This document shows positions 1 to 64,000 of a stretch of 64,000 nucleotides of DNA, in pieces. A program made the translations under genes and the position numbers. Position 1 is the stretch's first letter. Every line of letters begins with the position of its first letter. A model generated the notes under the pieces. The model was not told the origin of the DNA. It ran no database searches and saw only the letters and a program-made list of their open reading frames with translations. Source of the stretch: a virus; the IMG/VR virus record IMGVR_UViG_3300009788_000087; one strand, given 5' to 3'.

Positions 1-3000
1 CCCATTTTTTCAGCTTCATGAGGGCATGACGATTTCTTAAGATCAGTCCAATAAAAACCATCAGGAAATTCAATGATAGCATTGCTTTTATCTCGCTCTG
101 CCGAAGCATCATCTGCAATCGTTTCAATTGTATTAAAGTCTTTTGCTGCCTGTATTTTCTTGGCTAGATGTGGTTTTTTCTTCAAAGTAGAAAGAAGATT
201 TGAACCAAAATCCTCCATAAATTCATCGACTCTATCTTTTCTTTTTCCCAACTTAAAGCGCTGAATATTAGGTGGAAGCTGATCGTCGATGGTGAGAGAT
301 TCGACAAAGTCGTCATCCCATTTTTCACCATAAAGTTTAAACGCTGTAGCAAGTGCAAAAGTATGTTTTTTATCTATCTCATAGAAATGATCAGCTGCCC
401 ATTTTGGAAACTTAAGAAGCCTCGTAATATTTCCACGTGAGTCTTCATCGATCATGCCGACAGTGTCCGCCTCATTGGCGGTCTGATCACTACCGGCTTC
501 TAGAAAAATAGAATAAACCTGTTCTCGAATGATTGACTCAAGCACATCGGGTTCTTCTCCACCTTGGACATCTGAAAGACCAATGTCAATCAAGACATAT
601 TCGCCTCCCCTCTTCATGAGGTTTTCACCTCGATAATCAGAGAATGAAATGCCTTTTCCTTTCAATTCCTCCCATGAAGACTTTACTTTGTATTCATTTT
701 CAAGCTTGTCAAGGATTTCAGTCGCCCAGTTTTTTGCAATCCTACCCTCTTTAGATGCAGGATCACCACCACCCTTCTTCTTTACAGCATGTCGTATTGA
801 TTCCTTAACAGCTTCTTCCCATGTCTTAGCTCTTTTAAGCCAGATAGGAAGACCAGTAAAGACCAGCATGTTGTCAAATTTATCTGATTCTTCTTTTGAT
901 AGTGGTTCAAGTTTTTCCTGTATGATCCCGTATGCTTGAAGATCTTTAAACCTGAAGACGTCGATTATTGCAGCGACATGTTTCATGGTCATGCCTTTGA
1001 TCTTGTTGGACGCTATAGCTTCTTTTGAGTCCTTCGTGACCTTAAGAACCTTGCGGCCACCAACATCAAAAGCAGTACCCTGTGTTCCTTTACCTAGTTC
1101 TTTTGCAGTGGAAACATCAATGAGCTTCTTTGTCTTGAGTAGATCAGCATTCCTCTCGAGGATCTTCTTTGCATCTGCTGGATTGGAAGGATCTAGTCCC
1201 ACAAGTCCAGTCTCTGGATCGTCCAATGGTTTTGAACCAGGTTCATCATCAGCTTTCGCACCTAGTTTATCTCCTTTGCGGCGACCGACGGCACTTGGTT
1301 CATCAGGAGGACCAAACAACTCATCACCCAAAGCTTCAGTTAATTTCTCTACTAAAGAATTGATACTATCTTTTTTCATCTCACCAAATGCCTCACAAAG
1401 CTTGAACCATCTCACCCTTCCAAGTGCAGTTCTAATCATGTTGAGAGGAGAGAAATCCTCAGTCATAACTTCTTCGCGGATCCATGTATCCACTGAGAAG
1501 AACTCATTATCTGTCCTCTCCACGATTATCGGATGCATTGCGATCTTGTAGATGTGGCTCTCAAATACCGGTAGAGGCTGCGTCTTCCACGCCTCAGCAA
1601 GCTTAGAAAACCTGTAGATTGTAGCATTTGCAGTCTCAAGATACCTCTCTTTGTATCCCTCACTGAAAAGCTTGTTGTCATTGCAGAACTTGCTGAGTGC
1701 CTCGCCGAGTGATAGATTTCCGTAGTGCCTCTTCATGTATCCCACAATTGCTGGAATCTTGAGAGTCTTGGATCCAATGACATGCTCCGCAACTTTGTTT
1801 CTAAACTCTTTGGTCAGACCTGGAGTCCAGACGCCATCTTCTTTCAATCCCTTACCGAGTTGCTCGCGGTGGCGCCACATGGTTTTGTTAAGTTCAGTGA
1901 AGAGATGGCGGTTGACAACTTTGACCATCTCATTTGTCAGCGTGTTTCGAATGACAATGCCCTCGACAATCTTCCCGCCAAAGTGTGGAAAGATCATGGC
2001 AACGTGTGTCATGAGATGTTCTTCAATTACATGTCGTTCTTTCACCACAGGAAGCATGAATTTTCCAACTGGAACACACTCAAACATCCAACCGTCAAGC
2101 TTGACAGCTTCCGTGAGACGCTTGAATTCCTCAGACGTGTTGTGCAACACGATGGCATTTGGCCCATACTCCAACACATTGGGTACAGGACCGTCTAGAA
2201 TCTCACAGGTGACGCTCAGTGCTCCTGCAGGCCAGTTTGATATGATGGCCTCAGCCTGAGATTCAAGAGCCTCATGCGCCCTCTGGAGAGACGAGATGGC
2301 ACGGCTATTTGGCCAGTCTCTCGAGTCCATGACGGGCCCATAGTTCTTTGACTTGGTCCACAGGGTTCCTTCCTTGACACCGAACTCCATGAAGGCTGAA
2401 CCGTCAAGCTTCTCGGTAATTTCAGCATTTCCTGCACGCCAGGCCTCGATGAACTCCCAGAATTTCTCTTCCTTTAGATTACCGATGTGCGGAATGCCTT
2501 TTCCCATAGTGCTAATTGTATAACACTCAGGACGCAAAGTATCTGCTTTTTTGCTTTCTGTAAATTCTTTTGGAAGAGTACCACGATCATTCCTCTTATC
2601 ATACCAATCTCCTTTATTGTTACCAGAACGATGAAGTTTTTCCATGTCCTCTTCTACTATAATTTTAACATTATTTGAACCATGGTTTATTACAATGTAT
2701 TCTTGCTCTTCGTCTCTATAGTCTGTAGATAATCTTCTCGTATAATAGTTTATCAAGTTATCAAACCATGAAACAGTATGTTTTGGACCAGATATTAATA
2801 TATCAGGTTTGTCTTTCAGTTCTAATATGTATCCAATACCTTCTTCGTTTCTATCAACACCGTATGCATTTGCTATATTTGCAAACCTGAGAGCCGCGTG
2901 TGGTTGTGTTGTCCAGCTACTAAATGCTCCAACTGTTGGTAATGCCAGCACAGAACCTTCACCATTTCCGATTCTTTTCTTTAACACTAATCCACGATAT

Positions 3001-5288
3001 AGTGGTGGTAGACTTGTGGTAGTAAAAATTTCTTTGCGCGCTTGTGGATTTTGATATAGGAATTTAACATTTTCGACTGTCGTTTTTTTACCTGCTTCTT
3101 TGATTGCCTCCTTGCCCCATACCCACATAACGACTTCATTTAACATACCAATAAGCGTCTTTTGCCCGTAGCGTGACATAAATGATTTAGCTTCTTTTAT
3201 CTCACTGTCATTTAATTTAGAAAACGCTTTTCCAAGCTGTTGTTTGCCAACGACGGCAGCGGCCTCATTGGTAATCTTTCCGCCTGGCTCCGCAAGTTTC
3301 TGCTTGAACTGGTCCACTGGCATCTGAGACATGCCGCCAAAGAAACCCTCATCATCATAGTGCTTGAGGTAGGCAGCTTTCGCTTCATCAGCACATCCAA
3401 AACCGAGCATGCACTTGTCTTCATCGTGTTCAATGAAGTCAGGCTTCGTCATCTGGTGCACGACATAGACCCACTCAGCATCCTCGTCATCACCGATATA
3501 GACATCTACTGGATCGTCATCGGTGCCCTCAGTTTCCTCGACATAGCCGTAGTCATGCTGCATCTTGGTCTTGCCAGTCTTGCCGTCACTGTCAGTCCAC
3601 TCACGTGAAGAACCCTTTGACTGCTCTATAGAGATTGGGATATCCTGAAATGTATACCTGTCATCGAGCTTGAAACCTTCTTCGTTGTAACCTAGATCTT
3701 CTACGCCACAACCCATCTGTTCTGCATAGCCATCGAGCTTCTCTACTTCAACGTCAGGTTCTGCGTGTTCTTTGAGAAAATCAAGGACATCAGGATCTGG
3801 ATCTGACATAAAGATCTTTTCAATGTAATTCATCGCGAGCTTGTCGTTCTTCTTTAATTTTTCGATGAATGACTTTGTCTTTTTGTAATCGAACCACTCT
3901 TCTCCACTGGGTTTTTCAAGACTCGACTTGTCAATTGAATCAATACGTTTTATACTAACGGCGGCATATGGGTTTGCAGAAACTTTCTTCAGTAGTTCTA
4001 TCGTTGCGCGTTCGATACCAAATGGATCATCTTCATTGTCGTCAAATTTCTTTCTAACCTTATCGACTTCAAACTGTATGGCACTCATGTCGATCTCATA
4101 ATTTGCATCATCTGTTACGACGATGTTAACCACGTGACCTGGTATACGCTTTACGTATGCTTCGAAACCGGACTCATTAGCTGCTTTTGCAAACGCTGGT
4201 GATATACCTGAACATACTTTAACGGCACGTGAACATACCATTAATTGAAAGACGACAACAGGGATTGCTTCCTTTAGCCACGATTTTAAATCAGATGTAC
4301 TCTTTCCTTCCTTGAGCCTAGGATTCTTTGCGATTTTTATACGTGGATCAATCTCACCAGTCCGTGTCATGAGCAACGGATCTTCAGGGTCTGCATCGTG
4401 GATAGGTTCTGTGAGTTGTGGGCCTATCGATACTTCATTGGTAGAATTTTCGATTGAAGATTGAGTCTTTTTAAGAAAAGCATTTATATATTTCCAGTAT
4501 TTTTTATCTGGATCTTTACTTTGCTTTCCTGCAATTTCTGTAACGAGTTTTGTTTTTTCATCCCATGTCATTGTAACATGTGGACTATCATTTTGATCGC
4601 GGAGTGAAAACATTTCACCCTTAGATTGAACCTGACCACAATGCTGCATGAGCCCGCCTTCTAATGAACATGCATCAAATCCACTCACGCTAGAAAGGTT
4701 TGACCAATAAAACCCATCTGGAAACTGCATAAAAATTTCATCTCTTATTGCTTTACTTCTTTTCTTGTCAAGAGATATATTGGTAAAAATCTGGTCTATT
4801 GTTTTTTCATCATTAGCGTTGTTTATTTTTTTTGCCACAGATGGATTCAATTCAAGCATCTCTATATATCTCTTTCCACCCTCATCGCCGTCGTCGTCAC
4901 TCCAATGTTCATATACTATTTCAATATCTTCTTCACTCATGTTATTACTAACATGTTTTATTTTAAAAATCTTTGCTAATGCAAAAGCTATCTTTGGATT
5001 AATCTCATTAAGATCATCAGCAATACTTCTTGGAAGCTTTAATAGCTTAACGATAGAACCACGAGAATCTTCTCTTAATTTATCAGAGAATGCCTCATCT
5101 TGCAACTCGGGTCTCTCATCGGGATCCTTAATCATACCTCCAAGTGGATATGACTTTGCAAACATACCCCTAGAACGCCCGCCGCCAGGACCTGATTTGT
5201 TTACAGTCTGTGTGGTAGCAGCATTTTTATGTCCAGTGAGCTCTAAGAGTTGCTCACGGATGATCTTGTCGAGATAACTGAGAGACAT
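1..5288 (-). CDS. Giant polyvalent protein, >=1762 aa, 3' end outside window: PcfJ-like + papain-like + pyrophosphatase + ADP-ribosyltransferase + RNA-ligase-like + protein kinase + second PcfJ-like module
   Basis: Hand translation from ATG 5288 (just after TGA-TAG at 5294-5289) is stop-free to base 1; absent from the track because it has no stop in the window. Motifs: EGGLMQHC..SLRD..PHVT; C..H..D (VCSGIS/GHVV/IDMS); DYGY..DDDPVDVY; LYRG/FSSWT/EEQEY; EKLDG/EGIVIR/VKVV; LGKGTQG/VLK/DYRGEN/DIG. Confidence 0.9.
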   Translation of the reverse strand, partial: MSLSYLDKIIREQLLELTGHKNAATTQTVNKSGPGGGRSRGMFAKSYPLGGMIKDPDERPELQDEAFSDKLREDSRGSIVKLLKLPRSIADDLNEINPKIAFALAKIFKIKHVSNNMSEEDIEIVYEHWSDDDGDEGGKRYIEMLELNPSVAKKINNANDEKTIDQIFTNISLDKKRSKAIRDEIFMQFPDGFYWSNLSSVSGFDACSLEGGLMQHCGQVQSKGEMFSLRDQNDSPHVTMTWDEKTKLVTEIAGKQSKDPDKKYWKYINAFLKKTQSSIENSTNEVSIGPQLTEPIHDADPEDPLLMTRTGEIDPRIKIAKNPRLKEGKSTSDLKSWLKEAIPVVVFQLMVCSRAVKVCSGISPAFAKAANESGFEAYVKRIPGHVVNIVVTDDANYEIDMSAIQFEVDKVRKKFDDNEDDPFGIERATIELLKKVSANPYAAVSIKRIDSIDKSSLEKPSGEEWFDYKKTKSFIEKLKKNDKLAMNYIEKIFMSDPDPDVLDFLKEHAEPDVEVEKLDGYAEQMGCGVEDLGYNEEGFKLDDRYTFQDIPISIEQSKGSSREWTDSDGKTGKTKMQHDYGYVEETEGTDDDPVDVYIGDDEDAEWVYVVHQMTKPDFIEHDEDKCMLGFGCADEAKAAYLKHYDDEGFFGGMSQMPVDQFKQKLAEPGGKITNEAAAVVGKQQLGKAFSKLNDSEIKEAKSFMSRYGQKTLIGMLNEVVMWVWGKEAIKEAGKKTTVENVKFLYQNPQARKEIFTTTSLPPLYRGLVLKKRIGNGEGSVLALPTVGAFSSWTTQPHAALRFANIANAYGVDRNEEGIGYILELKDKPDILISGPKHTVSWFDNLINYYTRRLSTDYRDEEQEYIVINHGSNNVKIIVEEDMEKLHRSGNNKGDWYDKRNDRGTLPKEFTESKKADTLRPECYTISTMGKGIPHIGNLKEEKFWEFIEAWRAGNAEITEKLDGSAFMEFGVKEGTLWTKSKNYGPVMDSRDWPNSRAISSLQRAHEALESQAEAIISNWPAGALSVTCEILDGPVPNVLEYGPNAIVLHNTSEEFKRLTEAVKLDGWMFECVPVGKFMLPVVKERHVIEEHLMTHVAMIFPHFGGKIVEGIVIRNTLTNEMVKVVNRHLFTELNKTMWRHREQLGKGLKEDGVWTPGLTKEFRNKVAEHVIGSKTLKIPAIVGYMKRHYGNLSLGEALSKFCNDNKLFSEGYKERYLETANATIYRFSKLAEAWKTQPLPVFESHIYKIAMHPIIVERTDNEFFSVDTWIREEVMTEDFSPLNMIRTALGRVRWFKLCEAFGEMKKDSINSLVEKLTEALGDELFGPPDEPSAVGRRKGDKLGAKADDEPGSKPLDDPETGLVGLDPSNPADAKKILERNADLLKTKKLIDVSTAKELGKGTQGTAFDVGGRKVLKVTKDSKEAIASNKIKGMTMKHVAAIIDVFRFKDLQAYGIIQEKLEPLSKEESDKFDNMLVFTGLPIWLKRAKTWEEAVKESIRHAVKKKGGGDPASKEGRIAKNWATEILDKLENEYKVKSSWEELKGKGISFSDYRGENLMKRGGEYVLIDIGLSDVQGGEEPDVLESIIREQVYSIFLEAGSDQTANEADTVGMIDEDSRGNITRLLKFPKWAADHFYEIDKKHTFALATAFKLYGEKWDDDFVESLTIDDQLPPNIQRFKLGKRKDRVDEFMEDFGSNLLSTLKKKPHLAKKIQAAKDFNTIETIADDASAERDKSNAIIEFPDGFYWTDLKKSSCPHEAEKM

Positions 5289-5291
5289 CTA

Positions 5292-5663
5292 TCACTCCAC
5301 TAGAGTCGGCACTCGGCGGCGAACTTCGTCTTCGATGTCTTGTCGACGATCGACTTTCTCAATGATTTCAAGAGTCTTTTCCTGTGTCTCAACAACTCGG
5401 TCAAGGTGTTTGGCTACACTTGCTAGGTGCTCAGCCATTTTCTCTTGGTGGTTTTTCATGTCACTAATATCCCTCTCAATCATGATATTGTTTGTATGAA
5501 CCTTTTCATAGGTTTCTCTAATCTGTCTTGAAACTTCAGGATGCAAGTGTATCGGCGACTTTCCGTTTTTCTTCGTATCCCATCTCTTAATAAAGAAATC
5601 GATTACTTTCGATAAAGCAATGATTACGGTAACGAGAGCAGCGACTGTTCCTGGGGAATCCAT
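5292..5663 (-). CDS. Small protein with N-terminal transmembrane helix and coiled coil (holin-like, uncertain)
   Basis: Hydrophobic VAALVTVIIALSKVIDFF followed by basic residues and heptad-rich tail. Confidence 0.45.
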   Translation of the reverse strand: MDSPGTVAALVTVIIALSKVIDFFIKRWDTKKNGKSPIHLHPEVSRQIRETYEKVHTNNIMIERDISDMKNHQEKMAEHLASVAKHLDRVVETQEKTLEIIEKVDRRQDIEDEVRRRVPTLVE

Positions 5664-6325
5664 TAGTTTATTTCTCCGCTACCTGATTTTTTACGTGCAG
5701 CTTTCGCTTTATCAAGCTCACCTTTTGGAATATTTTTAAGCTCCGGATTAATTCCCGGATCATAGTCTTGTGTTGACGCGAGTGCTATAGCAATTTGTCG
5801 CATCGACGACGTCAATTTCTTCTGCGGAAACATTCTCTCATCATCACCATACCACTCATTTCCATCCCAATAATAGATGTGATCTGGGTTTTTTATTTTT
5901 CTCTTTTCTGGTTCACCTTGCGGATCAAACATCGCAAATCTATCATCCCACCAAAGCTTTGCTGCAATATCGCCATCAGTAAACCACTCTTCTTCACCAT
6001 TTTCAAAATAACTTTCACCTTTACTACTGATATCTTTAAAATGTTCTTCGCGCATGTCTGCAAACTTTTTATACGTTTCTCGAGCACTCTCTACATCATC
6101 TTCTGTTGCTGGCTTGCCGTCTGCTCGCTTAATACCTGCAGCTATATCTTCAGAATCTCTCTCTATAGCTGATCTATAAGCATCAGCCATACTCTTAAAA
6201 AATTCCTTCCACACATCTACAAACTTTCGCCTCGCGTCAGGTGGTAGTTCTTTAAACTTCACATATCTCGTTTCCTGACCACTATACATGGATTCGAACA
6301 GGAATATTCGTGCAAGAGAAATCAC
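5663..6325 (-). CDS. Hypothetical protein with leader MISLARIFLFES (putative capsid-internal protein)
   Basis: 220 aa ORF coupled to neighbours; leader shared with other ORFs; Trp-rich C-terminal part. Confidence 0.6.
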   Translation of the reverse strand: MISLARIFLFESMYSGQETRYVKFKELPPDARRKFVDVWKEFFKSMADAYRSAIERDSEDIAAGIKRADGKPATEDDVESARETYKKFADMREEHFKDISSKGESYFENGEEEWFTDGDIAAKLWWDDRFAMFDPQGEPEKRKIKNPDHIYYWDGNEWYGDDERMFPQKKLTSSMRQIAIALASTQDYDPGINPELKNIPKGELDKAKAARKKSGSGEIN

Positions 6326-6330
6326 TATAT

Positions 6331-7527
6331 TTACTCTCCGTACAGACGGTGACCGTAGCTAGCCTTTGATGTCTTCTGTTCTTTTACTTTCTTACCACCA
6401 AGCTGCTGAAACTTGCTCAACTCCTTGATTCTACCATCCGGCCCCTTCATCCCACCAATAAGAGTATACACGTTTAAACGAGGTTTCTCATCTTCGTACA
6501 CACCACGGTGCATCATTGCGTCACCTGTCAACATAGCAAGAGTATCGAAACCTTCTTCGATTGCTGTGTTGTCTAATTCCTCGAGGATTGACGAACCGCC
6601 AAGAACAACGGCTGCAGCGTGTGATGCAGATGTTAGATCAAATCCACCTGCTAACAGAGTCTTGCTAAGATTGCTCTTCAGTGCAGCAGACACAGAACCG
6701 CTGTCGTCGAGATTCTTCACAGACGTGACACCCATGATCATGCAGCCGCCGCTGCGCATGACTGACATGTAATCTGCTGTGTCGAATGTTGTATATTCAG
6801 TCGGCTTCTTCGTGATGATATTGAACACGTGGAAGAGACCCGCCACTGTTGCATTGACAGTTGGCCAGAAACTCTTAACTGAGAGCTTCGGATACATCTT
6901 CTTTATCTTATCATTGTCGATGAATATAAGTGGACTAACGAGCTTCTTGTCTGCGTAGCCGACTAGTGTCTTTGAAAGCAGTTCGGCATTTTCAGCAACT
7001 GCCTTTGACGCTGACTCACCCGCAGTTGGAAGCGTCATGATTACACCGACACGCTGGTCTGCGTTTGGTTGTCCAATGTGAGTGAGATATAACTTAGCAG
7101 TCTCCACGAGAACAAGTGTTGAGCCGCCACCTGATCCACCACCAGCACCGACACAGATCATGATGTGATCGACTGGTCCAAACTTCTTCTTCATGAGGTC
7201 GAGTATCTGTTGCTGTGAACCAGCTGCTGCAGACTCTCCCTTCGCCATGTCTTTTCCAGCACCCTGCTCTCCTGCATTGAGAAGCACCTTCTGATCTTCT
7301 GGCACATCAACTTTGCTGAGATCTTGTATCGCAGTATTCACGCACAGTGTCTTCTTGTAGCCAAGTTTATAGAATGCCTGAGCTAGCCGACAGCCTCCCT
7401 GACCTGAACCGAGGAATGCATATGTCACAGCACCGCCGGACTCGTCTTCTAGGGACTCATCCTCATATTCTTCTAACTCTGCTTCTAATGGCAGATCAGG
7501 AATTTCGATGTCAAATTCTTCACTCAT
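6331..7527 (-). CDS. Tubulin/FtsZ-family GTPase
   Basis: GSGQGG (T1), VNTA, GAGKD (T3), GAGGGSGGG (T4 signature), IDND, FDTAD (T7-loop-like). Confidence 0.9.
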   Translation of the reverse strand: MSEEFDIEIPDLPLEAELEEYEDESLEDESGGAVTYAFLGSGQGGCRLAQAFYKLGYKKTLCVNTAIQDLSKVDVPEDQKVLLNAGEQGAGKDMAKGESAAAGSQQQILDLMKKKFGPVDHIMICVGAGGGSGGGSTLVLVETAKLYLTHIGQPNADQRVGVIMTLPTAGESASKAVAENAELLSKTLVGYADKKLVSPLIFIDNDKIKKMYPKLSVKSFWPTVNATVAGLFHVFNIITKKPTEYTTFDTADYMSVMRSGGCMIMGVTSVKNLDDSGSVSAALKSNLSKTLLAGGFDLTSASHAAAVVLGGSSILEELDNTAIEEGFDTLAMLTGDAMMHRGVYEDEKPRLNVYTLIGGMKGPDGRIKELSKFQQLGGKKVKEQKTSKASYGHRLYGE

Positions 7528-8171
7528 GTTCCACTTCCTCCAGTCGATGGGCCAAACTGAACATCTCCTCTCGTCCCGAACGGGTCAAACTCACCTATAC
7601 CGTGAGTCTTCTCTTTCTTATTATCTTTTGATTCCCATCTCTTTGTATGGAGCAATCGCACTTTATTTGGATCGATATGCCTGATTATTTTAGCAGAACC
7701 ATCAACAAGTACTTCGACCATGTCGGACGCGTCTCTTTTCTTTGACATACTTGATGGATCACCCTTCCAATATTCTTCTGCATATGCACGGGCTTCTTTT
7801 GATTTAAAGTCTGCTTCTGTCCAATATTCCATGTTTGTATAAAATACTTTACCAGTCACTTCAACCTGATAGACATCATTGAAATTATCTTCAGACCATA
7901 TGTCACTTGCCCATGATATTGCTGCGTATATACTTGGAAATACCAGTTTACTTCCTAATCGTGATGGTCGATCTGGCCATTTTTCTTTTCTCACTTGATC
8001 AAATAATTGTTCTTGTTCTTCCATGCCTCTAACACCATTGAATGTTGGAACTTGCATGCCTGGCTCAAATTTAGTAGAACCCTCCGCGGGGTTTGATACC
8101 CAAAAAAAACTCTTATTAGCTGAAACGTTTTCAAGTTTCTCTATAATATAAATTTCTTTAAGAGTGATCAT
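7524..8171 (-). CDS. DUF2441-like ADP-ribosyltransferase-fold protein with leader MITLKEIYIIEK
   Basis: FDQVRKEKWPDRPSRL...VYQVEV...AEEYWKG...EVLVDG pattern; start set at ATG 8171 overlapping the upstream TAA (TAATG). Confidence 0.6.
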   Translation of the reverse strand: MITLKEIYIIEKLENVSANKSFFWVSNPAEGSTKFEPGMQVPTFNGVRGMEEQEQLFDQVRKEKWPDRPSRLGSKLVFPSIYAAISWASDIWSEDNFNDVYQVEVTGKVFYTNMEYWTEADFKSKEARAYAEEYWKGDPSSMSKKRDASDMVEVLVDGSAKIIRHIDPNKVRLLHTKRWESKDNKKEKTHGIGEFDPFGTRGDVQFGPSTGGSGT

Positions 8172-8629
8172 TAACCCGATTCCCATGTTCCAGGAGGATA
8201 ATCATAATATACTTTTTTTTCTCCTGGACTATAGTTGGCTAATTCCCCTTGTCCGCCATCTGCTTTTGGATCCCAAATCCAAACAGGATCATCCTTAATT
8301 GGGCCAGCTTCAGCCCAAAGAGTCTCGTCTTTTTCAACAAAAACCCAATCTGACGGATCTGGATTAACTTCTTCATGCTCTATGGATGTCCAATACTTAG
8401 CAAAATCTGGAAATTTAGAAGTTACATCACCCCATGATAGTTTCTTTGCAGGAGAATTGTATACGTCATCTATTCCTTTCGGTGATGTCCTAGTAGACAC
8501 AGGTTGTGACCTCTTTGTCCAAGGATCTGCTTTGCCTGTCGGCTTCCTCTTTCCAGCTGGATCATCAAACTTACCCCAAGGGAAGTCAGCTTCCCAAAGA
8601 CGTCTGTATATTTTCTTTAGTCTTATCAT
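8171..8629 (-). CDS. Hypothetical Trp-rich protein with leader MIRLKKIYRRLWEA
   Basis: N-terminus near-identical to that of 31383..31850 (FPWGKFxDPxGK). Confidence 0.65.
   Translation of the reverse strand: MIRLKKIYRRLWEADFPWGKFDDPAGKRKPTGKADPWTKRSQPVSTRTSPKGIDDVYNSPAKKLSWGDVTSKFPDFAKYWTSIEHEEVNPDPSDWVFVEKDETLWAEAGPIKDDPVWIWDPKADGGQGELANYSPGEKKVYYDYPPGTWESG
8567..8586. repeat. 20-nt exact repeat AAACTTACCCCAAGGGAAGT, copy 1
   Basis: Identical to 31788-31807; lies in the FPWGKF-coding leader extension. Confidence 0.85.
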
Positions 8630-9187
8630 TTAGACTCCCACATTCGAGACTCGCATGCTCGAACCACCAAACTTCAGTGGTCGCTTGCTGTGGTTAATCC
8701 CAGTTCCAAGTGGGTCCAAGTCGTCATCGTCGATCAGATGTGCTTGCGTTTGACTTACTTCAACTTCTCCCAAAGCACCATTGTTAGAATCTGGAACATC
8801 ATCACGATCATGTCGAGGATCTACTGAGGAATAGAAACCTTCACTGAAGCGATAGATGCTCTCGAGTTTCGGCATCCTCGATTCTTCTTGGTGGTCATAG
8901 TACTGTGGATCATCGACAAGGTGATCCATCGCTATTTCCATTGCTGCTGCAACATCACTAGTGTGTTCAAGTTCGTGGTGCATACCTTGCATTAGCTGCA
9001 CTTGATCGAACTGCCCGGGATCATACTGTGATCCTTCTCCGCCTGGTAGACGTTCCATCGCGATGGGATTAGCATGTTCCTTCTTATCAGGCAGCTTGTC
9101 GTAATTAGTTCCTTTTCCTAACTTCTTTGCAAGCTTTGGATCATTAGCATAGGCCCACTTCTGTTGTTGTCTTGAACGAAATGGCAT
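8630..9187 (-). CDS. Three-module protein: basic MPFRSRQQQKWAYAN motif + DUF5661-like domain + leader-bearing C-terminal module
   Basis: LPGG..QFD.VQL..GMHHELEHT.D..AMEIAMDHL.DDPQYY; internal MPKLESIYRFSEG at ATG 8875. Confidence 0.6.
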   Translation of the reverse strand: MPFRSRQQQKWAYANDPKLAKKLGKGTNYDKLPDKKEHANPIAMERLPGGEGSQYDPGQFDQVQLMQGMHHELEHTSDVAAAMEIAMDHLVDDPQYYDHQEESRMPKLESIYRFSEGFYSSVDPRHDRDDVPDSNNGALGEVEVSQTQAHLIDDDDLDPLGTGINHSKRPLKFGGSSMRVSNVGV

Positions 9188-9191
9188 TATT

Positions 9192-9776
9192 CTACAGTTC
9201 GTTTCGAATCTGCCCCTTGAAGAAGAATTTTATCATCCCGGACTTTCCAAGCAAAATATGGAGAGGATGTGGGATTTCCTCGAATTGGATGACAACCTCA
9301 TGTGCACCACCCATCATCTTAGATTCAGGATTATATGCAATCGACTGAATCTGTCGACCGGTTATTTCTTTCGAAATAGCTCCGCCTTCTTTCTCTTCTT
9401 CATCTCCCTGATCCTCGACATCCTGCGACAGTTCTGTGTCTGATGGATCTGGATCTCCTGCTGGAACTTCCTCATCAGGAATGTCCTGGTCACCCGCTTC
9501 TGGATCAGCTGGCTGTTCCGGTGGCGATTCTTCTCCCGGAGGTGGTGCTTTTGGCTCATCACCCTCTGGAGCACCAGTCGCTATCTCAGCTCCCCGCTTT
9601 GGTGCCATGTCTGTGCCAGATTTCTCGGGTGCGACATTGTCATTGTCTTTATCAGCACCTTGGACGCCAGGCTCTTTATCTTCCTTATCGTCTGCTTCGA
9701 AGAACTCTCTTATTAGGAGCTCAAGCTCTTCGCGGACAATCTTCTCAACTCTAGATTTCTTAAACTTGATCGACAT
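9192..9776 (-). CDS. Acidic low-complexity protein (putative prohead core/internal protein)
   Basis: N-terminal KIVREELELLIREFFEA then D/E/P-rich linker; start set at ATG 9776 behind AAGGGAAG. Confidence 0.6.
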   Translation of the reverse strand: MSIKFKKSRVEKIVREELELLIREFFEADDKEDKEPGVQGADKDNDNVAPEKSGTDMAPKRGAEIATGAPEGDEPKAPPPGEESPPEQPADPEAGDQDIPDEEVPAGDPDPSDTELSQDVEDQGDEEEKEGGAISKEITGRQIQSIAYNPESKMMGGAHEVVIQFEEIPHPLHILLGKSGMIKFFFKGQIRNEL

Positions 9777-9812
9777 GGTATCTTCCCTTGTATTGAGATA
9801 CAACTGTTCGAT

Positions 9813-9819
9813 CTAAGTA
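9813..9819 (-). promoter_or_regulatory. Candidate late-promoter motif TACTTAG
   Basis: Recurrent TA(C/T)TTAG on the coding strand in short intergenic gaps; 36 nt upstream of ATG 9776. Confidence 0.4.
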
Positions 9820-9838
9820 TCTTTCTCAAGTATCTTTC

Positions 9839-10417
9839 CTAAGTTGCAGTTGACTTTTCGGTCTTGCAAGCGAACATATCTGCCCAGTGGACAAGAAGTG
9901 CCAACTCGGGCTCTTTCATCTTGTAATCTGAGTTAGCTGGATCATACTGTCCATCAGCAAGACGAAGTGCCAGATACTCATCATAGCCTATTTCGATACC
10001 ATACTTCTGAAGAATGAACAGACCACCGTCGGTGACTGTCATGTAGTTCATATCTGGGTTTATCGTGTACAGCTTTCCATATTCAGTTCGCTGAAAGCTG
10101 TTCCTGTTGGGAATGTATCTCTCCACGCTTCCATCACCAACTTTTCCAAGGTCATGGAAAAGCCCGACAAATGCAAGCTGGTCTTTAGCATAGCGGTCAG
10201 GACAAAGATCTTTAACCAGTCGCCAAAGGTTAGCGACCACGAGGAGACTATGGTAGCATAAGCCTCCAGGATACGCGCTATGGAAGCTTTCCCGTGACGA
10301 GGCGGGTGCAGTAAAATAACTCTCCCCGATCTTTCCATCCATCATCTCCTTAACTTTCGTACGTCTCGGCTCTGGAAATGCTTCAATGAGCGTCATTACT
10401 TTCTCGACATTCTCCAT
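9839..10417 (-). CDS. HD-domain phosphohydrolase
   Basis: HSAYPGGLCYHS...LFHDLGK...HWADM; start set at ATG 10417 to avoid a long overlap. Confidence 0.85.
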   Translation of the reverse strand: MENVEKVMTLIEAFPEPRRTKVKEMMDGKIGESYFTAPASSRESFHSAYPGGLCYHSLLVVANLWRLVKDLCPDRYAKDQLAFVGLFHDLGKVGDGSVERYIPNRNSFQRTEYGKLYTINPDMNYMTVTDGGLFILQKYGIEIGYDEYLALRLADGQYDPANSDYKMKEPELALLVHWADMFACKTEKSTAT

Positions 10418-10427
10418 TTTCTGTAGT

Positions 10428-10727
10428 TCAGCTATCACGGCTTTCTCTTTCTTCGACAAGTTTCTGTGCAAAATACCTAATGAAGTCTGTCTCAAAGAAC
10501 TCCATGGCTGCTTCGAACACAAGCTCCTCAGACTGATCGACATATGATACATCTACCTGAGGATAGTGTAAACACCATAATGTTAGTGGGTTTCCTTCTG
10601 GATCCTTTGGATCCCTGACATCATCCTTGTGTAGACGATATTCTGCTTTTACCTCAGCACCCTTCACACACATTTTTGCTGAGTCTTGTCTAACCAAATT
10701 CTCGAGGTTTAGTTGAAAGTCAATCAT
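10428..10727 (-). CDS. Hypothetical protein
   Basis: 99 aa ORF coupled between the polymerase and HD genes. Confidence 0.55.
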   Translation of the reverse strand: MIDFQLNLENLVRQDSAKMCVKGAEVKAEYRLHKDDVRDPKDPEGNPLTLWCLHYPQVDVSYVDQSEELVFEAAMEFFETDFIRYFAQKLVEERESRDS

Positions 10728-12207
10728 TTTGATCCCAATAGTTTAGACCCGATTTTACCTTAACTTTCAGTCTCATTCCGAAAAGTCTAGCTGAACCGAG
10801 TTCCATTATGTCTCGCATCTCATCGAGGTACTCCATCTCGTCTGGATGCATATCGATAACTAGCTCATCATGCACAGTGAATAGCATCACTGATTTCTTG
10901 TCCTGAAGAAAATCATGTAGACTTACGATTGAATCCATGAACACATCACTTGTGCAAGTCTGTGCATAAAGAGCGAGCACTTTGCCTGGATGTTCTGATC
11001 CATTCAGATCAATTTTCATGTCATCTGGTGTAATTACATACCCTTGATTCATTGATTCAGAATACATCTTCTCTCTGAAGAACACGATTGGTGCGAATAG
11101 TTCATTGAGTTTCTCAACGAGAACTCCTACTTTCTCACTCGACAAACCAGTTGTCTTTGGCAGATTCTTCAATGATCCACCGTAAAGTCGTGTATACGTG
11201 ATTGTCTTTAGAACACGTCGTCTGATACCAGATGTGTCATGGAACTCGTTATCTCCAAAGATATACTCTACAGTTCTATCGTGAAAATCGTCGCATCCTT
11301 CATAGTATGCGTTAAGGTTCTCATCGTCAACTGATGCTACAATGCACCTATAATCCGCAGCGTTGAAATCGAAGGTTGCAATCTTGCCGCCATCAAATCT
11401 ACTGACGATACTCTGACGTACATGGTTTCTTGGTATATTCATGCATTTGAAAGAACCTTTCGCTGTATGGACTCTTCCGGTCTTGGTTCTTTGTGGTATG
11501 AACTTGTTATAGACATATGATCCAGACATCTTGTCTCTGATGTGTTGGATGAATGCCAAATCGTGTGTTGTCATGCCTGCATCAAGATCAATATTATCAG
11601 GGTCTACGTGCACACTATTTTCTTCCATGAGATATAGGACACGTGCTCTATCATAACCAAAAGATCGAAACTGTTCACTATCAAACTTCTTCACCAGTGT
11701 ATTGACCATCCAGTTTCTTAATCTATAGAATGATATTACCACCTTACTTGGGATTATATCAATGAGAGAGTGTTCGTCAAGATTAATCTTCGCTGTTTTA
11801 CATGCCTTGATATGTGAATTGTACTCATGTCTTCCTGCAAGATACTCAACGACATCAGCATCTTTGATATGCTTATTGACTGCTTTGTACAGGTTTTCCT
11901 CACCTGCCATCACTGACACATCTATCACATCACAGTATCTCTTGAAATTACAACCAAGCTTAAGCACATCACGCATGTCAAAACAGATCTTCTCATGCTT
12001 GTGAGAGAAGATCTCATGAATGAAACCATCGAATTCGTCCCAGTCGTTATTCAGGACAAAATAATGATCTGCACCAAAGGATAGAGAAATGCCTTTGACT
12101 CCGGTCGAGTCCTTCACTGCTTCGAAAGTGAACCCTTCATTCTGGGCTCTCTTCTTCAGAGTCTCCAAATGCGCCATCTCCTTTATTATAACACATCTCT
12201 GTGCCAA
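10720..12207 (-). CDS. Family A DNA polymerase-like protein (short, divergent)
   Basis: TKTGR; motif A DFNAADYR; motif B RRVLKTITYTRLYG; motif C VHDELV; no clear exonuclease motifs; start uncertain (TTG). Confidence 0.85.
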   Translation of the reverse strand: MAQRCVIIKEMAHLETLKKRAQNEGFTFEAVKDSTGVKGISLSFGADHYFVLNNDWDEFDGFIHEIFSHKHEKICFDMRDVLKLGCNFKRYCDVIDVSVMAGEENLYKAVNKHIKDADVVEYLAGRHEYNSHIKACKTAKINLDEHSLIDIIPSKVVISFYRLRNWMVNTLVKKFDSEQFRSFGYDRARVLYLMEENSVHVDPDNIDLDAGMTTHDLAFIQHIRDKMSGSYVYNKFIPQRTKTGRVHTAKGSFKCMNIPRNHVRQSIVSRFDGGKIATFDFNAADYRCIVASVDDENLNAYYEGCDDFHDRTVEYIFGDNEFHDTSGIRRRVLKTITYTRLYGGSLKNLPKTTGLSSEKVGVLVEKLNELFAPIVFFREKMYSESMNQGYVITPDDMKIDLNGSEHPGKVLALYAQTCTSDVFMDSIVSLHDFLQDKKSVMLFTVHDELVIDMHPDEMEYLDEMRDIMELGSARLFGMRLKVKVKSGLNYWDQND

Positions 12208-12213
12208 TTAATA

Positions 12214-12220
12214 CTAAGTA
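12214..12220 (-). promoter_or_regulatory. Candidate late-promoter motif TACTTAG
   Basis: In the short gap upstream of the polymerase gene. Confidence 0.35.
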
Positions 12221-12233
12221 TGACACAAAAGTG

Positions 12234-12262
12234 TTTACAAGCCGAAGGTGAGATGGTATAAT
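12234..12262 (+). promoter_or_regulatory. Sigma70-type promoter, TTTACA-17 bp-TATAAT with extended -10 (TGn)
   Basis: TTTACA 12234-39; TG 12254-55; TATAAT 12257-62. Confidence 0.7.
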
Positions 12263-12269
12263 GAGACAC

Positions 12270-12446
12270 ATGCTAACATGGTTTATTCTCACAATTCTCA
12301 TCAGTTGCCTTGGACTCGGATGGTTCGGCTACGATATGGTCACGAATTTCTGGGACTACTATAAGGAAGCACCAGTGTTCATTCAAATTCTTGGACCACT
12401 AGTGTTCCTCGGATCACTCAGTGGTGGACTAAAGCAGTACGAGTAG
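12270..12446 (+). CDS. Small two-helix membrane protein, the only plausible plus-strand gene, probably leaderless
   Basis: Fills a gap between minus-strand genes; two hydrophobic segments; ATG 12270 lies at the expected +1 of the promoter. Confidence 0.55.
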   Translation: MLTWFILTILISCLGLGWFGYDMVTNFWDYYKEAPVFIQILGPLVFLGSLSGGLKQYE

Positions 12447-12452
12447 AGAAAA

Positions 12453-14363
12453 TTATTTTCTTCTCTTCTTTCCTTTCTGCTTACCAGTCTTTCTACCAAG
12501 AGCTTCGTTAGCTTTATCAACACGGGCTTGAGCTCTATTCTTTGCTTTTTTCCGGGCGCGCTTGAGCTCGATCTTTGCAAGACGAAGTTCTTTTTCTTTT
12601 GCAAGTTGATCGGCACTCAGTAATGTCTTCGTATTAAGTGGATCACCACCCTCAGTATACACTTCGATTGAAGTTTCAAAACCATTAGCAGTAAGAACAT
12701 CAGATCTCTGTCTTATACTAAAGAGACCATTCCAGGTTGAGACACCAAAATCTATCCAAATATACGAGAACACATTGAAAACAAAATTACCGAGCATGTT
12801 GACATTTCCTTTCAACGTGCTTTGCCATATGTCATTGAAGTTCTCAGACATTGGTTTTTCTGTTTCAGCTTTCGTCTCGTGTGCTACTTCCTGACGTGTC
12901 TTAAGATGCTGCGCGTATCTCTCAATCATTGCTCGTTGGATTAAAGGATCCATTTCGACTTCAAATGATGCATCTTTTATGAAAGACAGCGCATTTCCAA
13001 ACGACACATAGGGAATTCCTTTCTCGATAACTTTCTTTCTAATTCTATCACGAGATATTCTACCTGTCTTTGCATCAGGTTCAAGTTGATCTGACGGATC
13101 AAATCTGATAAGTTCCTGACGAATATCAATAACCACAACTGAAAGAATCTGCTTTCCTTTCAGGCTCTTTTCTGAGACTCCGATCTTTATTGTCGGTCTA
13201 GACTGCGGGCGAGAAGTATCCTTGTTCGTTGCCCAAGAAGCTCCGCTTCCAGCTATGCTAGTCAGCGTTGTCATGAAGTTTCTCATCGTAACTTCAGACC
13301 CTTTTGCTGATAATCTTTTTGCAATATCTTTTAGTGTTGCGACTGGTATCTCAAAGCTGCCGATTGATTCACCACTCATGTTTCTACTATTATATTTCTT
13401 TGTCGTAGTTCCAACGTTGACATTGAAATTTCCAAGTAAAAGTTCGACATTGTCATAACCCCACTGCTTTGCTCTTCTAGCAATTGTAGGAGCAACCAGT
13501 TTATTCATGACATCGATCATTTTAACGTGTGTCGTTTTATTATTTTTCTTAATTGTCGAAGCTTCAATGAGATCTGTCATTTTCGCTTGGAGTAATTTTC
13601 GCAGTGGTTTCGCATTTTCACCAAATAGTGGACTCTGTTCAGGATTTAAAGCAAATTGGGAACGATCGAAATTCTCATTTTCATGAACTTCATCAATATC
13701 TGCCACTAACATTTTCCTAAGTGCAAAGTCACCGTTTTGTTTGCCTTTGATGTTAATTTCAAACTCACCATTCTCTCTAATCGTGAATGTATAATAGTAT
13801 GTCGTGAATAAGACTGATTTGATAGAATCAACAGCGACAGTTGTATTGCCTATCCTTTCACAAAAAACGTCACCATTTACCAACTCATTCTTTGATGACC
13901 CTGCCCAACCGTATCTCACTATGTGTGACTCACCAGGAGTAATGAGAGAGACCCATCCATTGTTTTCAGGATCATCAAAGAATGCATCTGGCCTATGGAC
14001 AACCAGATTAATTTCGACGTCTTGCAATACAAGCGGACCAAGGTCCTGTGTCGTGCCGATTTTAAACTCTCTGAGAGAGACTGGTGGCCTCTCACCGTGG
14101 CGTGTATGGTCTGCTATAGCCAAACCAAACTCAGGTGGTTTCTGAAAGAAGACGTTAAGTGATTCTGCGTCTTCCAATGGAGAACGTGTACCAGGATCAA
14201 CACGAACTATCTGAAGGAATGGTACAGCTTGTGCCATATCCGTAGCAGTAATGCTCTCAAGCATTTCCACCGCACCTTGAGATGCTTGTTGTATTGGTCT
14301 TAAATCCGGCCCAGTAACAAACTTTGCAGAATTTGATGCTGATTGTATGGTTACCAAACCCAT
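12453..14363 (-). CDS. Putative baseplate hub / tail protein
   Basis: 636 aa, downstream of tape measure and LysM genes; IVRYGW motif; basic tail. Confidence 0.45.
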   Translation of the reverse strand: MGLVTIQSASNSAKFVTGPDLRPIQQASQGAVEMLESITATDMAQAVPFLQIVRVDPGTRSPLEDAESLNVFFQKPPEFGLAIADHTRHGERPPVSLREFKIGTTQDLGPLVLQDVEINLVVHRPDAFFDDPENNGWVSLITPGESHIVRYGWAGSSKNELVNGDVFCERIGNTTVAVDSIKSVLFTTYYYTFTIRENGEFEINIKGKQNGDFALRKMLVADIDEVHENENFDRSQFALNPEQSPLFGENAKPLRKLLQAKMTDLIEASTIKKNNKTTHVKMIDVMNKLVAPTIARRAKQWGYDNVELLLGNFNVNVGTTTKKYNSRNMSGESIGSFEIPVATLKDIAKRLSAKGSEVTMRNFMTTLTSIAGSGASWATNKDTSRPQSRPTIKIGVSEKSLKGKQILSVVVIDIRQELIRFDPSDQLEPDAKTGRISRDRIRKKVIEKGIPYVSFGNALSFIKDASFEVEMDPLIQRAMIERYAQHLKTRQEVAHETKAETEKPMSENFNDIWQSTLKGNVNMLGNFVFNVFSYIWIDFGVSTWNGLFSIRQRSDVLTANGFETSIEVYTEGGDPLNTKTLLSADQLAKEKELRLAKIELKRARKKAKNRAQARVDKANEALGRKTGKQKGKKRRK

Positions 14364-14368
14364 CTCTG

Positions 14369-14662
14369 TTACACCCTATCTAAGACACTTCTTGCGTTGA
14401 AAGGAATTCTCAATCTCTGACCTGGCGTTAGGAATGGTAATACAATGTTGTTGATAAGTGCGATGATCCACCAGTATCTATCTTCACTAAGATATCTCGC
14501 AGCGAGATGGTCGAGCCTATCACCACGCTTCACAGTATACTCGAATGTGTTAATTCCAGCAAAAGTATCAGGTTCTTTGATAGCATTGGTCTGTTCAAGA
14601 GTAAATGTCTCAAACTGATTGTCATTGATTGTTTCAAATCTATCGTATCTAGATCTTGCCAT
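14369..14662 (-). CDS. LysM-like baseplate protein (gp53/tail X-like)
   Basis: YTVKRGDRLDHLAARYLSEDRYWWIIALIN...GQRLRIP. Confidence 0.8.
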   Translation of the reverse strand: MARSRYDRFETINDNQFETFTLEQTNAIKEPDTFAGINTFEYTVKRGDRLDHLAARYLSEDRYWWIIALINNIVLPFLTPGQRLRIPFNARSVLDRV

Positions 14663-16634
14663 CTATGTTTCCAAATCCCCTGAATCCGTTGCTGGATTCC
14701 ACCTTGTTCTGTGTACTAACTTCATGTGTTCCTGTCTTGGTGACACGACTTGTCTTGCCAGTATCGTCAGCAACGATGTCAAATGTACTTTCAGATCTCG
14801 ATGTCCTGAATTTTCCATCCGGGCCGACGCGTCCAATTGTGCCAAACTTTCCATTCTCTCCGCGACCGATGATTGTATCGTGAAGTACGTGGAATGAAAT
14901 TGAAACTCTAATAGACCTAGGCACTTTAGATCCTTTCTTAAGTTCCCAAATTGAATCCGTGTAGTCAAAGCTGAGCGAGTCAATCACACCTGGTAATCCA
15001 AGCTGTCCGCTCTTTATGACATCACCTACTCTCATCCTACACACTGGACCTGCTTTCAATAATCTCTCTGAATCATATTCTGGGTAGACCATCGATGCAA
15101 GCCAGTTTAGTTTCTGATACATTACTTTGACATCTTCGGGCGCGAATGCATGCAGTTCAAGCCCTAGAAAGATTGTTCTAAGCGTAGACATGTATGTTAC
15201 GACTTGGTCGTGTCTACCATAGAATGTTTTCTTATCCCATTCTGGAGCAAAATCTTCTGTTAATGATGTAATGATCGGCCTGAAATACACAGTCCTAAAC
15301 TTACCATCATTGTTTCCGAATGGTCTAACATCTGTAAATGATACTGGCACGTACACTTGATCGTCGTAAAATCCATCTACATCTTGCGGTACGCCATCAT
15401 GTGTAATCGATCCGTCGTCGTCTTCACCAGAGAAATTCATTGGAATGATTCCTTCTGGGAATGCTGCAGCTGCAAGCGTACTATCTCTTACATATTTAGC
15501 AGTACGAATATCAGATCTTGAAGCTTGCGTCGGAGCCCATCCTAGATCAACACGGTTCTTTTCAAACACAGAGCTAAGATTGAATCTCTTTCGATCGATA
15601 TTCGTCTGACCCGGGATTGGTTTATTGACAATTAGATCTGAATCTGTCTCATCAATTATCGCATCGACAATCTCACCAACAGTCCACCTAGCATTAATTT
15701 CATATGCTGCTGTAGCACCAGGAGATTCTGCGCTTGGTGGAGTGTAAAGGTTTCTAATCTTTAATGCTAGATCGACAATGGGAATAGGAGTAAGACCTGC
15801 AAGACCTGAATCTGTCGCCATGTCACGTGGCAGCAGCGATCCATCTTGACTTGCTGCACCAGCTGAACGTGGGCTATTCATGTTCTTCTCTGCAAATGTC
15901 CCCGCGAATCCTATTCCAACCTCAAAATTATTAAACGGAGGATTATAGTCATTTGTTACACGCAAGTTAAATCTATCATTACTCTTAAGATAGTTAGTTA
16001 ACTGTGTTCCTTCAGAGATGTTGTTTTCTCGAGTTAATATCCTCTGCTCATATAATCCAGGCTTATCGTTGACGCCCGCTAGTGGATTATTTGGATCATG
16101 TGCAACTGGTATGAAGTTATTAATAATCGGTGCACGGTTTACAAAATATAAAGGATCCCAAATCTGTTGACCGTCATTATTCAATGCGAAGAGTGTTGCT
16201 TGCTGTACACCGAACAACGCAAGACCTGACTTTCCGAGAGCGTTTCCTATGTTGATTAACGACTTCGTGTATATCCTAGGATCAAGACCCAATGTACCCT
16301 GTGCACCGAACGGACTATGCGGTGCTATAGCGTTCGGTGCGAACTTTCCACCGATGCCAAGAACTTCAAATGCAGCGTTGTCAATGTTATTTAATAGATC
16401 TCTTATACGCTCATCAGCCTGACGCACTTGTGGATGCCACTCGGCGCGCTGGTTTGGATTCGCAGTTAGTGGATCAATTAAGGAACTAGGGCGATCATCA
16501 CGCTGACTTCTTGCACCCACAAGATCTTCGAGCTTATTCGGAGTCGGTCCAAGCTCAGGAAAGGTAGCATCAGGATCTGGAATATGGAATCTTTTACCCC
16601 CGATTGATAGTTTATTTCTTGGATCGTCTGCCAT
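14649..16634 (-). CDS. Baseplate / tube-initiator-like protein
   Basis: C-terminal ITSLTEDFAPEW...YGR...LRTIFLGL...LNWLAS...PV CRMRVGD...GVIDSLSF pattern; directly after tape measure. Confidence 0.55.
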   Translation of the reverse strand: MADDPRNKLSIGGKRFHIPDPDATFPELGPTPNKLEDLVGARSQRDDRPSSLIDPLTANPNQRAEWHPQVRQADERIRDLLNNIDNAAFEVLGIGGKFAPNAIAPHSPFGAQGTLGLDPRIYTKSLINIGNALGKSGLALFGVQQATLFALNNDGQQIWDPLYFVNRAPIINNFIPVAHDPNNPLAGVNDKPGLYEQRILTRENNISEGTQLTNYLKSNDRFNLRVTNDYNPPFNNFEVGIGFAGTFAEKNMNSPRSAGAASQDGSLLPRDMATDSGLAGLTPIPIVDLALKIRNLYTPPSAESPGATAAYEINARWTVGEIVDAIIDETDSDLIVNKPIPGQTNIDRKRFNLSSVFEKNRVDLGWAPTQASRSDIRTAKYVRDSTLAAAAFPEGIIPMNFSGEDDDGSITHDGVPQDVDGFYDDQVYVPVSFTDVRPFGNNDGKFRTVYFRPIITSLTEDFAPEWDKKTFYGRHDQVVTYMSTLRTIFLGLELHAFAPEDVKVMYQKLNWLASMVYPEYDSERLLKAGPVCRMRVGDVIKSGQLGLPGVIDSLSFDYTDSIWELKKGSKVPRSIRVSISFHVLHDTIIGRGENGKFGTIGRVGPDGKFRTSRSESTFDIVADDTGKTSRVTKTGTHEVSTQNKVESSNGFRGFGNIDGKI

Positions 16635-19600
16635 TATGTACTTGAGTTCTCAAGGATGCTATTAAGAAGGTGTCTTCCTACAAGTCTTCCATCTAAATAT
16701 ACAGGCCCTGCTGTTACGGTCGCAACAGCTTTATTATCTCCTGAAGAACCACCTGATGCATAGTTTACCAATTTCTTAGCAGCACCACCGCCAAATCTCG
16801 TAGGTTGTCTGCCCTTGCCGCGTGCCATTGTAGAAAGTGGAATGATTGCTTCAGGGCCTCTTTCACCGATTAACGACATCGTTGGACGTGTTACGATACC
16901 ACCGTCAGCTTTCCTAACAGCGCCGCTAACTTGGCCAGTTTCGATCATTGCTTTTAACAAGCCGCCGCCAATCCCTTGTTTTTTTGCTCCACCCTTGCGG
17001 AGGAACTGCGTGAGAATATCTTTCTCAGTGCCTCCTGCAAATTTCTCTTGTTGACTAAACTCTATGAATTCAGTAGATCTTTTTATGAGTCCTGCACGCT
17101 CGATCGCAATGACTTGTTTTGTATGTCCAATCTTAAGTCGAATCTCTTCGTTCTGTGCTGTCTTTAATTTCTTTTCTGCAGATCGAGACTCAATCTTCGT
17201 ACGATTTCTTTGTTCTTTTAAATCACGATAAAGCTTAAGTTCCGCTTGTCTTTGTGGTTTAAGTGTCGTATTATTGTATCTTGCTGCATCTTCCTGAAAT
17301 TCAAGATCCTTAAGGTGTCTTTCCTGTTCAGAACCAAATCTCTTCTTTGCAAGTTCTTCGGCGCGCTTGGCCTCATCACTCTGTAGTTTAAATTCCTCTA
17401 CTTCAGCAGTTTTTAATCTACGTTTTGCACCGATCCCTTCGATCTCAATCTTCTGAAGAGCTGCAGCTGTCGCTTTCTCTGTTGCTTCCTTAAGCTCACT
17501 GAGTTTTTCCTCATATTTTATGGATGCATTATAAATCGCTTTAAGTTGTTTTCCTGAGAGTTTTGCTGGACCTTCCCCAGCGCCTAATTCGTCAAGTGCA
17601 CTCGTAACTTTCTTATTTGCAAGCCCGAAGTCACCAAGGACATTTATCTTATCTCTAAGTGATGCCGCTTCTTGTCCTGAGAGGATTACTCCTTTTTTCG
17701 TAGCCTTGTCAGATAAGTCTTTTAGCTTTGCGTTATCTTTGGCACGAAATATAGCTTCTCGTCTTTCAACTATCTGATACTTTGTTGCTTGTATAGACCT
17801 TCGGCGCTCTTCCATATTGAGATCTTTAAGAAGACCAACACGTTCCTTCTCAAGTTTTACCATTTGCGCTTTATGAATATCTTCTGCAGATGGTGTTGTA
17901 AAATAATCGACAATACCTTGCAGTTCCTTTCCGACAAGACCACCTATAGCTCCACCAAGTGCAGAACCAAGCGGACCAAAGACCATTCCCAAAGCGCCGC
18001 CAGCGGCTCCACCGATTGTACCGCCAGTTGTTCCGCCACCAGTTAATTGACCAACACCGGCGCCGATACCAGCTCCCATTAGACCCTTGCCAGCAACCGA
18101 TGCGGCACCACCAACCCTGTGTTTAAATCTTCCCCATTTAATATTCGAACTTGGAGCACCACTACCACCTAGCCCAAGCTTCTTGCCGCCCCAACTTCCA
18201 GCAACACTACCAGCGCCAAGACCACCAACCGTGCTAGCCATTCTACCAAGATTTAGAAGCATAGCTGTAACTTTACCGCCGATCCAAAATGCAATAAGAA
18301 CTTGTGACCATTTTACGAATGATCGAATGCCACTGATCATCTTATCAAAGAAACCGGTAATGTCAGCTGACTTCAGGTTTGCTACCCACTTTGCGGCACC
18401 TTTAATGCTCCTGCCTAAACCTTGCATCATCTTTTTCCATTCATCAGACTTTGCAAGTGAATTGAACATTTTGACGAGCGTTGCAGTGACTCCCTTCATG
18501 ATACCACTGAAACCAGACCATGCATCACTACCCTTCTCAACGAGACCGATTTCTTCAAAGAGTGGTCGCAGTGCGTTTGCAATCGCAGTCGTTACCTTAT
18601 CCATTGCAGAACCGAAGTCGAATAAGGTCTGCACAGTTGCTTGCATTTGTTCCTGCATCATCTTCTGTGCATCACGCTCACTAATCTCTACTTTGGCTGC
18701 TTTGGCTTTGAAGTCAGCATAGGAAATGCCAGCTTTTTTACGATCAAGCATGAATGCGATTTCCTGCTCGCCGATCTTTAATGTATCTGCAAGAGTTTTC
18801 CTCTCGAAACGTGATAGATTCTCGAATGTCTTGCCCTGCGCAAGCAATTCTTGTCTAACAGTCTCAAATCTCTCAGCTGGATCTTGCTTGAGTAGCATGT
18901 CCATTGAGCTGATAGTTGTGCCAAAGATTGTATTCAATCTTCCAGTTGCTTCAGTCGCACTATCAAATGTGTCCCATACATCCATGAAACGTACAGTGTC
19001 TTTAAGTCCAATATTGAATTGTTTAAGATATACTGTTGACTGAATTAAAGCTTTCTGACCTGAGCGACCAAACTCAGACATGAAATCGCCTGCCTCAGCG
19101 AGATCTTTCATTACTTCTTGTACGTTTACATCAACTCCTTCTAATCCGGATATACCAATCATTTGTGCAAGTTCTTTTGTGGCTTCACCTGCTGAAAACC
19201 CCAGTGTTCTGAGTGTCTTGGTTAAGTTACCAGAACCCTTGGCACCAAGATCAAATCCGCGAGCTAGCTGTAGACCAAGCTTATTGAATTCCTGTACGTG
19301 CTTGCCAGTTGTCTCAAGCGTGGCAGCATACTCCGTGAACATCGCACCACCGAGTTTGAAATCACCTGTCAACCCTCGCATGGTTCCTCGCCAAGCATTA
19401 GCTGTCTTGGTTAAGTTCTTGATATTGGGAGTCAATGCTCCCATCTTCATATTCAATAGGCCTGTGGCTTCAGCCCATCTCTCTTTTAACTCGTAGACCC
19501 TTTGTACGGCAGTAATGAGAAGACCCACTCCTAAGCCAATGATCGATGCATTGAGACTGATGAGACTCCTACCAAGTTTGTCGAATACATTGAGAAGTCC

Positions 19601-19852
19601 ACGAGATCCTTTCTCAAGTTTGGACATCGATTTTGCAGCGCTATCAGTGCCCTTACTGATCTTGTCCATCGAGTTACCGATGTCAGCACTAGTCTTGGCT
19701 GCAGTCTCACCAGCGTTGCCCAGTTCCTTAACGAAACCAAGCATCTTGCTGCTCATTCCATCAATACGATTGGCGATATCATTAATACGACCACCTAAAC
19801 CTCTAAGTTGAGATTCAGTTGCGCCGAATATTGGATCTTTAGTTCCTGCCAT
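16634..19852 (-). CDS. Tape measure protein
   Basis: 1072 aa helical A/G/K-rich protein with Gly-rich hydrophobic stretch; ADGGIVTRPT..IGERGPEAIIPL; follows the chaperone. Confidence 0.85.
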   Translation of the reverse strand: MAGTKDPIFGATESQLRGLGGRINDIANRIDGMSSKMLGFVKELGNAGETAAKTSADIGNSMDKISKGTDSAAKSMSKLEKGSRGLLNVFDKLGRSLISLNASIIGLGVGLLITAVQRVYELKERWAEATGLLNMKMGALTPNIKNLTKTANAWRGTMRGLTGDFKLGGAMFTEYAATLETTGKHVQEFNKLGLQLARGFDLGAKGSGNLTKTLRTLGFSAGEATKELAQMIGISGLEGVDVNVQEVMKDLAEAGDFMSEFGRSGQKALIQSTVYLKQFNIGLKDTVRFMDVWDTFDSATEATGRLNTIFGTTISSMDMLLKQDPAERFETVRQELLAQGKTFENLSRFERKTLADTLKIGEQEIAFMLDRKKAGISYADFKAKAAKVEISERDAQKMMQEQMQATVQTLFDFGSAMDKVTTAIANALRPLFEEIGLVEKGSDAWSGFSGIMKGVTATLVKMFNSLAKSDEWKKMMQGLGRSIKGAAKWVANLKSADITGFFDKMISGIRSFVKWSQVLIAFWIGGKVTAMLLNLGRMASTVGGLGAGSVAGSWGGKKLGLGGSGAPSSNIKWGRFKHRVGGAASVAGKGLMGAGIGAGVGQLTGGGTTGGTIGGAAGGALGMVFGPLGSALGGAIGGLVGKELQGIVDYFTTPSAEDIHKAQMVKLEKERVGLLKDLNMEERRRSIQATKYQIVERREAIFRAKDNAKLKDLSDKATKKGVILSGQEAASLRDKINVLGDFGLANKKVTSALDELGAGEGPAKLSGKQLKAIYNASIKYEEKLSELKEATEKATAAALQKIEIEGIGAKRRLKTAEVEEFKLQSDEAKRAEELAKKRFGSEQERHLKDLEFQEDAARYNNTTLKPQRQAELKLYRDLKEQRNRTKIESRSAEKKLKTAQNEEIRLKIGHTKQVIAIERAGLIKRSTEFIEFSQQEKFAGGTEKDILTQFLRKGGAKKQGIGGGLLKAMIETGQVSGAVRKADGGIVTRPTMSLIGERGPEAIIPLSTMARGKGRQPTRFGGGAAKKLVNYASGGSSGDNKAVATVTAGPVYLDGRLVGRHLLNSILENSST

Positions 19853-19854
19853 TT

Positions 19855-20067
19855 CTAATCGTATTTCCTACCGTGTGGGTCTACGTGTCCTTCACCACTA
19901 CCTTCCGCTGCTTGTTCTTTCTTGATTGCTTTATTGGTTCTATCTATCCACCATTTTCTAACTTCTACAGGTAAATCCCATGCTTCAGAAAATGTTAACT
20001 TGCAGTGTCTAACACAGGTGAATATTTCTTCATAGATATATTTTTTGTTACTTGAGCTCAGGCCAAA
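19855..20067 (-). CDS. Frameshift extension of the tail assembly chaperone (GT-like)
   Basis: No suitable start codon; overlaps the upstream gene end at TTC TTT TGG; +1 frame reads FGLSSSNKKYIYEEIF..EAWDLPVEVRKWWI. Confidence 0.6.
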   Translation of the reverse strand, partial: FGLSSSNKKYIYEEIFTCVRHCKLTFSEAWDLPVEVRKWWIDRTNKAIKKEQAAEGSGEGHVDPHGRKYD

Positions 20068-20917
20068 AGAAATCCGCGCCAAAAGGCACGTCCACCTCCG
20101 ATTCTTCACCACACGCAGGACATGTAACATTTCCCTTTAATTCTACACCGGGAGAAATCTCATCGATATATTTTCTCAACCCAAGTGAATCCCTTGCAGG
20201 AATATTCCTGATCATCTTAGCTAACTTCTGCCTGTCGTTAACAGCTCCGATTGAAACGACTTGGTGCAATAAGCGCATCGTTACGTTGCTTTCCTGTGCA
20301 CCCACGCCACGAGCTTTTCTCGAACGATCCTGAAGAGTGTTCAGTTCACGCTCTTCGGCACCGGTCAGCAACTTGAATACGACTCGTTTCTTTAGTACCG
20401 GTAATTCAAAGTAGAAGAGATTTCGCCCTTCTTCAACCGGCTCTACCTTGAGCTCTTTCATTGGAATATGCCCAAGGCTGAATACGTGATCGAAGGACTC
20501 AGTACACTCTGGGCAATCGAGCTTACCATCATACTCAGCACCGTAGCCTGATACTCTGATCGCAATCAACACAGCGTTCCTGTCACCCACCAGCATCTGC
20601 TCTGGATCAATTGACTTATCAATGATGCAGCTTCTAAGAAGAGCAGACATCGCTTTCCCTTGTTTAAGCAGAGGCATTGATGTGAGGATATCTTCCTCCT
20701 TTGCCGTCATTGACTTGATGTCAATCTCTCCCCTGTTGTGGAGCGGCGACTCAACTGGGTAAATCTTACCTCTACTTGGAATAGAAACAGATGCTACTGG
20801 CACCTGAATATCATCTTCTCCGCCTGCTGCAGCCTGTTCCATCTGTGTCTGATGTAGCGCTCGCTGCTCATTTACAGTCGGCGCAGCATTCGACAAATCA
20901 ATCTTATCCGTAGACAT
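20048..20917 (-). CDS. Tail/baseplate assembly chaperone (T4 gp26-like)
   Basis: IPSRGKIYP, MTAKEEDIL, LVGDRNAVLIAIR..GYG, two CPxC motifs, ends FFWPELK. Confidence 0.75.
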   Translation of the reverse strand: MSTDKIDLSNAAPTVNEQRALHQTQMEQAAAGGEDDIQVPVASVSIPSRGKIYPVESPLHNRGEIDIKSMTAKEEDILTSMPLLKQGKAMSALLRSCIIDKSIDPEQMLVGDRNAVLIAIRVSGYGAEYDGKLDCPECTESFDHVFSLGHIPMKELKVEPVEEGRNLFYFELPVLKKRVVFKLLTGAEERELNTLQDRSRKARGVGAQESNVTMRLLHQVVSIGAVNDRQKLAKMIRNIPARDSLGLRKYIDEISPGVELKGNVTCPACGEESEVDVPFGADFFWPELK

Positions 20918-20972
20918 TCAAGCTCCTTTATTCTTGATATTGCTCCACATAAGTATGTCTCGGAGCATCTTT

Positions 20973-21674
20973 TTAAGACGTGATCTCTGAGAGAGATAGA
21001 TGTCTTCCTAAGTTCTTTTCTTCCATATGCAGAACCTCGTGACATTCTTGACAAAGTGTGATACCAGAGACACTTTCTTTTAAATGATATGCGATGACAT
21101 CTTCAACAACTTCAGTCTCTTCATCCCATGACATCTTAGGCCAATGTTCTGACATGAATCTTTGGATGATCTCAGCCATTCGTTCCTCATAGTGATGAAC
21201 AATAAGATTTTCTGTCGACTTGCATTGTGCACATTGGAAATTTGCTTCTTTAAGAATCGGTCGTTTCCAGTGTTTATAAAGTTGATGTGAGCCACGAATT
21301 CTCTGTGTGACTGCAGAACTTCCACCTTTCCACATGGGATGATCGGGACCTGTGAGAGGTAAGTTTATAGTTCCTTCTTTCCATCTCTTTTTGAGAGAAT
21401 TAGATCTTCGTAATTTTCCTTCTTCTGACTTTGCTTCAGTTATCAACCCTTGGATATTTTTCTTCACGCGCTCATCTGATTCTATAGTCTTTCCCTTATT
21501 CCAAACTTCAGGCATAATACCGTCTTTATGTCTTTTTTTCATAGATACGCGACGTCTTTCTCTGATGTCGGCACGTTTTGAAACGTTATTAACCCGTGAA
21601 TGGTGACCACGAACCCACTTATTCTTTACCTCTGCGCCGCAACCACACATACAATACTTCTTCTCTTCAGACAT
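20973..21674 (-). mobile_element. Free-standing HNH homing endonuclease
   Basis: CMCGCG N-terminus, NUMOD-like WNKG and GPDHPMWKGG, CAQC..LIVHH..GITLCQECH; sits between tube and chaperone genes. Confidence 0.8.
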
Positions 21675-21711
21675 AGAAAACCCCCTAGCAGTTTTAGCTA
21701 ACTAGGGGGTC
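21675..21711 (-). terminator. Rho-independent terminator-like hairpin after the tail tube gene
   Basis: ACCCCCTAG-13 nt-CTAGGGGGT followed by TTTCT on the coding strand, ending at the HNH ATG. Confidence 0.7.
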
Positions 21712-21746
21712 ATCGTGTTTGATTATGCTTTAATATAAAGCGTTAT

Positions 21747-22235
21747 CTAAAATTGCTGGATCGCGTTGTCAAATCTTATGCTCAAACTAATCTCTACGTT
21801 ATCTGAGCTAGCGTAGTCTAGGTCACCCCAGTTGATGTCCATCGGCCATGCGCCCTTTAAGTCCCATAGCTCAACAACTGCACCTTGTGGGTCAAGAAGC
21901 TTCAGTGTGATATCTTTCTTATACACTGTAGCATATCCCATCCTGCCTGTTAAGTTCTCGTAGTTCAATCGCATCCAGTCCATGATCTTCTGTGATGCAG
22001 ACGGAGCGATAGGATCATGGAGCGTAACAGCAATCGGGTTCCATGCTTGCTTACCAGAGATCCATCTCTTTGCATTGATATAGTCAATGACTGTCTCTTC
22101 GAATGTTGCCTGTGGACGTGCAGCTGTCTTCATAACAAATGCATCAACACCGTCGATCTCGAGCAACCAACGAAATTTTCTTTTCGGTTCGTATGTGTTA
22201 GCCAGTAACTGCCCAACTTCAAGTACTTCTGCCAT
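21747..22235 (-). CDS. gp19: Tail tube protein
   Basis: EPKRKFRW..IDG; WNPIAVTLHDPIAPSASQKIMDW; GAWP; LDYASSD; downstream of sheath. Confidence 0.9.
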   Translation of the reverse strand: MAEVLEVGQLLANTYEPKRKFRWLLEIDGVDAFVMKTAARPQATFEETVIDYINAKRWISGKQAWNPIAVTLHDPIAPSASQKIMDWMRLNYENLTGRMGYATVYKKDITLKLLDPQGAVVELWDLKGAWPMDINWGDLDYASSDNVEISLSIRFDNAIQQF

Positions 22236-22275
22236 TTTATTATTCTCCCGCGCGCTTCTGCTGCGCCCGCTACTA

Positions 22276-22282
22276 CTAAATA
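22276..22282 (-). promoter_or_regulatory. Candidate late-promoter motif TATTTAG
   Basis: 40 nt upstream of the tail tube ATG. Confidence 0.45.
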
Positions 22283-22311
22283 ATGAAATGTGTCTGTTTT
22301 CACATAGTTTC

Positions 22312-22362
22312 TTATAAATCTATGATAATGTCACGTACTTCGAGCGACTCTAGACTTAGCAT
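22312..22362 (-). CDS. Possible 16-aa micro-ORF MLSLESLEVRDIIIDL
   Basis: ATG 22362 to TAA 22314-12, GGAG 8 nt upstream. Confidence 0.25.
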   Translation of the reverse strand: MLSLESLEVRDIIIDL

Positions 22363-22424
22363 GTTAAATACTCCACGACCCCCTAGACTGAAAACAACAG
22401 AGAGGAGCTGGTGGCCACTGGCGC

Positions 22425-23069
22425 CTATGAGAATTGCTTATAGCCTACAATTCTCATTGTAAATTCCGTGAGAGATGTAAGATCATCCTTTATGACTACT
22501 ACGGCTTTATCTTCTGTGCCTCTACCTAGACGAATACCATTGGGAACAATGGCTGCGACATCAAGAACCATCATCAATGCATTGTCTGTAGAAGTCCAGT
22601 TAGTAATCTGATTAACTGCACTCGCGGTGCCCCAAGCAGCAGCCATTGCCGTTGAAGCTAAGAACTGACCGTTTGTTTGAACATCTTGTACAACAAACGT
22701 TTCAACTCCAGATTCTTCAATCTTTATATCAACACCGTTTGTTAAACCGCTAATGATATTTCCAAACCTATTTGTTGGAACGGCTGAATCTGCGACTATT
22801 ATTATGATTTTTCCGATGTGAATATCTGCATCGGCATCTGCAGCAATAAAGAATTCTTGATTAGTCGTGGATCCATCAACATTCATATTTCCATTTACAC
22901 GACCTGTAATACCACTCGACCCTATATACCCGCCGAAAAACCTAAGACGATTCGAAGTTCCAATAGCAGGAAGCTCATCGGGTACATTAGTAACTCTAAG
23001 AGCTCTCTGCTTAGTAACAATAGCCGCTGTTTCATCGTCAGGGTTTATTATAATATTCTTTATTGGCAT
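22425..23069 (-). CDS. Hypothetical protein, probably virion-associated
   Basis: 214 aa beta-rich ORF between sheath and tube. Confidence 0.55.
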   Translation of the reverse strand: MPIKNIIINPDDETAAIVTKQRALRVTNVPDELPAIGTSNRLRFFGGYIGSSGITGRVNGNMNVDGSTTNQEFFIAADADADIHIGKIIIIVADSAVPTNRFGNIISGLTNGVDIKIEESGVETFVVQDVQTNGQFLASTAMAAAWGTASAVNQITNWTSTDNALMMVLDVAAIVPNGIRLGRGTEDKAVVVIKDDLTSLTEFTMRIVGYKQFS

Positions 23070-23642
23070 TTATTCTTCTAAGAGATCAAAGAATCTAACA
23101 AATGGCGTAACTCTGAGAAATGTATTTCCTGGCGGAGGAGTTATTTGCATTCCTAATGATGATCCAGGAGGAAGAGTAATAGGTACAGTTCCAGTGACAG
23201 TCCTACCAGTTGGCACATATCCAGAAAAGAATATCTGACCATTGTCGAATGTCGTTCCTTCGCCGCCGAGTTGCGCTGAAACAACCGGTGCTTTCAATGA
23301 ACCAAAATTCATGTTGGGTGTTTCAACAATTGAACCCGACGATATTGAACCAGGGTTTCTAAAAAATTCAACTAATACAGATCCAGTACCAGGACCAATC
23401 GGTGTGTCTATTACGACGCCTTGAACTTTAGCTAAGTAATTAACTGTGCTGTTATTCATAAGAAACAACACTGCGCTAGGATTAGCAGAAGTCAAAGTTA
23501 TAGAGCCTGAGTTGAAATTATAAAGAGTTAATGTTTCAGATGCGTGAGCTTCATCTGATTCAGTTATTGCTCTTGTCTTTAAACGATTATCAAAGCTTAC
23601 TTCTGCTCTTCTTCCTGTTGATGGTGATTGGATTAATGCCAT
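23070..23642 (-). CDS. Hypothetical protein, probably virion-associated
   Basis: 190 aa G/S/T/P-rich; N-terminus resembles that of the next gene (AEVSFDNRLKT vs AAIVTKQRALRV). Confidence 0.55.
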   Translation of the reverse strand: MALIQSPSTGRRAEVSFDNRLKTRAITESDEAHASETLTLYNFNSGSITLTSANPSAVLFLMNNSTVNYLAKVQGVVIDTPIGPGTGSVLVEFFRNPGSISSGSIVETPNMNFGSLKAPVVSAQLGGEGTTFDNGQIFFSGYVPTGRTVTGTVPITLPPGSSLGMQITPPPGNTFLRVTPFVRFFDLLEE

Positions 23643-23684
23643 TTCTCTTATTCCCTAACGCGTTGGTGGATCCTTACAATCATA

Positions 23685-23691
23685 CTAAATA
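23685..23691 (-). promoter_or_regulatory. Candidate late-promoter motif TATTTAG
   Basis: 42 nt upstream of ATG 23642. Confidence 0.4.
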
Positions 23692-23969
23692 TCAATGTCT
23701 TCTTTCTCTATATTCTGGTCGTTAATCAGTGAGAAATGCGCATTCATAATTTTTAATTCACACAGAATATCTTCCAAAAGTGAAACCTGTGTCGGTTGTA
23801 ATCTGAGATTCATCAACGCAGATCCACTGATCGCAGATCCTGGCCCAAGACTGCCACTTATTGAATTTAAAGAACCTGTAGCTTCTGCAAACGAACCAGT
23901 AAGTTCATCTAACCTATAAAGATTCTCATCTGGGAAATAATCACCAGCTGGTGGACAACCATGAGTCAT
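23685..23969 (-). CDS. Hypothetical small protein with repeated [ST]GS motifs
   Basis: LTGSF, ATGSL, ISGSL, ISGSA in 94 aa. Confidence 0.5.
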   Translation of the reverse strand: MTHGCPPAGDYFPDENLYRLDELTGSFAEATGSLNSISGSLGPGSAISGSALMNLRLQPTQVSLLEDILCELKIMNAHFSLINDQNIEKEDIDI

Positions 23970-23992
23970 ACATTATACTTAGATTACACAGT

Positions 23993-24568
23993 CTATGATG
24001 GAACCGCGAAGCTAGCAGATGGTTTCCAATGAACTTGAACTGTCAAATCTGCAGATTCACCACCTGTGACTTCATCAAGCACTACGCCGAGGAGTTCACC
24101 TGCCGCCCAACTACTTGAACCTGGTGCGAATGTAGATGTCTCAGCAACAGCTCCATCACCGTCAGAAGCAGAGAGATTGCACTTGAATACCAAGTCAGAG
24201 AAAATCGACTCATTTGTACCTGGAAGTGCACCGGCCGCAATCTTCTGAATATCGACTGTAGTCGTTCCGCCGGATCCGCTCATTCTCTGGAATGCAGTGA
24301 TCTTCGTGATGATTCTGTTAGACTGTGCATTGTAGCGTAGTCCACCGTAATACTCACCACCAACATCCTGACCTTGCCCCAAGTGCTCGGCGATTGTGCC
24401 GGACACATGCATTACCTCATTAAATGAAGCTGTCAAGTGTCCGACAAGTGAATCTATCTGATCACGATTGTAATTTTCGATTCTATCATCTTCAAGACGA
24501 GAGGTATAATGTAGCGGACGTGTTGCTAGTTCTGACCCGGATAATCCGAGAACATGAGTTATTGACAT
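23993..24568 (-). CDS. Hypothetical virion protein (jelly-roll-like)
   Basis: 191 aa; GGTTTVDIQK..WAAGELLGVVLD..DLTVQVHW pattern. Confidence 0.5.
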   Translation of the reverse strand: MSITHVLGLSGSELATRPLHYTSRLEDDRIENYNRDQIDSLVGHLTASFNEVMHVSGTIAEHLGQGQDVGGEYYGGLRYNAQSNRIITKITAFQRMSGSGGTTTVDIQKIAAGALPGTNESIFSDLVFKCNLSASDGDGAVAETSTFAPGSSSWAAGELLGVVLDEVTGGESADLTVQVHWKPSASFAVPS

Positions 24569-24582
24569 TCTCTATTGTCTCC

Positions 24583-26946
24583 CTACGCAGTGAACTCAAC
24601 ACCAGATGCGGTGATAATGAACTGCAAGTCAATGAATTCAGCTGTCCTGGTTGGCTGCAAGAAGATCTTTCCGATCATGATGTTCCTGTCAACCACGTCA
24701 GGCGTGTTGAGGTTTGTGTCCATTACAACCTGGAATCTTTCAAGACCCTGTTTCTGCCTGATGTCTTCCAAGATTGGATTGACGAGGTTTGTGAACCTCT
24801 GGTATGTAGCAGGATTGTTCGGCTCGAAGACTAGGAACTTAGCTGCAGATGCAATCGTCTTCTTTGCGAAGATGAGAAGCCTACGCACATTCACTCTGTC
24901 GAGTGCCGATGCTGCAACTTGAAGAGTCTTCTGACCCCAGACCGTAATTCCCTCATTTGGGAACGACGCGATTGGATTGACCCTGTTGTCATACAGTGAA
25001 TCTCTATCAGAGAATGTCAATCTGTCGATTACATCAACGACACCAAACTGGTTGAGACCACCACGATTCAGACCTGCTGGAGCAAACCACTGCTGTCCGA
25101 CGCGGTCAGAGAATGCATACGCACCCAAAACCACAGTCGACGGCTTGACTCTAACAATCCTGTTATTGTCCCTATCATCGATCTTGACGTCTGGATAGTA
25201 TGTTGCAGTATAGTTGTCATCAATTTCACGAGACTTCAATCCATCAATTGCTTCAGTTGGCGTTGCGCCGGTGATGTCCATGATGTAGATTGCATCCATC
25301 CTATCATTTACAAGCAATCTCGCGTGATCAGTGACCTTAAGGTTCTCAACACCAGGTATTGCCAAGATGTTGATATCGATGAAGTCAGGATTCGCGATAG
25401 TATCGAGAGATCTCTTCATGGATGTAACAGCGAGGTTCGTGTCACTGGCATTGTTAGCGATATCAAGTGGATCTTCAACTCTAAGATCGAAACCATCGAA
25501 ACCACCCTGTATTGCAAACGTGAACTGCTGTAATGAAGCACTAATGAAGATTGGCGCATATGCCGTGATTGCCGTGTTGTACTCGTACCTCTCTCTGCCC
25601 GTTGCGAACGATGCACTGAGATGTTTAAGTGAGAAGTCAGTATCATCCTGACCGGCTATGCTTACTACATTATCAATTACCTCTTGGTCGGTAAGTGCAG
25701 GAAGTGACCTCATCCTGTCAGCAATTCCACCAGACACAAACTGGACTCCCCAGTAAATCTTGGAATTGAAGTTTCCATTTGTGTCAATTTGGTTCGGCTG
25801 GAACTTAAGTTCAGGAATCCTATTATCTCCGTCACCATCAAGCTCAGTATCATGACGAGAGTACGCCATCTTATCATATCCACGGAATCCCCATGGAAGT
25901 GCTTCCGACGGTGCACCATTGTTCTTTAAAGCTTCAACTCTGATTAGCTTGCTCTTTGTTGGGAAATCTCCGTGTGAAACAAACTTGCGCTCATTCGTAT
26001 CGAACTCTTCCCACATATCACCAATCCTACGACAAATGTAATTCCTATCATCAGGATCAAGAGAAAGACCGATAAACGTCTCGAAAACCTCAGGACGAAT
26101 GTCGGTATCATAGAAGTTTCTTACAACTAGATCAAAGCTTCCAAACGGAGTTGACAAGTCATTTACAGATGGTCGAATATTCTGGATTGAAATCTTTATT
26201 TCGTCATTTGTCGAACGACCATGGCCAAGTGTATGGAGCTTAAAGAGGTTAAACTCATTACCACCGAGTAATTGTGACTTAACGAATGTCGTAGAACCAG
26301 ATGTAAAGTTCTTTGCAAACGATGTAATTGTTCCTGAAACAGCTACTATATCCCATGAAGCTGATGCGGGAAGGTCTGCATACTTGAAAATCTGGTATAC
26401 GTAGTGATTATCTGTGCTATATCTTGTCGGGTCTGTATTAAGAACCTTTCCGATATATTCTGCAGATGACGTCAAGAATGACGCAGTTGCAGAAAATGTT
26501 CCAGCTGTAAACACAAACTTGTCAGCATCACCATCAACACCAACAACACTGATTTCGCTCACTGTACCGCTATGATGGATTACAGCAAGAATGCTACCTG
26601 TAGTTTCAATCGAACCACTGGTATCATAAATTCCACTAATTCCATCTACGGAATATCCAGCAGTTACATTAGCCAGACCATCATTATGGCCTAGAACTCT
26701 AACAAAATTCAGAGTTGAGTTGTTCGCAAGGTAATTCTGTGCGGCATAAGGTCCTTCCTTAAGCACGTCTAGACCACCCAGTCTCTCAAGGAATTCTTGG
26801 AAATTAGCTAGCGTAACTGGAACCATAGCTGGTCCCTTCTTGGAAGTACCGATAACTGCGGCGCCGATTCCAGCAACTCCCTGTGCTAAGAATGACTGGT
26901 CGATCTCGCTGGTAAAGACACCTGCGCTTAAAAACTTTGAAGCCAT
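24583..26946 (-). CDS. gp18: Tail sheath protein
   Basis: FLSAGVFTSEID N-terminus; WFAPAGLNRG, NPIASF, WGQKTLQ, LDRVNVRRL, QPTRTAEFI. Confidence 0.95.
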   Translation of the reverse strand: MASKFLSAGVFTSEIDQSFLAQGVAGIGAAVIGTSKKGPAMVPVTLANFQEFLERLGGLDVLKEGPYAAQNYLANNSTLNFVRVLGHNDGLANVTAGYSVDGISGIYDTSGSIETTGSILAVIHHSGTVSEISVVGVDGDADKFVFTAGTFSATASFLTSSAEYIGKVLNTDPTRYSTDNHYVYQIFKYADLPASASWDIVAVSGTITSFAKNFTSGSTTFVKSQLLGGNEFNLFKLHTLGHGRSTNDEIKISIQNIRPSVNDLSTPFGSFDLVVRNFYDTDIRPEVFETFIGLSLDPDDRNYICRRIGDMWEEFDTNERKFVSHGDFPTKSKLIRVEALKNNGAPSEALPWGFRGYDKMAYSRHDTELDGDGDNRIPELKFQPNQIDTNGNFNSKIYWGVQFVSGGIADRMRSLPALTDQEVIDNVVSIAGQDDTDFSLKHLSASFATGRERYEYNTAITAYAPIFISASLQQFTFAIQGGFDGFDLRVEDPLDIANNASDTNLAVTSMKRSLDTIANPDFIDINILAIPGVENLKVTDHARLLVNDRMDAIYIMDITGATPTEAIDGLKSREIDDNYTATYYPDVKIDDRDNNRIVRVKPSTVVLGAYAFSDRVGQQWFAPAGLNRGGLNQFGVVDVIDRLTFSDRDSLYDNRVNPIASFPNEGITVWGQKTLQVAASALDRVNVRRLLIFAKKTIASAAKFLVFEPNNPATYQRFTNLVNPILEDIRQKQGLERFQVVMDTNLNTPDVVDRNIMIGKIFLQPTRTAEFIDLQFIITASGVEFTA

Positions 26947-27074
26947 CGATGATATCTCCTATTAATCTGGCCTAGGATTCAAGGTAAACGACCAGATATA
27001 GCTACCGTTAATTAGATTTGTTGACAGTCAAAGTCCCTTTTTTCTGGAAAGTTTTTTGGCAAAATATTCAAAAC

Positions 27075-27959
27075 CTAACTAGGGAGCGTATAGTATGTCT
27101 TAAGAATTGCTCCTGGAGAGAAAATCTCATCAAGTTCATCTTCACTATCCACAAAACAAACGTTTTCATCTGAGAACTTGATATCAAAAGCAGTTTTTTC
27201 AGTTTGAATAGCAGGACGTGTACCCTGCGGGTCAAGTTGAAGGTATGTCGGAACTGTCACGTTGAAAGAATATTTCACGATTCTCTCTTGATCTGTGAAT
27301 TCTTCGAAGTTCCCAGCGTCTGTGAGGCTAGTGTCGATTAATCCGATGAAGTAATAACCTTTGAGCGGATCTTTATTTTCGAATTCGACACCTTGACTCG
27401 ACTTATTCTCGAACTTACTCCTGTAAAGAGGTGCGACGAATTGGTTCTGTATATCAAGTGCATTGAAGATTTTCTCAACAATCTTATTCATCTGCAGGAT
27501 ATACTGAGCTTGGATTGTTACTTCGTATGTAGTCACGAACCAGTCTGGCATCGGTATCTTCGTTAGTTCATAGACGATTTTTCCACTTCTATCCTGGTTC
27601 GGCAACGTGCGTGAACTGATTGCATTCTGCACGACACTAGTCTTCTTGTCTACTCTCCTCGCAATTGTTAGGTTTGCTTGTTCAGTACCAAGAGCCATCA
27701 TCGACCTATCACGTTCCATGGAAGTGCGTCTAACACTAACGAGAGGGAGTATCAGAAGACCATTTTTGTCTCTCAGTCCGCGCTGATCTCGAGCTGTCGA
27801 CCATCTCTCACCTGATGCGAAGATAACAGGTACTTTCTTGAGTTCTCGAGTAGGCGTCTCAACGAATGCATCAACAGAACGATCGAACCAATCATAAATT
27901 GATTGATCGACATCTTCTATCGTAATGTCTTGATATTCTGTTCTCTCGTCAGTTGACAT
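27075..27959 (-). CDS. Putative tail terminator/completion protein (gp15-like)
   Basis: ITIEDVDQSI..F; VPVIFASGERW; LPLVSVRRTS; between neck and sheath. Confidence 0.55.
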   Translation of the reverse strand: MSTDERTEYQDITIEDVDQSIYDWFDRSVDAFVETPTRELKKVPVIFASGERWSTARDQRGLRDKNGLLILPLVSVRRTSMERDRSMMALGTEQANLTIARRVDKKTSVVQNAISSRTLPNQDRSGKIVYELTKIPMPDWFVTTYEVTIQAQYILQMNKIVEKIFNALDIQNQFVAPLYRSKFENKSSQGVEFENKDPLKGYYFIGLIDTSLTDAGNFEEFTDQERIVKYSFNVTVPTYLQLDPQGTRPAIQTEKTAFDIKFSDENVCFVDSEDELDEIFSPGAILKTYYTLPS

Positions 27960-28818
27960 CTTCTTCTAATCCCAAATTGACAGGATCCTTTTCATTCCAA
28001 TTTCGAAGTGCGTAATCAATGAATGGAGCTACTTTATCAATTCCAGGTCCCCAGCTGAGATGTGGATAATCCATGTTTGCTATTGTAAGTATAGCAACGA
28101 GCTTTCCTTTGTAGTAAACACCTGATCCACTCATACCAGATGTTACAGGAATAGAAGTGTGGTAAAACCCGCTATATCCAAGAATTGTGCTCTTGTTGAT
28201 ACCTGAAAAGAACCCATAGACGACATTTACATCATCTGCTCCCCAATTTCCCTTTGGAGCTCCAGCAGTCAATAGGTATGCTTGTCTTGGAGGGTGGGAC
28301 GTCGCCACGATAGCTGGTTCACCAGCGAGTCCTGTAGTTTCCATTGCACAGATATCATTTGCAATATCTCTATAAAGCACTCTTGCTTTCAGTTTTCTCC
28401 CATCAACAGTCACGATATATTTTGCTATAGAAAGCACAATTCCTTCATTAACCAGATCTCCAACACTGAATGCATTAACACATACGTGACTAGCGGTCAA
28501 TATTAGGCTCTCATTTACATCTTCATCAAGAGCAATAACTGTCCCCGTTCCTGACGATCCGACAATTGATTTATCTAGACCAAGTATGGTTAAGTCTTCT
28601 ATGATAAAAACCGCATGTGAAACAAGTGCTCGACGTTCTGCAGCATCTTTGTCAAACGATCCAATTGGATCTTCATGTGGCATCGTTATCGGCTGGATGT
28701 TTATCACATCCGGCTCGAATTCTATTGTAGCTTCTTCCTGTGTAGCTCGATACTCTCTAGAAGAGAGCAGAAATGCCACGCCACAAATAATAATCCAGTA
28801 TTTCAACCATCTAAGCAC
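27949..28818 (-). CDS. Trypsin-like serine protease with N-terminal hydrophobic anchor
   Basis: LTASHVC (His), NDIC (Asp), GMSGSGV (Ser). Confidence 0.85.
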   Translation of the reverse strand: MLRWLKYWIIICGVAFLLSSREYRATQEEATIEFEPDVINIQPITMPHEDPIGSFDKDAAERRALVSHAVFIIEDLTILGLDKSIVGSSGTGTVIALDEDVNESLILTASHVCVNAFSVGDLVNEGIVLSIAKYIVTVDGRKLKARVLYRDIANDICAMETTGLAGEPAIVATSHPPRQAYLLTAGAPKGNWGADDVNVVYGFFSGINKSTILGYSGFYHTSIPVTSGMSGSGVYYKGKLVAILTIANMDYPHLSWGPGIDKVAPFIDYALRNWNEKDPVNLGLEEDVN

Positions 28819-28821
28819 CCA

Positions 28822-29331
28822 TTAACTCCCACAAGTTGACGGATCAACTGGGTGGGAATTATCAATGAATTGAGCGGAATCACTATGTATTTGCATTTGA
28901 CCCTCACGTGATGGTGTACACCTGCACTGAGTCATGATCTTCTCATTGACCTGACCAAATACAAGCTGTGGCTGCGTGACTGATGTTATCTCAAACACTA
29001 CTTGACCAAACTCAATGAAGTCACCTTCTTTTGGTGAAACATTCCTGCCGATAAGTTCATCTGTGTGGAAATAAACATCAAGACTGTATTTTGAATCTAG
29101 TGTAAACTGTGTCGTATCGACGCCTGGATTGTCATAATTGACCAAAGCATTGATTTTCACAGGACTAAACCATATCTTATTTATGCTTTCCTGATACAAC
29201 CTGTGTGAGACAGTGTGTTCTTCAGAGATTGCGTAGTAGATGACCTCTTGACCAACAAAGTTCTGGATGAGTTCTTTGTTTATCTTCGATATAAAATCGA
29301 GCTCTTTCGATGTTATGAATTTTCTAGAGAT
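28822..29331 (-). CDS. Neck protein (gp14-like), apparent ATC start
   Basis: Frame opens after TGA at ~29350; SRKFITSKELDFISKINKELIQNFVGQEVIYY is continuous with the track ORF; PKEGDFIEFG; GGAGG 8 nt before ATC 29331. Confidence 0.65.
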   Translation of the reverse strand: MSRKFITSKELDFISKINKELIQNFVGQEVIYYAISEEHTVSHRLYQESINKIWFSPVKINALVNYDNPGVDTTQFTLDSKYSLDVYFHTDELIGRNVSPKEGDFIEFGQVVFEITSVTQPQLVFGQVNEKIMTQCRCTPSREGQMQIHSDSAQFIDNSHPVDPSTCGS

Positions 29332-29705
29332 TGTTCTGGCCTCCGTATATCAAAAATTGATCCAGGTTCTTCAATATCGACATCAACGATTGTCGCTAAT
29401 TTATATGCAAGAGCTCCAATATCTTGCTGTGATATTTTCATTAACATGTGTGGTTTACCGGTTGCGCCAGCATCATAAAAGAAACCCTTAAGGCCTTTTT
29501 CGAGTTCATCAATAACAACATCAATATCATTATGCTCACGATGAATATCATTAATCAAATCTACTGTAGATTGCTTCAGATCATCTACTATCTCATGGTT
29601 AACATCACCTCGTCGATTTTTAACCCATGTATCGATCACGTCATCTACAATTGTAGATATTTCATCGTTTTCACAAAGTTTATATACTTCAGTAAGTCTA
29701 ATCAT
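29313..29705 (-). CDS. Hypothetical protein with leader MIRLTEVYKLCE
   Basis: ATG 29705 overlaps the end of the upstream gene; leader family. Confidence 0.55.
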   Translation of the reverse strand: MIRLTEVYKLCENDEISTIVDDVIDTWVKNRRGDVNHEIVDDLKQSTVDLINDIHREHNDIDVVIDELEKGLKGFFYDAGATGKPHMLMKISQQDIGALAYKLATIVDVDIEEPGSIFDIRRPEQSLENS

Positions 29706-30234
29706 CACGCTCCCACCATCCAATGAGCTCGCCGCCCGCACCAGTATCTGGTGTATTGAATGCCGCAACTTCCATATCAAAACCTTCCAGCATTTCTTTT
29801 GTGACTGTCACTGCATGTTCTTCACGATCATTTCCATATGATGCCTTCTGCGGACATAAGCCCCACGGACATCCGTATATGATCCTCTTCACATTTTTCT
29901 TCAACATTTTGGTAACTTCACCGAGCCATTCTTCATTGAGAGCATGCTCAGGACCGTGATCCCAGTGTACAGTGTGCCACTCATCTTTCTCAAACATCTT
30001 ATGCAAGTCTGCGATGTCACCGAGATGTTTTTCAATACCTTCTACATCAAATTGAGCCAGATTAGGTTTGAATATCTCAAGTAGACCGATCCTCTCCGCA
30101 CCGAGCTTCTTTGCATAGTCTACCCAGTGGAGATATGATCCCTTTCTCCATCCGACATATAGGAATGAAGAAGTAGGAGTAAATTTTTCTACGCTATTGT
30201 CCAACCAATCGTATGCTGGTTTATTGTGTGGCAT
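29698..30234 (-). CDS. Class I SAM-dependent methyltransferase-like protein
   Basis: FLYVGW..LLEIF..LGDIADL..VHWDHGPEHA resembles a Rossmann MTase layout. Confidence 0.5.
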   Translation of the reverse strand: MPHNKPAYDWLDNSVEKFTPTSSFLYVGWRKGSYLHWVDYAKKLGAERIGLLEIFKPNLAQFDVEGIEKHLGDIADLHKMFEKDEWHTVHWDHGPEHALNEEWLGEVTKMLKKNVKRIIYGCPWGLCPQKASYGNDREEHAVTVTKEMLEGFDMEVAAFNTPDTGAGGELIGWWERDD

Positions 30235-30239
30235 TATTT

Positions 30240-31382
30240 CTATCCTACGTAAATTCCTAATGGCACCTGAGCCAACTGCCTATTCAAGTTTTCTGCCACC
30301 TCTGCTTCACGTGCAGCTATATTTTGATATGTCGTATCTTCCAAGAACTCTCTTATCTCTGACCTAAGTCTTTCCTGTTCAGTCCTTGCATCTGAAATAA
30401 GCTCTGGACCGTTCAAAGTGAGGTCACCGTTTGGAATCGGGATCGTGGAAATCTTTGAACGAATCTCACCTAACACTTCTTTCGATAATGCGTGAGTCAT
30501 CTTCCAAATCCACGACCTTGAAATAGAATTCAAGTTGCAGTATTCAATGTTACTAAACGGTACATTCGATACGTTTGAAACCCCGTCGAGCTGTGCATCA
30601 TCATAGTCCGGAACATAAGGGTCTTTCGGCAACCAGTATGTAAAGTGGATTCGTGTTGCATTTGTCGGAGTCGGATACATCTTAATCACGTTGTTATTGA
30701 TATCGTAACTAAACTGTGATCTCCTAACTCTATTGGATGTTTCAAACTGCATTCCGCGAAGGATATCTTCCCAGACAGGAAGGAGATAGAATATAGTCTC
30801 AGGTGTGAATGACTCAAAGCTGAACTGATTATTCAGGAAGTTAACTGCAGACGTCGTACCGAAGAATCTATACTGCGTTAGTGGACTGAAGTGGAAGACT
30901 TCCTTAATCTGTGCTTTTCTTATTCGACCGTCTGATCCTGTGAGTGAGCCCGATATGATGACTTGAATGTCGTAGTCTTGCTGTCCGACCGTCGTTGTGA
31001 AAGAGCCACTGTGTAGCGTAAAAGAACCTCCGACACCAGCAAGCTCTCCGTACGGTTCTGCCTGTCGACGCTGGAATTCAAGAAGATTCTGTGAGTACCT
31101 ATTCTCTTGCCCGCCGCCAGCAACTGATCCAGTAAGAGAACCGGTTGGAGAACCGAGCACACTAGCTGCCACAGATTTATATTGGTACTGGTTAATGTAT
31201 GCACCGTACTCGATTGCTGCTTCTTCGAATGATGAATACACGTCAGACGCACTGAGTTCTACACAGATTTTTGATCCCCCAAGCTTCTTGCGAACCCAGT
31301 TCTCAACTTTGTCTGCGTCATCCTGGAAACAGACGTCACTATCAAAAATACCGAAAGGTGTTGCGCCTACTGTAAATGCCAT
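30240..31382 (-). CDS. Neck/head completion protein (gp13-like)
   Basis: TPFGIFDSD..FQ.DA; KLG..ICVEL; KEVLGEIRSK..IPIPNGDLTLNG. Confidence 0.75.
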   Translation of the reverse strand: MAFTVGATPFGIFDSDVCFQDDADKVENWVRKKLGGSKICVELSASDVYSSFEEAAIEYGAYINQYQYKSVAASVLGSPTGSLTGSVAGGGQENRYSQNLLEFQRRQAEPYGELAGVGGSFTLHSGSFTTTVGQQDYDIQVIISGSLTGSDGRIRKAQIKEVFHFSPLTQYRFFGTTSAVNFLNNQFSFESFTPETIFYLLPVWEDILRGMQFETSNRVRRSQFSYDINNNVIKMYPTPTNATRIHFTYWLPKDPYVPDYDDAQLDGVSNVSNVPFSNIEYCNLNSISRSWIWKMTHALSKEVLGEIRSKISTIPIPNGDLTLNGPELISDARTEQERLRSEIREFLEDTTYQNIAAREAEVAENLNRQLAQVPLGIYVG

Positions 31383-31850
31383 TTATTTTAATCTTCCACC
31401 AAATGGGTCATAACCAAAATCTTTAAGTATCTCAGGTTCTCTACCGAGATGTATGTGACGTTCCCAAGTTTTACCGCCATCAATATCTGGATGTGCTAAG
31501 AATACAAAAACTTCACCTGAGTCCGGGTCAATTACTTCAGTTCTAAACTTCTTTCCACCATGATCCCATAAAGTCACGTCTGTCAATTTTCCAAGATCTA
31601 TACCTTCTTCTTCAATTTTTTCTCCAAAAGCAGTATGTAGCTGATTGCCGACTGTGCGATAGAAGTCGACATTTTGAATCTGCTTACCGTCGGTGGTGGC
31701 ATCTGCATTCCCGACGCCGAGATCTTTTGATGTTAAACCAGCACTTGGAGGAGTCGGTCTTGCACGATGTTTTCCCTTTGGATCTTTAAACTTACCCCAA
31801 GGGAAGTTGGCTTCAAAAATTCGCTTGTATATCTCAGTGAGCTTGATCAT
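31383..31850 (-). CDS. Hypothetical protein with leader MIKLTEIYKRIFEA
   Basis: Shares FPWGKFxDPxGK with 8171..8629. Confidence 0.65.
   Translation of the reverse strand: MIKLTEIYKRIFEANFPWGKFKDPKGKHRARPTPPSAGLTSKDLGVGNADATTDGKQIQNVDFYRTVGNQLHTAFGEKIEEEGIDLGKLTDVTLWDHGGKKFRTEVIDPDSGEVFVFLAHPDIDGGKTWERHIHLGREPEILKDFGYDPFGGRLK
31788..31807. repeat. 20-nt exact repeat, copy 2
   Basis: Identical to 8567-8586. Confidence 0.85.
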
Positions 31851-32206
31851 GGTCCACCCTCCCAAACCTTGTTTCGTTCATCCCACCAAAGATAATCTTC
31901 TCCAATTTCAGATTTCAAATTATCGTTATATGCACGCCACTCACCTGAAAAATCTTCGAATTCCCATTTTGACGCATCTAAATCCATATTTGGATGGCCA
32001 CTCCAATCATTAGCAAACTTGTCTGCAGCTTCTTTTTCTTTTGTTGTAAATTGATCCCATGTAAACACTGGAATCTTATCAGTCGATGATGTACCAGTTG
32101 ATTGTTTTTGTTTTTCCCATGGGTTTGGATCACTAGGTTTTATTGGCTGTTGCTTATCGAAATCCCATTGAAGCGTGGCTTCGTATAATTTGATGAGCTT
32201 GATCAT
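31847..32206 (-). CDS. Hypothetical Trp-rich protein with leader MIKLIKLYEA
   Basis: Start set at ATG 32206; W-rich core loosely resembles 8171..8629. Confidence 0.6.
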   Translation of the reverse strand: MIKLIKLYEATLQWDFDKQQPIKPSDPNPWEKQKQSTGTSSTDKIPVFTWDQFTTKEKEAADKFANDWSGHPNMDLDASKWEFEDFSGEWRAYNDNLKSEIGEDYLWWDERNKVWEGGP

Positions 32207-32210
32207 CTCT

Positions 32211-32588
32211 CTACTTAAATCTCCTCTCGAATGCGCCGAGTTCCCTGAGGAACACACGCCACTCACGAAGCACTCTTCCCATAGCGTGTGACTCTGCTGT
32301 ATTGTAAGCTCTCTTGTCCTCTCTAAGGGCCACATCCTCAAGGATATCCTGCACTGTCTCATTGAGCTTGCAAGCCATCTCGCTGAGCTCCAGTTTCACT
32401 CGTGAGCCATGAGCCAGCTCCGCCACATACTGCCCAAACTTGCCGGAAGATTCGGTCTTATTGTGGTCGACCTTCTCCTTCGGTGACATCATTCCTGAGG
32501 GTTGTTCTGCAGCTCCTTGCATGCCCTTGATGTCTTCCGGGTCAATTTCAACAGAGATCTTAAATGCTTCTGTTAATCGTGTTCTCAT
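32211..32588 (-). CDS. Hypothetical protein with leader MRTRLTEA
   Basis: Coupled ORF downstream of the capsid gene. Confidence 0.55.
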   Translation of the reverse strand: MRTRLTEAFKISVEIDPEDIKGMQGAAEQPSGMMSPKEKVDHNKTESSGKFGQYVAELAHGSRVKLELSEMACKLNETVQDILEDVALREDKRAYNTAESHAMGRVLREWRVFLRELGAFERRFK

Positions 32589-33028
32589 TTTTGTTCTCTC
32601 GCTTGAGCACTTCGTTTAAATTCTCTGCCCAGTTCATTTACAAATCGATAATCCAAGTCTCTAACAAAATTAGCTATTGATTGTTTTTCACGTGTGGCTG
32701 TTGCAAAGGCTTCCAGTATCCATGTAGCAGCATATTTTGCTTTGAGGTTGTACCATTTTTCAGGACCGTCATATACTAACCATGCTTTATCTGCTGTCCT
32801 AAGTTTTAAATCCTGAACAGTTTGATCAAGATACTCTGAACCGTCTATATCTCTGCCTTCTCCGTATGCTTCCACTGAATCAGCAAGAAGTGTTATCAGT
32901 ATCTCTCTTCCGTTGGACCATTTCTTTAGATGTACACTGTTGGGATCGACATACTGATTAACAAGCTTCTCTATTCTTTTTGTTGTAATGTCTGACGCTT
33001 CAAGAAGATATAGACTTGTTAGTTTCAC
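32585..33028 (-). CDS. Hypothetical protein with leader MKLTSLYLLEA
   Basis: Leader family. Confidence 0.6.
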   Translation of the reverse strand: MKLTSLYLLEASDITTKRIEKLVNQYVDPNSVHLKKWSNGREILITLLADSVEAYGEGRDIDGSEYLDQTVQDLKLRTADKAWLVYDGPEKWYNLKAKYAATWILEAFATATREKQSIANFVRDLDYRFVNELGREFKRSAQAREQK

Positions 33029-33030
33029 TC

Positions 33031-33405
33031 TTATCTCGGTGTCTTTCCTACAACGCCAAGCAATTGCTTAAACTTCTGCTGCACTACGTCATCGACCCCT
33101 GCATGATCCAAGATAACAATTGCGAGCTGAATGAGCTCATGTTCGTTCATGTCCCTGACAATTGGACTCTTAAACATCAGCTTAATTGCTTTATCGATGC
33201 GTGTGCCATGATTGTCGGCATCTTTGCCAAAATCTTTGTTAGCATCCTTATTGACATCTTTATCAGCTTCTTCTTCTTCTTCTTCTACGATTCGAAACAC
33301 TTCATTCAATTTCATACCACAAACCTCCGCCGTTGTTTTAAATATGGGTTCGTAAGATCTTGTGTCTTCGGGCAAAAAAATGGTGCCGTCCGAAGACGGC
33401 ACCAT
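33031..33405 (-). CDS. Hypothetical acidic protein (possible alternative start 33315, MKLNEVFRIVEE)
   Basis: Directly follows the capsid gene. Confidence 0.55.
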   Translation of the reverse strand: MVPSSDGTIFLPEDTRSYEPIFKTTAEVCGMKLNEVFRIVEEEEEEADKDVNKDANKDFGKDADNHGTRIDKAIKLMFKSPIVRDMNEHELIQLAIVILDHAGVDDVVQQKFKQLLGVVGKTPR

Positions 33406-33433
33406 TTGATTTAGTACACTCTAGTAACCAGAC

Positions 33434-35152
33434 TTAGATTACGTTGAGGTCCTGCACCTGTACGGTTCCATAAAAGTCGCTTCGAACCAATTTCTTAGCG
33501 TACCTGGTCATCACACCCTTGCGAGGCGTGAAGTCTTCAGGTGCGTAGATCGTCGGAGTGACAATCAATGGCACGTAAGGTGCATACACAAAGCCCGTCT
33601 CGAGGAAGCTACCTCCCTTGTATCCAACAAGAACCTTGTTCCTGATGAAGTACGGATCCTTGTAGACCGTGAACCTGTTGTTCAGGCTACCGACCTTTTC
33701 AGTACCGACGGTGAACTGGCTCTCCTTTGGGTCCATCGAAAGGTTTGGCTTATAGAGCACTGATGCTTCCAGAATCGTGCAGACATCCGGAGATGTGACG
33801 AGGAAGTTAGCTGCTCCACGAAGCGTCTTGCGATGGATGTTGTTTGCGACGTCGATGACTGTCTCGATGAGAGTCTCGTACCACTCGCGAACAGTACCAG
33901 TGAAGGACGCACCAGTTGCGGTGTTGCCCGTGGTCTTATCCAGGAAGTTACCAGGCTTACGTGACCAGAAGAAGTTCGCGCCAGTTGCATTGTATAGCAA
34001 GTCAGCGAGAATTTCGCGGTCGATTTCAAGAGCGATCTGCTCTGAAAGCACCTGAGTAAGCTCAACCTCTGCATCCAAGTTCTGGTATGCAGCGAGGTCC
34101 TGAGCAAGCTCCGGAGTCCAGCGAGCCCTAAGCTTCCTGGTCTCAGCAGTCACACTGACTGACTGGATACGCAGGTCGATTTCTGGGATCGACGGAGTTG
34201 GGCTGGTAGCAAGGTCAGACTCGAAGACCGGGAGGGTCAACGTACCAGAAGTTCCACCTGTGAGGCTAGGATCAATCAGGTAACTGATCTTGATGGCGCC
34301 GTCAACACCGACACCTGCACCACCGAGCTGTGGCAGTGTACCACTTACGATGAATACAACATTATCACCGTCTCTTACCGTGTGGCGCCTGTAGACTACG
34401 ACATCTGCTGTTGCATCTGTACCGAGTCTAATAGGAACACCGTCGCTCGTTGTCGTGAATGACGTTGACGAACCTGACACGGGTACCCAATGCTTCAAGC
34501 CACCGATAGAAACATCAGAACCTGAACCGACTAGAATCGAGCGTGCACTTGTAACAGTGAGCTTGATAAGATTCGTCACTGAACCTGAAAGATCAGGATC
34601 ATGTGCGACGTCTGACAACGATGCAGTTGCTGCAGTGTAGTTGAATGACGCGACTGATACTCTTTCCCTACTTGAGAAGCTCGTACCGAAGTTATAGAAA
34701 CCTCCAGTACCTAGGTTCTCAGTTCCAGGTGCTGTCTGGTCACCGAACAATGAACCACCGACCGTAAAGTCGTCGTTCTTATTGCCGGCCTTGACAGTAT
34801 CAAACCTGTAGTCGAGGTAGAAGAGAAGTCCTGATGGCAGACTCATTGGCTGCACAGAAACGAGCTCGTTCGCGATCAGACCACCGAATACACGGCGTAC
34901 GATTGGGAATGCAACGTTCTGGAAACCGATAATGTCAGCTACCTGTGACTGCTCGTTAAGAAGCTCGCCAGCCATGTTCTCGAGAAGAACGGCCATGTTA
35001 GACTTGTCAGCCTGGTTACGACTGTCGTCTAGACCCTCGAGAAGACCGGTGACGGTCCACTTCTCAACTAGTCTCTTTACCTCAGCTTTACGATCATTCT
35101 TATAAATGTCCTTCGTAAGTGCTGCGAGGTTGAAATTAGCTTGCCTTGGCAT
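33434..35152 (-). CDS. gp23: Major capsid protein
   Basis: KW..TGLLEGL; FPIVRRVF; VSVQPMSLPSGLLFYLD; RKLRARWTPELAQDL; GFVYAPYVPL; PRKGVMTRY; AAGGAG ribosome-binding site. Confidence 0.97.
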   Translation of the reverse strand: MPRQANFNLAALTKDIYKNDRKAEVKRLVEKWTVTGLLEGLDDSRNQADKSNMAVLLENMAGELLNEQSQVADIIGFQNVAFPIVRRVFGGLIANELVSVQPMSLPSGLLFYLDYRFDTVKAGNKNDDFTVGGSLFGDQTAPGTENLGTGGFYNFGTSFSSRERVSVASFNYTAATASLSDVAHDPDLSGSVTNLIKLTVTSARSILVGSGSDVSIGGLKHWVPVSGSSTSFTTTSDGVPIRLGTDATADVVVYRRHTVRDGDNVVFIVSGTLPQLGGAGVGVDGAIKISYLIDPSLTGGTSGTLTLPVFESDLATSPTPSIPEIDLRIQSVSVTAETRKLRARWTPELAQDLAAYQNLDAEVELTQVLSEQIALEIDREILADLLYNATGANFFWSRKPGNFLDKTTGNTATGASFTGTVREWYETLIETVIDVANNIHRKTLRGAANFLVTSPDVCTILEASVLYKPNLSMDPKESQFTVGTEKVGSLNNRFTVYKDPYFIRNKVLVGYKGGSFLETGFVYAPYVPLIVTPTIYAPEDFTPRKGVMTRYAKKLVRSDFYGTVQVQDLNVI

Positions 35153-35187
35153 CTTTTGTATCTCCTTTAAATCTTTCTTTTCAATGT

Positions 35188-36543
35188 TTATGATACGAGG
35201 CCAGCGAGTTCCCTCTGACGTGCGAATTGTGTTCGCATGCTATTTCCATCCACAGATTCCCTGAGGACCTTTTGGTCCGGTGATCCGCTGGTAAGCCTTC
35301 GTTGAGCGTTTGGTCGGTTGCGACGGACTCTTCCTTCATTGAGGTGGAGCGCCGACTTGAACGAAGCCTTGAGAGCCTCGGACACGATGCGTGCTTCCCT
35401 GACATTTGCAGCCTCGTCAATCTTAGAGATGACAAGCTTCTTCTGCTCATTGGTCAAGTTCTTACCGAAATCATTGAGGATTTCGTTTACATGGAGAACC
35501 TTTCTATTGAAGAGGTTAACTTCATGGATTTGCTTCTTTAGTTCCTTGATGACGCCAGCTGCCTGAGCGAACTGTGATTCAAGGTACATGACGTAGCGTG
35601 CAAGCTCCTGGTTTTCCTTGAGACCCTTTTCGATTGCCTCTTTTACCTGGTAGTCCTGCGCCTGCGGTGGCTTGCCCTCTTCCCAAGGCTTATCACTATC
35701 TTCATCGTGAAGACCCTGTGAGTCATTTGCCTTGCGAGGATTCTCAGTTTCCCACTTAGAAGTATTATATGTGTCAGCGTAACCACTCGTTACGTTTGGG
35801 CTCCAATCAACGGAAGTTTCCTGCAGTGCTGCAGCAGACTTCATCACGTTTTCGTAAGCCTTCCTTAGACCTGCTTCGTCGATAGTGATTTCTTCGTCCA
35901 TGTCTTCTTCCTCTGGTGCACCCTTTTTTTCACCGAGTGTAGGTATTTGTGATTCGTCTTCACGATCATATTCTTCTTCATCGCCACCGAAGTCACCACC
36001 ATAGTCACCCATCGGAGGCATGTCACCCATTTCAGGCAGTTCTTCATCGCCGCCCATATGGCCCATTTCGGGCAGTTCTTCGTCACCCATGCCGCCCATC
36101 GGAGGCATGCCGCCCATTTCATATGACATGTCCTGCATAGCATCCATGTCGCCTTCAGCACCGCGACGTGGCATTCCGCCGAGCTCTTCTTCATCACCCA
36201 TTTCGGCAATACCAGGGAACATAGATTCAAGAGACTCTTTCTCGAGTTCCTTCTCGTCCTTCTTACCCTTGTCGTCTTTCTTCTCGGCCATTGTGTCTTC
36301 TCCCTCGAGCTGCTTTCCTTCTTCAAATTCAGGATTTTCGCCTCGGCCCTCTTCTCCTCGACGGACTCGGTCGACATCTTCTGATCTGACAGAATGATTG
36401 ATATGCCTCTCGACGAGATTTCGAATAGATGAAGACATCTCCTCGACGAGCTTCTGTTTCGCAACCTCAACGGCTGCATTCTTAACCTGTTGCGCGTCTG
36501 CCACAGCTTCTTTAACGATGTTTCTACCGCTAGCTCCCATCAT
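35188..36543 (-). CDS. Prohead scaffolding/core protein (gp22-like)
   Basis: IVKEAVADA; acidic middle; EVNLFNRKVLHVN; immediately upstream of the capsid gene. Confidence 0.75.
   Translation of the reverse strand: MMGASGRNIVKEAVADAQQVKNAAVEVAKQKLVEEMSSSIRNLVERHINHSVRSEDVDRVRRGEEGRGENPEFEEGKQLEGEDTMAEKKDDKGKKDEKELEKESLESMFPGIAEMGDEEELGGMPRRGAEGDMDAMQDMSYEMGGMPPMGGMGDEELPEMGHMGGDEELPEMGDMPPMGDYGGDFGGDEEEYDREDESQIPTLGEKKGAPEEEDMDEEITIDEAGLRKAYENVMKSAAALQETSVDWSPNVTSGYADTYNTSKWETENPRKANDSQGLHDEDSDKPWEEGKPPQAQDYQVKEAIEKGLKENQELARYVMYLESQFAQAAGVIKELKKQIHEVNLFNRKVLHVNEILNDFGKNLTNEQKKLVISKIDEAANVREARIVSEALKASFKSALHLNEGRVRRNRPNAQRRLTSGSPDQKVLRESVDGNSMRTQFARQRELAGLVS
36008..36109 (-). repeat. Coding tandem repeat (DEELPEMG x2, 36 nt apart; MPPMG x2) in the scaffold
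   Basis: cccatttc(a/g)ggcagttcttc at ~36026 and ~36062; cccatcggaggcatg at ~36008 and ~36095. Confidence 0.7.
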
Positions 36544-36572
36544 TGATCTCCATTGACCTAATGAATCTACAA

Positions 36573-36579
36573 CTAAATA
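36573..36579 (-). promoter_or_regulatory. Candidate late-promoter motif TATTTAG
   Basis: About 30 nt upstream of the scaffold ATG. Confidence 0.5.
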
Positions 36580-36608
36580 ATGTAAGACTTTCTTTTCAAA
36601 CTATTTTT

Positions 36609-36830
36609 CTACTTTCTAACGTTATTTCTTGCAGTCCATTTCGCCTTTTCTTTCTTACGTCTTCTAATAACGGATGGTTTCTCGAAGTATGCCCTGTGAG
36701 TTACCTCTTTAAGTATTCCATTGTCTCTCACTAGCTTTGCGAAGCGCTTAATCATACGATCTGTAGCTTCATTCTTACGAGGGGTAACTTCAAGGTGTTT
36801 AATCAGGACAGCATCTCCGGGTGGTTTCAT
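36609..36830 (-). CDS. rpsU: Ribosomal protein bS21
   Basis: V..RKNEATDRMIKRFAKLVRDNGILKEV..RAYFEKPSVIRRRKK. Confidence 0.9.
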   Translation of the reverse strand: MKPPGDAVLIKHLEVTPRKNEATDRMIKRFAKLVRDNGILKEVTHRAYFEKPSVIRRRKKEKAKWTARNNVRK

Positions 36831-36831
36831 G

Positions 36832-37419
36832 TTATTTCTTCTTTCTTCTTGAGGTATTTTCAATTAACCTCTTACTATGTGATTGAGTTTCCATCGACTT
36901 AACATATTTCGGCTCGCGAGGCTTAAAATTCTTTGACTCTCTGACTGGCACGCTGTACCAGTGAGCTAGCTGCTCCCAGACAGCTCCTTCCTTCTTTGTA
37001 GTTTTCCAGCCTTCCATCTTTGGATTGCTCATACTACCTTGCTTTCCCATATGTACACGTGTGTTATACGGTGCAGATTCTTTCATCTTCGCGTTCGGCA
37101 TTGGTTTGAGCTTGAACTCTTCCATCATCGTGTGTTTCACGATTGCTCTAAGCGCAGACTCAGATGTCCACGGTCCCATGTTGGACTTGCCCTGTCTCTG
37201 CAAGCGATTGCCTTCCTTTGTTGAAGTACTGAGAGGTTGTGAGAAGTCCAAATTCCCTCCAGAACTAAAACCACGAGGAGATACATCTTCATCGACATAA
37301 CCATCAACGCCCTTCTTGCCCTTTTCGTCTTTCTTCTTGTCGTCTTTTGCTTTTTTCTCGACAAGATTTCTAGCTACTTTACGAATAACGCTCTTTAGTT
37401 CTTCTATAGTAAGCTTCAT
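36832..37419 (-). CDS. Basic hypothetical protein (leader MKLTIEELKSVIRKVARNLVE)
   Basis: Head module location; K-rich. Confidence 0.55.
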   Translation of the reverse strand: MKLTIEELKSVIRKVARNLVEKKAKDDKKKDEKGKKGVDGYVDEDVSPRGFSSGGNLDFSQPLSTSTKEGNRLQRQGKSNMGPWTSESALRAIVKHTMMEEFKLKPMPNAKMKESAPYNTRVHMGKQGSMSNPKMEGWKTTKKEGAVWEQLAHWYSVPVRESKNFKPREPKYVKSMETQSHSKRLIENTSRRKKK

Positions 37420-37420
37420 T

Positions 37421-38626
37421 TTAATAGTGCCCCGCTCCGCCAATTGCTTTCATGATCCTCTCAGACATTCTCTCGATGTTCATTCCTTCACCGGTGAGCA
37501 CGTCAGATGCCCATGTTTCATAAATACCGAGAAGTTTGTCTTTTCCGATTTCTCCGAGAGATTTCATGAAATGTTCTGGTTCTATTTGAATGAGAAATTT
37601 CACAAGACTAGGTTCGTCCATTGTATCAAGTTGCTTACGTGCAGTCCCATGTACGTCCATGAACGTATTCTTTGCAAAATCTAGATCTACATCATGCATG
37701 GAGTGAGAGCACTGCTTCGGTGCTGCAGGTGTATCTTTCATGCTAACGAAAGCTTCTATCAATCCGTAGTGATAGTTTTCTTTCCACGTAAATCCAGGCT
37801 GCATCCTAGAGTATTTCAATGAATGACCAGGTGTCTGTGTAAACTTAGCTCCACCGACCTGTTTCATCCTAGCATCAATAGTGTCCGTATCTTTTGTCTC
37901 ATCGTCTGTTGGAATATGGAATGCTATGATATCATCATCTTCTGGGTGTTGGACACTCATCTCAGGAGAACGCTTCATAATATTTCCCTGAAATGGCAGT
38001 CCATAGTTATACTCGTCTTGCCTGCGGAAAGGACCTTCTCCTTTACCAGCCCTCTCAAGATCATCGTCAGTCACGGCATTATCCCATGGATTACCCTTTG
38101 GTCGAGCGCTCCACTGACCCGAAGTGCCTGGATGTACCCTTCCACCAGTATGTTGGCCGCCCGTTCCTTGTCCAGCTTTGGCGACGTTGAATGGGACGCC
38201 CATTGCTTCAGCTGTCTTATCAAGCCATGGATCATCTTTCTCGTCTGGCACACCAAACTTTGACCTAGAACGCGGCGGATTGCTTACGATATTTCCCTGC
38301 ATGGGAGTGCCGTTCAAGACTCCATCGATCTCATCCATCCCGTCCATCCCGTCTATCCAACGTTCATCATCTGACGGTACACCTTTAGGAACTGGAACTG
38401 ACTGAAGTGATGGTCCGTGTCCAGCACTATCACGTGAATATGCGTGCGGTTGACCCCAGCTAGGTTGTGCTTTACCGTATGGGAATTTATCATCTCCCGT
38501 CTGGTATGCCTTGCGATTGACTCCTTTTCCACGGATACCAGATGTATCCGGACGGAAGAACATCGAGCCACCATAGCTAGACTGGTCTTCTCTCAGTGAG
38601 CGATAGTATGTTTCTCTTATGCTCAT
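37421..38626 (-). CDS. Low-complexity G/P/D-rich hypothetical protein (leader MSIRETYYRSLRED)
   Basis: 401 aa, coupled by overlap to the upstream gene. Confidence 0.55.
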   Translation of the reverse strand: MSIRETYYRSLREDQSSYGGSMFFRPDTSGIRGKGVNRKAYQTGDDKFPYGKAQPSWGQPHAYSRDSAGHGPSLQSVPVPKGVPSDDERWIDGMDGMDEIDGVLNGTPMQGNIVSNPPRSRSKFGVPDEKDDPWLDKTAEAMGVPFNVAKAGQGTGGQHTGGRVHPGTSGQWSARPKGNPWDNAVTDDDLERAGKGEGPFRRQDEYNYGLPFQGNIMKRSPEMSVQHPEDDDIIAFHIPTDDETKDTDTIDARMKQVGGAKFTQTPGHSLKYSRMQPGFTWKENYHYGLIEAFVSMKDTPAAPKQCSHSMHDVDLDFAKNTFMDVHGTARKQLDTMDEPSLVKFLIQIEPEHFMKSLGEIGKDKLLGIYETWASDVLTGEGMNIERMSERIMKAIGGAGHY

Positions 38627-39231
38627 TACCTCGTAATTGGAGCTTTGCTCGTATCAATACGAATCTCATCAAGTTTCTTGCGTCGTTCCTCAAGTGCACG
38701 TTCTTGGCCTTGAGTTGTCTGCTGCATTATTCCTTTATTGCTTTGACCTGACATCTTTCTAAAGATCTCACCGTAGCGTGACGGATCTGACATTTCTAAT
38801 TCGCCACGAGAATTTGTCTCCACAGGTCCCATAATTGGTATTGAGGGTTTGCCAGCACCTTCACGCATGTTTGTAGGGACGACATTTTTGAACATTGACG
38901 CAAGCAGCGGATTTTCTTTTGCGAACAGCGCAGATCTTGCTGTTTCGTTCTTACGAGTAATTGTCCCCTGTTGATAGATTCCCTCGTCTGAGTTGTCCAT
39001 CATTTCAGGAACATGCTCATCTCTTGCATTTGAAAGTTCTTTCTCGTAGATATCTTCAAACTTCATTGATTGACGCTGCGGTGATGGTGGCCTCTGCGGT
39101 TGGACTGGTGATCCAACAGCTTCATGTACAAGGTTCTTTATGTACATCTCAGATACGACTTTAGGAAGTAGCTTTCGCACTTCTTCCGCTACGATCACTC
39201 TGATCATCTCTACCATTGTTGGTTTCTTCAT
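38626..39231 (-). CDS. Hypothetical head-module protein
   Basis: MIRVIVAEEVRKLLP..LVHEA N-terminus. Confidence 0.55.
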   Translation of the reverse strand: MKKPTMVEMIRVIVAEEVRKLLPKVVSEMYIKNLVHEAVGSPVQPQRPPSPQRQSMKFEDIYEKELSNARDEHVPEMMDNSDEGIYQQGTITRKNETARSALFAKENPLLASMFKNVVPTNMREGAGKPSIPIMGPVETNSRGELEMSDPSRYGEIFRKMSGQSNKGIMQQTTQGQERALEERRKKLDEIRIDTSKAPITR

Positions 39232-39264
39232 CTTAATACACTTTCATTTAATTTTATCTACCAT

Positions 39265-39271
39265 CTAAGTA
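39265..39271 (-). promoter_or_regulatory. Candidate late-promoter motif TACTTAG
   Basis: In a 46-nt gap upstream of ATG 39231. Confidence 0.45.
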
Positions 39272-39277
39272 TAGATG

Positions 39278-40054
39278 TCAACTACAAACAGGTATAAAAG
39301 CATCTAATGCAGCTCCCAGTAGTTCTCCTAGTTCAGCGCAACCATCGGCGGTGTAATGCTTATTGTCTATATCTAGGTTGATCACGTCCGGATTCACGAC
39401 TGTGACACGCGAGTCAGCCGCTGCTACAGCATCCTGCGCCGTGCGAATAGTCCCCGCAAAAGCCGCGACGTTGTCTGCATTAAGTCGCGCGATAATAAAT
39501 GGCATCGTGGCGTTATTGAAGTCAATACGAGCCTGTGCAATGAAACTATTCAAGTTTGTCTCGTATGCGTCGGCTTCGACCTCCACTATGGAATCCGCCT
39601 CACCCTGAATCCAAATCATGCCGACGACTTCGTAGCCTCCAGCCCATGCATTGAGCTGTGCTGCTCTATTCTCCAGGAATGCTTTCATGCGACTGTAAAG
39701 TACGGTACCAGTAGATGCCGTCTCGTCCCAGTCATTGGCTAAATCAGTAGCGCCGGTAGCGCATTTAACTAAGTAGACTTCTCCGTGTGTCTGAATGTTT
39801 GGTATATTACGAACAATGCCAACTTCAGGCCCAAACTCTCCCTGTGAGTTGACGCGCGATTTTGTATCGTGCCATCCCCACTCAAATGCGCAAGGCGATG
39901 CACCGTCATCACTAGAACATTGCAATTGTTGCACGATTCTCACGCCCGGGAATTCGTCTCCGTAATTAGCGAAACCTCCAGTCAGGTTTGCAGGGTCGGT
40001 GGCCAAGCCGAGTGCGTTGCTCTGGCCAGCGAGAATGATAACCTGATTAGCCAT
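39278..40054 (-). CDS. SGNH hydrolase of the sialate O-acetylesterase (SASA) type
   Basis: ILAGQSNA, FGPE, WIQGEAD, DNKHY. Confidence 0.85.
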   Translation of the reverse strand: MANQVIILAGQSNALGLATDPANLTGGFANYGDEFPGVRIVQQLQCSSDDGASPCAFEWGWHDTKSRVNSQGEFGPEVGIVRNIPNIQTHGEVYLVKCATGATDLANDWDETASTGTVLYSRMKAFLENRAAQLNAWAGGYEVVGMIWIQGEADSIVEVEADAYETNLNSFIAQARIDFNNATMPFIIARLNADNVAAFAGTIRTAQDAVAAADSRVTVVNPDVINLDIDNKHYTADGCAELGELLGAALDAFIPVCS

Positions 40055-40941
40055 TATGCTGTCACCATCTGTGTGTGAAAGGTTGCGAGAGATGCTTGTG
40101 TAACCGCTTCCGCTGCGGCACCCTCGAACAGTAGGACATAAGCAATGTCCGCACCTGCTGCGGGGAAGCGTGAATCCCCGATCGTGAAGTAGCTGTTATT
40201 GGTAACGAAGGTCAGTGTACTCACGTCACGTGTATGCTCCGATATTTCATTCATTGTCTTGACCGTCTGCGCGGTCGCATTATAGACCATGCCACCGATG
40301 TGCCAGTTTCCGTCATTACTATCACCGACGATCAGGCTATTGGCTACGCTGGCCGTGCCATCACTGATCGTAGTGGTTAGGCGTCCGAGCGAGTCAAACG
40401 AAGAGACAATACCAGCATTGTCAGCCGCGGGCGCGGCAGCCAGCCCCCGCCCCTTTGAGAGCAGTGCCAACGTCGCCGCGTTTTCGACAGCTACGTTATA
40501 CACGGCCATCCATGCGGTGCTCTGTGTAAGGTCCCCGATGAGGACGTTGCTCGCGGCAAATCGTTCACTGGATAAGATTGTAAGTCTGATCGCTGTTCGG
40601 CTGCCTTGTAATCCTGATGTTGCAATTGCCCATTCCGCACCATCTACATCACCCTCGAAAAGCTGCTCATCCTGAAGCGCATCGACAAGGTTGTTATCGG
40701 TTGTTTCTTGACATGTCCAGATGTAACTGGGTGTTGCGGCAGGTACGCCGAGGGCTGTAGCCACTGCTGCTGCAGTAATGGGAAAATTTGTGTCAGTGAC
40801 AGCAGAAGATACTTCAGCCCCCGTTGGAATGCACGAAGTCCCTATTGAATCCGAATGTGACAGATCTCCACTAAGAATACGTGGGTCTTCGTGCAAACCA
40901 CCAGTAATCAATCGACCGAATGCATCATAGAATGGAGTCAT
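40054..40941 (-). CDS. LamG/concanavalin-like protein with conserved N-terminal anchor
   Basis: DGNWHIGGMVY; YFTIG; N-terminal GLHEDPRILSGDLSHS. Confidence 0.6.
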   Translation of the reverse strand: MTPFYDAFGRLITGGLHEDPRILSGDLSHSDSIGTSCIPTGAEVSSAVTDTNFPITAAAVATALGVPAATPSYIWTCQETTDNNLVDALQDEQLFEGDVDGAEWAIATSGLQGSRTAIRLTILSSERFAASNVLIGDLTQSTAWMAVYNVAVENAATLALLSKGRGLAAAPAADNAGIVSSFDSLGRLTTTISDGTASVANSLIVGDSNDGNWHIGGMVYNATAQTVKTMNEISEHTRDVSTLTFVTNNSYFTIGDSRFPAAGADIAYVLLFEGAAAEAVTQASLATFHTQMVTA

Positions 40942-40944
40942 AAT

Positions 40945-41496
40945 CTATGCAAATAGCTGGTACAATGAAAGTAGACCAAATCCACCAGCTACAAGATATG
41001 CAACTATCGCACGGTTCTTCCACTTGGTTATTTCTGACTTCTTTGTGACTATGAGGTCTGATGGTTTCGCGTTCTTCTCTATTTCTTTCATCTTTTCCTC
41101 TGGAATATCAAGAAGATCTTGTTCTGTCTCTAGCTGACCAAGACCTTCGACAAAATGCGGACCATCTGAGATGGGTGCGGAGAAGAATATGACTTCTGAT
41201 AGAAGTTCCGCTCTAAGCATGTCCATCTCATCTTGACTAAGCTTATTCTCGAACCCAATCTGACCAACCGCCAGCACGTCAAAGATCCAGTCATCCGGCT
41301 CCACGTCCGCTTGGGGTCCTACTAGTGCTGCGACACGGGCGCGAACGATTGTTTTTACAGGAGCGGGGTTCTCCAGCACAGTGCGGATCTGCGACAGAAA
41401 TGCCTCGAACTCGGGCACCGTGACGCGCGCGCTGTGCTCGCTGACGTCGTTACTCGTCGGCCAGCCCAGATGAACAGTGTTATCAGGTACGGCCAT
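40945..41496 (-). CDS. Hypothetical protein with C-terminal transmembrane helix
   Basis: AIVAYLVAGGFGLLSLYQLFA terminus. Confidence 0.5.
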   Translation of the reverse strand: MAVPDNTVHLGWPTSNDVSEHSARVTVPEFEAFLSQIRTVLENPAPVKTIVRARVAALVGPQADVEPDDWIFDVLAVGQIGFENKLSQDEMDMLRAELLSEVIFFSAPISDGPHFVEGLGQLETEQDLLDIPEEKMKEIEKNAKPSDLIVTKKSEITKWKNRAIVAYLVAGGFGLLSLYQLFA

Positions 41497-42341
41497 TATA
41501 CAAACGCCACATCAGTGGAGAACGTCGGGAGAGCTGGAGCACCTCCGCCGCCAGCGGTCGGGGTAAGAGTCCATCCGTTACCGCTCGCGTCCAACCAAAC
41601 GTTGTTCAACTGGTGATAGGCTTCCAGGCCGGGCTGCGCGGTGATGTGAGCTAGTTTGTTGGCGTCGATCTGCGGCTGAGTTCGGATTGTGCTGCACACA
41701 CGTGACTCGTCTTGCCTGCCATCAATGGATGCTACGGCTCCGCTGAGCGTCGAACTGCCACCGATAGAAAATCTATCACCGCTGACGGTCGATGACCCGG
41801 CTCGCGCTATGATGATTGTCCCGTTTCCCTGCGACACTCCATCGATGAAAAGTTCGTGCTGTACCGCCTGTGATGCGGCAGCGGCAAGCCACGTCCACGC
41901 CACGTGCGTCCAGACGTTATTTGCGCCGCCAACCCAAGTCCATCTCTGCTGCTGAAACCCGCCCGTGTCTGTTCGCACAAAAGCGTGGAAAACTCTATCA
42001 GGACCTGACGAGGTGATTAACAGAGCGTCGTTTTGAGTGGCGGCGACAAAGCCCCATCTCGACATCAGTGTTTGGGTGGCGGCCCCGGTAAAGGTGTCTA
42101 GCTCAAATAGCGTCTCGTACGTCCGGTCGCCAGTCGTGTTGATTCCCTCGCCTCCAACCAGCCCAAGGATCTCTGCAAGGTTGTTGGTGTTAGTGCCGGC
42201 ATGAGTGAACTGAGCGCTGTGAGTGTTGACCAGCTCTCCATTCACTGATTCAGAATGTGCCAAGTCCCCACCGAGGACACGTGGATCCTCTCTAAGCCCC
42301 CTCGTCACGAGCTCTGGTCCATATAGAGGTGTTAGGATCAT
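41496..42341 (-). CDS. LamG domain protein with conserved N-terminal anchor
   Basis: WTHVAWTW..LFIDGV..FSIGG..IDGRQDESRV; N-terminal GLREDPRVLGGDLAHS. Confidence 0.75.
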   Translation of the reverse strand: MILTPLYGPELVTRGLREDPRVLGGDLAHSESVNGELVNTHSAQFTHAGTNTNNLAEILGLVGGEGINTTGDRTYETLFELDTFTGAATQTLMSRWGFVAATQNDALLITSSGPDRVFHAFVRTDTGGFQQQRWTWVGGANNVWTHVAWTWLAAAASQAVQHELFIDGVSQGNGTIIIARAGSSTVSGDRFSIGGSSTLSGAVASIDGRQDESRVCSTIRTQPQIDANKLAHITAQPGLEAYHQLNNVWLDASGNGWTLTPTAGGGGAPALPTFSTDVAFV

Positions 42342-42647
42342 TTAATCAGAAGTAAGCTCCGTGACCATCGCAGATCCCGTTGTCGCAGTCCAAATACCTG
42401 TTATAGATCCAGTGTACATTGGCAATGGAACCTCATAGTATGAACCTGAACCCATCTTTACAGTGAAGTCATTGCTTGATGCATTTGTTCCAAGTTTTAA
42501 AAACAGTATTGCCTCACTGAAATTGTAAATCATTGCAGCACGACGATGTAGATTCTCAGGAATTACAGTAGTAAGTGCGCCTGTTGCTGGCACTCTTGTT
42601 CCACTAGCTGCTGCAACTCCTAAAAAATTTCCGATGTGTAATGCCAT
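42342..42647 (-). CDS. Small beta-rich virion protein (decoration-like)
   Basis: RRAAMIYN.S..ILFLKLG..SYYEVP..YTGSITGIW. Confidence 0.55.
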   Translation of the reverse strand: MALHIGNFLGVAAASGTRVPATGALTTVIPENLHRRAAMIYNFSEAILFLKLGTNASSNDFTVKMGSGSYYEVPLPMYTGSITGIWTATTGSAMVTELTSD

Positions 42648-42651
42648 ATTG

Positions 42652-43245
42652 CTACTTCCTCACTCGTATATCATTAAGAGCTCTATAGATCCTGTCAGCC
42701 TTGCTCCATATTCTCTTAACGTCAACTTCAACTGATTCATTCATGAACGCGCCAGGAGTTGATGGTTCACTAACTGCGTCAAAACAAATGAGCTGGTAGT
42801 CATCCTGTACAACGTCAGTACCTTCATTCGTTGACTCTGTGCTTCCCACTCCCCTGCTCGACATTCCAATTCTGACGCCTGATTCAAGAAGTGACTCAAG
42901 GATCTTTCCTTTCGGTGTATTTAGAACTTCTACCATCCCACGAACTACATCACCTTCCCAGAAGATTTCTCTGACAATGTGAGATGTCTTATCGAGTGCA
43001 ACTGTTGATGTTTCAGGATGATCAAGTTCGCCTAGAGCTCTGTTCTCACGAACGACTTTCTCATAGTTCAATACTTCACGTTGAAGGATCTCATTTGGAT
43101 AGATTCGACCATTCTGATTCTTCGTACCAGACTTCTGAAGAATTGCTGGCAGAAGAATTTTTCCACCATTCTTATTCCTTGACTCATTGATGGCATCGGC
43201 AGTACATTCAAGTGCATACCACTCTCTTAAAAGTGTCTTTTTCAT
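42652..43245 (-). CDS. gp21: Prohead protease
   Basis: KNQNGRIYP; GELDHP; GMSSRGVGS; DAVSEPST. Confidence 0.95.
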   Translation of the reverse strand: MKKTLLREWYALECTADAINESRNKNGGKILLPAILQKSGTKNQNGRIYPNEILQREVLNYEKVVRENRALGELDHPETSTVALDKTSHIVREIFWEGDVVRGMVEVLNTPKGKILESLLESGVRIGMSSRGVGSTESTNEGTDVVQDDYQLICFDAVSEPSTPGAFMNESVEVDVKRIWSKADRIYRALNDIRVRK

Positions 43246-44408
43246 TATGATATTTTCCTGTACTTAGATGTTAGAGTACGTTTAAGCATCGTGATTTCGA
43301 GTGCATTGAGATCTGCCACGAACCCGTCTACTTTCTTCTCCATCTTCATGAGGTACTCATCACGCTTCTGAACTGCCTTAGCAACGTCATCTGACGTATC
43401 GAGTGCATCCTCTTGAATAGCCATCATCTCTGCTCTGAGCACTTTGGATCTTTCTGGATCAATCTTTCCCATCGTGCCACGTGCATTCTCAGAGACATCA
43501 ATCTTTGGGTACCCATTCACGATAATCAAGTAGAATGGACCTACCTCACCAGTTCCTTCACTGTCTCCAATGTAGAACTCCATGTAGAGCTCACCCTTCT
43601 CAACATCTTTCTTTACGCCCTTCTCCTTAACTTCGAAGCCCGCAGATTCAAGCGAATTCTTTATTGTCCCCGCTGCGTCTTTCAGTGCTTTCTCGGACTT
43701 CTTTGCAATATTCTTCTGCATGCCCTGAAAGGTTTTATCAGCGAGGACTGCTTGCTTTGAGAGTTTGCTTACGTACTCGTCCCAACTACTTCCGCTCTTT
43801 TCCTCACGGAAGATCGACTCAGTTATGCTCGCTACGAGCCTATTAAGAGATTCTTTCTTTCCATGTTTCTTCGAAGCTGGAGCTTTGGTCTTGGGATCTT
43901 TTTCTTTTTCAGCAGCTTTCTCAGGATGCTTGCGTAATTGCTCAACATCTTTCTTCATCGCTGCAAGCTTTGATGGATCCCTTGGTGGAAATCTACTGAG
44001 CTCAGAGCGACGTGCGGCTAGCTTCGTTGGAAATTCACCGACCTCTTTCGAGCCTTGCTTCTTTCCTGGATTCGGTGCATAGAGGACGTACCCCTCACCA
44101 CCCTGTTTCTTTCGAACGATCTCACGGACCTTACTCCTAATGACCTGACGCAGTGCATTCTCTGCGAATCCTTTCTTGATCATCTCAGCTAGCTTGACGT
44201 ACTCGTTCTCATCAAGCATGCCTTCCACGATGCCAGATGATTCCTCATCAAGACCACAGAAATAAGCAATTGCTTCAACAACACTAAGGGTCTCATTCAT
44301 GTCGAGCATCTCGTCGACTTTCTTCTTCCTTTTCTTGATGCCAACTGGTACCTGGAACCCCGCGATTCCACCGACACCAGAAAATTCTTTTAGTGTCTTC
44401 TTAGCCAT
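43245..44408 (-). CDS. Hypothetical prohead core-like protein
   Basis: Charged, several LxE sites, between portal and protease. Confidence 0.5.
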   Translation of the reverse strand: MAKKTLKEFSGVGGIAGFQVPVGIKKRKKKVDEMLDMNETLSVVEAIAYFCGLDEESSGIVEGMLDENEYVKLAEMIKKGFAENALRQVIRSKVREIVRKKQGGEGYVLYAPNPGKKQGSKEVGEFPTKLAARRSELSRFPPRDPSKLAAMKKDVEQLRKHPEKAAEKEKDPKTKAPASKKHGKKESLNRLVASITESIFREEKSGSSWDEYVSKLSKQAVLADKTFQGMQKNIAKKSEKALKDAAGTIKNSLESAGFEVKEKGVKKDVEKGELYMEFYIGDSEGTGEVGPFYLIIVNGYPKIDVSENARGTMGKIDPERSKVLRAEMMAIQEDALDTSDDVAKAVQKRDEYLMKMEKKVDGFVADLNALEITMLKRTLTSKYRKIS

Positions 44409-45267
44409 TAGAGTTTAATTCCTCCACGAGCTTGCAATAAAGCAGCATGTCTTCAACGTGTGAACTATGAGATTCTCTCAGGTTCAATTCACGAAGCATG
44501 TTTTCAGCGTCTTTTAATTTCTTTATCATCTGCTTATCTTCATGAATTTCTTTTACACCATGAGCAGACTGCATCTCAAATAGAAGTCTCTTTCTTTCAA
44601 CAACGAGCATTGCAGTAACGAGTCTAGAACTATTCTCTGATGCTAGAGCAACGACATACTTCTTGAGCAATCTCTTCTGTGACTCACACAATGTATCATT
44701 GTATCGCTCATTGAATTTCTTGACAGTAATTGAATAAACCAGAGGATCGATCTTTTCAGTTATAGCATGTCTCTTTGTATCGACTGACATGTAGTTTATG
44801 AGTGCTTCTTCGAGATGTACTCGCTGGACGCTCTCGTTGATAGTACTCTTCGGATTACACCCGTTAATCAACATCTGGATCGATGCGTATGCTTTGTAGT
44901 CAGCAAACTTGTAATCAGAGAAGAGATTCTTTCCGAATGCACGATGAATCTCCTTGATTGCATTGCTCTTCTTTATGTCTATCAGTCTATGATCAAGCTT
45001 CTTCGCTACAATGATAACTTCTGCCAACACTCGACGTGCGACATTCGGTTTTACACCTCGAGTTGAAGCTATAATTTCAAAGAGCTGTCTCTCCTTTGCC
45101 ATCGGTTGGCCAGCAGCAAAGTACTTCTTTGTAATTGCCAGGGCACACTTATAGCTTCGAGAGTCCTTGTCGATCAACGACTCAGACATCTTTCTAACGA
45201 GAAATTCATAGACTAACCCAGAATTCCTGCGCTTATTATGCTTAAACCTCATCTTCTTAGAGCTCAT
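44401..45267 (-). CDS. Hypothetical head-module protein
   Basis: FKHNKRRNSGLVYEFLVR; directly after portal. Confidence 0.6.
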   Translation of the reverse strand: MSSKKMRFKHNKRRNSGLVYEFLVRKMSESLIDKDSRSYKCALAITKKYFAAGQPMAKERQLFEIIASTRGVKPNVARRVLAEVIIVAKKLDHRLIDIKKSNAIKEIHRAFGKNLFSDYKFADYKAYASIQMLINGCNPKSTINESVQRVHLEEALINYMSVDTKRHAITEKIDPLVYSITVKKFNERYNDTLCESQKRLLKKYVVALASENSSRLVTAMLVVERKRLLFEMQSAHGVKEIHEDKQMIKKLKDAENMLRELNLRESHSSHVEDMLLYCKLVEELNSNG

Positions 45268-45305
45268 ATTGTTGATGTCTCCATTCTCCTATGGATTTAA
45301 TCTAA

Positions 45306-48300
45306 CTAGGAAGAATTCTTAGTGCTGTATCCTCTATAGAGATTTTCTTTAAGAATGCTATTCGTTTTTCTAAGGTCATTTTCAAATTTCTCTACTCTAG
45401 CCAACGAAGATTGCACATACTGACCGATTGGGTCGGGTTCATTTGATTCTGTCACATTCTCAGAAAATGGGTTTGATATCATTCTTTTTATTGATCTCAT
45501 ATCGAAAGGATCAGATGCTGTCTGTTTCTCAGTACCGAATACATGGTTAAACAAGTCTTCACTCGGGTCAAATAAGTCCTTACCCTTGTTAACTGATACC
45601 TCTGAGCTACAGCCGCGGCTTCCAGGGTTATGTCTTTCGTCACCTTCGCCAGACTCATCGATTTCACTTTTATCTTCTTCGCACTCATCTTCATCTTTTA
45701 ATAGAATAGGTGCCATCGATAATGTTAGTTCATCGTCATTCTGGTCATCGTAGTCGACGCCAGCTTCAAGTTCTTCTTCGCCGCCGAGTGATGTTGGCAG
45801 TTCTTCTTCTCCTGGTATTGCTTCACCGCCTGGCTCTGGTTCTGCTCCTGGTGCTGCACCTATGCTAGGTTCTTCTTCATCAGTCTCTGGTTCAGCAGTT
45901 ATGCCATCAAGCTCCATCTGGAATAACTTATCAGCGCGCATCTCATCCTGCATCTCTTCAATTTCTTGTTTCGACATGCCAAGGATGTCACGCCATGTCT
46001 GTGTCTTGCTGACCATGCCCTCCTGGACAGAACCTGCAATCTCAAGCTTTAGTCTCCATAGTTCAAGTTTCTGCTGCTCAGCAATCGTAGATGGATTAGC
46101 CATCTTAATATCATAATCGATTAGCTCGTTATCACGGAATCCAAGAAGATAAAGATGGATAATCGCGATTTTCATGAGCTCTGAGAGCACAATCTTCTGA
46201 ATTCGCTGAATTGTCCTTGAGAATCTAACATCTTCTTGCGCAAGTGTCGCTTTAGATCCCACATCACCCTCATATCCGAGGTACGCCTTTGGAATCTGAA
46301 GTGCTGCAAAGAGCTTATTCTGAATATACTCTACATCTTCGATATCGCCAGTGAATTGACCACCCGGCAATGTTGTAATGTCTGAACCCTTCCCGTCTCT
46401 TTGGGGCAGGAAGTAATCTTCATCGACAGAGAGAGGGTTGTAGCGAAGATCGACACGTCCTGTGGCTGCATCAATAATCTTGCTTCTCTTCAGTCTATTC
46501 TGGATCTGCTCCATCTCTGCTGGCACATCTTCTGGTTTGACGTTACCAACTTCAATCTTAAAGACTCTCCTCTCAGGAGACCTCACGATCCTGTAGACTA
46601 GCATTGCATCCTCGATGAGGATAAGCTGACGCCAAATGCGTCGTGCTGGTTCAATGATGCTAGCACCATATGGCAAGAAGTTATCATTACCCAGAAGTCT
46701 AAAATGAATGATCTGCCATGCTTCCAGGATCATGTTGCCCTGTGTCAGCCACCTGAATCGGAATGCGAACGGATTCTTTGGATCATAGCCTTCTTCCCTC
46801 TCTACCTCATTGATAGGAATCGGGAGCATGTTCAGAATTCCATTCTGCTCACTTGCATCCACGAACAATATGAAATCACCGTATTTGCACAGGTTTCTTA
46901 CCCACGAATGCAGGTTAAACTCGATATTAAGAATATCAAAGAACAGCGTCTCAAGAATATTCTTGATTTGTTGGTTATCAGACTCAATCTCGATCATGTG
47001 GCCTTTCTCATCCACATTCGTTACTTCATCTGCGTAGATATTCAGAGCAGAAGCAATCTCTGGAGTGTTATGTGATATTACTGAATCTGTTGCAAAGTTC
47101 TTGTATTTGTCAACTGTTAAATCATATACGTCTTCATGTCCATAATATTCAACAGACACAACCTTACAATTGTTGTAGTTTCTACAGAAGTCTGCAGTAC
47201 TCTTATAACCGTGTTGTTTAACTCTACCTTTAATTTTCATGGGCGTGACATCTAACTTTCTCACAAGATCCATGCCTTTCATGTTTGGTGTCCATGCATC
47301 ACAGATCATTTGAAACGTTAGAGAATCATCCCATCTTGGGTTTTTACTTCCTGCATTATCCCAACCGTGGTTTTTCCACTCGGAATTATATGTTTTCGCA
47401 AAGATCTCCCAATTAGCGAAACTATATCTTTTTAATTTTCTCTTTATAACATTGGGATCGGTATCAAAAACTTTGCATGTCTCATAGAGATTAAATCCGT
47501 TATTCTCAGCGGCTTGTAAAATCTTTGCAAATGTTATATCTCGACGCTCAGCAGGATTATTCTCCTTCATGAATTTCGAATGTTCACGTTTGAACTTCTC
47601 AATCCACTCACTATTCTTTTCGTAGTTCCACTTATGTTCTTTGTTATAAATAATCCTATGAAGACGTGAATGATCATCACGATTCATTATCTCAAGATTT
47701 TCTGGTCTATTATCAAACTTTAAGAAATTCTTATGATGGACTACTTCATTTTCTTCCATGATTCTATCAGAAGACCATTCAGCAATCATTTTATGTTCTG
47801 TCTGCCACCCGTTTTTCGTATCGGGTGTCATTGAATAGATATACTGATAGTGTTCTGTGTCAAATCTACCTTTAGGCGAACGAAATGAACGACGATAGAA
47901 TGGCATCATAGAATCACCAGCAACTAATCCACAGATCTTCCTATAAGATCCGTCTCTTAACATGAGTCTATGGTCAGATGTTCCTATGATTTCTTTTCCA
48001 TTATCGAATGTTACTTTCCACGCGTGTTCTGTTCTTGTTTTTCTAGCTTGCTTAGCTATAGCAGGAACAATCTGTCCAACTTCATGGTCATAAGAAAAAA
48101 CAACAAACTCTTTCTCAAGACCATATTCTTCAGCTAGTTCTTTAATTGTCTTATATCCACCAGGTACAGCTATAAGTGTACTTCCTAGAATGCAATATTC
48201 CATTTCTGAGTAATCTGCATACCTCGCCAGCCGCTCGTACTGTCCATATGATGCAAGAGAGTTAACGTAGAGCGACGAGAGCTCTTTTCTATACGCGCGT

Positions 48301-48425
48301 GCAGTGCCCTGAGGCTCGTACATTTTCGAGCTACTCGCGACCTTGTGGCGTACGACGGGACCGTTGCGGAACAGCCTAGTTAACTGAGCCCAGATACTCT
48401 CTTGTTGTCTAATCAGTGGTGGCAT
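45306..48425 (-). CDS. gp20: Portal protein, interrupted by an intein
   Basis: PEIASALNIYADE; KYGDF; YGASIIE.ARRIWRQL; RSPERRVF; EDYFLP; acidic tail. Confidence 0.95.
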   Translation of the reverse strand: MPPLIRQQESIWAQLTRLFRNGPVVRHKVASSSKMYEPQGTARAYRKELSSLYVNSLASYGQYERLARYADYSEMEYCILGSTLIAVPGGYKTIKELAEEYGLEKEFVVFSYDHEVGQIVPAIAKQARKTRTEHAWKVTFDNGKEIIGTSDHRLMLRDGSYRKICGLVAGDSMMPFYRRSFRSPKGRFDTEHYQYIYSMTPDTKNGWQTEHKMIAEWSSDRIMEENEVVHHKNFLKFDNRPENLEIMNRDDHSRLHRIIYNKEHKWNYEKNSEWIEKFKREHSKFMKENNPAERRDITFAKILQAAENNGFNLYETCKVFDTDPNVIKRKLKRYSFANWEIFAKTYNSEWKNHGWDNAGSKNPRWDDSLTFQMICDAWTPNMKGMDLVRKLDVTPMKIKGRVKQHGYKSTADFCRNYNNCKVVSVEYYGHEDVYDLTVDKYKNFATDSVISHNTPEIASALNIYADEVTNVDEKGHMIEIESDNQQIKNILETLFFDILNIEFNLHSWVRNLCKYGDFILFVDASEQNGILNMLPIPINEVEREEGYDPKNPFAFRFRWLTQGNMILEAWQIIHFRLLGNDNFLPYGASIIEPARRIWRQLILIEDAMLVYRIVRSPERRVFKIEVGNVKPEDVPAEMEQIQNRLKRSKIIDAATGRVDLRYNPLSVDEDYFLPQRDGKGSDITTLPGGQFTGDIEDVEYIQNKLFAALQIPKAYLGYEGDVGSKATLAQEDVRFSRTIQRIQKIVLSELMKIAIIHLYLLGFRDNELIDYDIKMANPSTIAEQQKLELWRLKLEIAGSVQEGMVSKTQTWRDILGMSKQEIEEMQDEMRADKLFQMELDGITAEPETDEEEPSIGAAPGAEPEPGGEAIPGEEELPTSLGGEEELEAGVDYDDQNDDELTLSMAPILLKDEDECEEDKSEIDESGEGDERHNPGSRGCSSEVSVNKGKDLFDPSEDLFNHVFGTEKQTASDPFDMRSIKRMISNPFSENVTESNEPDPIGQYVQSSLARVEKFENDLRKTNSILKENLYRGYSTKNSS
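47067..48194 (-). mobile_element. Intein (376 aa) with HNH endonuclease
   Basis: EMEY/CILGST start; HRLMLRDG; VYDLTVDKYKNF..ISHN/T end; VVHHKN..DNRPENL. Confidence 0.92.
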
Positions 48426-48433
48426 GTTCTATT

Positions 48434-48868
48434 TTAAATCTTCGAAATCTTGTCAATTATATTTTGATAAGATTTCTTATACTCTGGCGAAATTAATTCA
48501 TTGCTTTTAGCAATTTCAACCATTTTTTTTATCAATTTCCAATCTACATTTGAAGCTAACTTTGCATTTGTCGTATCATGTGTTACTTGTCCAGAACTAT
48601 TCGTAGATCTGCCATTCACAACAAAGCTAACAAGTTTTTTTCTATCTGAATCTGATATTTCTCCATCTAACCACGGAGCATCGGCACTACTGGCTAATGA
48701 AATTATTTGTTTCAATTCTTCTTTTGAAAAATGACTAGCTATGTCAGCTCCTGAATGTCTACACCCGGGATTTTTGCAATCTACATCATGCATTCCCACA
48801 TATGCACCTGGTTCCCCACATTCTGGACAGTCAGCTTCAAAGAGATATATGTTATGTATTTGCTTCAT
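48434..48868 (-). CDS. Zinc-ribbon protein with leader MKQIHNIYLFEA
   Basis: CPEC..CKNPGC after the leader. Confidence 0.6.
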   Translation of the reverse strand: MKQIHNIYLFEADCPECGEPGAYVGMHDVDCKNPGCRHSGADIASHFSKEELKQIISLASSADAPWLDGEISDSDRKKLVSFVVNGRSTNSSGQVTHDTTNAKLASNVDWKLIKKMVEIAKSNELISPEYKKSYQNIIDKISKI

Positions 48869-48869
48869 A

Positions 48870-49397
48870 CTACGATTTTACCATGTAACCCTTGATATAA
48901 TTAGCAGGAATATTAGAAGGATACATTACCTCTGCAAGTTCCCAATATCTAGGGTTTCCTTTGCCTTTCTTTTTCCATGTCTCATGGTCATAGATCCTGG
49001 TATCTCTCTTTGATGTAACGAATTTATCCCACATGTTCGACGGAAGCTGCACTACAATAACAGCTCTCTCACTCATCGGTGCGCTCTTGACAGCTTTAGA
49101 GCGCCTGAAATCCCTCTCGCCACCTGCTCCTGCCATTGCAGCATAGCCGCGTGCAGTAAACGGATCTAACGCTAAATAAACTCCGACACCTTTTGCTCCA
49201 TGGCCAGCCTGAAGTCCTCCCTTTGATATCTTATCGAGATTGCTAATGTGAGTACCATGAAATAAGATACCAGTGTCCTGCCACCAAGCGTTCTCATCGA
49301 ACGACCATGGCATCTCCCTCATGTTTAGTTCATCAAACTTCTCAATGATGAAGATCTCGTCAAGTCGTGGCCAACTCATTTGCTTGAAATCAACCAA
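48870..49397 (-). CDS. ADP-ribosyltransferase, H-Y-E type
   Basis: LFHGT, GVYLA.D..ARGYA, ELAEV..IPANYI; leader-like RLDEIFIIEK. Confidence 0.75.
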   Translation of the reverse strand: MVDFKQMSWPRLDEIFIIEKFDELNMREMPWSFDENAWWQDTGILFHGTHISNLDKISKGGLQAGHGAKGVGVYLALDPFTARGYAAMAGAGGERDFRRSKAVKSAPMSERAVIVVQLPSNMWDKFVTSKRDTRIYDHETWKKKGKGNPRYWELAEVMYPSNIPANYIKGYMVKS

Positions 49398-51061
49398 CCT
49401 AAATTTTCTACAGTACCATCAGGCAGCACTAGTTCGTACGGATTAACTCCTGGACTAGCAGATATCCTGTCATTTGCTTTAACAAATCTAGGATCCTTCG
49501 TAGCTCCCGGTATCTGAGTGTGATCTGTCACGTTTTTACTAATTAGACCCAACAATGTCTTGCTCATATCTTCAGTTAACATGTTTGGAGAAAGAAATGT
49601 TTCTTTTACCCAGCATGCAAGAGCCATGGAAATAACGAGATCATCGTTATAACCCTTCATTGCTTCAGGTTTGCCATTGTTCCAGATGAACTTTCTTAGT
49701 TCTTCAAGCATTCGATTTGATCGAATCGTTATGTTTCTCGTTCGAATATACTCCTCGAACTTCTGTAGCATTAGCGGTCTTGTGCGAACAGATGTCGTAA
49801 ACCCTGGAACATACTCTGTCATTGATGGAAGTGGCAGAGCTGCATTAAATGACTGCCCTGGCTTAAAGTCTCCCTTACGTGAGAAATAGATATTCTCATA
49901 TTCAGCTAACTTAATGTGTTCTAAGCATGCTAGCCCGACTGAATTGTTCTCTACAACAAGAAGTGCTCCATTATAGTCATTCCCTGTACGGACAAGTAAT
50001 TCCGCAAACTGATCAGGTGGAACTTTTGCATAGTACTCAGCATGCTGTGTCAGTGTGCCAATATCAAAGATATGTGCTCCAGAATAGTCATTCCCATCTC
50101 CTCTGGCAACATCTGCAGTAATCATATACTGAATCACTGGCTGCGGTGGTGTCCACACGTGGAGTTTTCTATCCCAGTTTTCGAATGAGACAGGTGGAAG
50201 AATTGTATTATCTTGGATCCACTGCATCTGTTCAGATGTGATAAAGTTATCACCAGATGCATTGAAGTTGCACTCAAGCTCCTGTGCAACCTCTCGCTTG
50301 TCCATTCCAGCTGTTTCTTTTTTGAACCAACTGCTTATCTTGTATCCGGGTCTTACTGGATCATCTTCAAGATCATTAATCCCATTCTCATCGATGACTC
50401 GCTCAGGATGCACATACCACATGAGCTTCGTTAATTTAAACTCATTCTCCCCCGTGTCAGCACCAACAAAAATCTTGTGGAACGTATTTCCGATGCCTTT
50501 CGGAGTCGACATCATTACGACACTACCACCAGCTGTAACAACCGGACGAAGACCAGTCCAGATCTCCTCCATGTTCTCAATATGAGCAGCTTCATCGATG
50601 ATTAGCAATGAACCTGCTTCTGAACGGCCAGCATCCTTGGCTGTTGAGACAGCCTTGATACGTGAACCATTTGTCAGCTCGATTGAGAATACGTTGTTTG
50701 CAACGACTGACGTGAGCATCAGCCATGCTGGTAGATTCTTGATCGCTGTGGCGACCTTGCGAATGATATTTCTCGCTGTCTCTTTCTTTGTTGCTATAAC
50801 GACGATATTCTTATCACGTCGGAATAACATCATCCATGTAGCATATGCAGCTGTGGTCTCAGAGATACCCAGCTGTCGTGCTTTTAGAATGCAGTTGAAG
50901 CGATTCTCTTGGTAGTCCTTTAGCAGGGTTGCTTGATAGTCGTACAAGTCAAAGGGAATTAATCCTCTGACTGGATGCTGAATCTTTACATAATTTCGTA
51001 TGAAATATTCAGGATCAGTGCCACACTTTATGATCTCAGCTTTTAAGGACTTCCTGTTCAA
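49376..51061 (-). CDS. gp17: Terminase large subunit
   Basis: KARQLGISET, LIIDEAAHI, STPKG, ADVARGDG.D, NDDLV. Confidence 0.95.
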   Translation of the reverse strand: MNRKSLKAEIIKCGTDPEYFIRNYVKIQHPVRGLIPFDLYDYQATLLKDYQENRFNCILKARQLGISETTAAYATWMMLFRRDKNIVVIATKKETARNIIRKVATAIKNLPAWLMLTSVVANNVFSIELTNGSRIKAVSTAKDAGRSEAGSLLIIDEAAHIENMEEIWTGLRPVVTAGGSVVMMSTPKGIGNTFHKIFVGADTGENEFKLTKLMWYVHPERVIDENGINDLEDDPVRPGYKISSWFKKETAGMDKREVAQELECNFNASGDNFITSEQMQWIQDNTILPPVSFENWDRKLHVWTPPQPVIQYMITADVARGDGNDYSGAHIFDIGTLTQHAEYYAKVPPDQFAELLVRTGNDYNGALLVVENNSVGLACLEHIKLAEYENIYFSRKGDFKPGQSFNAALPLPSMTEYVPGFTTSVRTRPLMLQKFEEYIRTRNITIRSNRMLEELRKFIWNNGKPEAMKGYNDDLVISMALACWVKETFLSPNMLTEDMSKTLLGLISKNVTDHTQIPGATKDPRFVKANDRISASPGVNPYELVLPDGTVENLGWLISSK

Positions 51062-51072
51062 AAGAAGTCTCC

Positions 51073-51483
51073 CTATAGCTCATATGTGCGTGACGACCTG
51101 TAGTAGTATCTATTATTTAATGAGACCTTCTCGACACTACCGCAACGCTCTGCTTTACGTTCTTTGAGCTTTAAGGCAGAACGAGTACGTGACTTGAAAT
51201 CAGCTTTCAAGCGCTTCTCGTACTCCTTGAGATATGTTTCTGCCTGAGCGTCGACCTCTTTTATTCTCGATGGAAGATCGATCTCAAAACAATGGTAGGT
51301 AACCGTCATTTGGTTACCATTGTGGAACTTTACTTTGAAGCCATAACCAGCATGATCCGAGATCATATCCTCGGTAATCTGGTTAATCATCGCGGTTTTA
51401 TCCGCAGTCTGCTCGTACGGTGTTCCTTGTACTTCGTAGCTCTCTACATTTGGCATGCTCGATTTCTCTCCTTGGAAAATCAA
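51073..51483 (-). CDS. Hypothetical protein
   Basis: AAGGAG upstream of the second ATG; precedes terminase. Confidence 0.55.
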   Translation of the reverse strand: MIFQGEKSSMPNVESYEVQGTPYEQTADKTAMINQITEDMISDHAGYGFKVKFHNGNQMTVTYHCFEIDLPSRIKEVDAQAETYLKEYEKRLKADFKSRTRSALKLKERKAERCGSVEKVSLNNRYYYRSSRTYEL

Positions 51484-51539
51484 TCAAGTCATGCATAAGT
51501 AGATACTTTTTTCTAAAAAAGCCGAAAAATTTAGTTCCT

Positions 51540-51776
51540 CTAACTATTTCCCTGCAGCATATCACTAAACTTTTCAATCGTTTTCTCATCTGGTCGCCAA
51601 CCGTCTTTCCACCTCTGTTCACGGCCTTCAACGAATTCAATAAAACAATGTGTGCAGCACTTATAATCATAATACGTGTGGTTTGACTTGCTTCCCTTCA
51701 TGATACTCCTGCATACAGGACACCACATAGGTACACGCAGTGATTTTCTCATTTCTTCATTCACTTGATCACCCAA
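51540..51776 (-). CDS. Small zinc-finger protein
   Basis: CPVC..CCTHC. Confidence 0.6.
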   Translation of the reverse strand: MGDQVNEEMRKSLRVPMWCPVCRSIMKGSKSNHTYYDYKCCTHCFIEFVEGREQRWKDGWRPDEKTIEKFSDMLQGNS

Positions 51777-52069
51777 AAACTAAATTTTTCAACCACATTT
51801 TTACCACTATCTGCAGCTGCTCTCAATCTTACCACACATACACCATCGGGTATTGTCTCATTGAGTACAAAAGTACAATTAACTTTTCTTCCCCACCTGC
51901 GTACGTCGACTTCCATAAGGTCATTATTCGCATCAAGTATCTTAACATCGACGTCATGACAGTTCTTGAATAGTTTTGGATTGAGGACTATCTTAAAACT
52001 GTATTCACATAATTCGTGATATGTCTCACGAAGATCAAAGACAACTATATTACCATCGAATTTCTTCAT
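51761..52069 (-). CDS. Hypothetical protein
   Basis: 102 aa coupled ORF. Confidence 0.5.
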   Translation of the reverse strand: MKKFDGNIVVFDLRETYHELCEYSFKIVLNPKLFKNCHDVDVKILDANNDLMEVDVRRWGRKVNCTFVLNETIPDGVCVVRLRAAADSGKNVVEKFSFWVIK

Positions 52070-52894
52070 CTATTGCCTCGAAAATGGAGACCACGAGTAA
52101 TTAATGGTCGTGTACCACCCTAAACTACTAGTATCAGAATCTGCCCAGACGCCGCCGGACAGATATACTGGTCCGACCGGATAAGATAAGCCAACGTATG
52201 GAATGATTCCTACTGAATGTATGTCCATGCCAAAGTCTAGGGAGATTTTCTCGTACCACCTTTCCTTGAAAATGAATGGATTGACCCCAGATAGTTTTAC
52301 GTCTAGGTCTACGTTGTCCTCGCTCGACGTAACATACGTTGTCCAATGACCATCTCTCGCTTGTGTAACACTTAAAGTCAAGAGCAGAGGACGCTTTTGC
52401 TTGATGCTTACCCAAGCGTGTGGAGGGTTTGTGAGTGTAAATCCCTCCACAGTGATATAACCGAAGTCATTATCAAAATCAACACGAACCCTATCATCAG
52501 TTGGATCGTCTGGATCATCTCCTGGAAGAGTTGTCTCTTTTGCATTAATTGCAGCCTCATATGCTTTCTTCCATGTCGCAGAAACTCGGCTTGCTACAAG
52601 GATCTCTTCATCACGTTTCTTAATTTGCTTACGAAGTTTCTTTATCGTCTCAGCGTCATGTTCGCCTTCAGCTTCAAAAGTCTTAAGAACATCTTCGAGA
52701 TTTTCTAACTCAACAGACTTCTTCTCAAATGCATTCTTGTGGATCTCAACTGTCTTTGTCGACATCGCAATATCGTTATGGAGCTCCACGATCTGTTTTC
52801 TATGAATACGTTGTTGTACCCACATTGTAAGACCCATTGCTATGATAGACACAACAAGAATTACAACAATATATTTCTGAAGCTTCTTTAACAT
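52070..52894 (-). CDS. Membrane-anchored coiled-coil protein (spanin-like, uncertain)
   Basis: N-terminal TM helix, coiled coil, beta-rich C-terminus; next to holin-like gene. Confidence 0.45.
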   Translation of the reverse strand: MLKKLQKYIVVILVVSIIAMGLTMWVQQRIHRKQIVELHNDIAMSTKTVEIHKNAFEKKSVELENLEDVLKTFEAEGEHDAETIKKLRKQIKKRDEEILVASRVSATWKKAYEAAINAKETTLPGDDPDDPTDDRVRVDFDNDFGYITVEGFTLTNPPHAWVSIKQKRPLLLTLSVTQARDGHWTTYVTSSEDNVDLDVKLSGVNPFIFKERWYEKISLDFGMDIHSVGIIPYVGLSYPVGPVYLSGGVWADSDTSSLGWYTTINYSWSPFSRQ

Positions 52895-52895
52895 G

Positions 52896-53162
52896 CTAGC
52901 TCTCTAGAGTTGTATCTTGATTTTTGGGATGCTCGGCACTAAACTTCTTATCAGTATAACGTCTTGAGACGTACGCACCCAGTGTCGGCGTAAGAACTGC
53001 TGCGATTTCTGCCGCCCCAATATCACCAAAAGAGTACGTATTGTCATTAAAGATGAGTGTACTACCAGCTAGCAATAGCTTGATGATAACAACTACGAAT
53101 CCCATCAGTGTTAATGTTAGGATTGCATCTGGATGACCGCTAGTATTCTTAATCCACCTCAT
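52896..53162 (-). CDS. Two-TM holin-like protein
   Basis: Two hydrophobic helices; LGAYVSRRYTDKK tail. Confidence 0.5.
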   Translation of the reverse strand: MRWIKNTSGHPDAILTLTLMGFVVVIIKLLLAGSTLIFNDNTYSFGDIGAAEIAAVLTPTLGAYVSRRYTDKKFSAEHPKNQDTTLES

Positions 53163-53392
53163 TAGTTCTTTTTCCTTTTCTTAATCCTGTATCCTCGATC
53201 GTGTTCTAAAAATTCCAGCTCTTCACCTTCATTAATGCCACCGTGTGTAAACCGCTCGCTGTATGTAATCTTCTCACCAGGTTTTAAAACATTCTTAGGT
53301 TTCCCAATTCTCTCTCGAGCAGAACCAATAAGGTCTTCGATCATCTTACCAAAACCACCTTCTTTACGAAACTTCAACCATTTATCTTTCAT
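53162..53392 (-). CDS. Hypothetical protein
   Basis: Coupled small ORF. Confidence 0.45.
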   Translation of the reverse strand: MKDKWLKFRKEGGFGKMIEDLIGSARERIGKPKNVLKPGEKITYSERFTHGGINEGEELEFLEHDRGYRIKKRKKN

Positions 53393-53673
53393 TATTCTTC
53401 TCCAAACAACTTAAAAGATACTGGAATTTGATATGCTGCATAGATTTGATTACGAATATATTCCATTTCGTCATTTAAACCCATAGGTTCATATTCCACA
53501 ATATGTTTTATTGTTACGTCATGTCGTTGGATCCATTCACCTGTATATTCAAGCGTTAAAGGATCATATTTTAATCTTCGCTTTAGTCTTGGAACCTTAT
53601 CACAATCATTTGAACAATAAAAAGAAGTAAATAACATCTTCAATTCTATTCCACAGTGTTTACAGTTATTCAT
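53392..53673 (-). CDS. Hypothetical protein with Cys cluster
   Basis: CKHC..YCSNDC. Confidence 0.5.
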   Translation of the reverse strand: MNNCKHCGIELKMLFTSFYCSNDCDKVPRLKRRLKYDPLTLEYTGEWIQRHDVTIKHIVEYEPMGLNDEMEYIRNQIYAAYQIPVSFKLFGEE

Positions 53674-56600
53674 TTAGCATACCTCGATGTGCGAATATCT
53701 TTCCTTATCAGAGGATATATCAATATTGTTATCAACCATGTCTTTAAGTGCGTCGATGTGGCTGATAATAATCACGTGATCAAATACTGACCGTAAGTAG
53801 TCGAACATTTTGCTCACGTTGTCCATATTCTTTGGGTCAAGCTTACCAAATCCCTCATCGATTATGAACATGTTCGTCTTTGGGAGATTCGTTATACTAA
53901 GAAGAGCAGTTCTTATTGCAATGGATGCTAACTCACGCTCTGCTCCACCACCTAATTCTAGCAGTCGACCTCTATAGTCACCGTACTGAAGGAAGAGTCT
54001 TATTGACTGCTCTTCTGCGTCATGTTCAATGAAGACATTGAAGTCAGCTACTGCAGACAGGATCTTATTGATCTCGTCATTTATCATCGGCAGTTTTTCT
54101 ACAAGGATCTGGTATGCAATACCGTATTTGCCCATTGCATCTAGATAATGTTCATATGCATCACAGAGAGTTCTAATCTCCTTGAGAGACTCGATCTCGC
54201 TCTTGATATGTTTGATTACGTTTTCTTTAGCACCCAATTTCTTGCTATATTGCAAACGCCTGTCATTATGTCCTGATCTGAGTTTTTCCTGCTCAGAAAG
54301 GAGAGCAAAACGTGCTGCAATGTCAGCGTCGATTTCTTTATTCTTAGCAATTGCCTCTTGATTTTCTTCGTATCGATTTAAGTCAGCCTCTGCATCTTCA
54401 ATCTTTTTCTTTTCGCTCTCAATCTTAAGCTTAGTATTTTCGATTGATAGTTCGAATTGTCGAATTAGATTTCGATCTTTCTTTGCAGATGACACTTTAT
54501 GCATGTATTCGTTGTATTTAGACTCAAAATCTTCCTTCTCTCTATTCTTTACTTCTATATTGAGAGCAGTCATCTTCTTAGTCAATGATACAATTAGCTT
54601 CTTCTGCTCTTTGATCTTCGTTTTCTTATCAACAGCAGTTATGAGGAATTGACACTTTGGGAACTTATCGCCACATGGGACTTTCTTCAAGATTGCTACA
54701 TCTTCTTCCCAGCGATCTAGTCTCTGTTGTTCCTTAGCCAGTTCATCTCGTATATCATCATACGAAGCTCTCAGCTCCTCCAGTCCACTCAGAGACTCTC
54801 TAATCTCCTCTATATTGGTCCCCTCAATCTCCAATTCAAGCTCACCGATATACTCTAGTACACTCGTGCGCTTGTCTATGCGCTCATTGAGCTCTTGCTC
54901 TAGTGTGCTCTTCTCTGATTCGGCAGCTAGTAACTTATCTTTTACTTCATGTACGTCAATATTCCATGTAATCTTATCCTTGCTCTCACGTAGACATGCG
55001 ATCTCATCACGGAGAGCTTCTATCTCTGCATCACACAGATCGATGTGAACCTCACAGTCAAGAATCTTCTCATCAACAACCTGAGACTCTACTGTTTCCA
55101 TGGCTAGCACATCTTCTAGGTTGCCATCCTCAAAATCTTTCAATCTCGTGAGATGTTCCTTGCTCTCATCTTTTGCCATCCTTCCCTTCTGCTCGAACAT
55201 GTCAAGGTCCATGAATCTAGAAAGAATCTTCCTCCTGTCAGTCTCCTTGCATTTTACGATGTCATGTTCACGCCCTTGTTCTAGGAATGACGTGAGCAGA
55301 AAGTCTTCGTGACTACCGAGCATTCTCCTAATATTTCGTTCGGTCTCTGACCTGAGAGTTCCATTTAGTGATCGAGTCGTCTCATCTTTGTTGATCTTGA
55401 AGAGATTAAGTGATGTCTTTCCCCACTCTTTTTCCTCGTCAAGCTTTCGCTTACCGTACTTAATGCGTTCAATCGTTCTCTCAATAACGTATGTCTCATC
55501 GCCCACGGAAACCTGAGCTACCATGTGTGCGTTTTCCTTGTTATCATTAATGAGAAAGATATTCTTTGAAACACTTTTCGTTGTTCTATCAAAGAGTGTC
55601 TCAGTTATAATATCAATGAGTGATGATTTTCCTGAAGAGTTTGGAGCGAATATTCCTGTCACACCTTTTAGTTTCTTTAGATCAATGAAGTTCCCATCAC
55701 CGTAGTTGAACATGTTATTCCAAGCAATTGTATCAAGCTTCCAGTGAGAGTCACGCAACACATCTTCATTCTTTTCGAGGTGTGCTTGGTGTCTTCTATT
55801 AAGTTCAAGTATCTTGTCCATTACTTCATTTGTTAGTTTACGATCTTCAAGGTACTTGCGGAGAAGTCGTTCCTGTATCTTTTGGTCACGAAGGTTCTCC
55901 ATCTTAATGGATTTGCCAGTGACTGTCTTGTATTCTTGTCTGCCAATATTCTTGGCAGCAAGAGAGATGATGTCAAATGGATCGAATTTCTTTCTTACTT
56001 CCTTCTCAAATGCCTGCTGTTCTACTAGCGTATACTGCTTAGGGGAAATTATACGAATGCGAGAATTTGATTCAATGTCCTCTTTAGGTAAACTAAGATC
56101 TTCATTCAATCTGATAGTGTAAAATTTTCTCGAACCACCGAGCTGAACGTGTCGAACATTGAAAGAGTTCTTCCCTGCAATATCCCACACAAGAAAACCC
56201 TTATCTGGCTCTTCACCAAAATTCTGTTGAATGAGAGAGCCAGCATATGCAATACGACCAGCACTATCCATAAATTGATGCTTGTGGATATCACCCAATA
56301 GAACAAAATCCAGACCATTGAATATCGAAAGGTCTGTATCTGCTTCTGACATTCTCCACCCAATGTCTGTCTCTGACCTGAGCAGTGAACCGTGATAAAG
56401 TCCTATGTTTATATCTTTCCTATCACTCCAATCATTTGGTTTAGGAAAATTATCTTGATCTGCGCAGCTAAATATCCACAGGCCAGCATCCTGATATTTG
56501 TGTCCAAGTTCATATAGACCAGATCCACTGTGCAGCACGATTGGATATGCTGTATTGCCTTGAATGCTATCCACGATGGGAGATATCGCATCCTTCCTAT

Positions 56601-56862
56601 TCGGATTCACGAGGTTTAGATCGTGATTACCAAGAAGAATGTGGTACGGTGCGTATGATGCAACAGCTCTGATGTGTTCAGAACACATATCAACGAATTC
56701 AGGAGATATCTGGGTTTTCGTGTGCGCCGTATCGCCTGTATTTATGACGAGATCTGGTCGAAGCTCATCTAGCTTCTCATAGAAATTATCGAATACCTTC
56801 CTGTAATCAGAGTGGTATTTTAAATTCCTGATATGGATATCGGATACATGAACTATCCTCAT
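53674..56862 (-). CDS. Fused SbcD/Mre11 (gp47) nuclease and SbcC/Rad50 (gp46) ATPase
   Basis: SDIH, GDTAH, GNHD, LGDIH; APNSSGKSS; long coiled coil; LGGGAE; IIDEGFG.LD; ISH. Confidence 0.93.
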   Translation of the reverse strand: MRIVHVSDIHIRNLKYHSDYRKVFDNFYEKLDELRPDLVINTGDTAHTKTQISPEFVDMCSEHIRAVASYAPYHILLGNHDLNLVNPNRKDAISPIVDSIQGNTAYPIVLHSGSGLYELGHKYQDAGLWIFSCADQDNFPKPNDWSDRKDINIGLYHGSLLRSETDIGWRMSEADTDLSIFNGLDFVLLGDIHKHQFMDSAGRIAYAGSLIQQNFGEEPDKGFLVWDIAGKNSFNVRHVQLGGSRKFYTIRLNEDLSLPKEDIESNSRIRIISPKQYTLVEQQAFEKEVRKKFDPFDIISLAAKNIGRQEYKTVTGKSIKMENLRDQKIQERLLRKYLEDRKLTNEVMDKILELNRRHQAHLEKNEDVLRDSHWKLDTIAWNNMFNYGDGNFIDLKKLKGVTGIFAPNSSGKSSLIDIITETLFDRTTKSVSKNIFLINDNKENAHMVAQVSVGDETYVIERTIERIKYGKRKLDEEKEWGKTSLNLFKINKDETTRSLNGTLRSETERNIRRMLGSHEDFLLTSFLEQGREHDIVKCKETDRRKILSRFMDLDMFEQKGRMAKDESKEHLTRLKDFEDGNLEDVLAMETVESQVVDEKILDCEVHIDLCDAEIEALRDEIACLRESKDKITWNIDVHEVKDKLLAAESEKSTLEQELNERIDKRTSVLEYIGELELEIEGTNIEEIRESLSGLEELRASYDDIRDELAKEQQRLDRWEEDVAILKKVPCGDKFPKCQFLITAVDKKTKIKEQKKLIVSLTKKMTALNIEVKNREKEDFESKYNEYMHKVSSAKKDRNLIRQFELSIENTKLKIESEKKKIEDAEADLNRYEENQEAIAKNKEIDADIAARFALLSEQEKLRSGHNDRRLQYSKKLGAKENVIKHIKSEIESLKEIRTLCDAYEHYLDAMGKYGIAYQILVEKLPMINDEINKILSAVADFNVFIEHDAEEQSIRLFLQYGDYRGRLLELGGGAERELASIAIRTALLSITNLPKTNMFIIDEGFGKLDPKNMDNVSKMFDYLRSVFDHVIIISHIDALKDMVDNNIDISSDKERYSHIEVC

Positions 56863-57830
56863 ACACGAGCTTTCAATCTCAACGCTTGAATTTGATTGTG
56901 TACCCAGAATGCAGTGTGTTTCGCGTGTTTAAACTGTCCACGCGTCATGTCGCCTACATCTAACGCATCATGTTTTTCTACTTCGATCAAACCGACTGGC
57001 ACTCCATAGCTCATAAATAGTTCCATTAACTTCATCTGCTTTGCTCTAGCGTCTGCATCTAAAGCCAAATAAACAGGTTCTTTCGATGTTACAATTTTCG
57101 CAAAAAGCAATGAATCCTCGTTTAGGATTGTACCTTGCAATGGTACTGAATTCTCTGCGACGAACGAGTCAAATGGTCCTTCAACAAGGGTAACTGGCTC
57201 GTCCCAATCTACTAGATAGTCATTGAATATTATGTTCTTGTCAAAGTTACCATGCTTGTAGGACAGTCCTGCCCAATCATAGAATTTTCTTCCTACGAAG
57301 AAGTTAAGATCTCCTCCACTATCGAATGAAGGAATGATGATTCGCCCTTTGTACGGACCTTCAAGACAATATCCTAGCTTATATCGTAGAATATCTTTAT
57401 TCGATATTCCTCTGTCTTGAACATACCGTACCGCATGTAATCTATACGGGCAATCGGTTGTGATGCTTCTTGAAAGAGACCTGAACTCTGCTGGGAGAGT
57501 GGGGACGTCATATTCTTCCGATGCTCTATCTCTAGAATCTTTCGCATCTTTTCTTCCAATGTTTTCTGCATACTTGTCAGCTTCTTCATTTCGTCCTTTA
57601 AAATACAAAAGTGGCTTAAGGTTAAATCCCTTGAAACCACACACCCAACAGTTAAAATTATCAGTCTTTATGTTAACGCTTAGTTTAGCTTTATGGTGTT
57701 GATGTTTCGGGCAGAAGAAAATGCATTCATCACCTTTTCGAAATTCTTCATGACCTAAAATTGATCGAAGCGCTTCTAGCTTTCTTGCTGATCGCATGCG
57801 TGCTTTAAGTAACCAGCACGAGCCACGCAA
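56859..57830 (-). CDS. DNA primase (zinc finger + TOPRIM)
   Basis: CPKH..H..FNCWVC; IIPSFD; LVEGPFD; LALDADA. Confidence 0.9.
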   Translation of the reverse strand: MRGSCWLLKARMRSARKLEALRSILGHEEFRKGDECIFFCPKHQHHKAKLSVNIKTDNFNCWVCGFKGFNLKPLLYFKGRNEEADKYAENIGRKDAKDSRDRASEEYDVPTLPAEFRSLSRSITTDCPYRLHAVRYVQDRGISNKDILRYKLGYCLEGPYKGRIIIPSFDSGGDLNFFVGRKFYDWAGLSYKHGNFDKNIIFNDYLVDWDEPVTLVEGPFDSFVAENSVPLQGTILNEDSLLFAKIVTSKEPVYLALDADARAKQMKLMELFMSYGVPVGLIEVEKHDALDVGDMTRGQFKHAKHTAFWVHNQIQALRLKARV

Positions 57831-58327
57831 TATGCATCGGCCATGTCATAGCAATATGGTTGTGGATTACCATTTCTAGTCTCAACATATTTAAATTCAG
57901 GTACGATTTCCCTTACAAAGTCAAGAGTAAGCTTTTTCTTATTACTACCCTTTGGTATAATTAGGCCATCTCTTTTCATCGTCGCCTTCACTGTAGAAGG
58001 GTGGAGCATAATAGGTTCATTAAGTCCACTAAAGTGATACCACATCCACGATACTATTCCATTGAATGCCGCAAGCTTCATAATTGTCTGCTGTGATGTT
58101 CTACCACCAGAGAACCCTGATAACTTATCTTCTACAAAGATGTGTGTGAAACTGTCATCTAGACAACGGTCAACATCATGAAGATAACCTTCGACAGCTT
58201 TGGCTTTAGTCATGAGTGACTTATCGACTTTTCTCAAATCGATATAGTTAGCTGCATAGAATGACCCATCATCATTAAGGTAACACACACCCGTAATGGA
58301 TGTTGAAACGTCTAAACCAACTATCAT
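57776..58327 (-). CDS. RuvC-like Holliday junction resolvase
   Basis: GLDVSTSITG, FVED, DMADAY. Confidence 0.85.
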   Translation of the reverse strand: MIVGLDVSTSITGVCYLNDDGSFYAANYIDLRKVDKSLMTKAKAVEGYLHDVDRCLDDSFTHIFVEDKLSGFSGGRTSQQTIMKLAAFNGIVSWMWYHFSGLNEPIMLHPSTVKATMKRDGLIIPKGSNKKKLTLDFVREIVPEFKYVETRNGNPQPYCYDMADAYCVARAGYLKHACDQQES

Positions 58328-59211
58328 TAGAAATCCAATTTGAGCCGGACGTTAATTTTATCCCGCTCTCGATTTCTAACTGGCTGTGCGAGTTTTGCGA
58401 TGCCGACCAACTTACGCTCTTTGTTATAGAGACCTACTGCAGTTACATAGGTGGTCGGATTGTCTCTTATAACACGTAGCTTATTGGATCCAGAGTCAAA
58501 AGTTGTGAAAGATGAATTATTCGATGCATTTGTTGCAGCGCCGTTAATACGACACATGAATACCTTAGTCGGCACTCGTTGTTGGCCGGCGAATGACACT
58601 CGTAGTAAGTCATTTGGCATTTGTGAACTCGGATTGACCTCTCCAAAATTCAGTAAAGCTGGATCCCTGATGACGATAAGACCCTCACTGTAAAATACAT
58701 TGCCAACTTTATTCCAATGCACACCTCTATAGTTTTCTTTATCTGCCGGGAAAGATGCAGAAGTTGCAGAACCTGATAGATATAGTCCACCTCTACCATC
58801 ATCAACGAGAATTCTCTGGATTGACTGGGAGAGAAATGAGTTACACTCTAGACGAACACTACCTGTAGCGATTGCTCGTCCATAGTATAAACTTGGGATA
58901 TGAACAACTCGAAATTCATTAATAGTTGCTTGTGATGATGGGATTAACTTCTTCTGTGTTATAAAATCCGCATTGTCATTTGGTGTCCATATTGGTCTCT
59001 GAGAAGAATTAAAGTTTTGCAATCTTCCATGTAATGATGAGCCATCTGGCGCATAATTAAACGCACCGGAGCCTGCTGCTCTTCCATGCAGGATCGACTT
59101 GGGTCCATCATTTAATCGTGCATATACAAGCAACCTTGAATCAGATCCACTTAAAACAAGTGTTCTATCAAACTTGATGACATCTCCGAAAAAGTACGAT
59201 TGTATGCCCAA
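58327..59211 (-). CDS. Baseplate/tail-collar-like structural protein
   Basis: C-terminal YVTAVGLYN..LVGIAKLAQPV, paralogous to 60120..61145. Confidence 0.55.
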   Translation of the reverse strand: MGIQSYFFGDVIKFDRTLVLSGSDSRLLVYARLNDGPKSILHGRAAGSGAFNYAPDGSSLHGRLQNFNSSQRPIWTPNDNADFITQKKLIPSSQATINEFRVVHIPSLYYGRAIATGSVRLECNSFLSQSIQRILVDDGRGGLYLSGSATSASFPADKENYRGVHWNKVGNVFYSEGLIVIRDPALLNFGEVNPSSQMPNDLLRVSFAGQQRVPTKVFMCRINGAATNASNNSSFTTFDSGSNKLRVIRDNPTTYVTAVGLYNKERKLVGIAKLAQPVRNRERDKINVRLKLDF

Positions 59212-60092
59212 ACTTTAGCGTCGAACATATAACCATGAAAAGTTTGAACCGTGTCACCTAAGCTAAAAAGACGTAAGCTCTCTGTTATTTCTGGTACAGG
59301 TAACGTTAGACTGCTAGTTGATCTGACACCAGCATCAACCATGTCGATTGTAAAGCTACCAGTATTATTTGAAACCCTAAATGCAACATGTTGCCAGCGA
59401 TCTCTTGTCACAGAGAAAGACGATGTTAGATTAATTGTTGCATCATCATCATTATTGAAAAACCCAAGTCTTCCATTTGATCCAGTGATGTAGAATCTCC
59501 ACTTCATCATAGTGGAATTAACAGTCATAGCCATGATTGTGTAGTCGTTATTACTACCACTAATCGATAGTGGTTTAATCATGGCTTCGATAGTATATGA
59601 TGCAGTCATCGTAGAGAAATCAGGGCCATCACCGAATGTTACTATATTCTGTGTACTCGGTTCAGAATACAACATGTAGTAATCATATGATGCAGTCGTA
59701 TAATCTACACTTACTTTCTCGTAGTAATCATATAAATTGAGGATTGGCCTAAAGTGCTCATCTCCCCAAAAACTATCATGTTGTTCTGTGTTTTTATCAA
59801 CAGCACGATTAACTACTTGAACATATGATACAGATCCAGTAAATGGATATGATGCACTGATCTGAACTTTCCCATCAATCGTATACGTATCCAGATTGTA
59901 GGTCGGCTGGATCGTTAGATCGGTACCAGTAGTTTCTCTTGAGCGGATACCCCCATAGAGACTTATGGAACCAGATGTGCCAACGCTGCCACGCCAACCA
60001 GCTGTTCCTGATGCTAATATTACCTTTGGACTTGTGTTAAGATTATAGTGAACAATGTCCGCAGGTCCAAATTTGTGGTAAACTGCCATCAA
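59151..60092 (-). CDS. LamG-containing structural protein
   Basis: YTIEAMIK; RWQHVAF; FHGYMFDAKVW. Confidence 0.6.
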   Translation of the reverse strand: MMAVYHKFGPADIVHYNLNTSPKVILASGTAGWRGSVGTSGSISLYGGIRSRETTGTDLTIQPTYNLDTYTIDGKVQISASYPFTGSVSYVQVVNRAVDKNTEQHDSFWGDEHFRPILNLYDYYEKVSVDYTTASYDYYMLYSEPSTQNIVTFGDGPDFSTMTASYTIEAMIKPLSISGSNNDYTIMAMTVNSTMMKWRFYITGSNGRLGFFNNDDDATINLTSSFSVTRDRWQHVAFRVSNNTGSFTIDMVDAGVRSTSSLTLPVPEITESLRLFSLGDTVQTFHGYMFDAKVWAYNRTFSEMSSSLIEHLF

Positions 60093-60102
60093 TTCATGAC
60101 GT

Positions 60103-60109
60103 CTAAATA
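60103..60109 (-). promoter_or_regulatory. Candidate late-promoter motif TATTTAG
   Basis: In a 27-nt gap upstream of 60092. Confidence 0.4.
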
Positions 60110-60119
60110 AATTTAAAGT

Positions 60120-61145
60120 TCAGTAATCCAATCTTATACGAAAAATTGCTTCAGTATCTGGGCTTTTTGTAATTGGTTTGTTGACTTTCGCAGCTGCAAG
60201 GAGATTATCATTTGGATCATAAAGACCAATTGTCGTGATATATGTCCTTGTCTGAAGGATATTGCTGCCAGATGTCACCCTGATTCTTTGTTCTGCGTCA
60301 ATGAACGTTGAGTTACTAGAATAATTGAACTCCGTATTCGTTGCTCTTGCGAAGTAAATCGTTGAGTGTAGGTTTGTCTGGTTGTGTAGATCCTTGCGTT
60401 CAATGTGTTCACGTAAACCGTCAACCAATGAGTCGATTGAAGATGATGCTTGAGCACCTTGTAGTGATACAGAACCTGTCCATGCAGCTACACCATTTTG
60501 AGTAATAGATGAATCCCATACGGTAGATGTAGGAAGAACAATCACTCCAGCATTATACCAAACCTGACCGACTTCATTACCAGAAGAACCGCTGATCTTC
60601 AACGGAGCATATTCGCCGCCGACATCTTGCTTGAAAGATGTTACTGCACCTTCGTCAGAAGCTGTATACTGTGCGACACCTGACTCTGCTAGATCTGTGT
60701 TGATCGTTAAAGCAATCGTACCTTTCTTAAGTTCATCTTTGTGGATGTTCCTCTTAAAAGCAATGAAGAATATCTCACTTCTTTCTGAACCAGCGACAGT
60801 GAATAATGAATCTCTATTTCCAAGAAGTGTTGAAGCAAAATGTCTGTACATCTTGATCTTCTCATTCTGAGAACTAGCTGCTGCTAGGTTTTGATTGAAT
60901 GACGAGCCAGTCGCGTAACCAAATGTCATATCAAACAATGGAGTACTCAATGAACTCGTTGGCGACGCGTCATATGCTGTCTGCCAATATCCACCAAGCT
61001 TTGTTGATGAACCAGATGAAATGTTATCGAAGAATTTGATGTTCTCCTCAACAGAATAAATCGATCCTGAGACCGCAATTACCTCATTTACAAATGAAAC
61101 GATTGACGCTACGTCGTTAGCTAAATCGAACTTCTTAAACGACAT
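60120..61145 (-). CDS. Baseplate/tail-collar-like structural protein
   Basis: NTEFNYSSN; YITTIGLYD..LLAAAKVNKPITKS. Confidence 0.55.
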   Translation of the reverse strand: MSFKKFDLANDVASIVSFVNEVIAVSGSIYSVEENIKFFDNISSGSSTKLGGYWQTAYDASPTSSLSTPLFDMTFGYATGSSFNQNLAAASSQNEKIKMYRHFASTLLGNRDSLFTVAGSERSEIFFIAFKRNIHKDELKKGTIALTINTDLAESGVAQYTASDEGAVTSFKQDVGGEYAPLKISGSSGNEVGQVWYNAGVIVLPTSTVWDSSITQNGVAAWTGSVSLQGAQASSSIDSLVDGLREHIERKDLHNQTNLHSTIYFARATNTEFNYSSNSTFIDAEQRIRVTSGSNILQTRTYITTIGLYDPNDNLLAAAKVNKPITKSPDTEAIFRIRLDY

Positions 61146-61159
61146 TTTCTATTTTACTC

Positions 61160-61876
61160 CTAGCTCGTTGCAAACTCGGTGATAGTGACACCAATTTTAA
61201 TGTTCATGCCTGATTGCTGTCCAGTAACGACAATATTTGCACTAATCGTCCTAGGCTTAGTAACGCTTGCGCCAACCAAAGTGTCAAATGCTTCAGTTGT
61301 TAATGTCTGTACGCGAAGATTGAACTTGAGTTCAGTTCCACCTGCCGATGTCACTCTTCCTGGTACAGCAGCAACGATATACTGTGCTGTGCCAAATGGT
61401 GAGATCGATACTGGGATCTCATCATGTACAAAGAGAAGATCATTGTCAACTTCAATTGAATAGTTTACGTCGATAATCTCTGCTGGCAAGACTGTCTGAG
61501 ACCTTGAAATATCTTGGCTGACGATCACGTCAACACCACCGCCGACAGAGTCTGTCTGTTCCTTAAGACTGATAGTTGTTGGTTTGGACGTGAACTTGGG
61601 CAAGAACTGCAGTCTAGCATTTCTGATCGTTATGAGCGGATTCCTGAGAGCAATGTTCTCATTTGTGAATGCTTCGAATATTGGAGTATCGAGGATCTTA
61701 CGATCTTTTGAGTCAGAACCAGTAAGTTCATTCCAGAACCTATAGTCTATCTCGTCGTCGCCCAGTCTAAAAGCAACAATCTCGAAACTTCCGTCGTTTC
61801 TTGCAAGTTTCTCACGACCCAAGTCTGTGAGGACTGCGTCGATGAAGATCTGCCCAGAATTGTCTTGAAAACCCAT
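61160..61876 (-). CDS. Conserved structural protein (baseplate-like)
   Basis: IDAVLTDLGREKLA..FRLGDDEIDY. Confidence 0.5.
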   Translation of the reverse strand: MGFQDNSGQIFIDAVLTDLGREKLARNDGSFEIVAFRLGDDEIDYRFWNELTGSDSKDRKILDTPIFEAFTNENIALRNPLITIRNARLQFLPKFTSKPTTISLKEQTDSVGGGVDVIVSQDISRSQTVLPAEIIDVNYSIEVDNDLLFVHDEIPVSISPFGTAQYIVAAVPGRVTSAGGTELKFNLRVQTLTTEAFDTLVGASVTKPRTISANIVVTGQQSGMNIKIGVTITEFATS

Positions 61877-61930
61877 GATATCAAACTCCGCGGGAACCTA
61901 CGTTCCCCATAATTATGGTTCTTTTTCCTT

Positions 61931-64000
61931 TTATAACTTACCAAAGAGCTGAGTTGCATAAAGCCCCTTGTGGCGTCCTCTATCTGCTCTTGGATCCTCG
62001 ACTATACCAGTAACGCCAGTAGATATAGCTTGGTCAAGGAAATCTCGTATATTTTTGTCATCTAGCTTTGGTTTATCCACTTGGATATGTACTGTCTTTT
62101 CACGTTTCGTTATCTCTGGTTTCAAATTATCGAAAACCATTGTAACCAATATGTCTTGTTTCTCACCCGTATCCAGAGATTCCATTCTGAGGCAGTATGT
62201 GGTATCTGAGAATACGCGATTGTTTGTTCCTGGTCGTGATGTCATGATTAGTGTATCTTGGAATGTCGTCTCTCTGAATATTCTCGCTGGTGGGTTCGTG
62301 GCGAATGCACCAATTGCCTCTAGCCTCACACCAGCAGCTGAGATACTTTCTATTGGATACTCGCCTTCGTTCTTGAATTGTTCATTTAGACGAACAGCGA
62401 GCTGGCAAGATAAAAACGAGAACTCGTCATGTCTTGTAACAGTTTGAGCAGCATAAACATACTTTAGATTCCCGTCTTGGAAGTACTTTACGTCATTGTC
62501 AAAGAATAATACATTCTGCGCACCGAACCTAATGTCAATCAGATCCCAATCTGTAAGATCATTTCCAGCGCCATCTCGTAACTTTCTGAAGAGCCTGTAG
62601 TAATGGATATCACGCTGGCTATTGCACGGAAGCTTCCACGTCACGACGACTCTCTTCCTGTGTGACTCAGTTCGAACTGAGAATTCATCTGGCGGACCTG
62701 GTAGCTTTGTATCAACAATTGCTCCATATCGCCAATTCCTGCCCCACTCGCTTGTAAAATATGAACTCTTATGTGTTGCAAGACCCTTTGTCTGTGTAAA
62801 GTCAGCATCGAAGAAGTTTCCATCCTCGAACCCCATATGAGTAATATTACCCTTCCGTGTCCACTTGAGGATAATCTTTATCCTATATCGATAAATGCCT
62901 CCATACAAGACTTTCGTATCAATAAATTCAGTACAATCAATGTCTGGAATCTCAATCTCGTCAATGAGCTGAAATACACCATCAGATCCTTGTGTATATT
63001 TTTCTATGACATAGCCAACATATTCAGTACCTGATTCTTCCTGTGTTGCTGGAAATGTTGGAATATTAGATTTCTTCTTAATCTCAGGTTCTGTTTCTGA
63101 TAGAACACAAAGATTTGGCAGGAATTGTCCGAGACCAGCGATAACTTCAGCATGTTCTGGGTATTCAATTAGATCAACTTTACCTTCGCTCACGAGACCA
63201 GTAATCGCAGGATCAACAAACACAACTTCAGTGAATGCAGTCATGTCAGTTACTCTCCGTGGAGCTGCAACTGTCTCATAGATTATATGAATAAGTGGAT
63301 CTTCTTCTTGTGTACCAAACGTTCCAACAGACTGTGAGCTTTTCTCTGCTGTCACTAATCTCATTGTCATTAGTGGAGATGATGGTAGGATCCCTTGGAT
63401 TGTTATAGCTGCAGGAGCGTCATGGGCTGAAAATATTGAACGTGTTGGACTACTTGTTTTTACTATCGAAAACTTACCATCATATAGGTCTCCCTTTATG
63501 CTCTTGGCTTTTTTCGACATTACCCCCACCGATGTCTTCGATGCTCTAATGATACCATTATCAGAATTGATATTTGTTTGGATATCATGTAGTTCGATGC
63601 CGTTCGTGCTTTCAGAACACAGATATTCCATCTCATCAACTCTTGCTGTTGGTCCTACAGTAGAATATCCTGCTTTCGTAAGAGGCATCTCAACAATTGC
63701 CGAGATAACACCCGGGCATATGAAACCATTGGCGACAGCTTTCCTTATGACGCCGAATTTCATAGCGCTGAGTCTATCGAATCTTATGCCGCGTTTGATG
63801 TCAGAACGAATTGGTTTGTTGACTCTAAGTGAAAAGCTTCTCGTTCTCTTATCGGTCGGTGGTGATATTCTGGATGATGGTGGCTTATCTGTAAACGGAG
63901 CGCGCTGCCATTTGAGTTTGATATATCTGGGTATATCTTCTACTTTCTTGTTGCCGCGGGGCTCATCGTCATTTGTCTCTTCATCTTCAATATAATAATT
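61931..64000 (-). CDS. Large structural protein, 5' end outside window
   Basis: Frame stays open from base 64000 (NYYIEDE..DIPRYIKLKW) into the track ORF; FN3-like YRYRIK and VVVTW segments. Confidence 0.65.
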   Translation of the reverse strand, partial: NYYIEDEETNDDEPRGNKKVEDIPRYIKLKWQRAPFTDKPPSSRISPPTDKRTRSFSLRVNKPIRSDIKRGIRFDRLSAMKFGVIRKAVANGFICPGVISAIVEMPLTKAGYSTVGPTARVDEMEYLCSESTNGIELHDIQTNINSDNGIIRASKTSVGVMSKKAKSIKGDLYDGKFSIVKTSSPTRSIFSAHDAPAAITIQGILPSSPLMTMRLVTAEKSSQSVGTFGTQEEDPLIHIIYETVAAPRRVTDMTAFTEVVFVDPAITGLVSEGKVDLIEYPEHAEVIAGLGQFLPNLCVLSETEPEIKKKSNIPTFPATQEESGTEYVGYVIEKYTQGSDGVFQLIDEIEIPDIDCTEFIDTKVLYGGIYRYRIKIILKWTRKGNITHMGFEDGNFFDADFTQTKGLATHKSSYFTSEWGRNWRYGAIVDTKLPGPPDEFSVRTESHRKRVVVTWKLPCNSQRDIHYYRLFRKLRDGAGNDLTDWDLIDIRFGAQNVLFFDNDVKYFQDGNLKYVYAAQTVTRHDEFSFLSCQLAVRLNEQFKNEGEYPIESISAAGVRLEAIGAFATNPPARIFRETTFQDTLIMTSRPGTNNRVFSDTTYCLRMESLDTGEKQDILVTMVFDNLKPEITKREKTVHIQVDKPKLDDKNIRDFLDQAISTGVTGIVEDPRADRGRHKGLYATQLFGKL

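Follow-up and report, generated by a model that had tools for sequence, protein, structure and literature searches.

A ten-module, mostly enzyme-like polyprotein of a T4-like jumbo phage: a variant of polyvalent proteins with probable T4-type processing

Background

Whether a single phage gene can encode a whole series of enzymes, and how its product would reach a host cell, are the questions raised by the left end of a 64,000-nt viral DNA (IMG/VR record IMGVR_UViG_3300009788_000087; hereafter the window). There, a stop-free minus-strand frame extended from an ATG at nt 5288 to the edge, giving 1762 aa. The initial annotation, made from the letters alone, had described it as a hidden polyvalent effector polyprotein with at least six enzyme types, injected to take over the host and to counter its defences. 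Polyvalent proteins carry 2 to 15 disparate domains on one polypeptide of a phage or other element, and those with an inorganic pyrophosphatase (InPase) were predicted to be virion cargo (PMC5512222). In T4, protease gp21 cleaves after L/I-x-E (PMC9026906), and Alt is cut by gp21 at both ends (PMC5694885).

The window was part of the genome of a T4-like jumbo myophage, as judged from a gp23-type capsid protein and a gp21-type protease (Table 1); terminase, sheath, tube and baseplate genes, a TubZ-like tubulin and a portal gene with an intein were recognized by inspection. In the portal gene (nt 45306-48425), the intein-like insertion contained, also by inspection, an HNH-like stretch. A short DNA polymerase A homolog of 495 aa (nt 10720-12207) was conserved across the clade. 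The TubZ/PhuZ-like tubulin gene (nt 6331-7527) occupied the same place in L089, and L249, L251, L252 and L254 had the same neighbouring genes without a tubulin gene between them.

Results and discussion

Reading frame and complete gene

The complete polyprotein gene had 7524 nt and encoded 2507 aa, residues 1-1762 of which lay in the window; the 745 further residues were read from longer contigs. These contigs, L081 (ENA) and L082 (JGI), were reached via the tubulin gene neighbouring the polyprotein gene and showed 0 differences to nt 1-7527 of the window, the assemblies not being counted as independent. Contigs from the probable source run, a subsurface metagenome of 2017, agreed with the window, and Logan unitigs of this run were compared with it. 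The unitigs covered nt 1-3320, 3362-5166 and 5146-7600 with no variant, indel or joint rows, and left a gap of 41 nt unbridged; one 151-nt Logan record of depth 2.4 matched by about 20 nt at two places only. A mis-join is unlikely because the unbridged gap falls inside the conserved pyrophosphatase domain. A mis-joined frame, the outcome that the initial annotation had named as fatal to its reading, was thus rejected, as the identity with L081 and L082 and the Logan unitigs agreed with the window. The frame of the polyprotein gene is real, running off the left edge as first described and complete in both longer contigs. From its length, the protein was estimated at about 280 kDa.

Module composition

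Ten modules of eight types, most of them enzyme-like, made up the polyprotein (Table 1). The positions first given for the PcfJ-like, triad, InPase, R-S-E, ligase, kinase and second PcfJ-like modules all matched; the extents were corrected in that the papain-like module ended at about residue 507, the putative ADP-ribosyltransferase (ART) started at 676, and the ligase extended to about 1305. Translation beyond the window, a check proposed in the initial annotation, completed the chain to 2507 aa and added three modules, namely the domain 1850-1962, an HxGH NadM-like nucleotidyltransferase and a second kinase, K2. The polyvalent architecture and the domain identities held at the level of fold or motif, with strength unequal among the modules: the pyrophosphatase and nucleotidyltransferase identities are firm, the papain/transglutaminase-like, ligase-like, kinase and PcfJ-like identities are fair, and the ART was assigned by its motifs.

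Table 1. Features of the polyprotein and of the head genes in the window
Feature	Residues	Position (nt)	Strand	Evidence or remark
Polyprotein gene	1-1762 of 2507	3..5288	-	whole gene L081:12240-19763
N-terminal leader	1-16	5241..5288	-	ends in L-x-E; resembles T4 capsid-targeting propeptide
Gly/Arg-rich N-terminal segment		5073..5240	-	similar in P0007 and L268
PcfJ-like module 1	73-281	4446..5072	-	ESM Atlas features, repeat
Linker		4302..4445	-	L-x-E at residues 294 and 327
Papain/transglutaminase-like module	330-507	3768..4301	-	C359, H385, D400
Polyvalent-type inorganic pyrophosphatase	543-668	3285..3662	-	Pfam PF18823
Putative ADP-ribosyltransferase	676-905	2574..3263	-	R765, S791, E861-x-E863 motifs
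Ligase-like nucleotidyltransferase (ATP-dependent type)	930-1305	1374..2501	-	KxDG K960, EG 1109-1110, K1123
Linker		1161..1373	-	L-x-E at residues 1314 and 1318
Truncated protein-kinase-like K1	1377-1577	558..1160	-	kinase motifs
Linker		447..557	-	sites 1584, 1589, 1597; N-terminal leader pattern repeated
PcfJ-like module 2	1615-1762 in window, end ~1830	3..446	-	repeat of module 1
Domain 1850-1962	1850-1962	beyond window		
HxGH nucleotidyltransferase	1996-2192	beyond window		
Kinase K2	2229-2439	beyond window		
Gly-rich tail		beyond window		
gp23-type major capsid protein		33434..35152	-	propeptide E58, E67
T4 gp21-type head maturation protease		42652..43245	-	phrog_207, E 4.5e-48

The two PcfJ-like modules shared 37% identity and had no Pfam match. 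For module 1, the ESM Atlas gave a feature score of 0.95 (195 of 256 shared) with clusters of PF14284, the one family into which all 10 of the 10 best named ESM matches fell.

In the papain-like module, the codons of the catalytic triad were located at nt 4214 (C359), 4136 (H385) and 4091 (D400). The module had 76 homologs, most of them standalone proteins about 190 residues long, and defined a family of about 77 clusters (P0034-P0109) without a clear Pfam assignment; in an alignment of 57 rows His and Asp were invariant and Cys was present in more than 90%. The AF2 model (pLDDT 94) gave VIA structural matches to arylamine N-acetyltransferase (NAT), TglA, SseI and protein-glutaminase at Z 4-6; the top Z scores were a middling 6.1 and 5.8 (rmsd about 4), and most leading rows belonged to the papain/transglutaminase-like superfamily. 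Comparison with the Atlas gave Transglut_core rows at TM below 0.5, Foldseek found no viral structure that matched at E 0.001, and a search of PDB with the profile of the papain-like alignment was uninformative. The model would fit a peptidase, a deamidase or an acyltransferase alike. Many members of this Cys-His-Asp family carried other types of leader, which may serve other groups of phages as address tags.

The pyrophosphatase (residues 543-668) matched PF18823 above the cut-off (E 1.3e-33). The putative ART module, helical in its N-terminal part, had its R, S and E-x-E motif residues invariant in three homologs of 27-34% identity; it had no match in Pfam, PHROG or PDB, the search with an alignment profile against PDB included, its ESM look-alikes were unnamed phage clusters and DUF4765, and homolog searches returned nothing beyond two family members (P0003 and L268).

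The ligase-like module had the codon of K960 at nt 2411 and a C-terminal extension, and motifs I, IV and V were invariant in an alignment of seven sequences. The match to Pfam RNA_lig_T4_1 (E 1e-5) scored 26 bits against a cut-off of 28.3, and the alignment profile had no match in PDB. Thus, the proposed RNA-ligase-like nature stood as regards the motifs of a covalent nucleotidyltransferase and fell short as regards the score for the Rnl1 family.

K1 possessed a Gly loop, K1416, D1551, N1556 and D1568, ended about 10 residues past the DxG, and had Arg at the position of the family's His in the catalytic loop. Among 28 kinase domains of the family, the Gly loop, the Lys, the catalytic Asp and Asn, and the metal-binding Asp were all invariant; the Gly of the DxG, where the module stops, was present in more than 90%. 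Matches to Pkinase, APH and ABC1 were weak. Six of the 28 matched phrog_15752 (best 2.5e-6) and two matched phrog_2828, and K1 itself matched neither of these two families. Membership in the T7 kinase family was rejected, as the DPV motif and the C-terminal shut-off domain were absent; the kinase assignment thus held for the core catalytic residues and not for the T7 gp0.7 type that had been named as a parallel. A search of a genome collection gave a single weak kinase match and no clue to the host. In other phage contigs (L271, L272, L274 and L275), standalone kinases occurred in rows of three to six; they belonged to this broad family, and their N-termini were mixed.

The nucleotidyltransferase (residues 1996-2192) contained HxGH, and its best PDB matches were archaeal and Francisella NadM. 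It passed TIGR00125 and scored 41.6 bits with NadM models against a cut-off of 127; similarity to NadM was confined to the first 60 residues, and no Nudix fusion was present.

Relatives and gene order

The window protein (P0002) belonged to a family with about 25 members of shuffled architecture, some from viral contigs, having a core of ligase, kinase and nucleotidyltransferase with varying extras; at 2507 aa, it was the largest member among those retrieved. In 12 long homologs, the nucleotidyltransferase and kinases were present in all, the ligase in 11 and the InPase in 5, in varying order and number. The ART module was found in P0002, P0003 and L268; the PcfJ-like, papain-like and 1850-1962 modules were detected only in P0002 within the family with the seeds used. 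The domain combination, first thought to be possibly undescribed, was seen in this exact ten-module set only here, but the protein is one of about 25 family members. No cultured phage had the polyprotein or the K2 kinase, and the best capsid matches in cultured phages were about 35-45% identical.

Seven genomes were syntenic at the polyprotein locus and differed in module content. The order, where neighbours were read, was tape measure, LysM and polA, then the polyprotein gene, followed by a zincin-like gene and RecA. The polyprotein gene was on the same strand as the tail/baseplate block and 7 kb downstream of it. A scan for promoters and terminators was uninformative. Directly upstream, nt 5292-5663 encoded a small protein that had a hydrophobic helix at its N-terminus and a coiled coil, and for which holin-like is a guess; its position was kept in L249, L251, L252, L254 and L268. 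The next downstream gene, L081:19814-20737, looked by eye like a PD-(D/E)xK nuclease, and in P0005, P0009, P0013 and P0014 its homologs formed a C-terminal extension of the polyprotein. Relatives had further modules that P0002 lacks: P0012 a Pol-beta-like stretch and a lytic transglycosylase, P0014 and L084 a 2H phosphoesterase. A small HExxH zincin-like gene with weak ATLF/M90 matches was located at L082:17149-17580, and in L082, L251, L252, L254 and L268 such a gene followed the polyprotein gene at a distance of one or two genes.

Cleavage motifs in leader and linkers

In the capsid propeptide, E58 and E67 were invariant in 76 homologs, with L or I two residues before in nearly all, and from these conserved sites the gp21-type protease of the window would be expected to have L/I-x-E specificity. 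Residues 12 and 16 of the polyprotein leader marked such sites. Since L/I-x-E is the rule for cleavage by T4 gp21, this fixed rule was tested on the linkers. In 15 family members, linkers contained 3.9 motifs per 100 residues and domains 0.9, with 52 linker sites versus 26 +/- 4 after shuffling of the composition (at most 41 in 500 shuffles). The 11 proteins of a held-out set had 3.0 and 0.73, respectively, with 29 linker sites versus 13 +/- 3 (at most 26 in 1000 shuffles). All these counts are inflated and not independent because the junctions of relatives are homologous. The motif is also common in amphipathic helices, and unsupervised motif discovery with 466 N-termini gave a diffuse basic/hydrophobic/Glu pattern that was confounded by composition. 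For P0002 alone, the strict motif occurred 2.3 times per 100 residues in linkers versus 1.3 in domains, and the 27 strict sites within modules would need shielding by folding. Strict sites were present at 6 of its 9 internal junctions (two of them at module edges) and relaxed sites at 8 of 9; the junction between PcfJ-like module 2 and the domain 1850-1962 had neither.

Leaders and module borders showed the same pattern. In relatives, module starts or ends coincided with hydrophobic-x-Glu, and it was at these motifs that relatives differed by exchanged modules. The ART module directly followed a linker Glu in P0002 and likewise in L268, two proteins in which its neighbours differed. Close standalone homologs of the ligase had a leader of 5-17 residues with L/I-x-E in 12 of 19, or in 17 of 19 if any hydrophobic first residue was allowed, compared with 0 of 4 distant ligases and 2 of 23 replication or tail (non-head) proteins of the window. 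Five incomplete records with standalone ligases or kinases yielded no gp21 match, an absence that carries no weight. A terminal Glu motif was shared by 5 of 6 pyrophosphatases of the family and was absent from 19 unrelated InPase proteins. A standalone papain-like homolog lay within a run of six genes with one common leader, and the standalone form of a nuclease-like module fused in some relatives was without a leader. About a dozen small ORFs of the window (nt 5663-9803, 29313-33405 and 48434-49397) had a basic/hydrophobic leader ending in Glu and are candidate head cargo; among them, nt 7524-8186 matched DUF2441, and nt 48870-49397 had ART-like motifs by eye. The family probably grew by fusion of leader-tagged cargo genes, with leaders turning into linkers.

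Such fusion alone would place motifs at the junctions, and it is conceivable, though unlikely, that the packaged chain is trimmed at its leader and tail only, that the internal motifs are leftovers of fused leaders or tethers to the core, and that the protein is ejected in unfolded form and acts as the intact chain or as a few large pieces. The one junction without a site and the two with relaxed sites only would agree with this, as would the full-length delivery of N4 vRNAP and of some polyvalent proteins (PMC5512222). Against it, the motif was kept at orthologous junctions of divergent relatives, often 2-3 per linker, which suggests selection. Moreover, gp21 has few determinants besides the motif (PMC9026906), so that exposed sites in the prohead should be cut.

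If cutting does occur, a peptidase other than gp21 could be responsible, either the zincin encoded downstream or the Cys-His-Asp module itself. The recurrent position of the zincin-like gene in five contigs, and the zincin processing of polyvalent proteins proposed by Iyer et al. (PMC5512222), speak for this. We nevertheless consider it improbable, as the linker motif is that of gp21 and the same as in the capsid propeptide, and the Cys-His-Asp module was found in P0002 only among family members.

Comparison with known systems

The protein shares with polyvalent proteins (PMC5512222) the many conflict domains, the PF18823 InPase, an ART (here by motif), the shuffled architectures and the predicted virion delivery. 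The kinases of polyvalent proteins lack the C-terminal subdomain, and K1 and K2 likewise end after DxG. Unlike in that group, neither an MPTase nor a MuF, helicase or LPD domain was detected here; PcfJ goes unmentioned in that paper, and its available text does not count RNA ligase among the modules. The proposed processing also differs, by a fused zincin there and by gp21 at repeated linkers here. Judged from its sequence, the protein is a variant of the known polyvalent proteins, with probable T4-type processing.

Like T4 IPI-III and Alt, it has a short L/I-x-E leader, gp21 encoded in the same genome, an ART-like cargo with R-S-ExE and possible C-terminal trimming (PMC9026906, PMC5694885). 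T4 cargo, however, consists of separate, single-function, end-trimmed proteins, whereas ten modules are joined here in one chain with internal sites, and no sequence similarity between T4 cargo and the polyprotein was detected. The T7 gp0.7 kinases (PMC13645617), with weak profile similarity to the family, have DPV and a shut-off domain where DxG is found here, and lack the tandem arrangement of kinase copies inside one polyprotein. HxGH is common to NadM NMN adenylyltransferases, including phage NAD-salvage enzymes (PMC7824862), but the module here was far below NadM cut-offs.

A standalone homolog of the ligase module was found in a cultured Pseudomonas phage as PA5oct gp228 (L328:3962-5302; HMM E 6e-29). 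It is a single-domain protein with an I-x-E leader, encoded among virion-protein genes, with homologs in Paride, MIJ3 and RsoM2USA. This ligase-like gene was unannotated in PA5oct, Paride and MIJ3, all of them cultured jumbo phages of Pseudomonas.

Delivery and action of the modules

On this evidence, the polyprotein is probably head cargo, loaded by its leader and cut by gp21 into separate enzymes, although the assignment is far from secure. One chain of about 280 kDa would be made, and its leader would address it to the prohead core like the T4 capsid-targeting sequence. The gp21-type protease would then cut behind the Glu of hydrophobic-x-Glu motifs, both in the leader and in linkers that are exposed, freeing modules of 20-45 kDa that may be small enough to leave with the DNA.

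The earlier claim of virion delivery gained from the leader ending in L-x-E, the gp21-type linker motifs and the gp21 gene, and lost from the GenBank record of PA5oct, in which gp228 is not marked for ESI-MS/MS detection and eight neighbours are (PMC7318152). This protein is the only cultured module homolog with virion proteomics, that of MIJ3 comprising four bands only, and a low copy number could be the reason for the missing flag.

The same missing flag would be expected of a cytoplasmic multi-enzyme protein of middle or late infection that supports replication and counters defences without being cargo. A location between the genes for DNA polymerase A and RecA/exonuclease/helicase, as observed, would also suit such a protein, which has no MuF or portal domain, and the T7 kinase is an early expressed protein and not cargo (PMC13645617). 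This reading appears rather unlikely, as it leaves the motif enrichment in linkers unexplained, and the leader resembles those of many small ORFs of the window and of standalone module genes, being rare in replication and tail genes.

As injected cargo, the modules would act in the new host ahead of phage transcription. By their folds, the kinases, the ART and the Cys-His-Asp enzyme would modify host proteins, and the ligase-like module would seal nicks in nucleic acid. The NadM-like module is a possible source of NAD, which the ART could use, and the pyrophosphatase would clear PPi released by the ligase and the nucleotidyltransferase. Both couplings are plausible, with the limit that the InPase was present in less than half of the relatives and that one relative with an ART (L268) had lost HxGH from its nucleotidyltransferase. 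That the set serves as a toolkit for host takeover and anti-defence is what we infer, because the functions named for the ligase, kinases and ART come from fold or motif only.

Conclusions

Among titles and abstracts found in an incomplete coverage of the literature, no paper described a multi-enzyme cargo polyprotein cut by a prohead protease. As a broader and still tentative proposal, about which we have more doubt than about the cleavage itself, T4-like jumbo phages may load their heads via protease-cut polyproteins, in which one tag and one gene provide ten equimolar modules that are exchanged at the cut sites, and may thereby inject kinases, an ART, a Cys-His-Asp enzyme, a ligase, a NAD-making enzyme and a pyrophosphatase before phage transcription. 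Two genes of the window would suffice for an in vitro test of the cleavage. If true, polyvalent proteins would be joined to T4 capsid targeting and gp21 processing, ideas that have been kept apart in the literature, and a sequence rule would become available to predict which proteins of uncultured jumbo phages are injected and where their boundaries lie. Kinases, a ligase and a NAD-type adenylyltransferase delivered by the virion would be added to the known injected enzymes, and the modules would provide ready-cut single domains for screens against bacterial defence systems.

Follow-up and report, generated by a model that had tools for sequence, protein, structure and literature searches.

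In a window of 64,000 nucleotides, the whole stretch of DNA analysed here (virus record IMGVR_UViG_3300009788_000087), ten minus-strand genes open with the pattern M-x-x-L-x-(E)-[IVL]-[YF]-x(0-4)-E (Table 1). Their strong leaders start at 6325 (GTG), 8171, 8629, 29705, 31850, 32206, 33028 (GTG), 33315, 48868, and 49379, and a short, weak form of the leader, MRTRLTE/A at 32588, marks an eleventh tagged gene. Leader lengths range from 7 to 13 residues. The existence of a shared N-terminal leader had been proposed in an earlier note made from the letters of the DNA; this was borne out, and all 12 N-termini listed there were found on the minus strand. The leader listed within 49397 was also recovered, but the TTG there was set aside as its start; the likelier one is the ATG at 49379, which shares an ATGA with the stop codon of the terminase gene. 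The selected starts are consistent with tight gene packing and ribosome-binding sites, and for six genes they coincide with independent gene calls in public databases.

Table 1. Tagged genes and selected head-module genes of the window. A slash follows the terminal Glu of each leader; cargo assignments are predictions.
Feature	Coordinates	Strand	Leader	Remarks
Polyvalent protein, 2507 aa, N-terminal part	1..5288	-	MSLSYLDKIIRE/Q	Leader-like start; candidate further cargo
Leader-tagged cargo	5663..6325	-	MISLARIFLFE/S	GTG start
Leader-tagged cargo, DUF2441/BC2332-like fold	7524..8171	-	MITLKEIYIIE/K	Precomputed PF10386 match
Leader-tagged cargo, FPWGKF family	8171..8629	-	MIRLKKIYRRLWE/A	
DUF5661 protein, 185 aa	8630..9187	-	MPKLESIYRFSE/G	Internal leader at residue 105 (nt 8875)
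Leader-tagged cargo	29313..29705	-	MIRLTEVYKLCE/N	
Leader-tagged cargo, FPWGKF family	31383..31850	-	MIKLTEIYKRIFE/A	Paralogue of 8171..8629
Leader-tagged cargo	31847..32206	-	MIKLIKLYE/A	
Short-leader protein	32211..32588	-	MRTRLTE/A	Groups with leader set in 14-mer clustering
Leader-tagged cargo	32585..33028	-	MKLTSLYLLE/A	GTG start
Leader-tagged small acidic protein	33031..33315	-	MKLNEVFRIVE/E	Opens array behind major capsid gene
Major capsid protein (MCP), gp23-like	33434..35152	-		phrog_138, E 2e-71
Scaffold candidate (gp22 position)	35188..36543	-		Just upstream of MCP gene; kept in relatives
Prohead protease, T4 gp21 family	42652..43245	-	MKKTLLREWYALE/C	Itself begins leader-like
Core protein candidate (gp67/68 position)	44401..45267	-		Syntenic in relatives
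Leader-tagged cargo, Cys-rich zinc-ribbon-like body	48434..48868	-	MKQIHNIYLFE/A	
Leader-tagged cargo, ART-like fold	48870..49379	-	MSWPRLDEIFIIE/K	ATGA overlap; translationally coupled to terminase gene

Distribution of the leader and nature of the tagged proteins

The pattern is concentrated at N-termini. Counting a loose core motif, [LIM]xx[ILV][YF]x(0-4)E, wherever it began within the first eight residues gave N-terminal matches for 11 of the 63 genes, whereas approximately 19,700 internal positions contained 9 matches (odds ratio 49; Fisher p = 3e-13). One of these 11 genes, at 41496-42341, whose match ends in G-P-E, is probably a chance match; its N-terminus (MILTPLYGPE) satisfies the loose motif, and it was dropped as cargo because it lacks Leu or Ile at P3 and because its paralogue at 40054-40941 starts otherwise. 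A scan anchored on start codons returned 13 distinct matches on the gene strand and three on the opposite strand, with a mean of 0.24 in shuffled sequences, and when all N-terminal 14-mers were compared by BLOSUM scores without any regex, nine leader genes formed the two largest clusters. The gene set of the phage was then extended to 100 genes over about 109 kb by adding the parent contigs to the window; the contigs derive from JGI 3300028610 and ENA ERZ27251120, and 61931-63763 retrieved none. In this set, the comparison with non-structural controls suggested in the earlier note came out in favour of the tag, which marks 11 of the 64 virion-module genes but none of the 36 non-structural ones (p = 0.007).

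Conservation falls on L4, [IVL]7, [YF]8, and the terminal Glu. In addition, P3 relative to this Glu is Leu or Ile in 11 of 11 leaders, and in nine of them the P3 residue falls outside the core motif. The conserved residues are encoded by differing synonymous codons, indicating conservation at the peptide rather than the DNA level. Besides the N-terminal copies, an internal one, MPKLESIYRFSEG (8875), sits at residue 105 of the DUF5661 protein at 8630-9187 (Pfam DUF5661, E 2e-7); the same fusion occurs in relative L093, and in L095 DUF5661 and the leader ORF are two genes.

The bodies that follow the leaders had been described as unrelated, and all-against-all BLASTP agreed, with the exception of one paralogous pair (8171-8629 and 31383-31850). 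After removal of the leader, 10 of the 11 mature bodies have a pI of 4.4-6.9, and only the ADP-ribosyltransferase (ART)-like one is basic (pI 9.5). Most cargo bodies had no significant match in PHROGs or Pfam, and 5663-6325 found no family by PHROGs, Pfam, or Atlas. The sole Pfam signal for 48434-48868 is a weak match to zf-tcix (E 0.011). The FPWGKF family found no relatives among viral contigs, and a word-based protein search returned only the family itself. The model of 7524-8171 (pLDDT 74) matches PDB entry 2aua (E 7e-7), and homologues of this protein retain a leader; none was matched in deposited phages. A likeness of this DUF2441-like protein to the ART fold was considered and rejected as not significant (E 0.09 or worse). 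For 48870-49379, an AlphaFold model (pLDDT 83.6) yielded KptA/Tpt1, DarT, and PARP as the best Foldseek matches, all of the ART fold (E about 1e-3; TM 0.36-0.46). Its Pfam PARP score lies under the cut-off (17.1 versus 26.7 bits), and neither Pfam nor PHROGs gave an Alt/VIP2 match.

Head-module machinery and the T4 capsid-targeting sequence

This uncultured phage, a distant relative of T4, is a member of the T4 superfamily, with a gp17-like terminase, a gp20 portal, a gp23 MCP, and an S77/gp21 protease. The last of these, at 42652-43245, matches phrog_207 (E 4e-48), Pfam Peptidase_S77 (PF03420; 96.9 bits versus a cut-off of 27), and the T4 gp21 structure 5JBL (E 4e-17), and is presumed to be the enzyme that removes the leaders. 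The scaffold candidate contains 14 [LI]xE sites versus 6.1 expected and is presumed to be the docking site of the leaders; the core candidate contains 12 versus 3.8 expected, and the MCP has four such sites within its first 67 residues. Neither the scaffold nor the core candidate gave a significant match in PHROGs or Pfam. Matches to the T4 late promoter motif TATAAATA are no more frequent than expected by chance (1 versus 1.9), so it is gene order that argues for co-expression of the tagged genes with the head genes; in the array behind the MCP gene, no promoter or terminator signal stood out.

In T4, the capsid-targeting sequence (CTS) is carried by IPI, IPII, IPIII, and Alt and is cut off by gp21 (Mullaney and Black, 1996; reviewed in PMC9026906 and PMC3012670), with residues 4 and 7 directing targeting and residues 8 and 10 directing processing (PMC9026906). 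IPII and IPIII begin MKTYQEFIAE/A and IPI begins MKTFKEF...ITE/A (read from NC_000866). The leaders described here align with the CTS of IPII and IPIII position by position, and their [LI]-x-E end is the gp21 cleavage rule. Both phages share a short N-terminal propeptide in which positions 4, 7, and 8 are hydrophobic and position 6 is frequently Glu, an (L/I)-x-E end followed by a small residue, unrelated and fast-evolving bodies, and an encoded gp21-family protease; one cargo here has an ADP-ribosyltransferase-like fold, for which Alt would be the T4 counterpart. The propeptide of Alt comprises six residues (ITE-6), comparable to MRTRLTE/A (PMC5694885). The leader-like start of the polyvalent protein falls outside the strict motif because Ile occupies its second hydrophobic position, a trait it has in common with T4.

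The two phages also differ. The consensus is L4/[IVL]7/[YF]8 here and [YF]4/F7/[IT]8 in T4; about 11 genes are tagged, compared with four; and whereas the T4 loci are dispersed, those of this phage are grouped in head-module arrays that follow the MCP gene, lie between the terminase and portal genes, or precede the polyvalent protein. T4 internal proteins are basic, in contrast to the mostly acidic bodies found here, and the ART-like cargo lies on the KptA/DarT/PARP side of the superfamily rather than in the Alt/VIP2 family. The giant phages phiKZ, 201phi2-1, and SPN3US likewise possess many head-internal proteins that are cut after Glu by a homologous protease, with propeptides thought to act in prohead targeting; however, their proteases favour a small P3 (A/S/G-x-E) instead of Leu or Ile, and most of their propeptides exceed 100 residues and show no common short leader (PMC5694885). 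Polyvalent and other head-packaged effectors, predicted to be packaged and injected, resemble the present set in that effector enzymes, ARTs in particular, have their genes next to those for terminase, portal, and capsid (PMC5512222; PMC9503650). In those systems packaging was deduced from MuF/portal fusion or neighbourhood, while here a discrete, removable N-terminal tag is common to the set.

The earlier reading of the leader as a capsid-targeting signal is supported by the gp21-family protease, the IPII/IPIII match, the [LI]-x-E ends, the location of the tagged genes in variable head-module slots, and an ART-like family in which the tag varies. The leaders are probably protease-removed capsid-targeting propeptides that mark head-packaged proteins, and we infer core binding, cleavage, packaging, and ejection of the proteins that carry them. 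The leader would be a lineage-specific version of the T4 CTS. It probably folds into a short amphipathic helix whose positions 4, 7, 8, and about 11 are hydrophobic, and this helix would tether a freshly synthesised protein to the core of scaffolding during prohead assembly. Cutting at [LI]-x-E by the protease at 42652-43245 would free the mature protein within the capsid. Once mature, the proteins would stay with the DNA packaged alongside them, and the majority would pass into the host when infection begins; among them are the ADP-ribosyltransferase-like enzyme, the DUF2441/BC2332-like protein, and several others without a recognised family. Some tagged proteins may instead be core components that are degraded and not delivered, for example the acidic 33031-33315 and 32211-32588, the latter having seven [LI]xE sites versus 1.8 expected and being possibly a degradable core protein.

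Such proteins bear on a narrower explanation, according to which the leader is just a propeptide that the protease removes. It might, for example, hold enzymes inactive before maturation, or it might mark core proteins for degradation; in either case it would serve no targeting, and the proteins would not reach the host. Every leader ends in the protease motif, as this explanation would have it, and the bodies that are [LI]xE-rich or very acidic resemble degradable T4 core proteins. However, a bare cleavage site needs none of the conserved positions 4, 7, and 8 that lie upstream of it, positions 4 and 7 are the counterparts of the T4 targeting residues (PMC9026906), and cargo resembling enzymes, such as the ART-like protein, is readily understood as effectors meant for delivery; we therefore consider a propeptide without targeting improbable.

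Natural variation of the tag

The ART-like family offers a series of naturally occurring forms, since its members carry leaders of the present type, textbook T4-style leaders, or none, depending on the phage and the location of the gene. A Phi-x-E ending at residue 7-14 was found in 27 of 32 N-terminally extended representatives versus 11% of control segments, with Leu or Ile at P3 in 24 of the 27, and many of these leaders are T4-style (e.g., MKSFKEYISE/A). The leader is missing from nine representatives and from 45 cultured Vibrio phages, in two of which, when examined, the leaderless gene was found among SbcCD and RNR genes. Within the family, the leader grades into canonical T4 CTS forms on contigs with T4-type virion genes. 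The tag may be separable from the body, as judged from the natural variation in this family. Head packaging of ARTs encoded beside terminase or portal genes had been predicted by comparative work (PMC9503650).

At the level of gene content, the tagged genes occupy variable slots of the head module. They have no homologues in the closest relative (33031-33315 among them), where the flanking genes are syntenic, and in relatives the same slots hold other leader-tagged ORFs. In relative L089, 48434-48868 is missing while the terminase-ART-portal order persists, and the homologue of 31383-31850 adjoins the protease gene and carries the leader MRKKSIKSLYESIFRE/A. On other contigs, orthologues keep the leader pattern as its residues drift. 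As the tag appears modular, new genes landing in a few head-module hot spots could acquire it. No near-identical DNA was found in deposited phages. Among distant MCP relatives (L002-L080, about 45% identity), the leader consensus did not rise above the opposite-strand control, and the nearest cultured phages (immuto and Mel-JY01) contain no comparable arrays.

This variation also helps to judge whether the tag might be recognised by another partner, namely a peptide-modifying enzyme, the trypsin-like peptidase at 27949-28818, or a localisation system linked to the neighbouring tubulin-like gene. The same module does contain genes for a Trypsin_2 peptidase and a TubZ-like protein; however, the CxxxCxxC radical-SAM signature occurs in none of the 82 proteins examined, the leader fits the T4 CTS and the gp21 rule, and the gradation of ART-like leaders into the canonical CTS takes place in a T4-type virion context, which makes another partner highly unlikely. 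Least credible, and by the sequence comparisons already largely refuted, is a likeness devoid of protein-level function, whether a relic of duplication or recombination or a by-product of favouring AT-rich codons at 5' ends in the interest of translation initiation: the leader residues I, K, L, T, E, and Y do use AT-rich codons and one tagged pair is paralogous, yet synonymous codons differ at the conserved residues, the bodies are otherwise unalignable, the motif is absent from the 89 other genes of the phage, and orthologues maintain the pattern despite drift.

Implications for phage proteins predicted to be head-packaged

Capsid targeting by a removable tag is a kind of system already established for T4, including its use for protein delivery. 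Accordingly, the suggestion of a protein-delivery tool does not stand as a new idea, because T4 CTS fusions have been so used since the 1990s (PMC3012670; PMC9026906). If the capsid-targeting reading is true, the tag would serve as an inexpensive handle in sequence data for spotting proteins delivered by a phage together with its DNA. These first-response effectors would include ADP-ribosyltransferase-like enzymes and probably anti-defence proteins, and the handle would apply to uncultured T4-superfamily phages, where such proteins lack recognisable families. The ART-like series, with three kinds of leader or none, documents gain and loss of the tag and supplies variant leaders for defining the grammar of capsid targeting.

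A bolder proposal, which we put forward tentatively and hold to be possible rather than probable, is that the leader represents a clade-specific CTS 'dialect' that co-evolved with the scaffold core of its clade. Were this true, sequence alone could suffice to list all packaged and injected proteins of an uncultured T4-superfamily phage. In this phage the list would comprise at least 11 small proteins, probably the 2507-aa polyvalent protein, and possibly a PolA-like protein, and different clades would carry mutually orthogonal packaging codes.

Leader-tagged genes of the virion module

All 12 N-termini that an earlier note had put forward as a capsid-loading signal were found in the sequence, and 10 of them are strong leaders (see table; a slash marks the predicted cut). 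The starts of the leader genes are consistent with tight packing (overlaps of 1-8 nt or gaps of a few nt); a GGAG-like ribosome-binding site lies at most of them, and six are identical to independent gene calls in public collections. Three further candidates fall outside the strict motif.

Leaders, head genes, and neighboring features of the window (leaders are listed by start position)
Feature	Position	Strand	Remarks
MISLARIFLFE/S	6325	-	strong; GTG start
MITLKEIYIIE/K	8171	-	strong; DUF2441-like cargo
MIRLKKIYRRLWE/A	8629	-	strong; FPWGKF family (8171-8629)
MPKLESIYRFSE/G	8875	-	internal to DUF5661 protein
MIRLTEVYKLCE/N	29705	-	strong
MIKLTEIYKRIFE/A	31850	-	strong; FPWGKF family (31383-31850)
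MIKLIKLYE/A	32206	-	strong
MRTRLTE/A	32588	-	short form; gene 32211-32588
MKLTSLYLLE/A	33028	-	strong; GTG start
MKLNEVFRIVE/E	33315	-	strong; gene 33031-33315
MKQIHNIYLFE/A	48868	-	strong
MSWPRLDEIFIIE/K	49379	-	strong; ART-like cargo (48870-49379)
Polyvalent protein, MSLSYLDKIIRE/Q			tagged candidate; 2507 aa
...LLIREFFE/A at residue 27	9192-9776		tagged candidate
MKLTIEELKSVIRKVARNLVE/K	36832-37419		tagged candidate
Terminase	49376-51061		gp17-like
Portal, Portal_T4	45306-48425	-	1039 aa; intein-interrupted
Two core-position genes	44401-45267 (-), 43245-44408	
Prohead protease	42652-43245	-	Peptidase_S77
Scaffold candidate	35188-36543	-	further head genes also lie between protease and major capsid protein
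Major capsid protein (MCP)	33434-35152	-	gp23-like
Tubulin/TubZ-like gene	6331-7527	-	mid leader-tagged block
Family A DNA polymerase-like protein	10720-12174	-	within virion gene block
Trypsin-like peptidase	27949-28818	-	adjoins gp15-like neck gene
Cassette	39278-42647	-	SASA-type carbohydrate esterase (39278-40054); 40054-40941; 41496-42341
Laminin_G_3 ORFs	58327-60092	-	two, overlapping

Of 63 genes, 11 have the core motif, [LIM]xx[ILV][YF]x(0-4)E, starting within residues 1-8, whereas ~19,700 positions in gene interiors yielded 9 matches (odds ratio 49, p = 3e-13). A start-anchored six-frame scan returned 13 distinct matches on the gene strand versus 3 on the opposite strand and a shuffled mean of 0.24. 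An all-versus-all BLOSUM62 comparison of N-terminal 14-mers, which is free of any motif definition, gave 15 pairs over a threshold set at 99.9% of shuffles (3.2 expected); its two largest clusters (6 and 3 genes) consist exclusively of leader genes. The gene set was then extended through parent contigs, 100% identical to the window across the overlaps, and none of these 37 further genes (RecA, DnaB, RNR, ThyA, DnaE, tail-fibre-like, and others) carries the leader. Overall, the non-structural control proposed in the earlier note found the leader in 11 of 64 virion-module genes and 0 of 36 non-structural genes (p = 0.007).

Head module and gp21 rule

Nearly all long ORFs of the window lie on the minus strand. 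The terminase shares at most ~40% identity with any deposited phage, its nearest neighbors being those of Flavobacterium phage immuto and Microcystis phage Mel-JY01, and no near-identical DNA was found among deposited phages. The head module follows T4 gene order. Its prohead protease scores 96.9 bits against Peptidase_S77 (cut-off 27), aligns with the solved T4 gp21 structure (5JBL, E 4e-17), and contains the motifs ELDHP (with His) and SSRG (with Ser); its N-terminus, MKKTLLREWYALE/C, fits the suggestion that gp21 bears its own targeting propeptide.

In T4, the records of IPII and IPIII begin MKTYQEFIAE/A and that of IPI begins MKTFKEF...ITE/A. Mutagenesis of this capsid-targeting sequence (CTS) assigned targeting to residues 4 and 7 and processing to residues 8 and 10, the latter Glu (PMC9026906). 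The window leaders conserve L4, often E6, [IVL]7, [YF]8, and the terminal Glu. Leu or Ile stands two residues ahead of that Glu in 11 of 11 leaders, in 9 of them outside the core motif, and these [LI]-x-E endings match the gp21 rule, as known from cut sites in Alt (ITE-6 and LTE-619; PMC5694885) and in gp21 itself (LIE-9; PMC9026906). More of these sites than expected occur in the scaffold candidate (14 versus 6.1) and the gp67/68-position protein (12 versus 3.8), as gp21 substrates should show, and the MCP has four within residues 1-67. The window phage differs from T4 in five respects: its leader consensus, leaders of varying length, how many genes are tagged, their arrays inside the head module, and mature bodies that are mostly acidic.

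Several neighboring features were recorded. An intein carrying an HNH endonuclease interrupts the portal (Pfam Intein_splicing at residues 90-453, HNH_3 at 224-254), while the portal on a relative's contig, L089, is a 668-aa protein without one. The trypsin-like peptidase (Trypsin_2, E 2.5e-12) has a hydrophobic anchor at its N-terminus and is the structural module's second protease. Between the prohead protease and the next head gene, a cassette of GC ~0.49 (versus 0.42), not present in the closest relative, encodes an esterase and two proteins with a common N-terminal segment of ~50 residues. Together, the two Laminin_G_3 ORFs match one 587-aa protein encoded on a second contig of this phage, the only difference being a single 1-nt indel; the indel could represent a frameshift, strain variation, or an error of assembly.

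Hot spots and cargo families

The closest relative, a 113-kb IMG/VR contig (MCP identity 64%), is syntenic in the flanking structural genes, and no homologue of any tagged gene of the window was found in it. In place of the five leader-tagged ORFs that the window has behind its MCP gene, this contig carries two others, MTPKLSKVFLIKE/A and MISIRHVFVIRE/D. Other relatives (MCP identity 55-69%) carry MKKLKDIYE/N, MKLMKILQEIIQE/M, MNLLDIYE/L, and MSMKKVFILE/A in these same slots of the head module, and in L089 a leader-bearing FPWGKF-family member adjoins the protease gene. The tagged genes therefore sit in head-module hot spots: one separates terminase from portal, a second follows the MCP gene, a third precedes the neck genes, and a block lies upstream of the polyvalent protein. 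At 8875, the internal leader marks a junction of modules: one relative encodes DUF5661 and the leader-bearing tail as two ORFs, whereas another, like the window, has them fused in frame.

The tubulin/TubZ-like gene (GTPase domain E 1e-10, TubZ-like C-terminal domain) has an acidic N-terminus without a leader. The polymerase-like protein (PF00476, E 3e-24) may be packaged, judging from the leader-like start of its orthologue in the closest relative (MLIKLDKLFE). In the cultured phage immuto, the N-terminus of the gp68-position core protein (5635-6717), MRTLQEKYNAIQE/G, has the window's leader form, which could make it useful for experiments in a relative that can be grown.

In the model of the ART (ADP-ribosyltransferase)-like cargo (pLDDT 83.6), the leader adopts a short helix, after which comes a linker of low confidence; the top structural hits of the model, with modest scores, are all ART-fold proteins (KptA/Tpt1, DarT, PARP). 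Homologues on other contigs retain a leader that differs from lineage to lineage (MIKLNEIFLFE/D, MIKISDIFLIE/G, MRLLEIYTVGE/A, and MKSFKEYISE/A, the last from a contig that also encodes gp2, gp53, gp5, and baseplate proteins of T4 type). An exhaustive profile search gave 174 representatives, of which 41 are stand-alone with intact N-termini: 9 begin directly at the conserved body, and in 32 a short extension precedes it. Of these 32, 27 contain a Phi-x-E that ends at residue 7-14, versus 11% of control segments, with Leu or Ile at P3 in 24 of the 27, and many extensions are textbook T4 forms (e.g., MKTLSEFLIE/A and MKNFKQYIAE/S). In the cultured Vibrio myophages Kuja and K471, the two examined of 45 matching records, the same body is leaderless, and its gene has SbcCD and RNR genes around it, outside the head module. 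By sequence comparison, the tag thus appears to be an add-on tied to head-module placement, and its sequence tracks phage lineage. Just upstream of the leaderless homologue, large proteins (Kuja, 3482-5977; K471, 308-2524 and 2879-5959) have N-termini that look like CTS-type starts (MGLFKNLVTE..., MAKFSHIVNE..., MALFKQLVES...LTE/AFN).

The DUF2441-like cargo behaves likewise, its homologues' leaders drifting by lineage (MISIKEAFCLNE/K, MIKLTEIYRLDE/K, MKLLLENWRE/Y). Structural comparison matched its model to BC2332 (2aua, E 7e-7), which has no assigned function; ART/NADase-like hits fell short of significance.

Mechanism and rival readings

For binding, cleavage, packaging, and ejection alike, we infer a T4-type mechanism as the most likely one. 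The leader would bind the scaffolding core while the prohead assembles, the S77 protease would cut it off at [LI]-x-E, and what remains, the mature protein, would stay in the head and then exit with the DNA. Some tagged proteins may instead belong to the core and be degraded rather than delivered; possible cases are the product with the short-form leader (seven [LI]xE sites) and the acidic product starting at 33315. A purely processing or degradation tag does not explain why the targeting positions are conserved. No support was found for recognition by some other enzyme, with no radical-SAM signature in 82 proteins, although the module does encode a trypsin-like peptidase. Neither codon bias nor plain paralogy is compatible with the leaders kept among homologues, with the varied synonymous codons at conserved residues (Leu CTT/CTA/CTC/TTG, Ile ATA/ATT/ATC, Tyr TAT/TAC, Glu GAA/GAG), which place the constraint on the peptide rather than on an RNA/DNA element or a recent duplication, or with the unalignable bodies, which the earlier note had called unrelated, correctly except for the FPWGKF pair, paralogous beyond the leader (27% identity, E 3e-10).

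Reviews describe T-even internal proteins as diverse, with the CTS as their sole common feature, and CTS fusions as a means of delivering foreign proteins (PMC3012670, PMC9026906); head packaging has already been predicted for ARTs encoded beside terminase or portal genes (PMC9503650). The leader system of the window phage is therefore of an already known kind, and its particular value lies in a large tagged set, in a distant clade, with a clear series with and without the tag within one cargo family.
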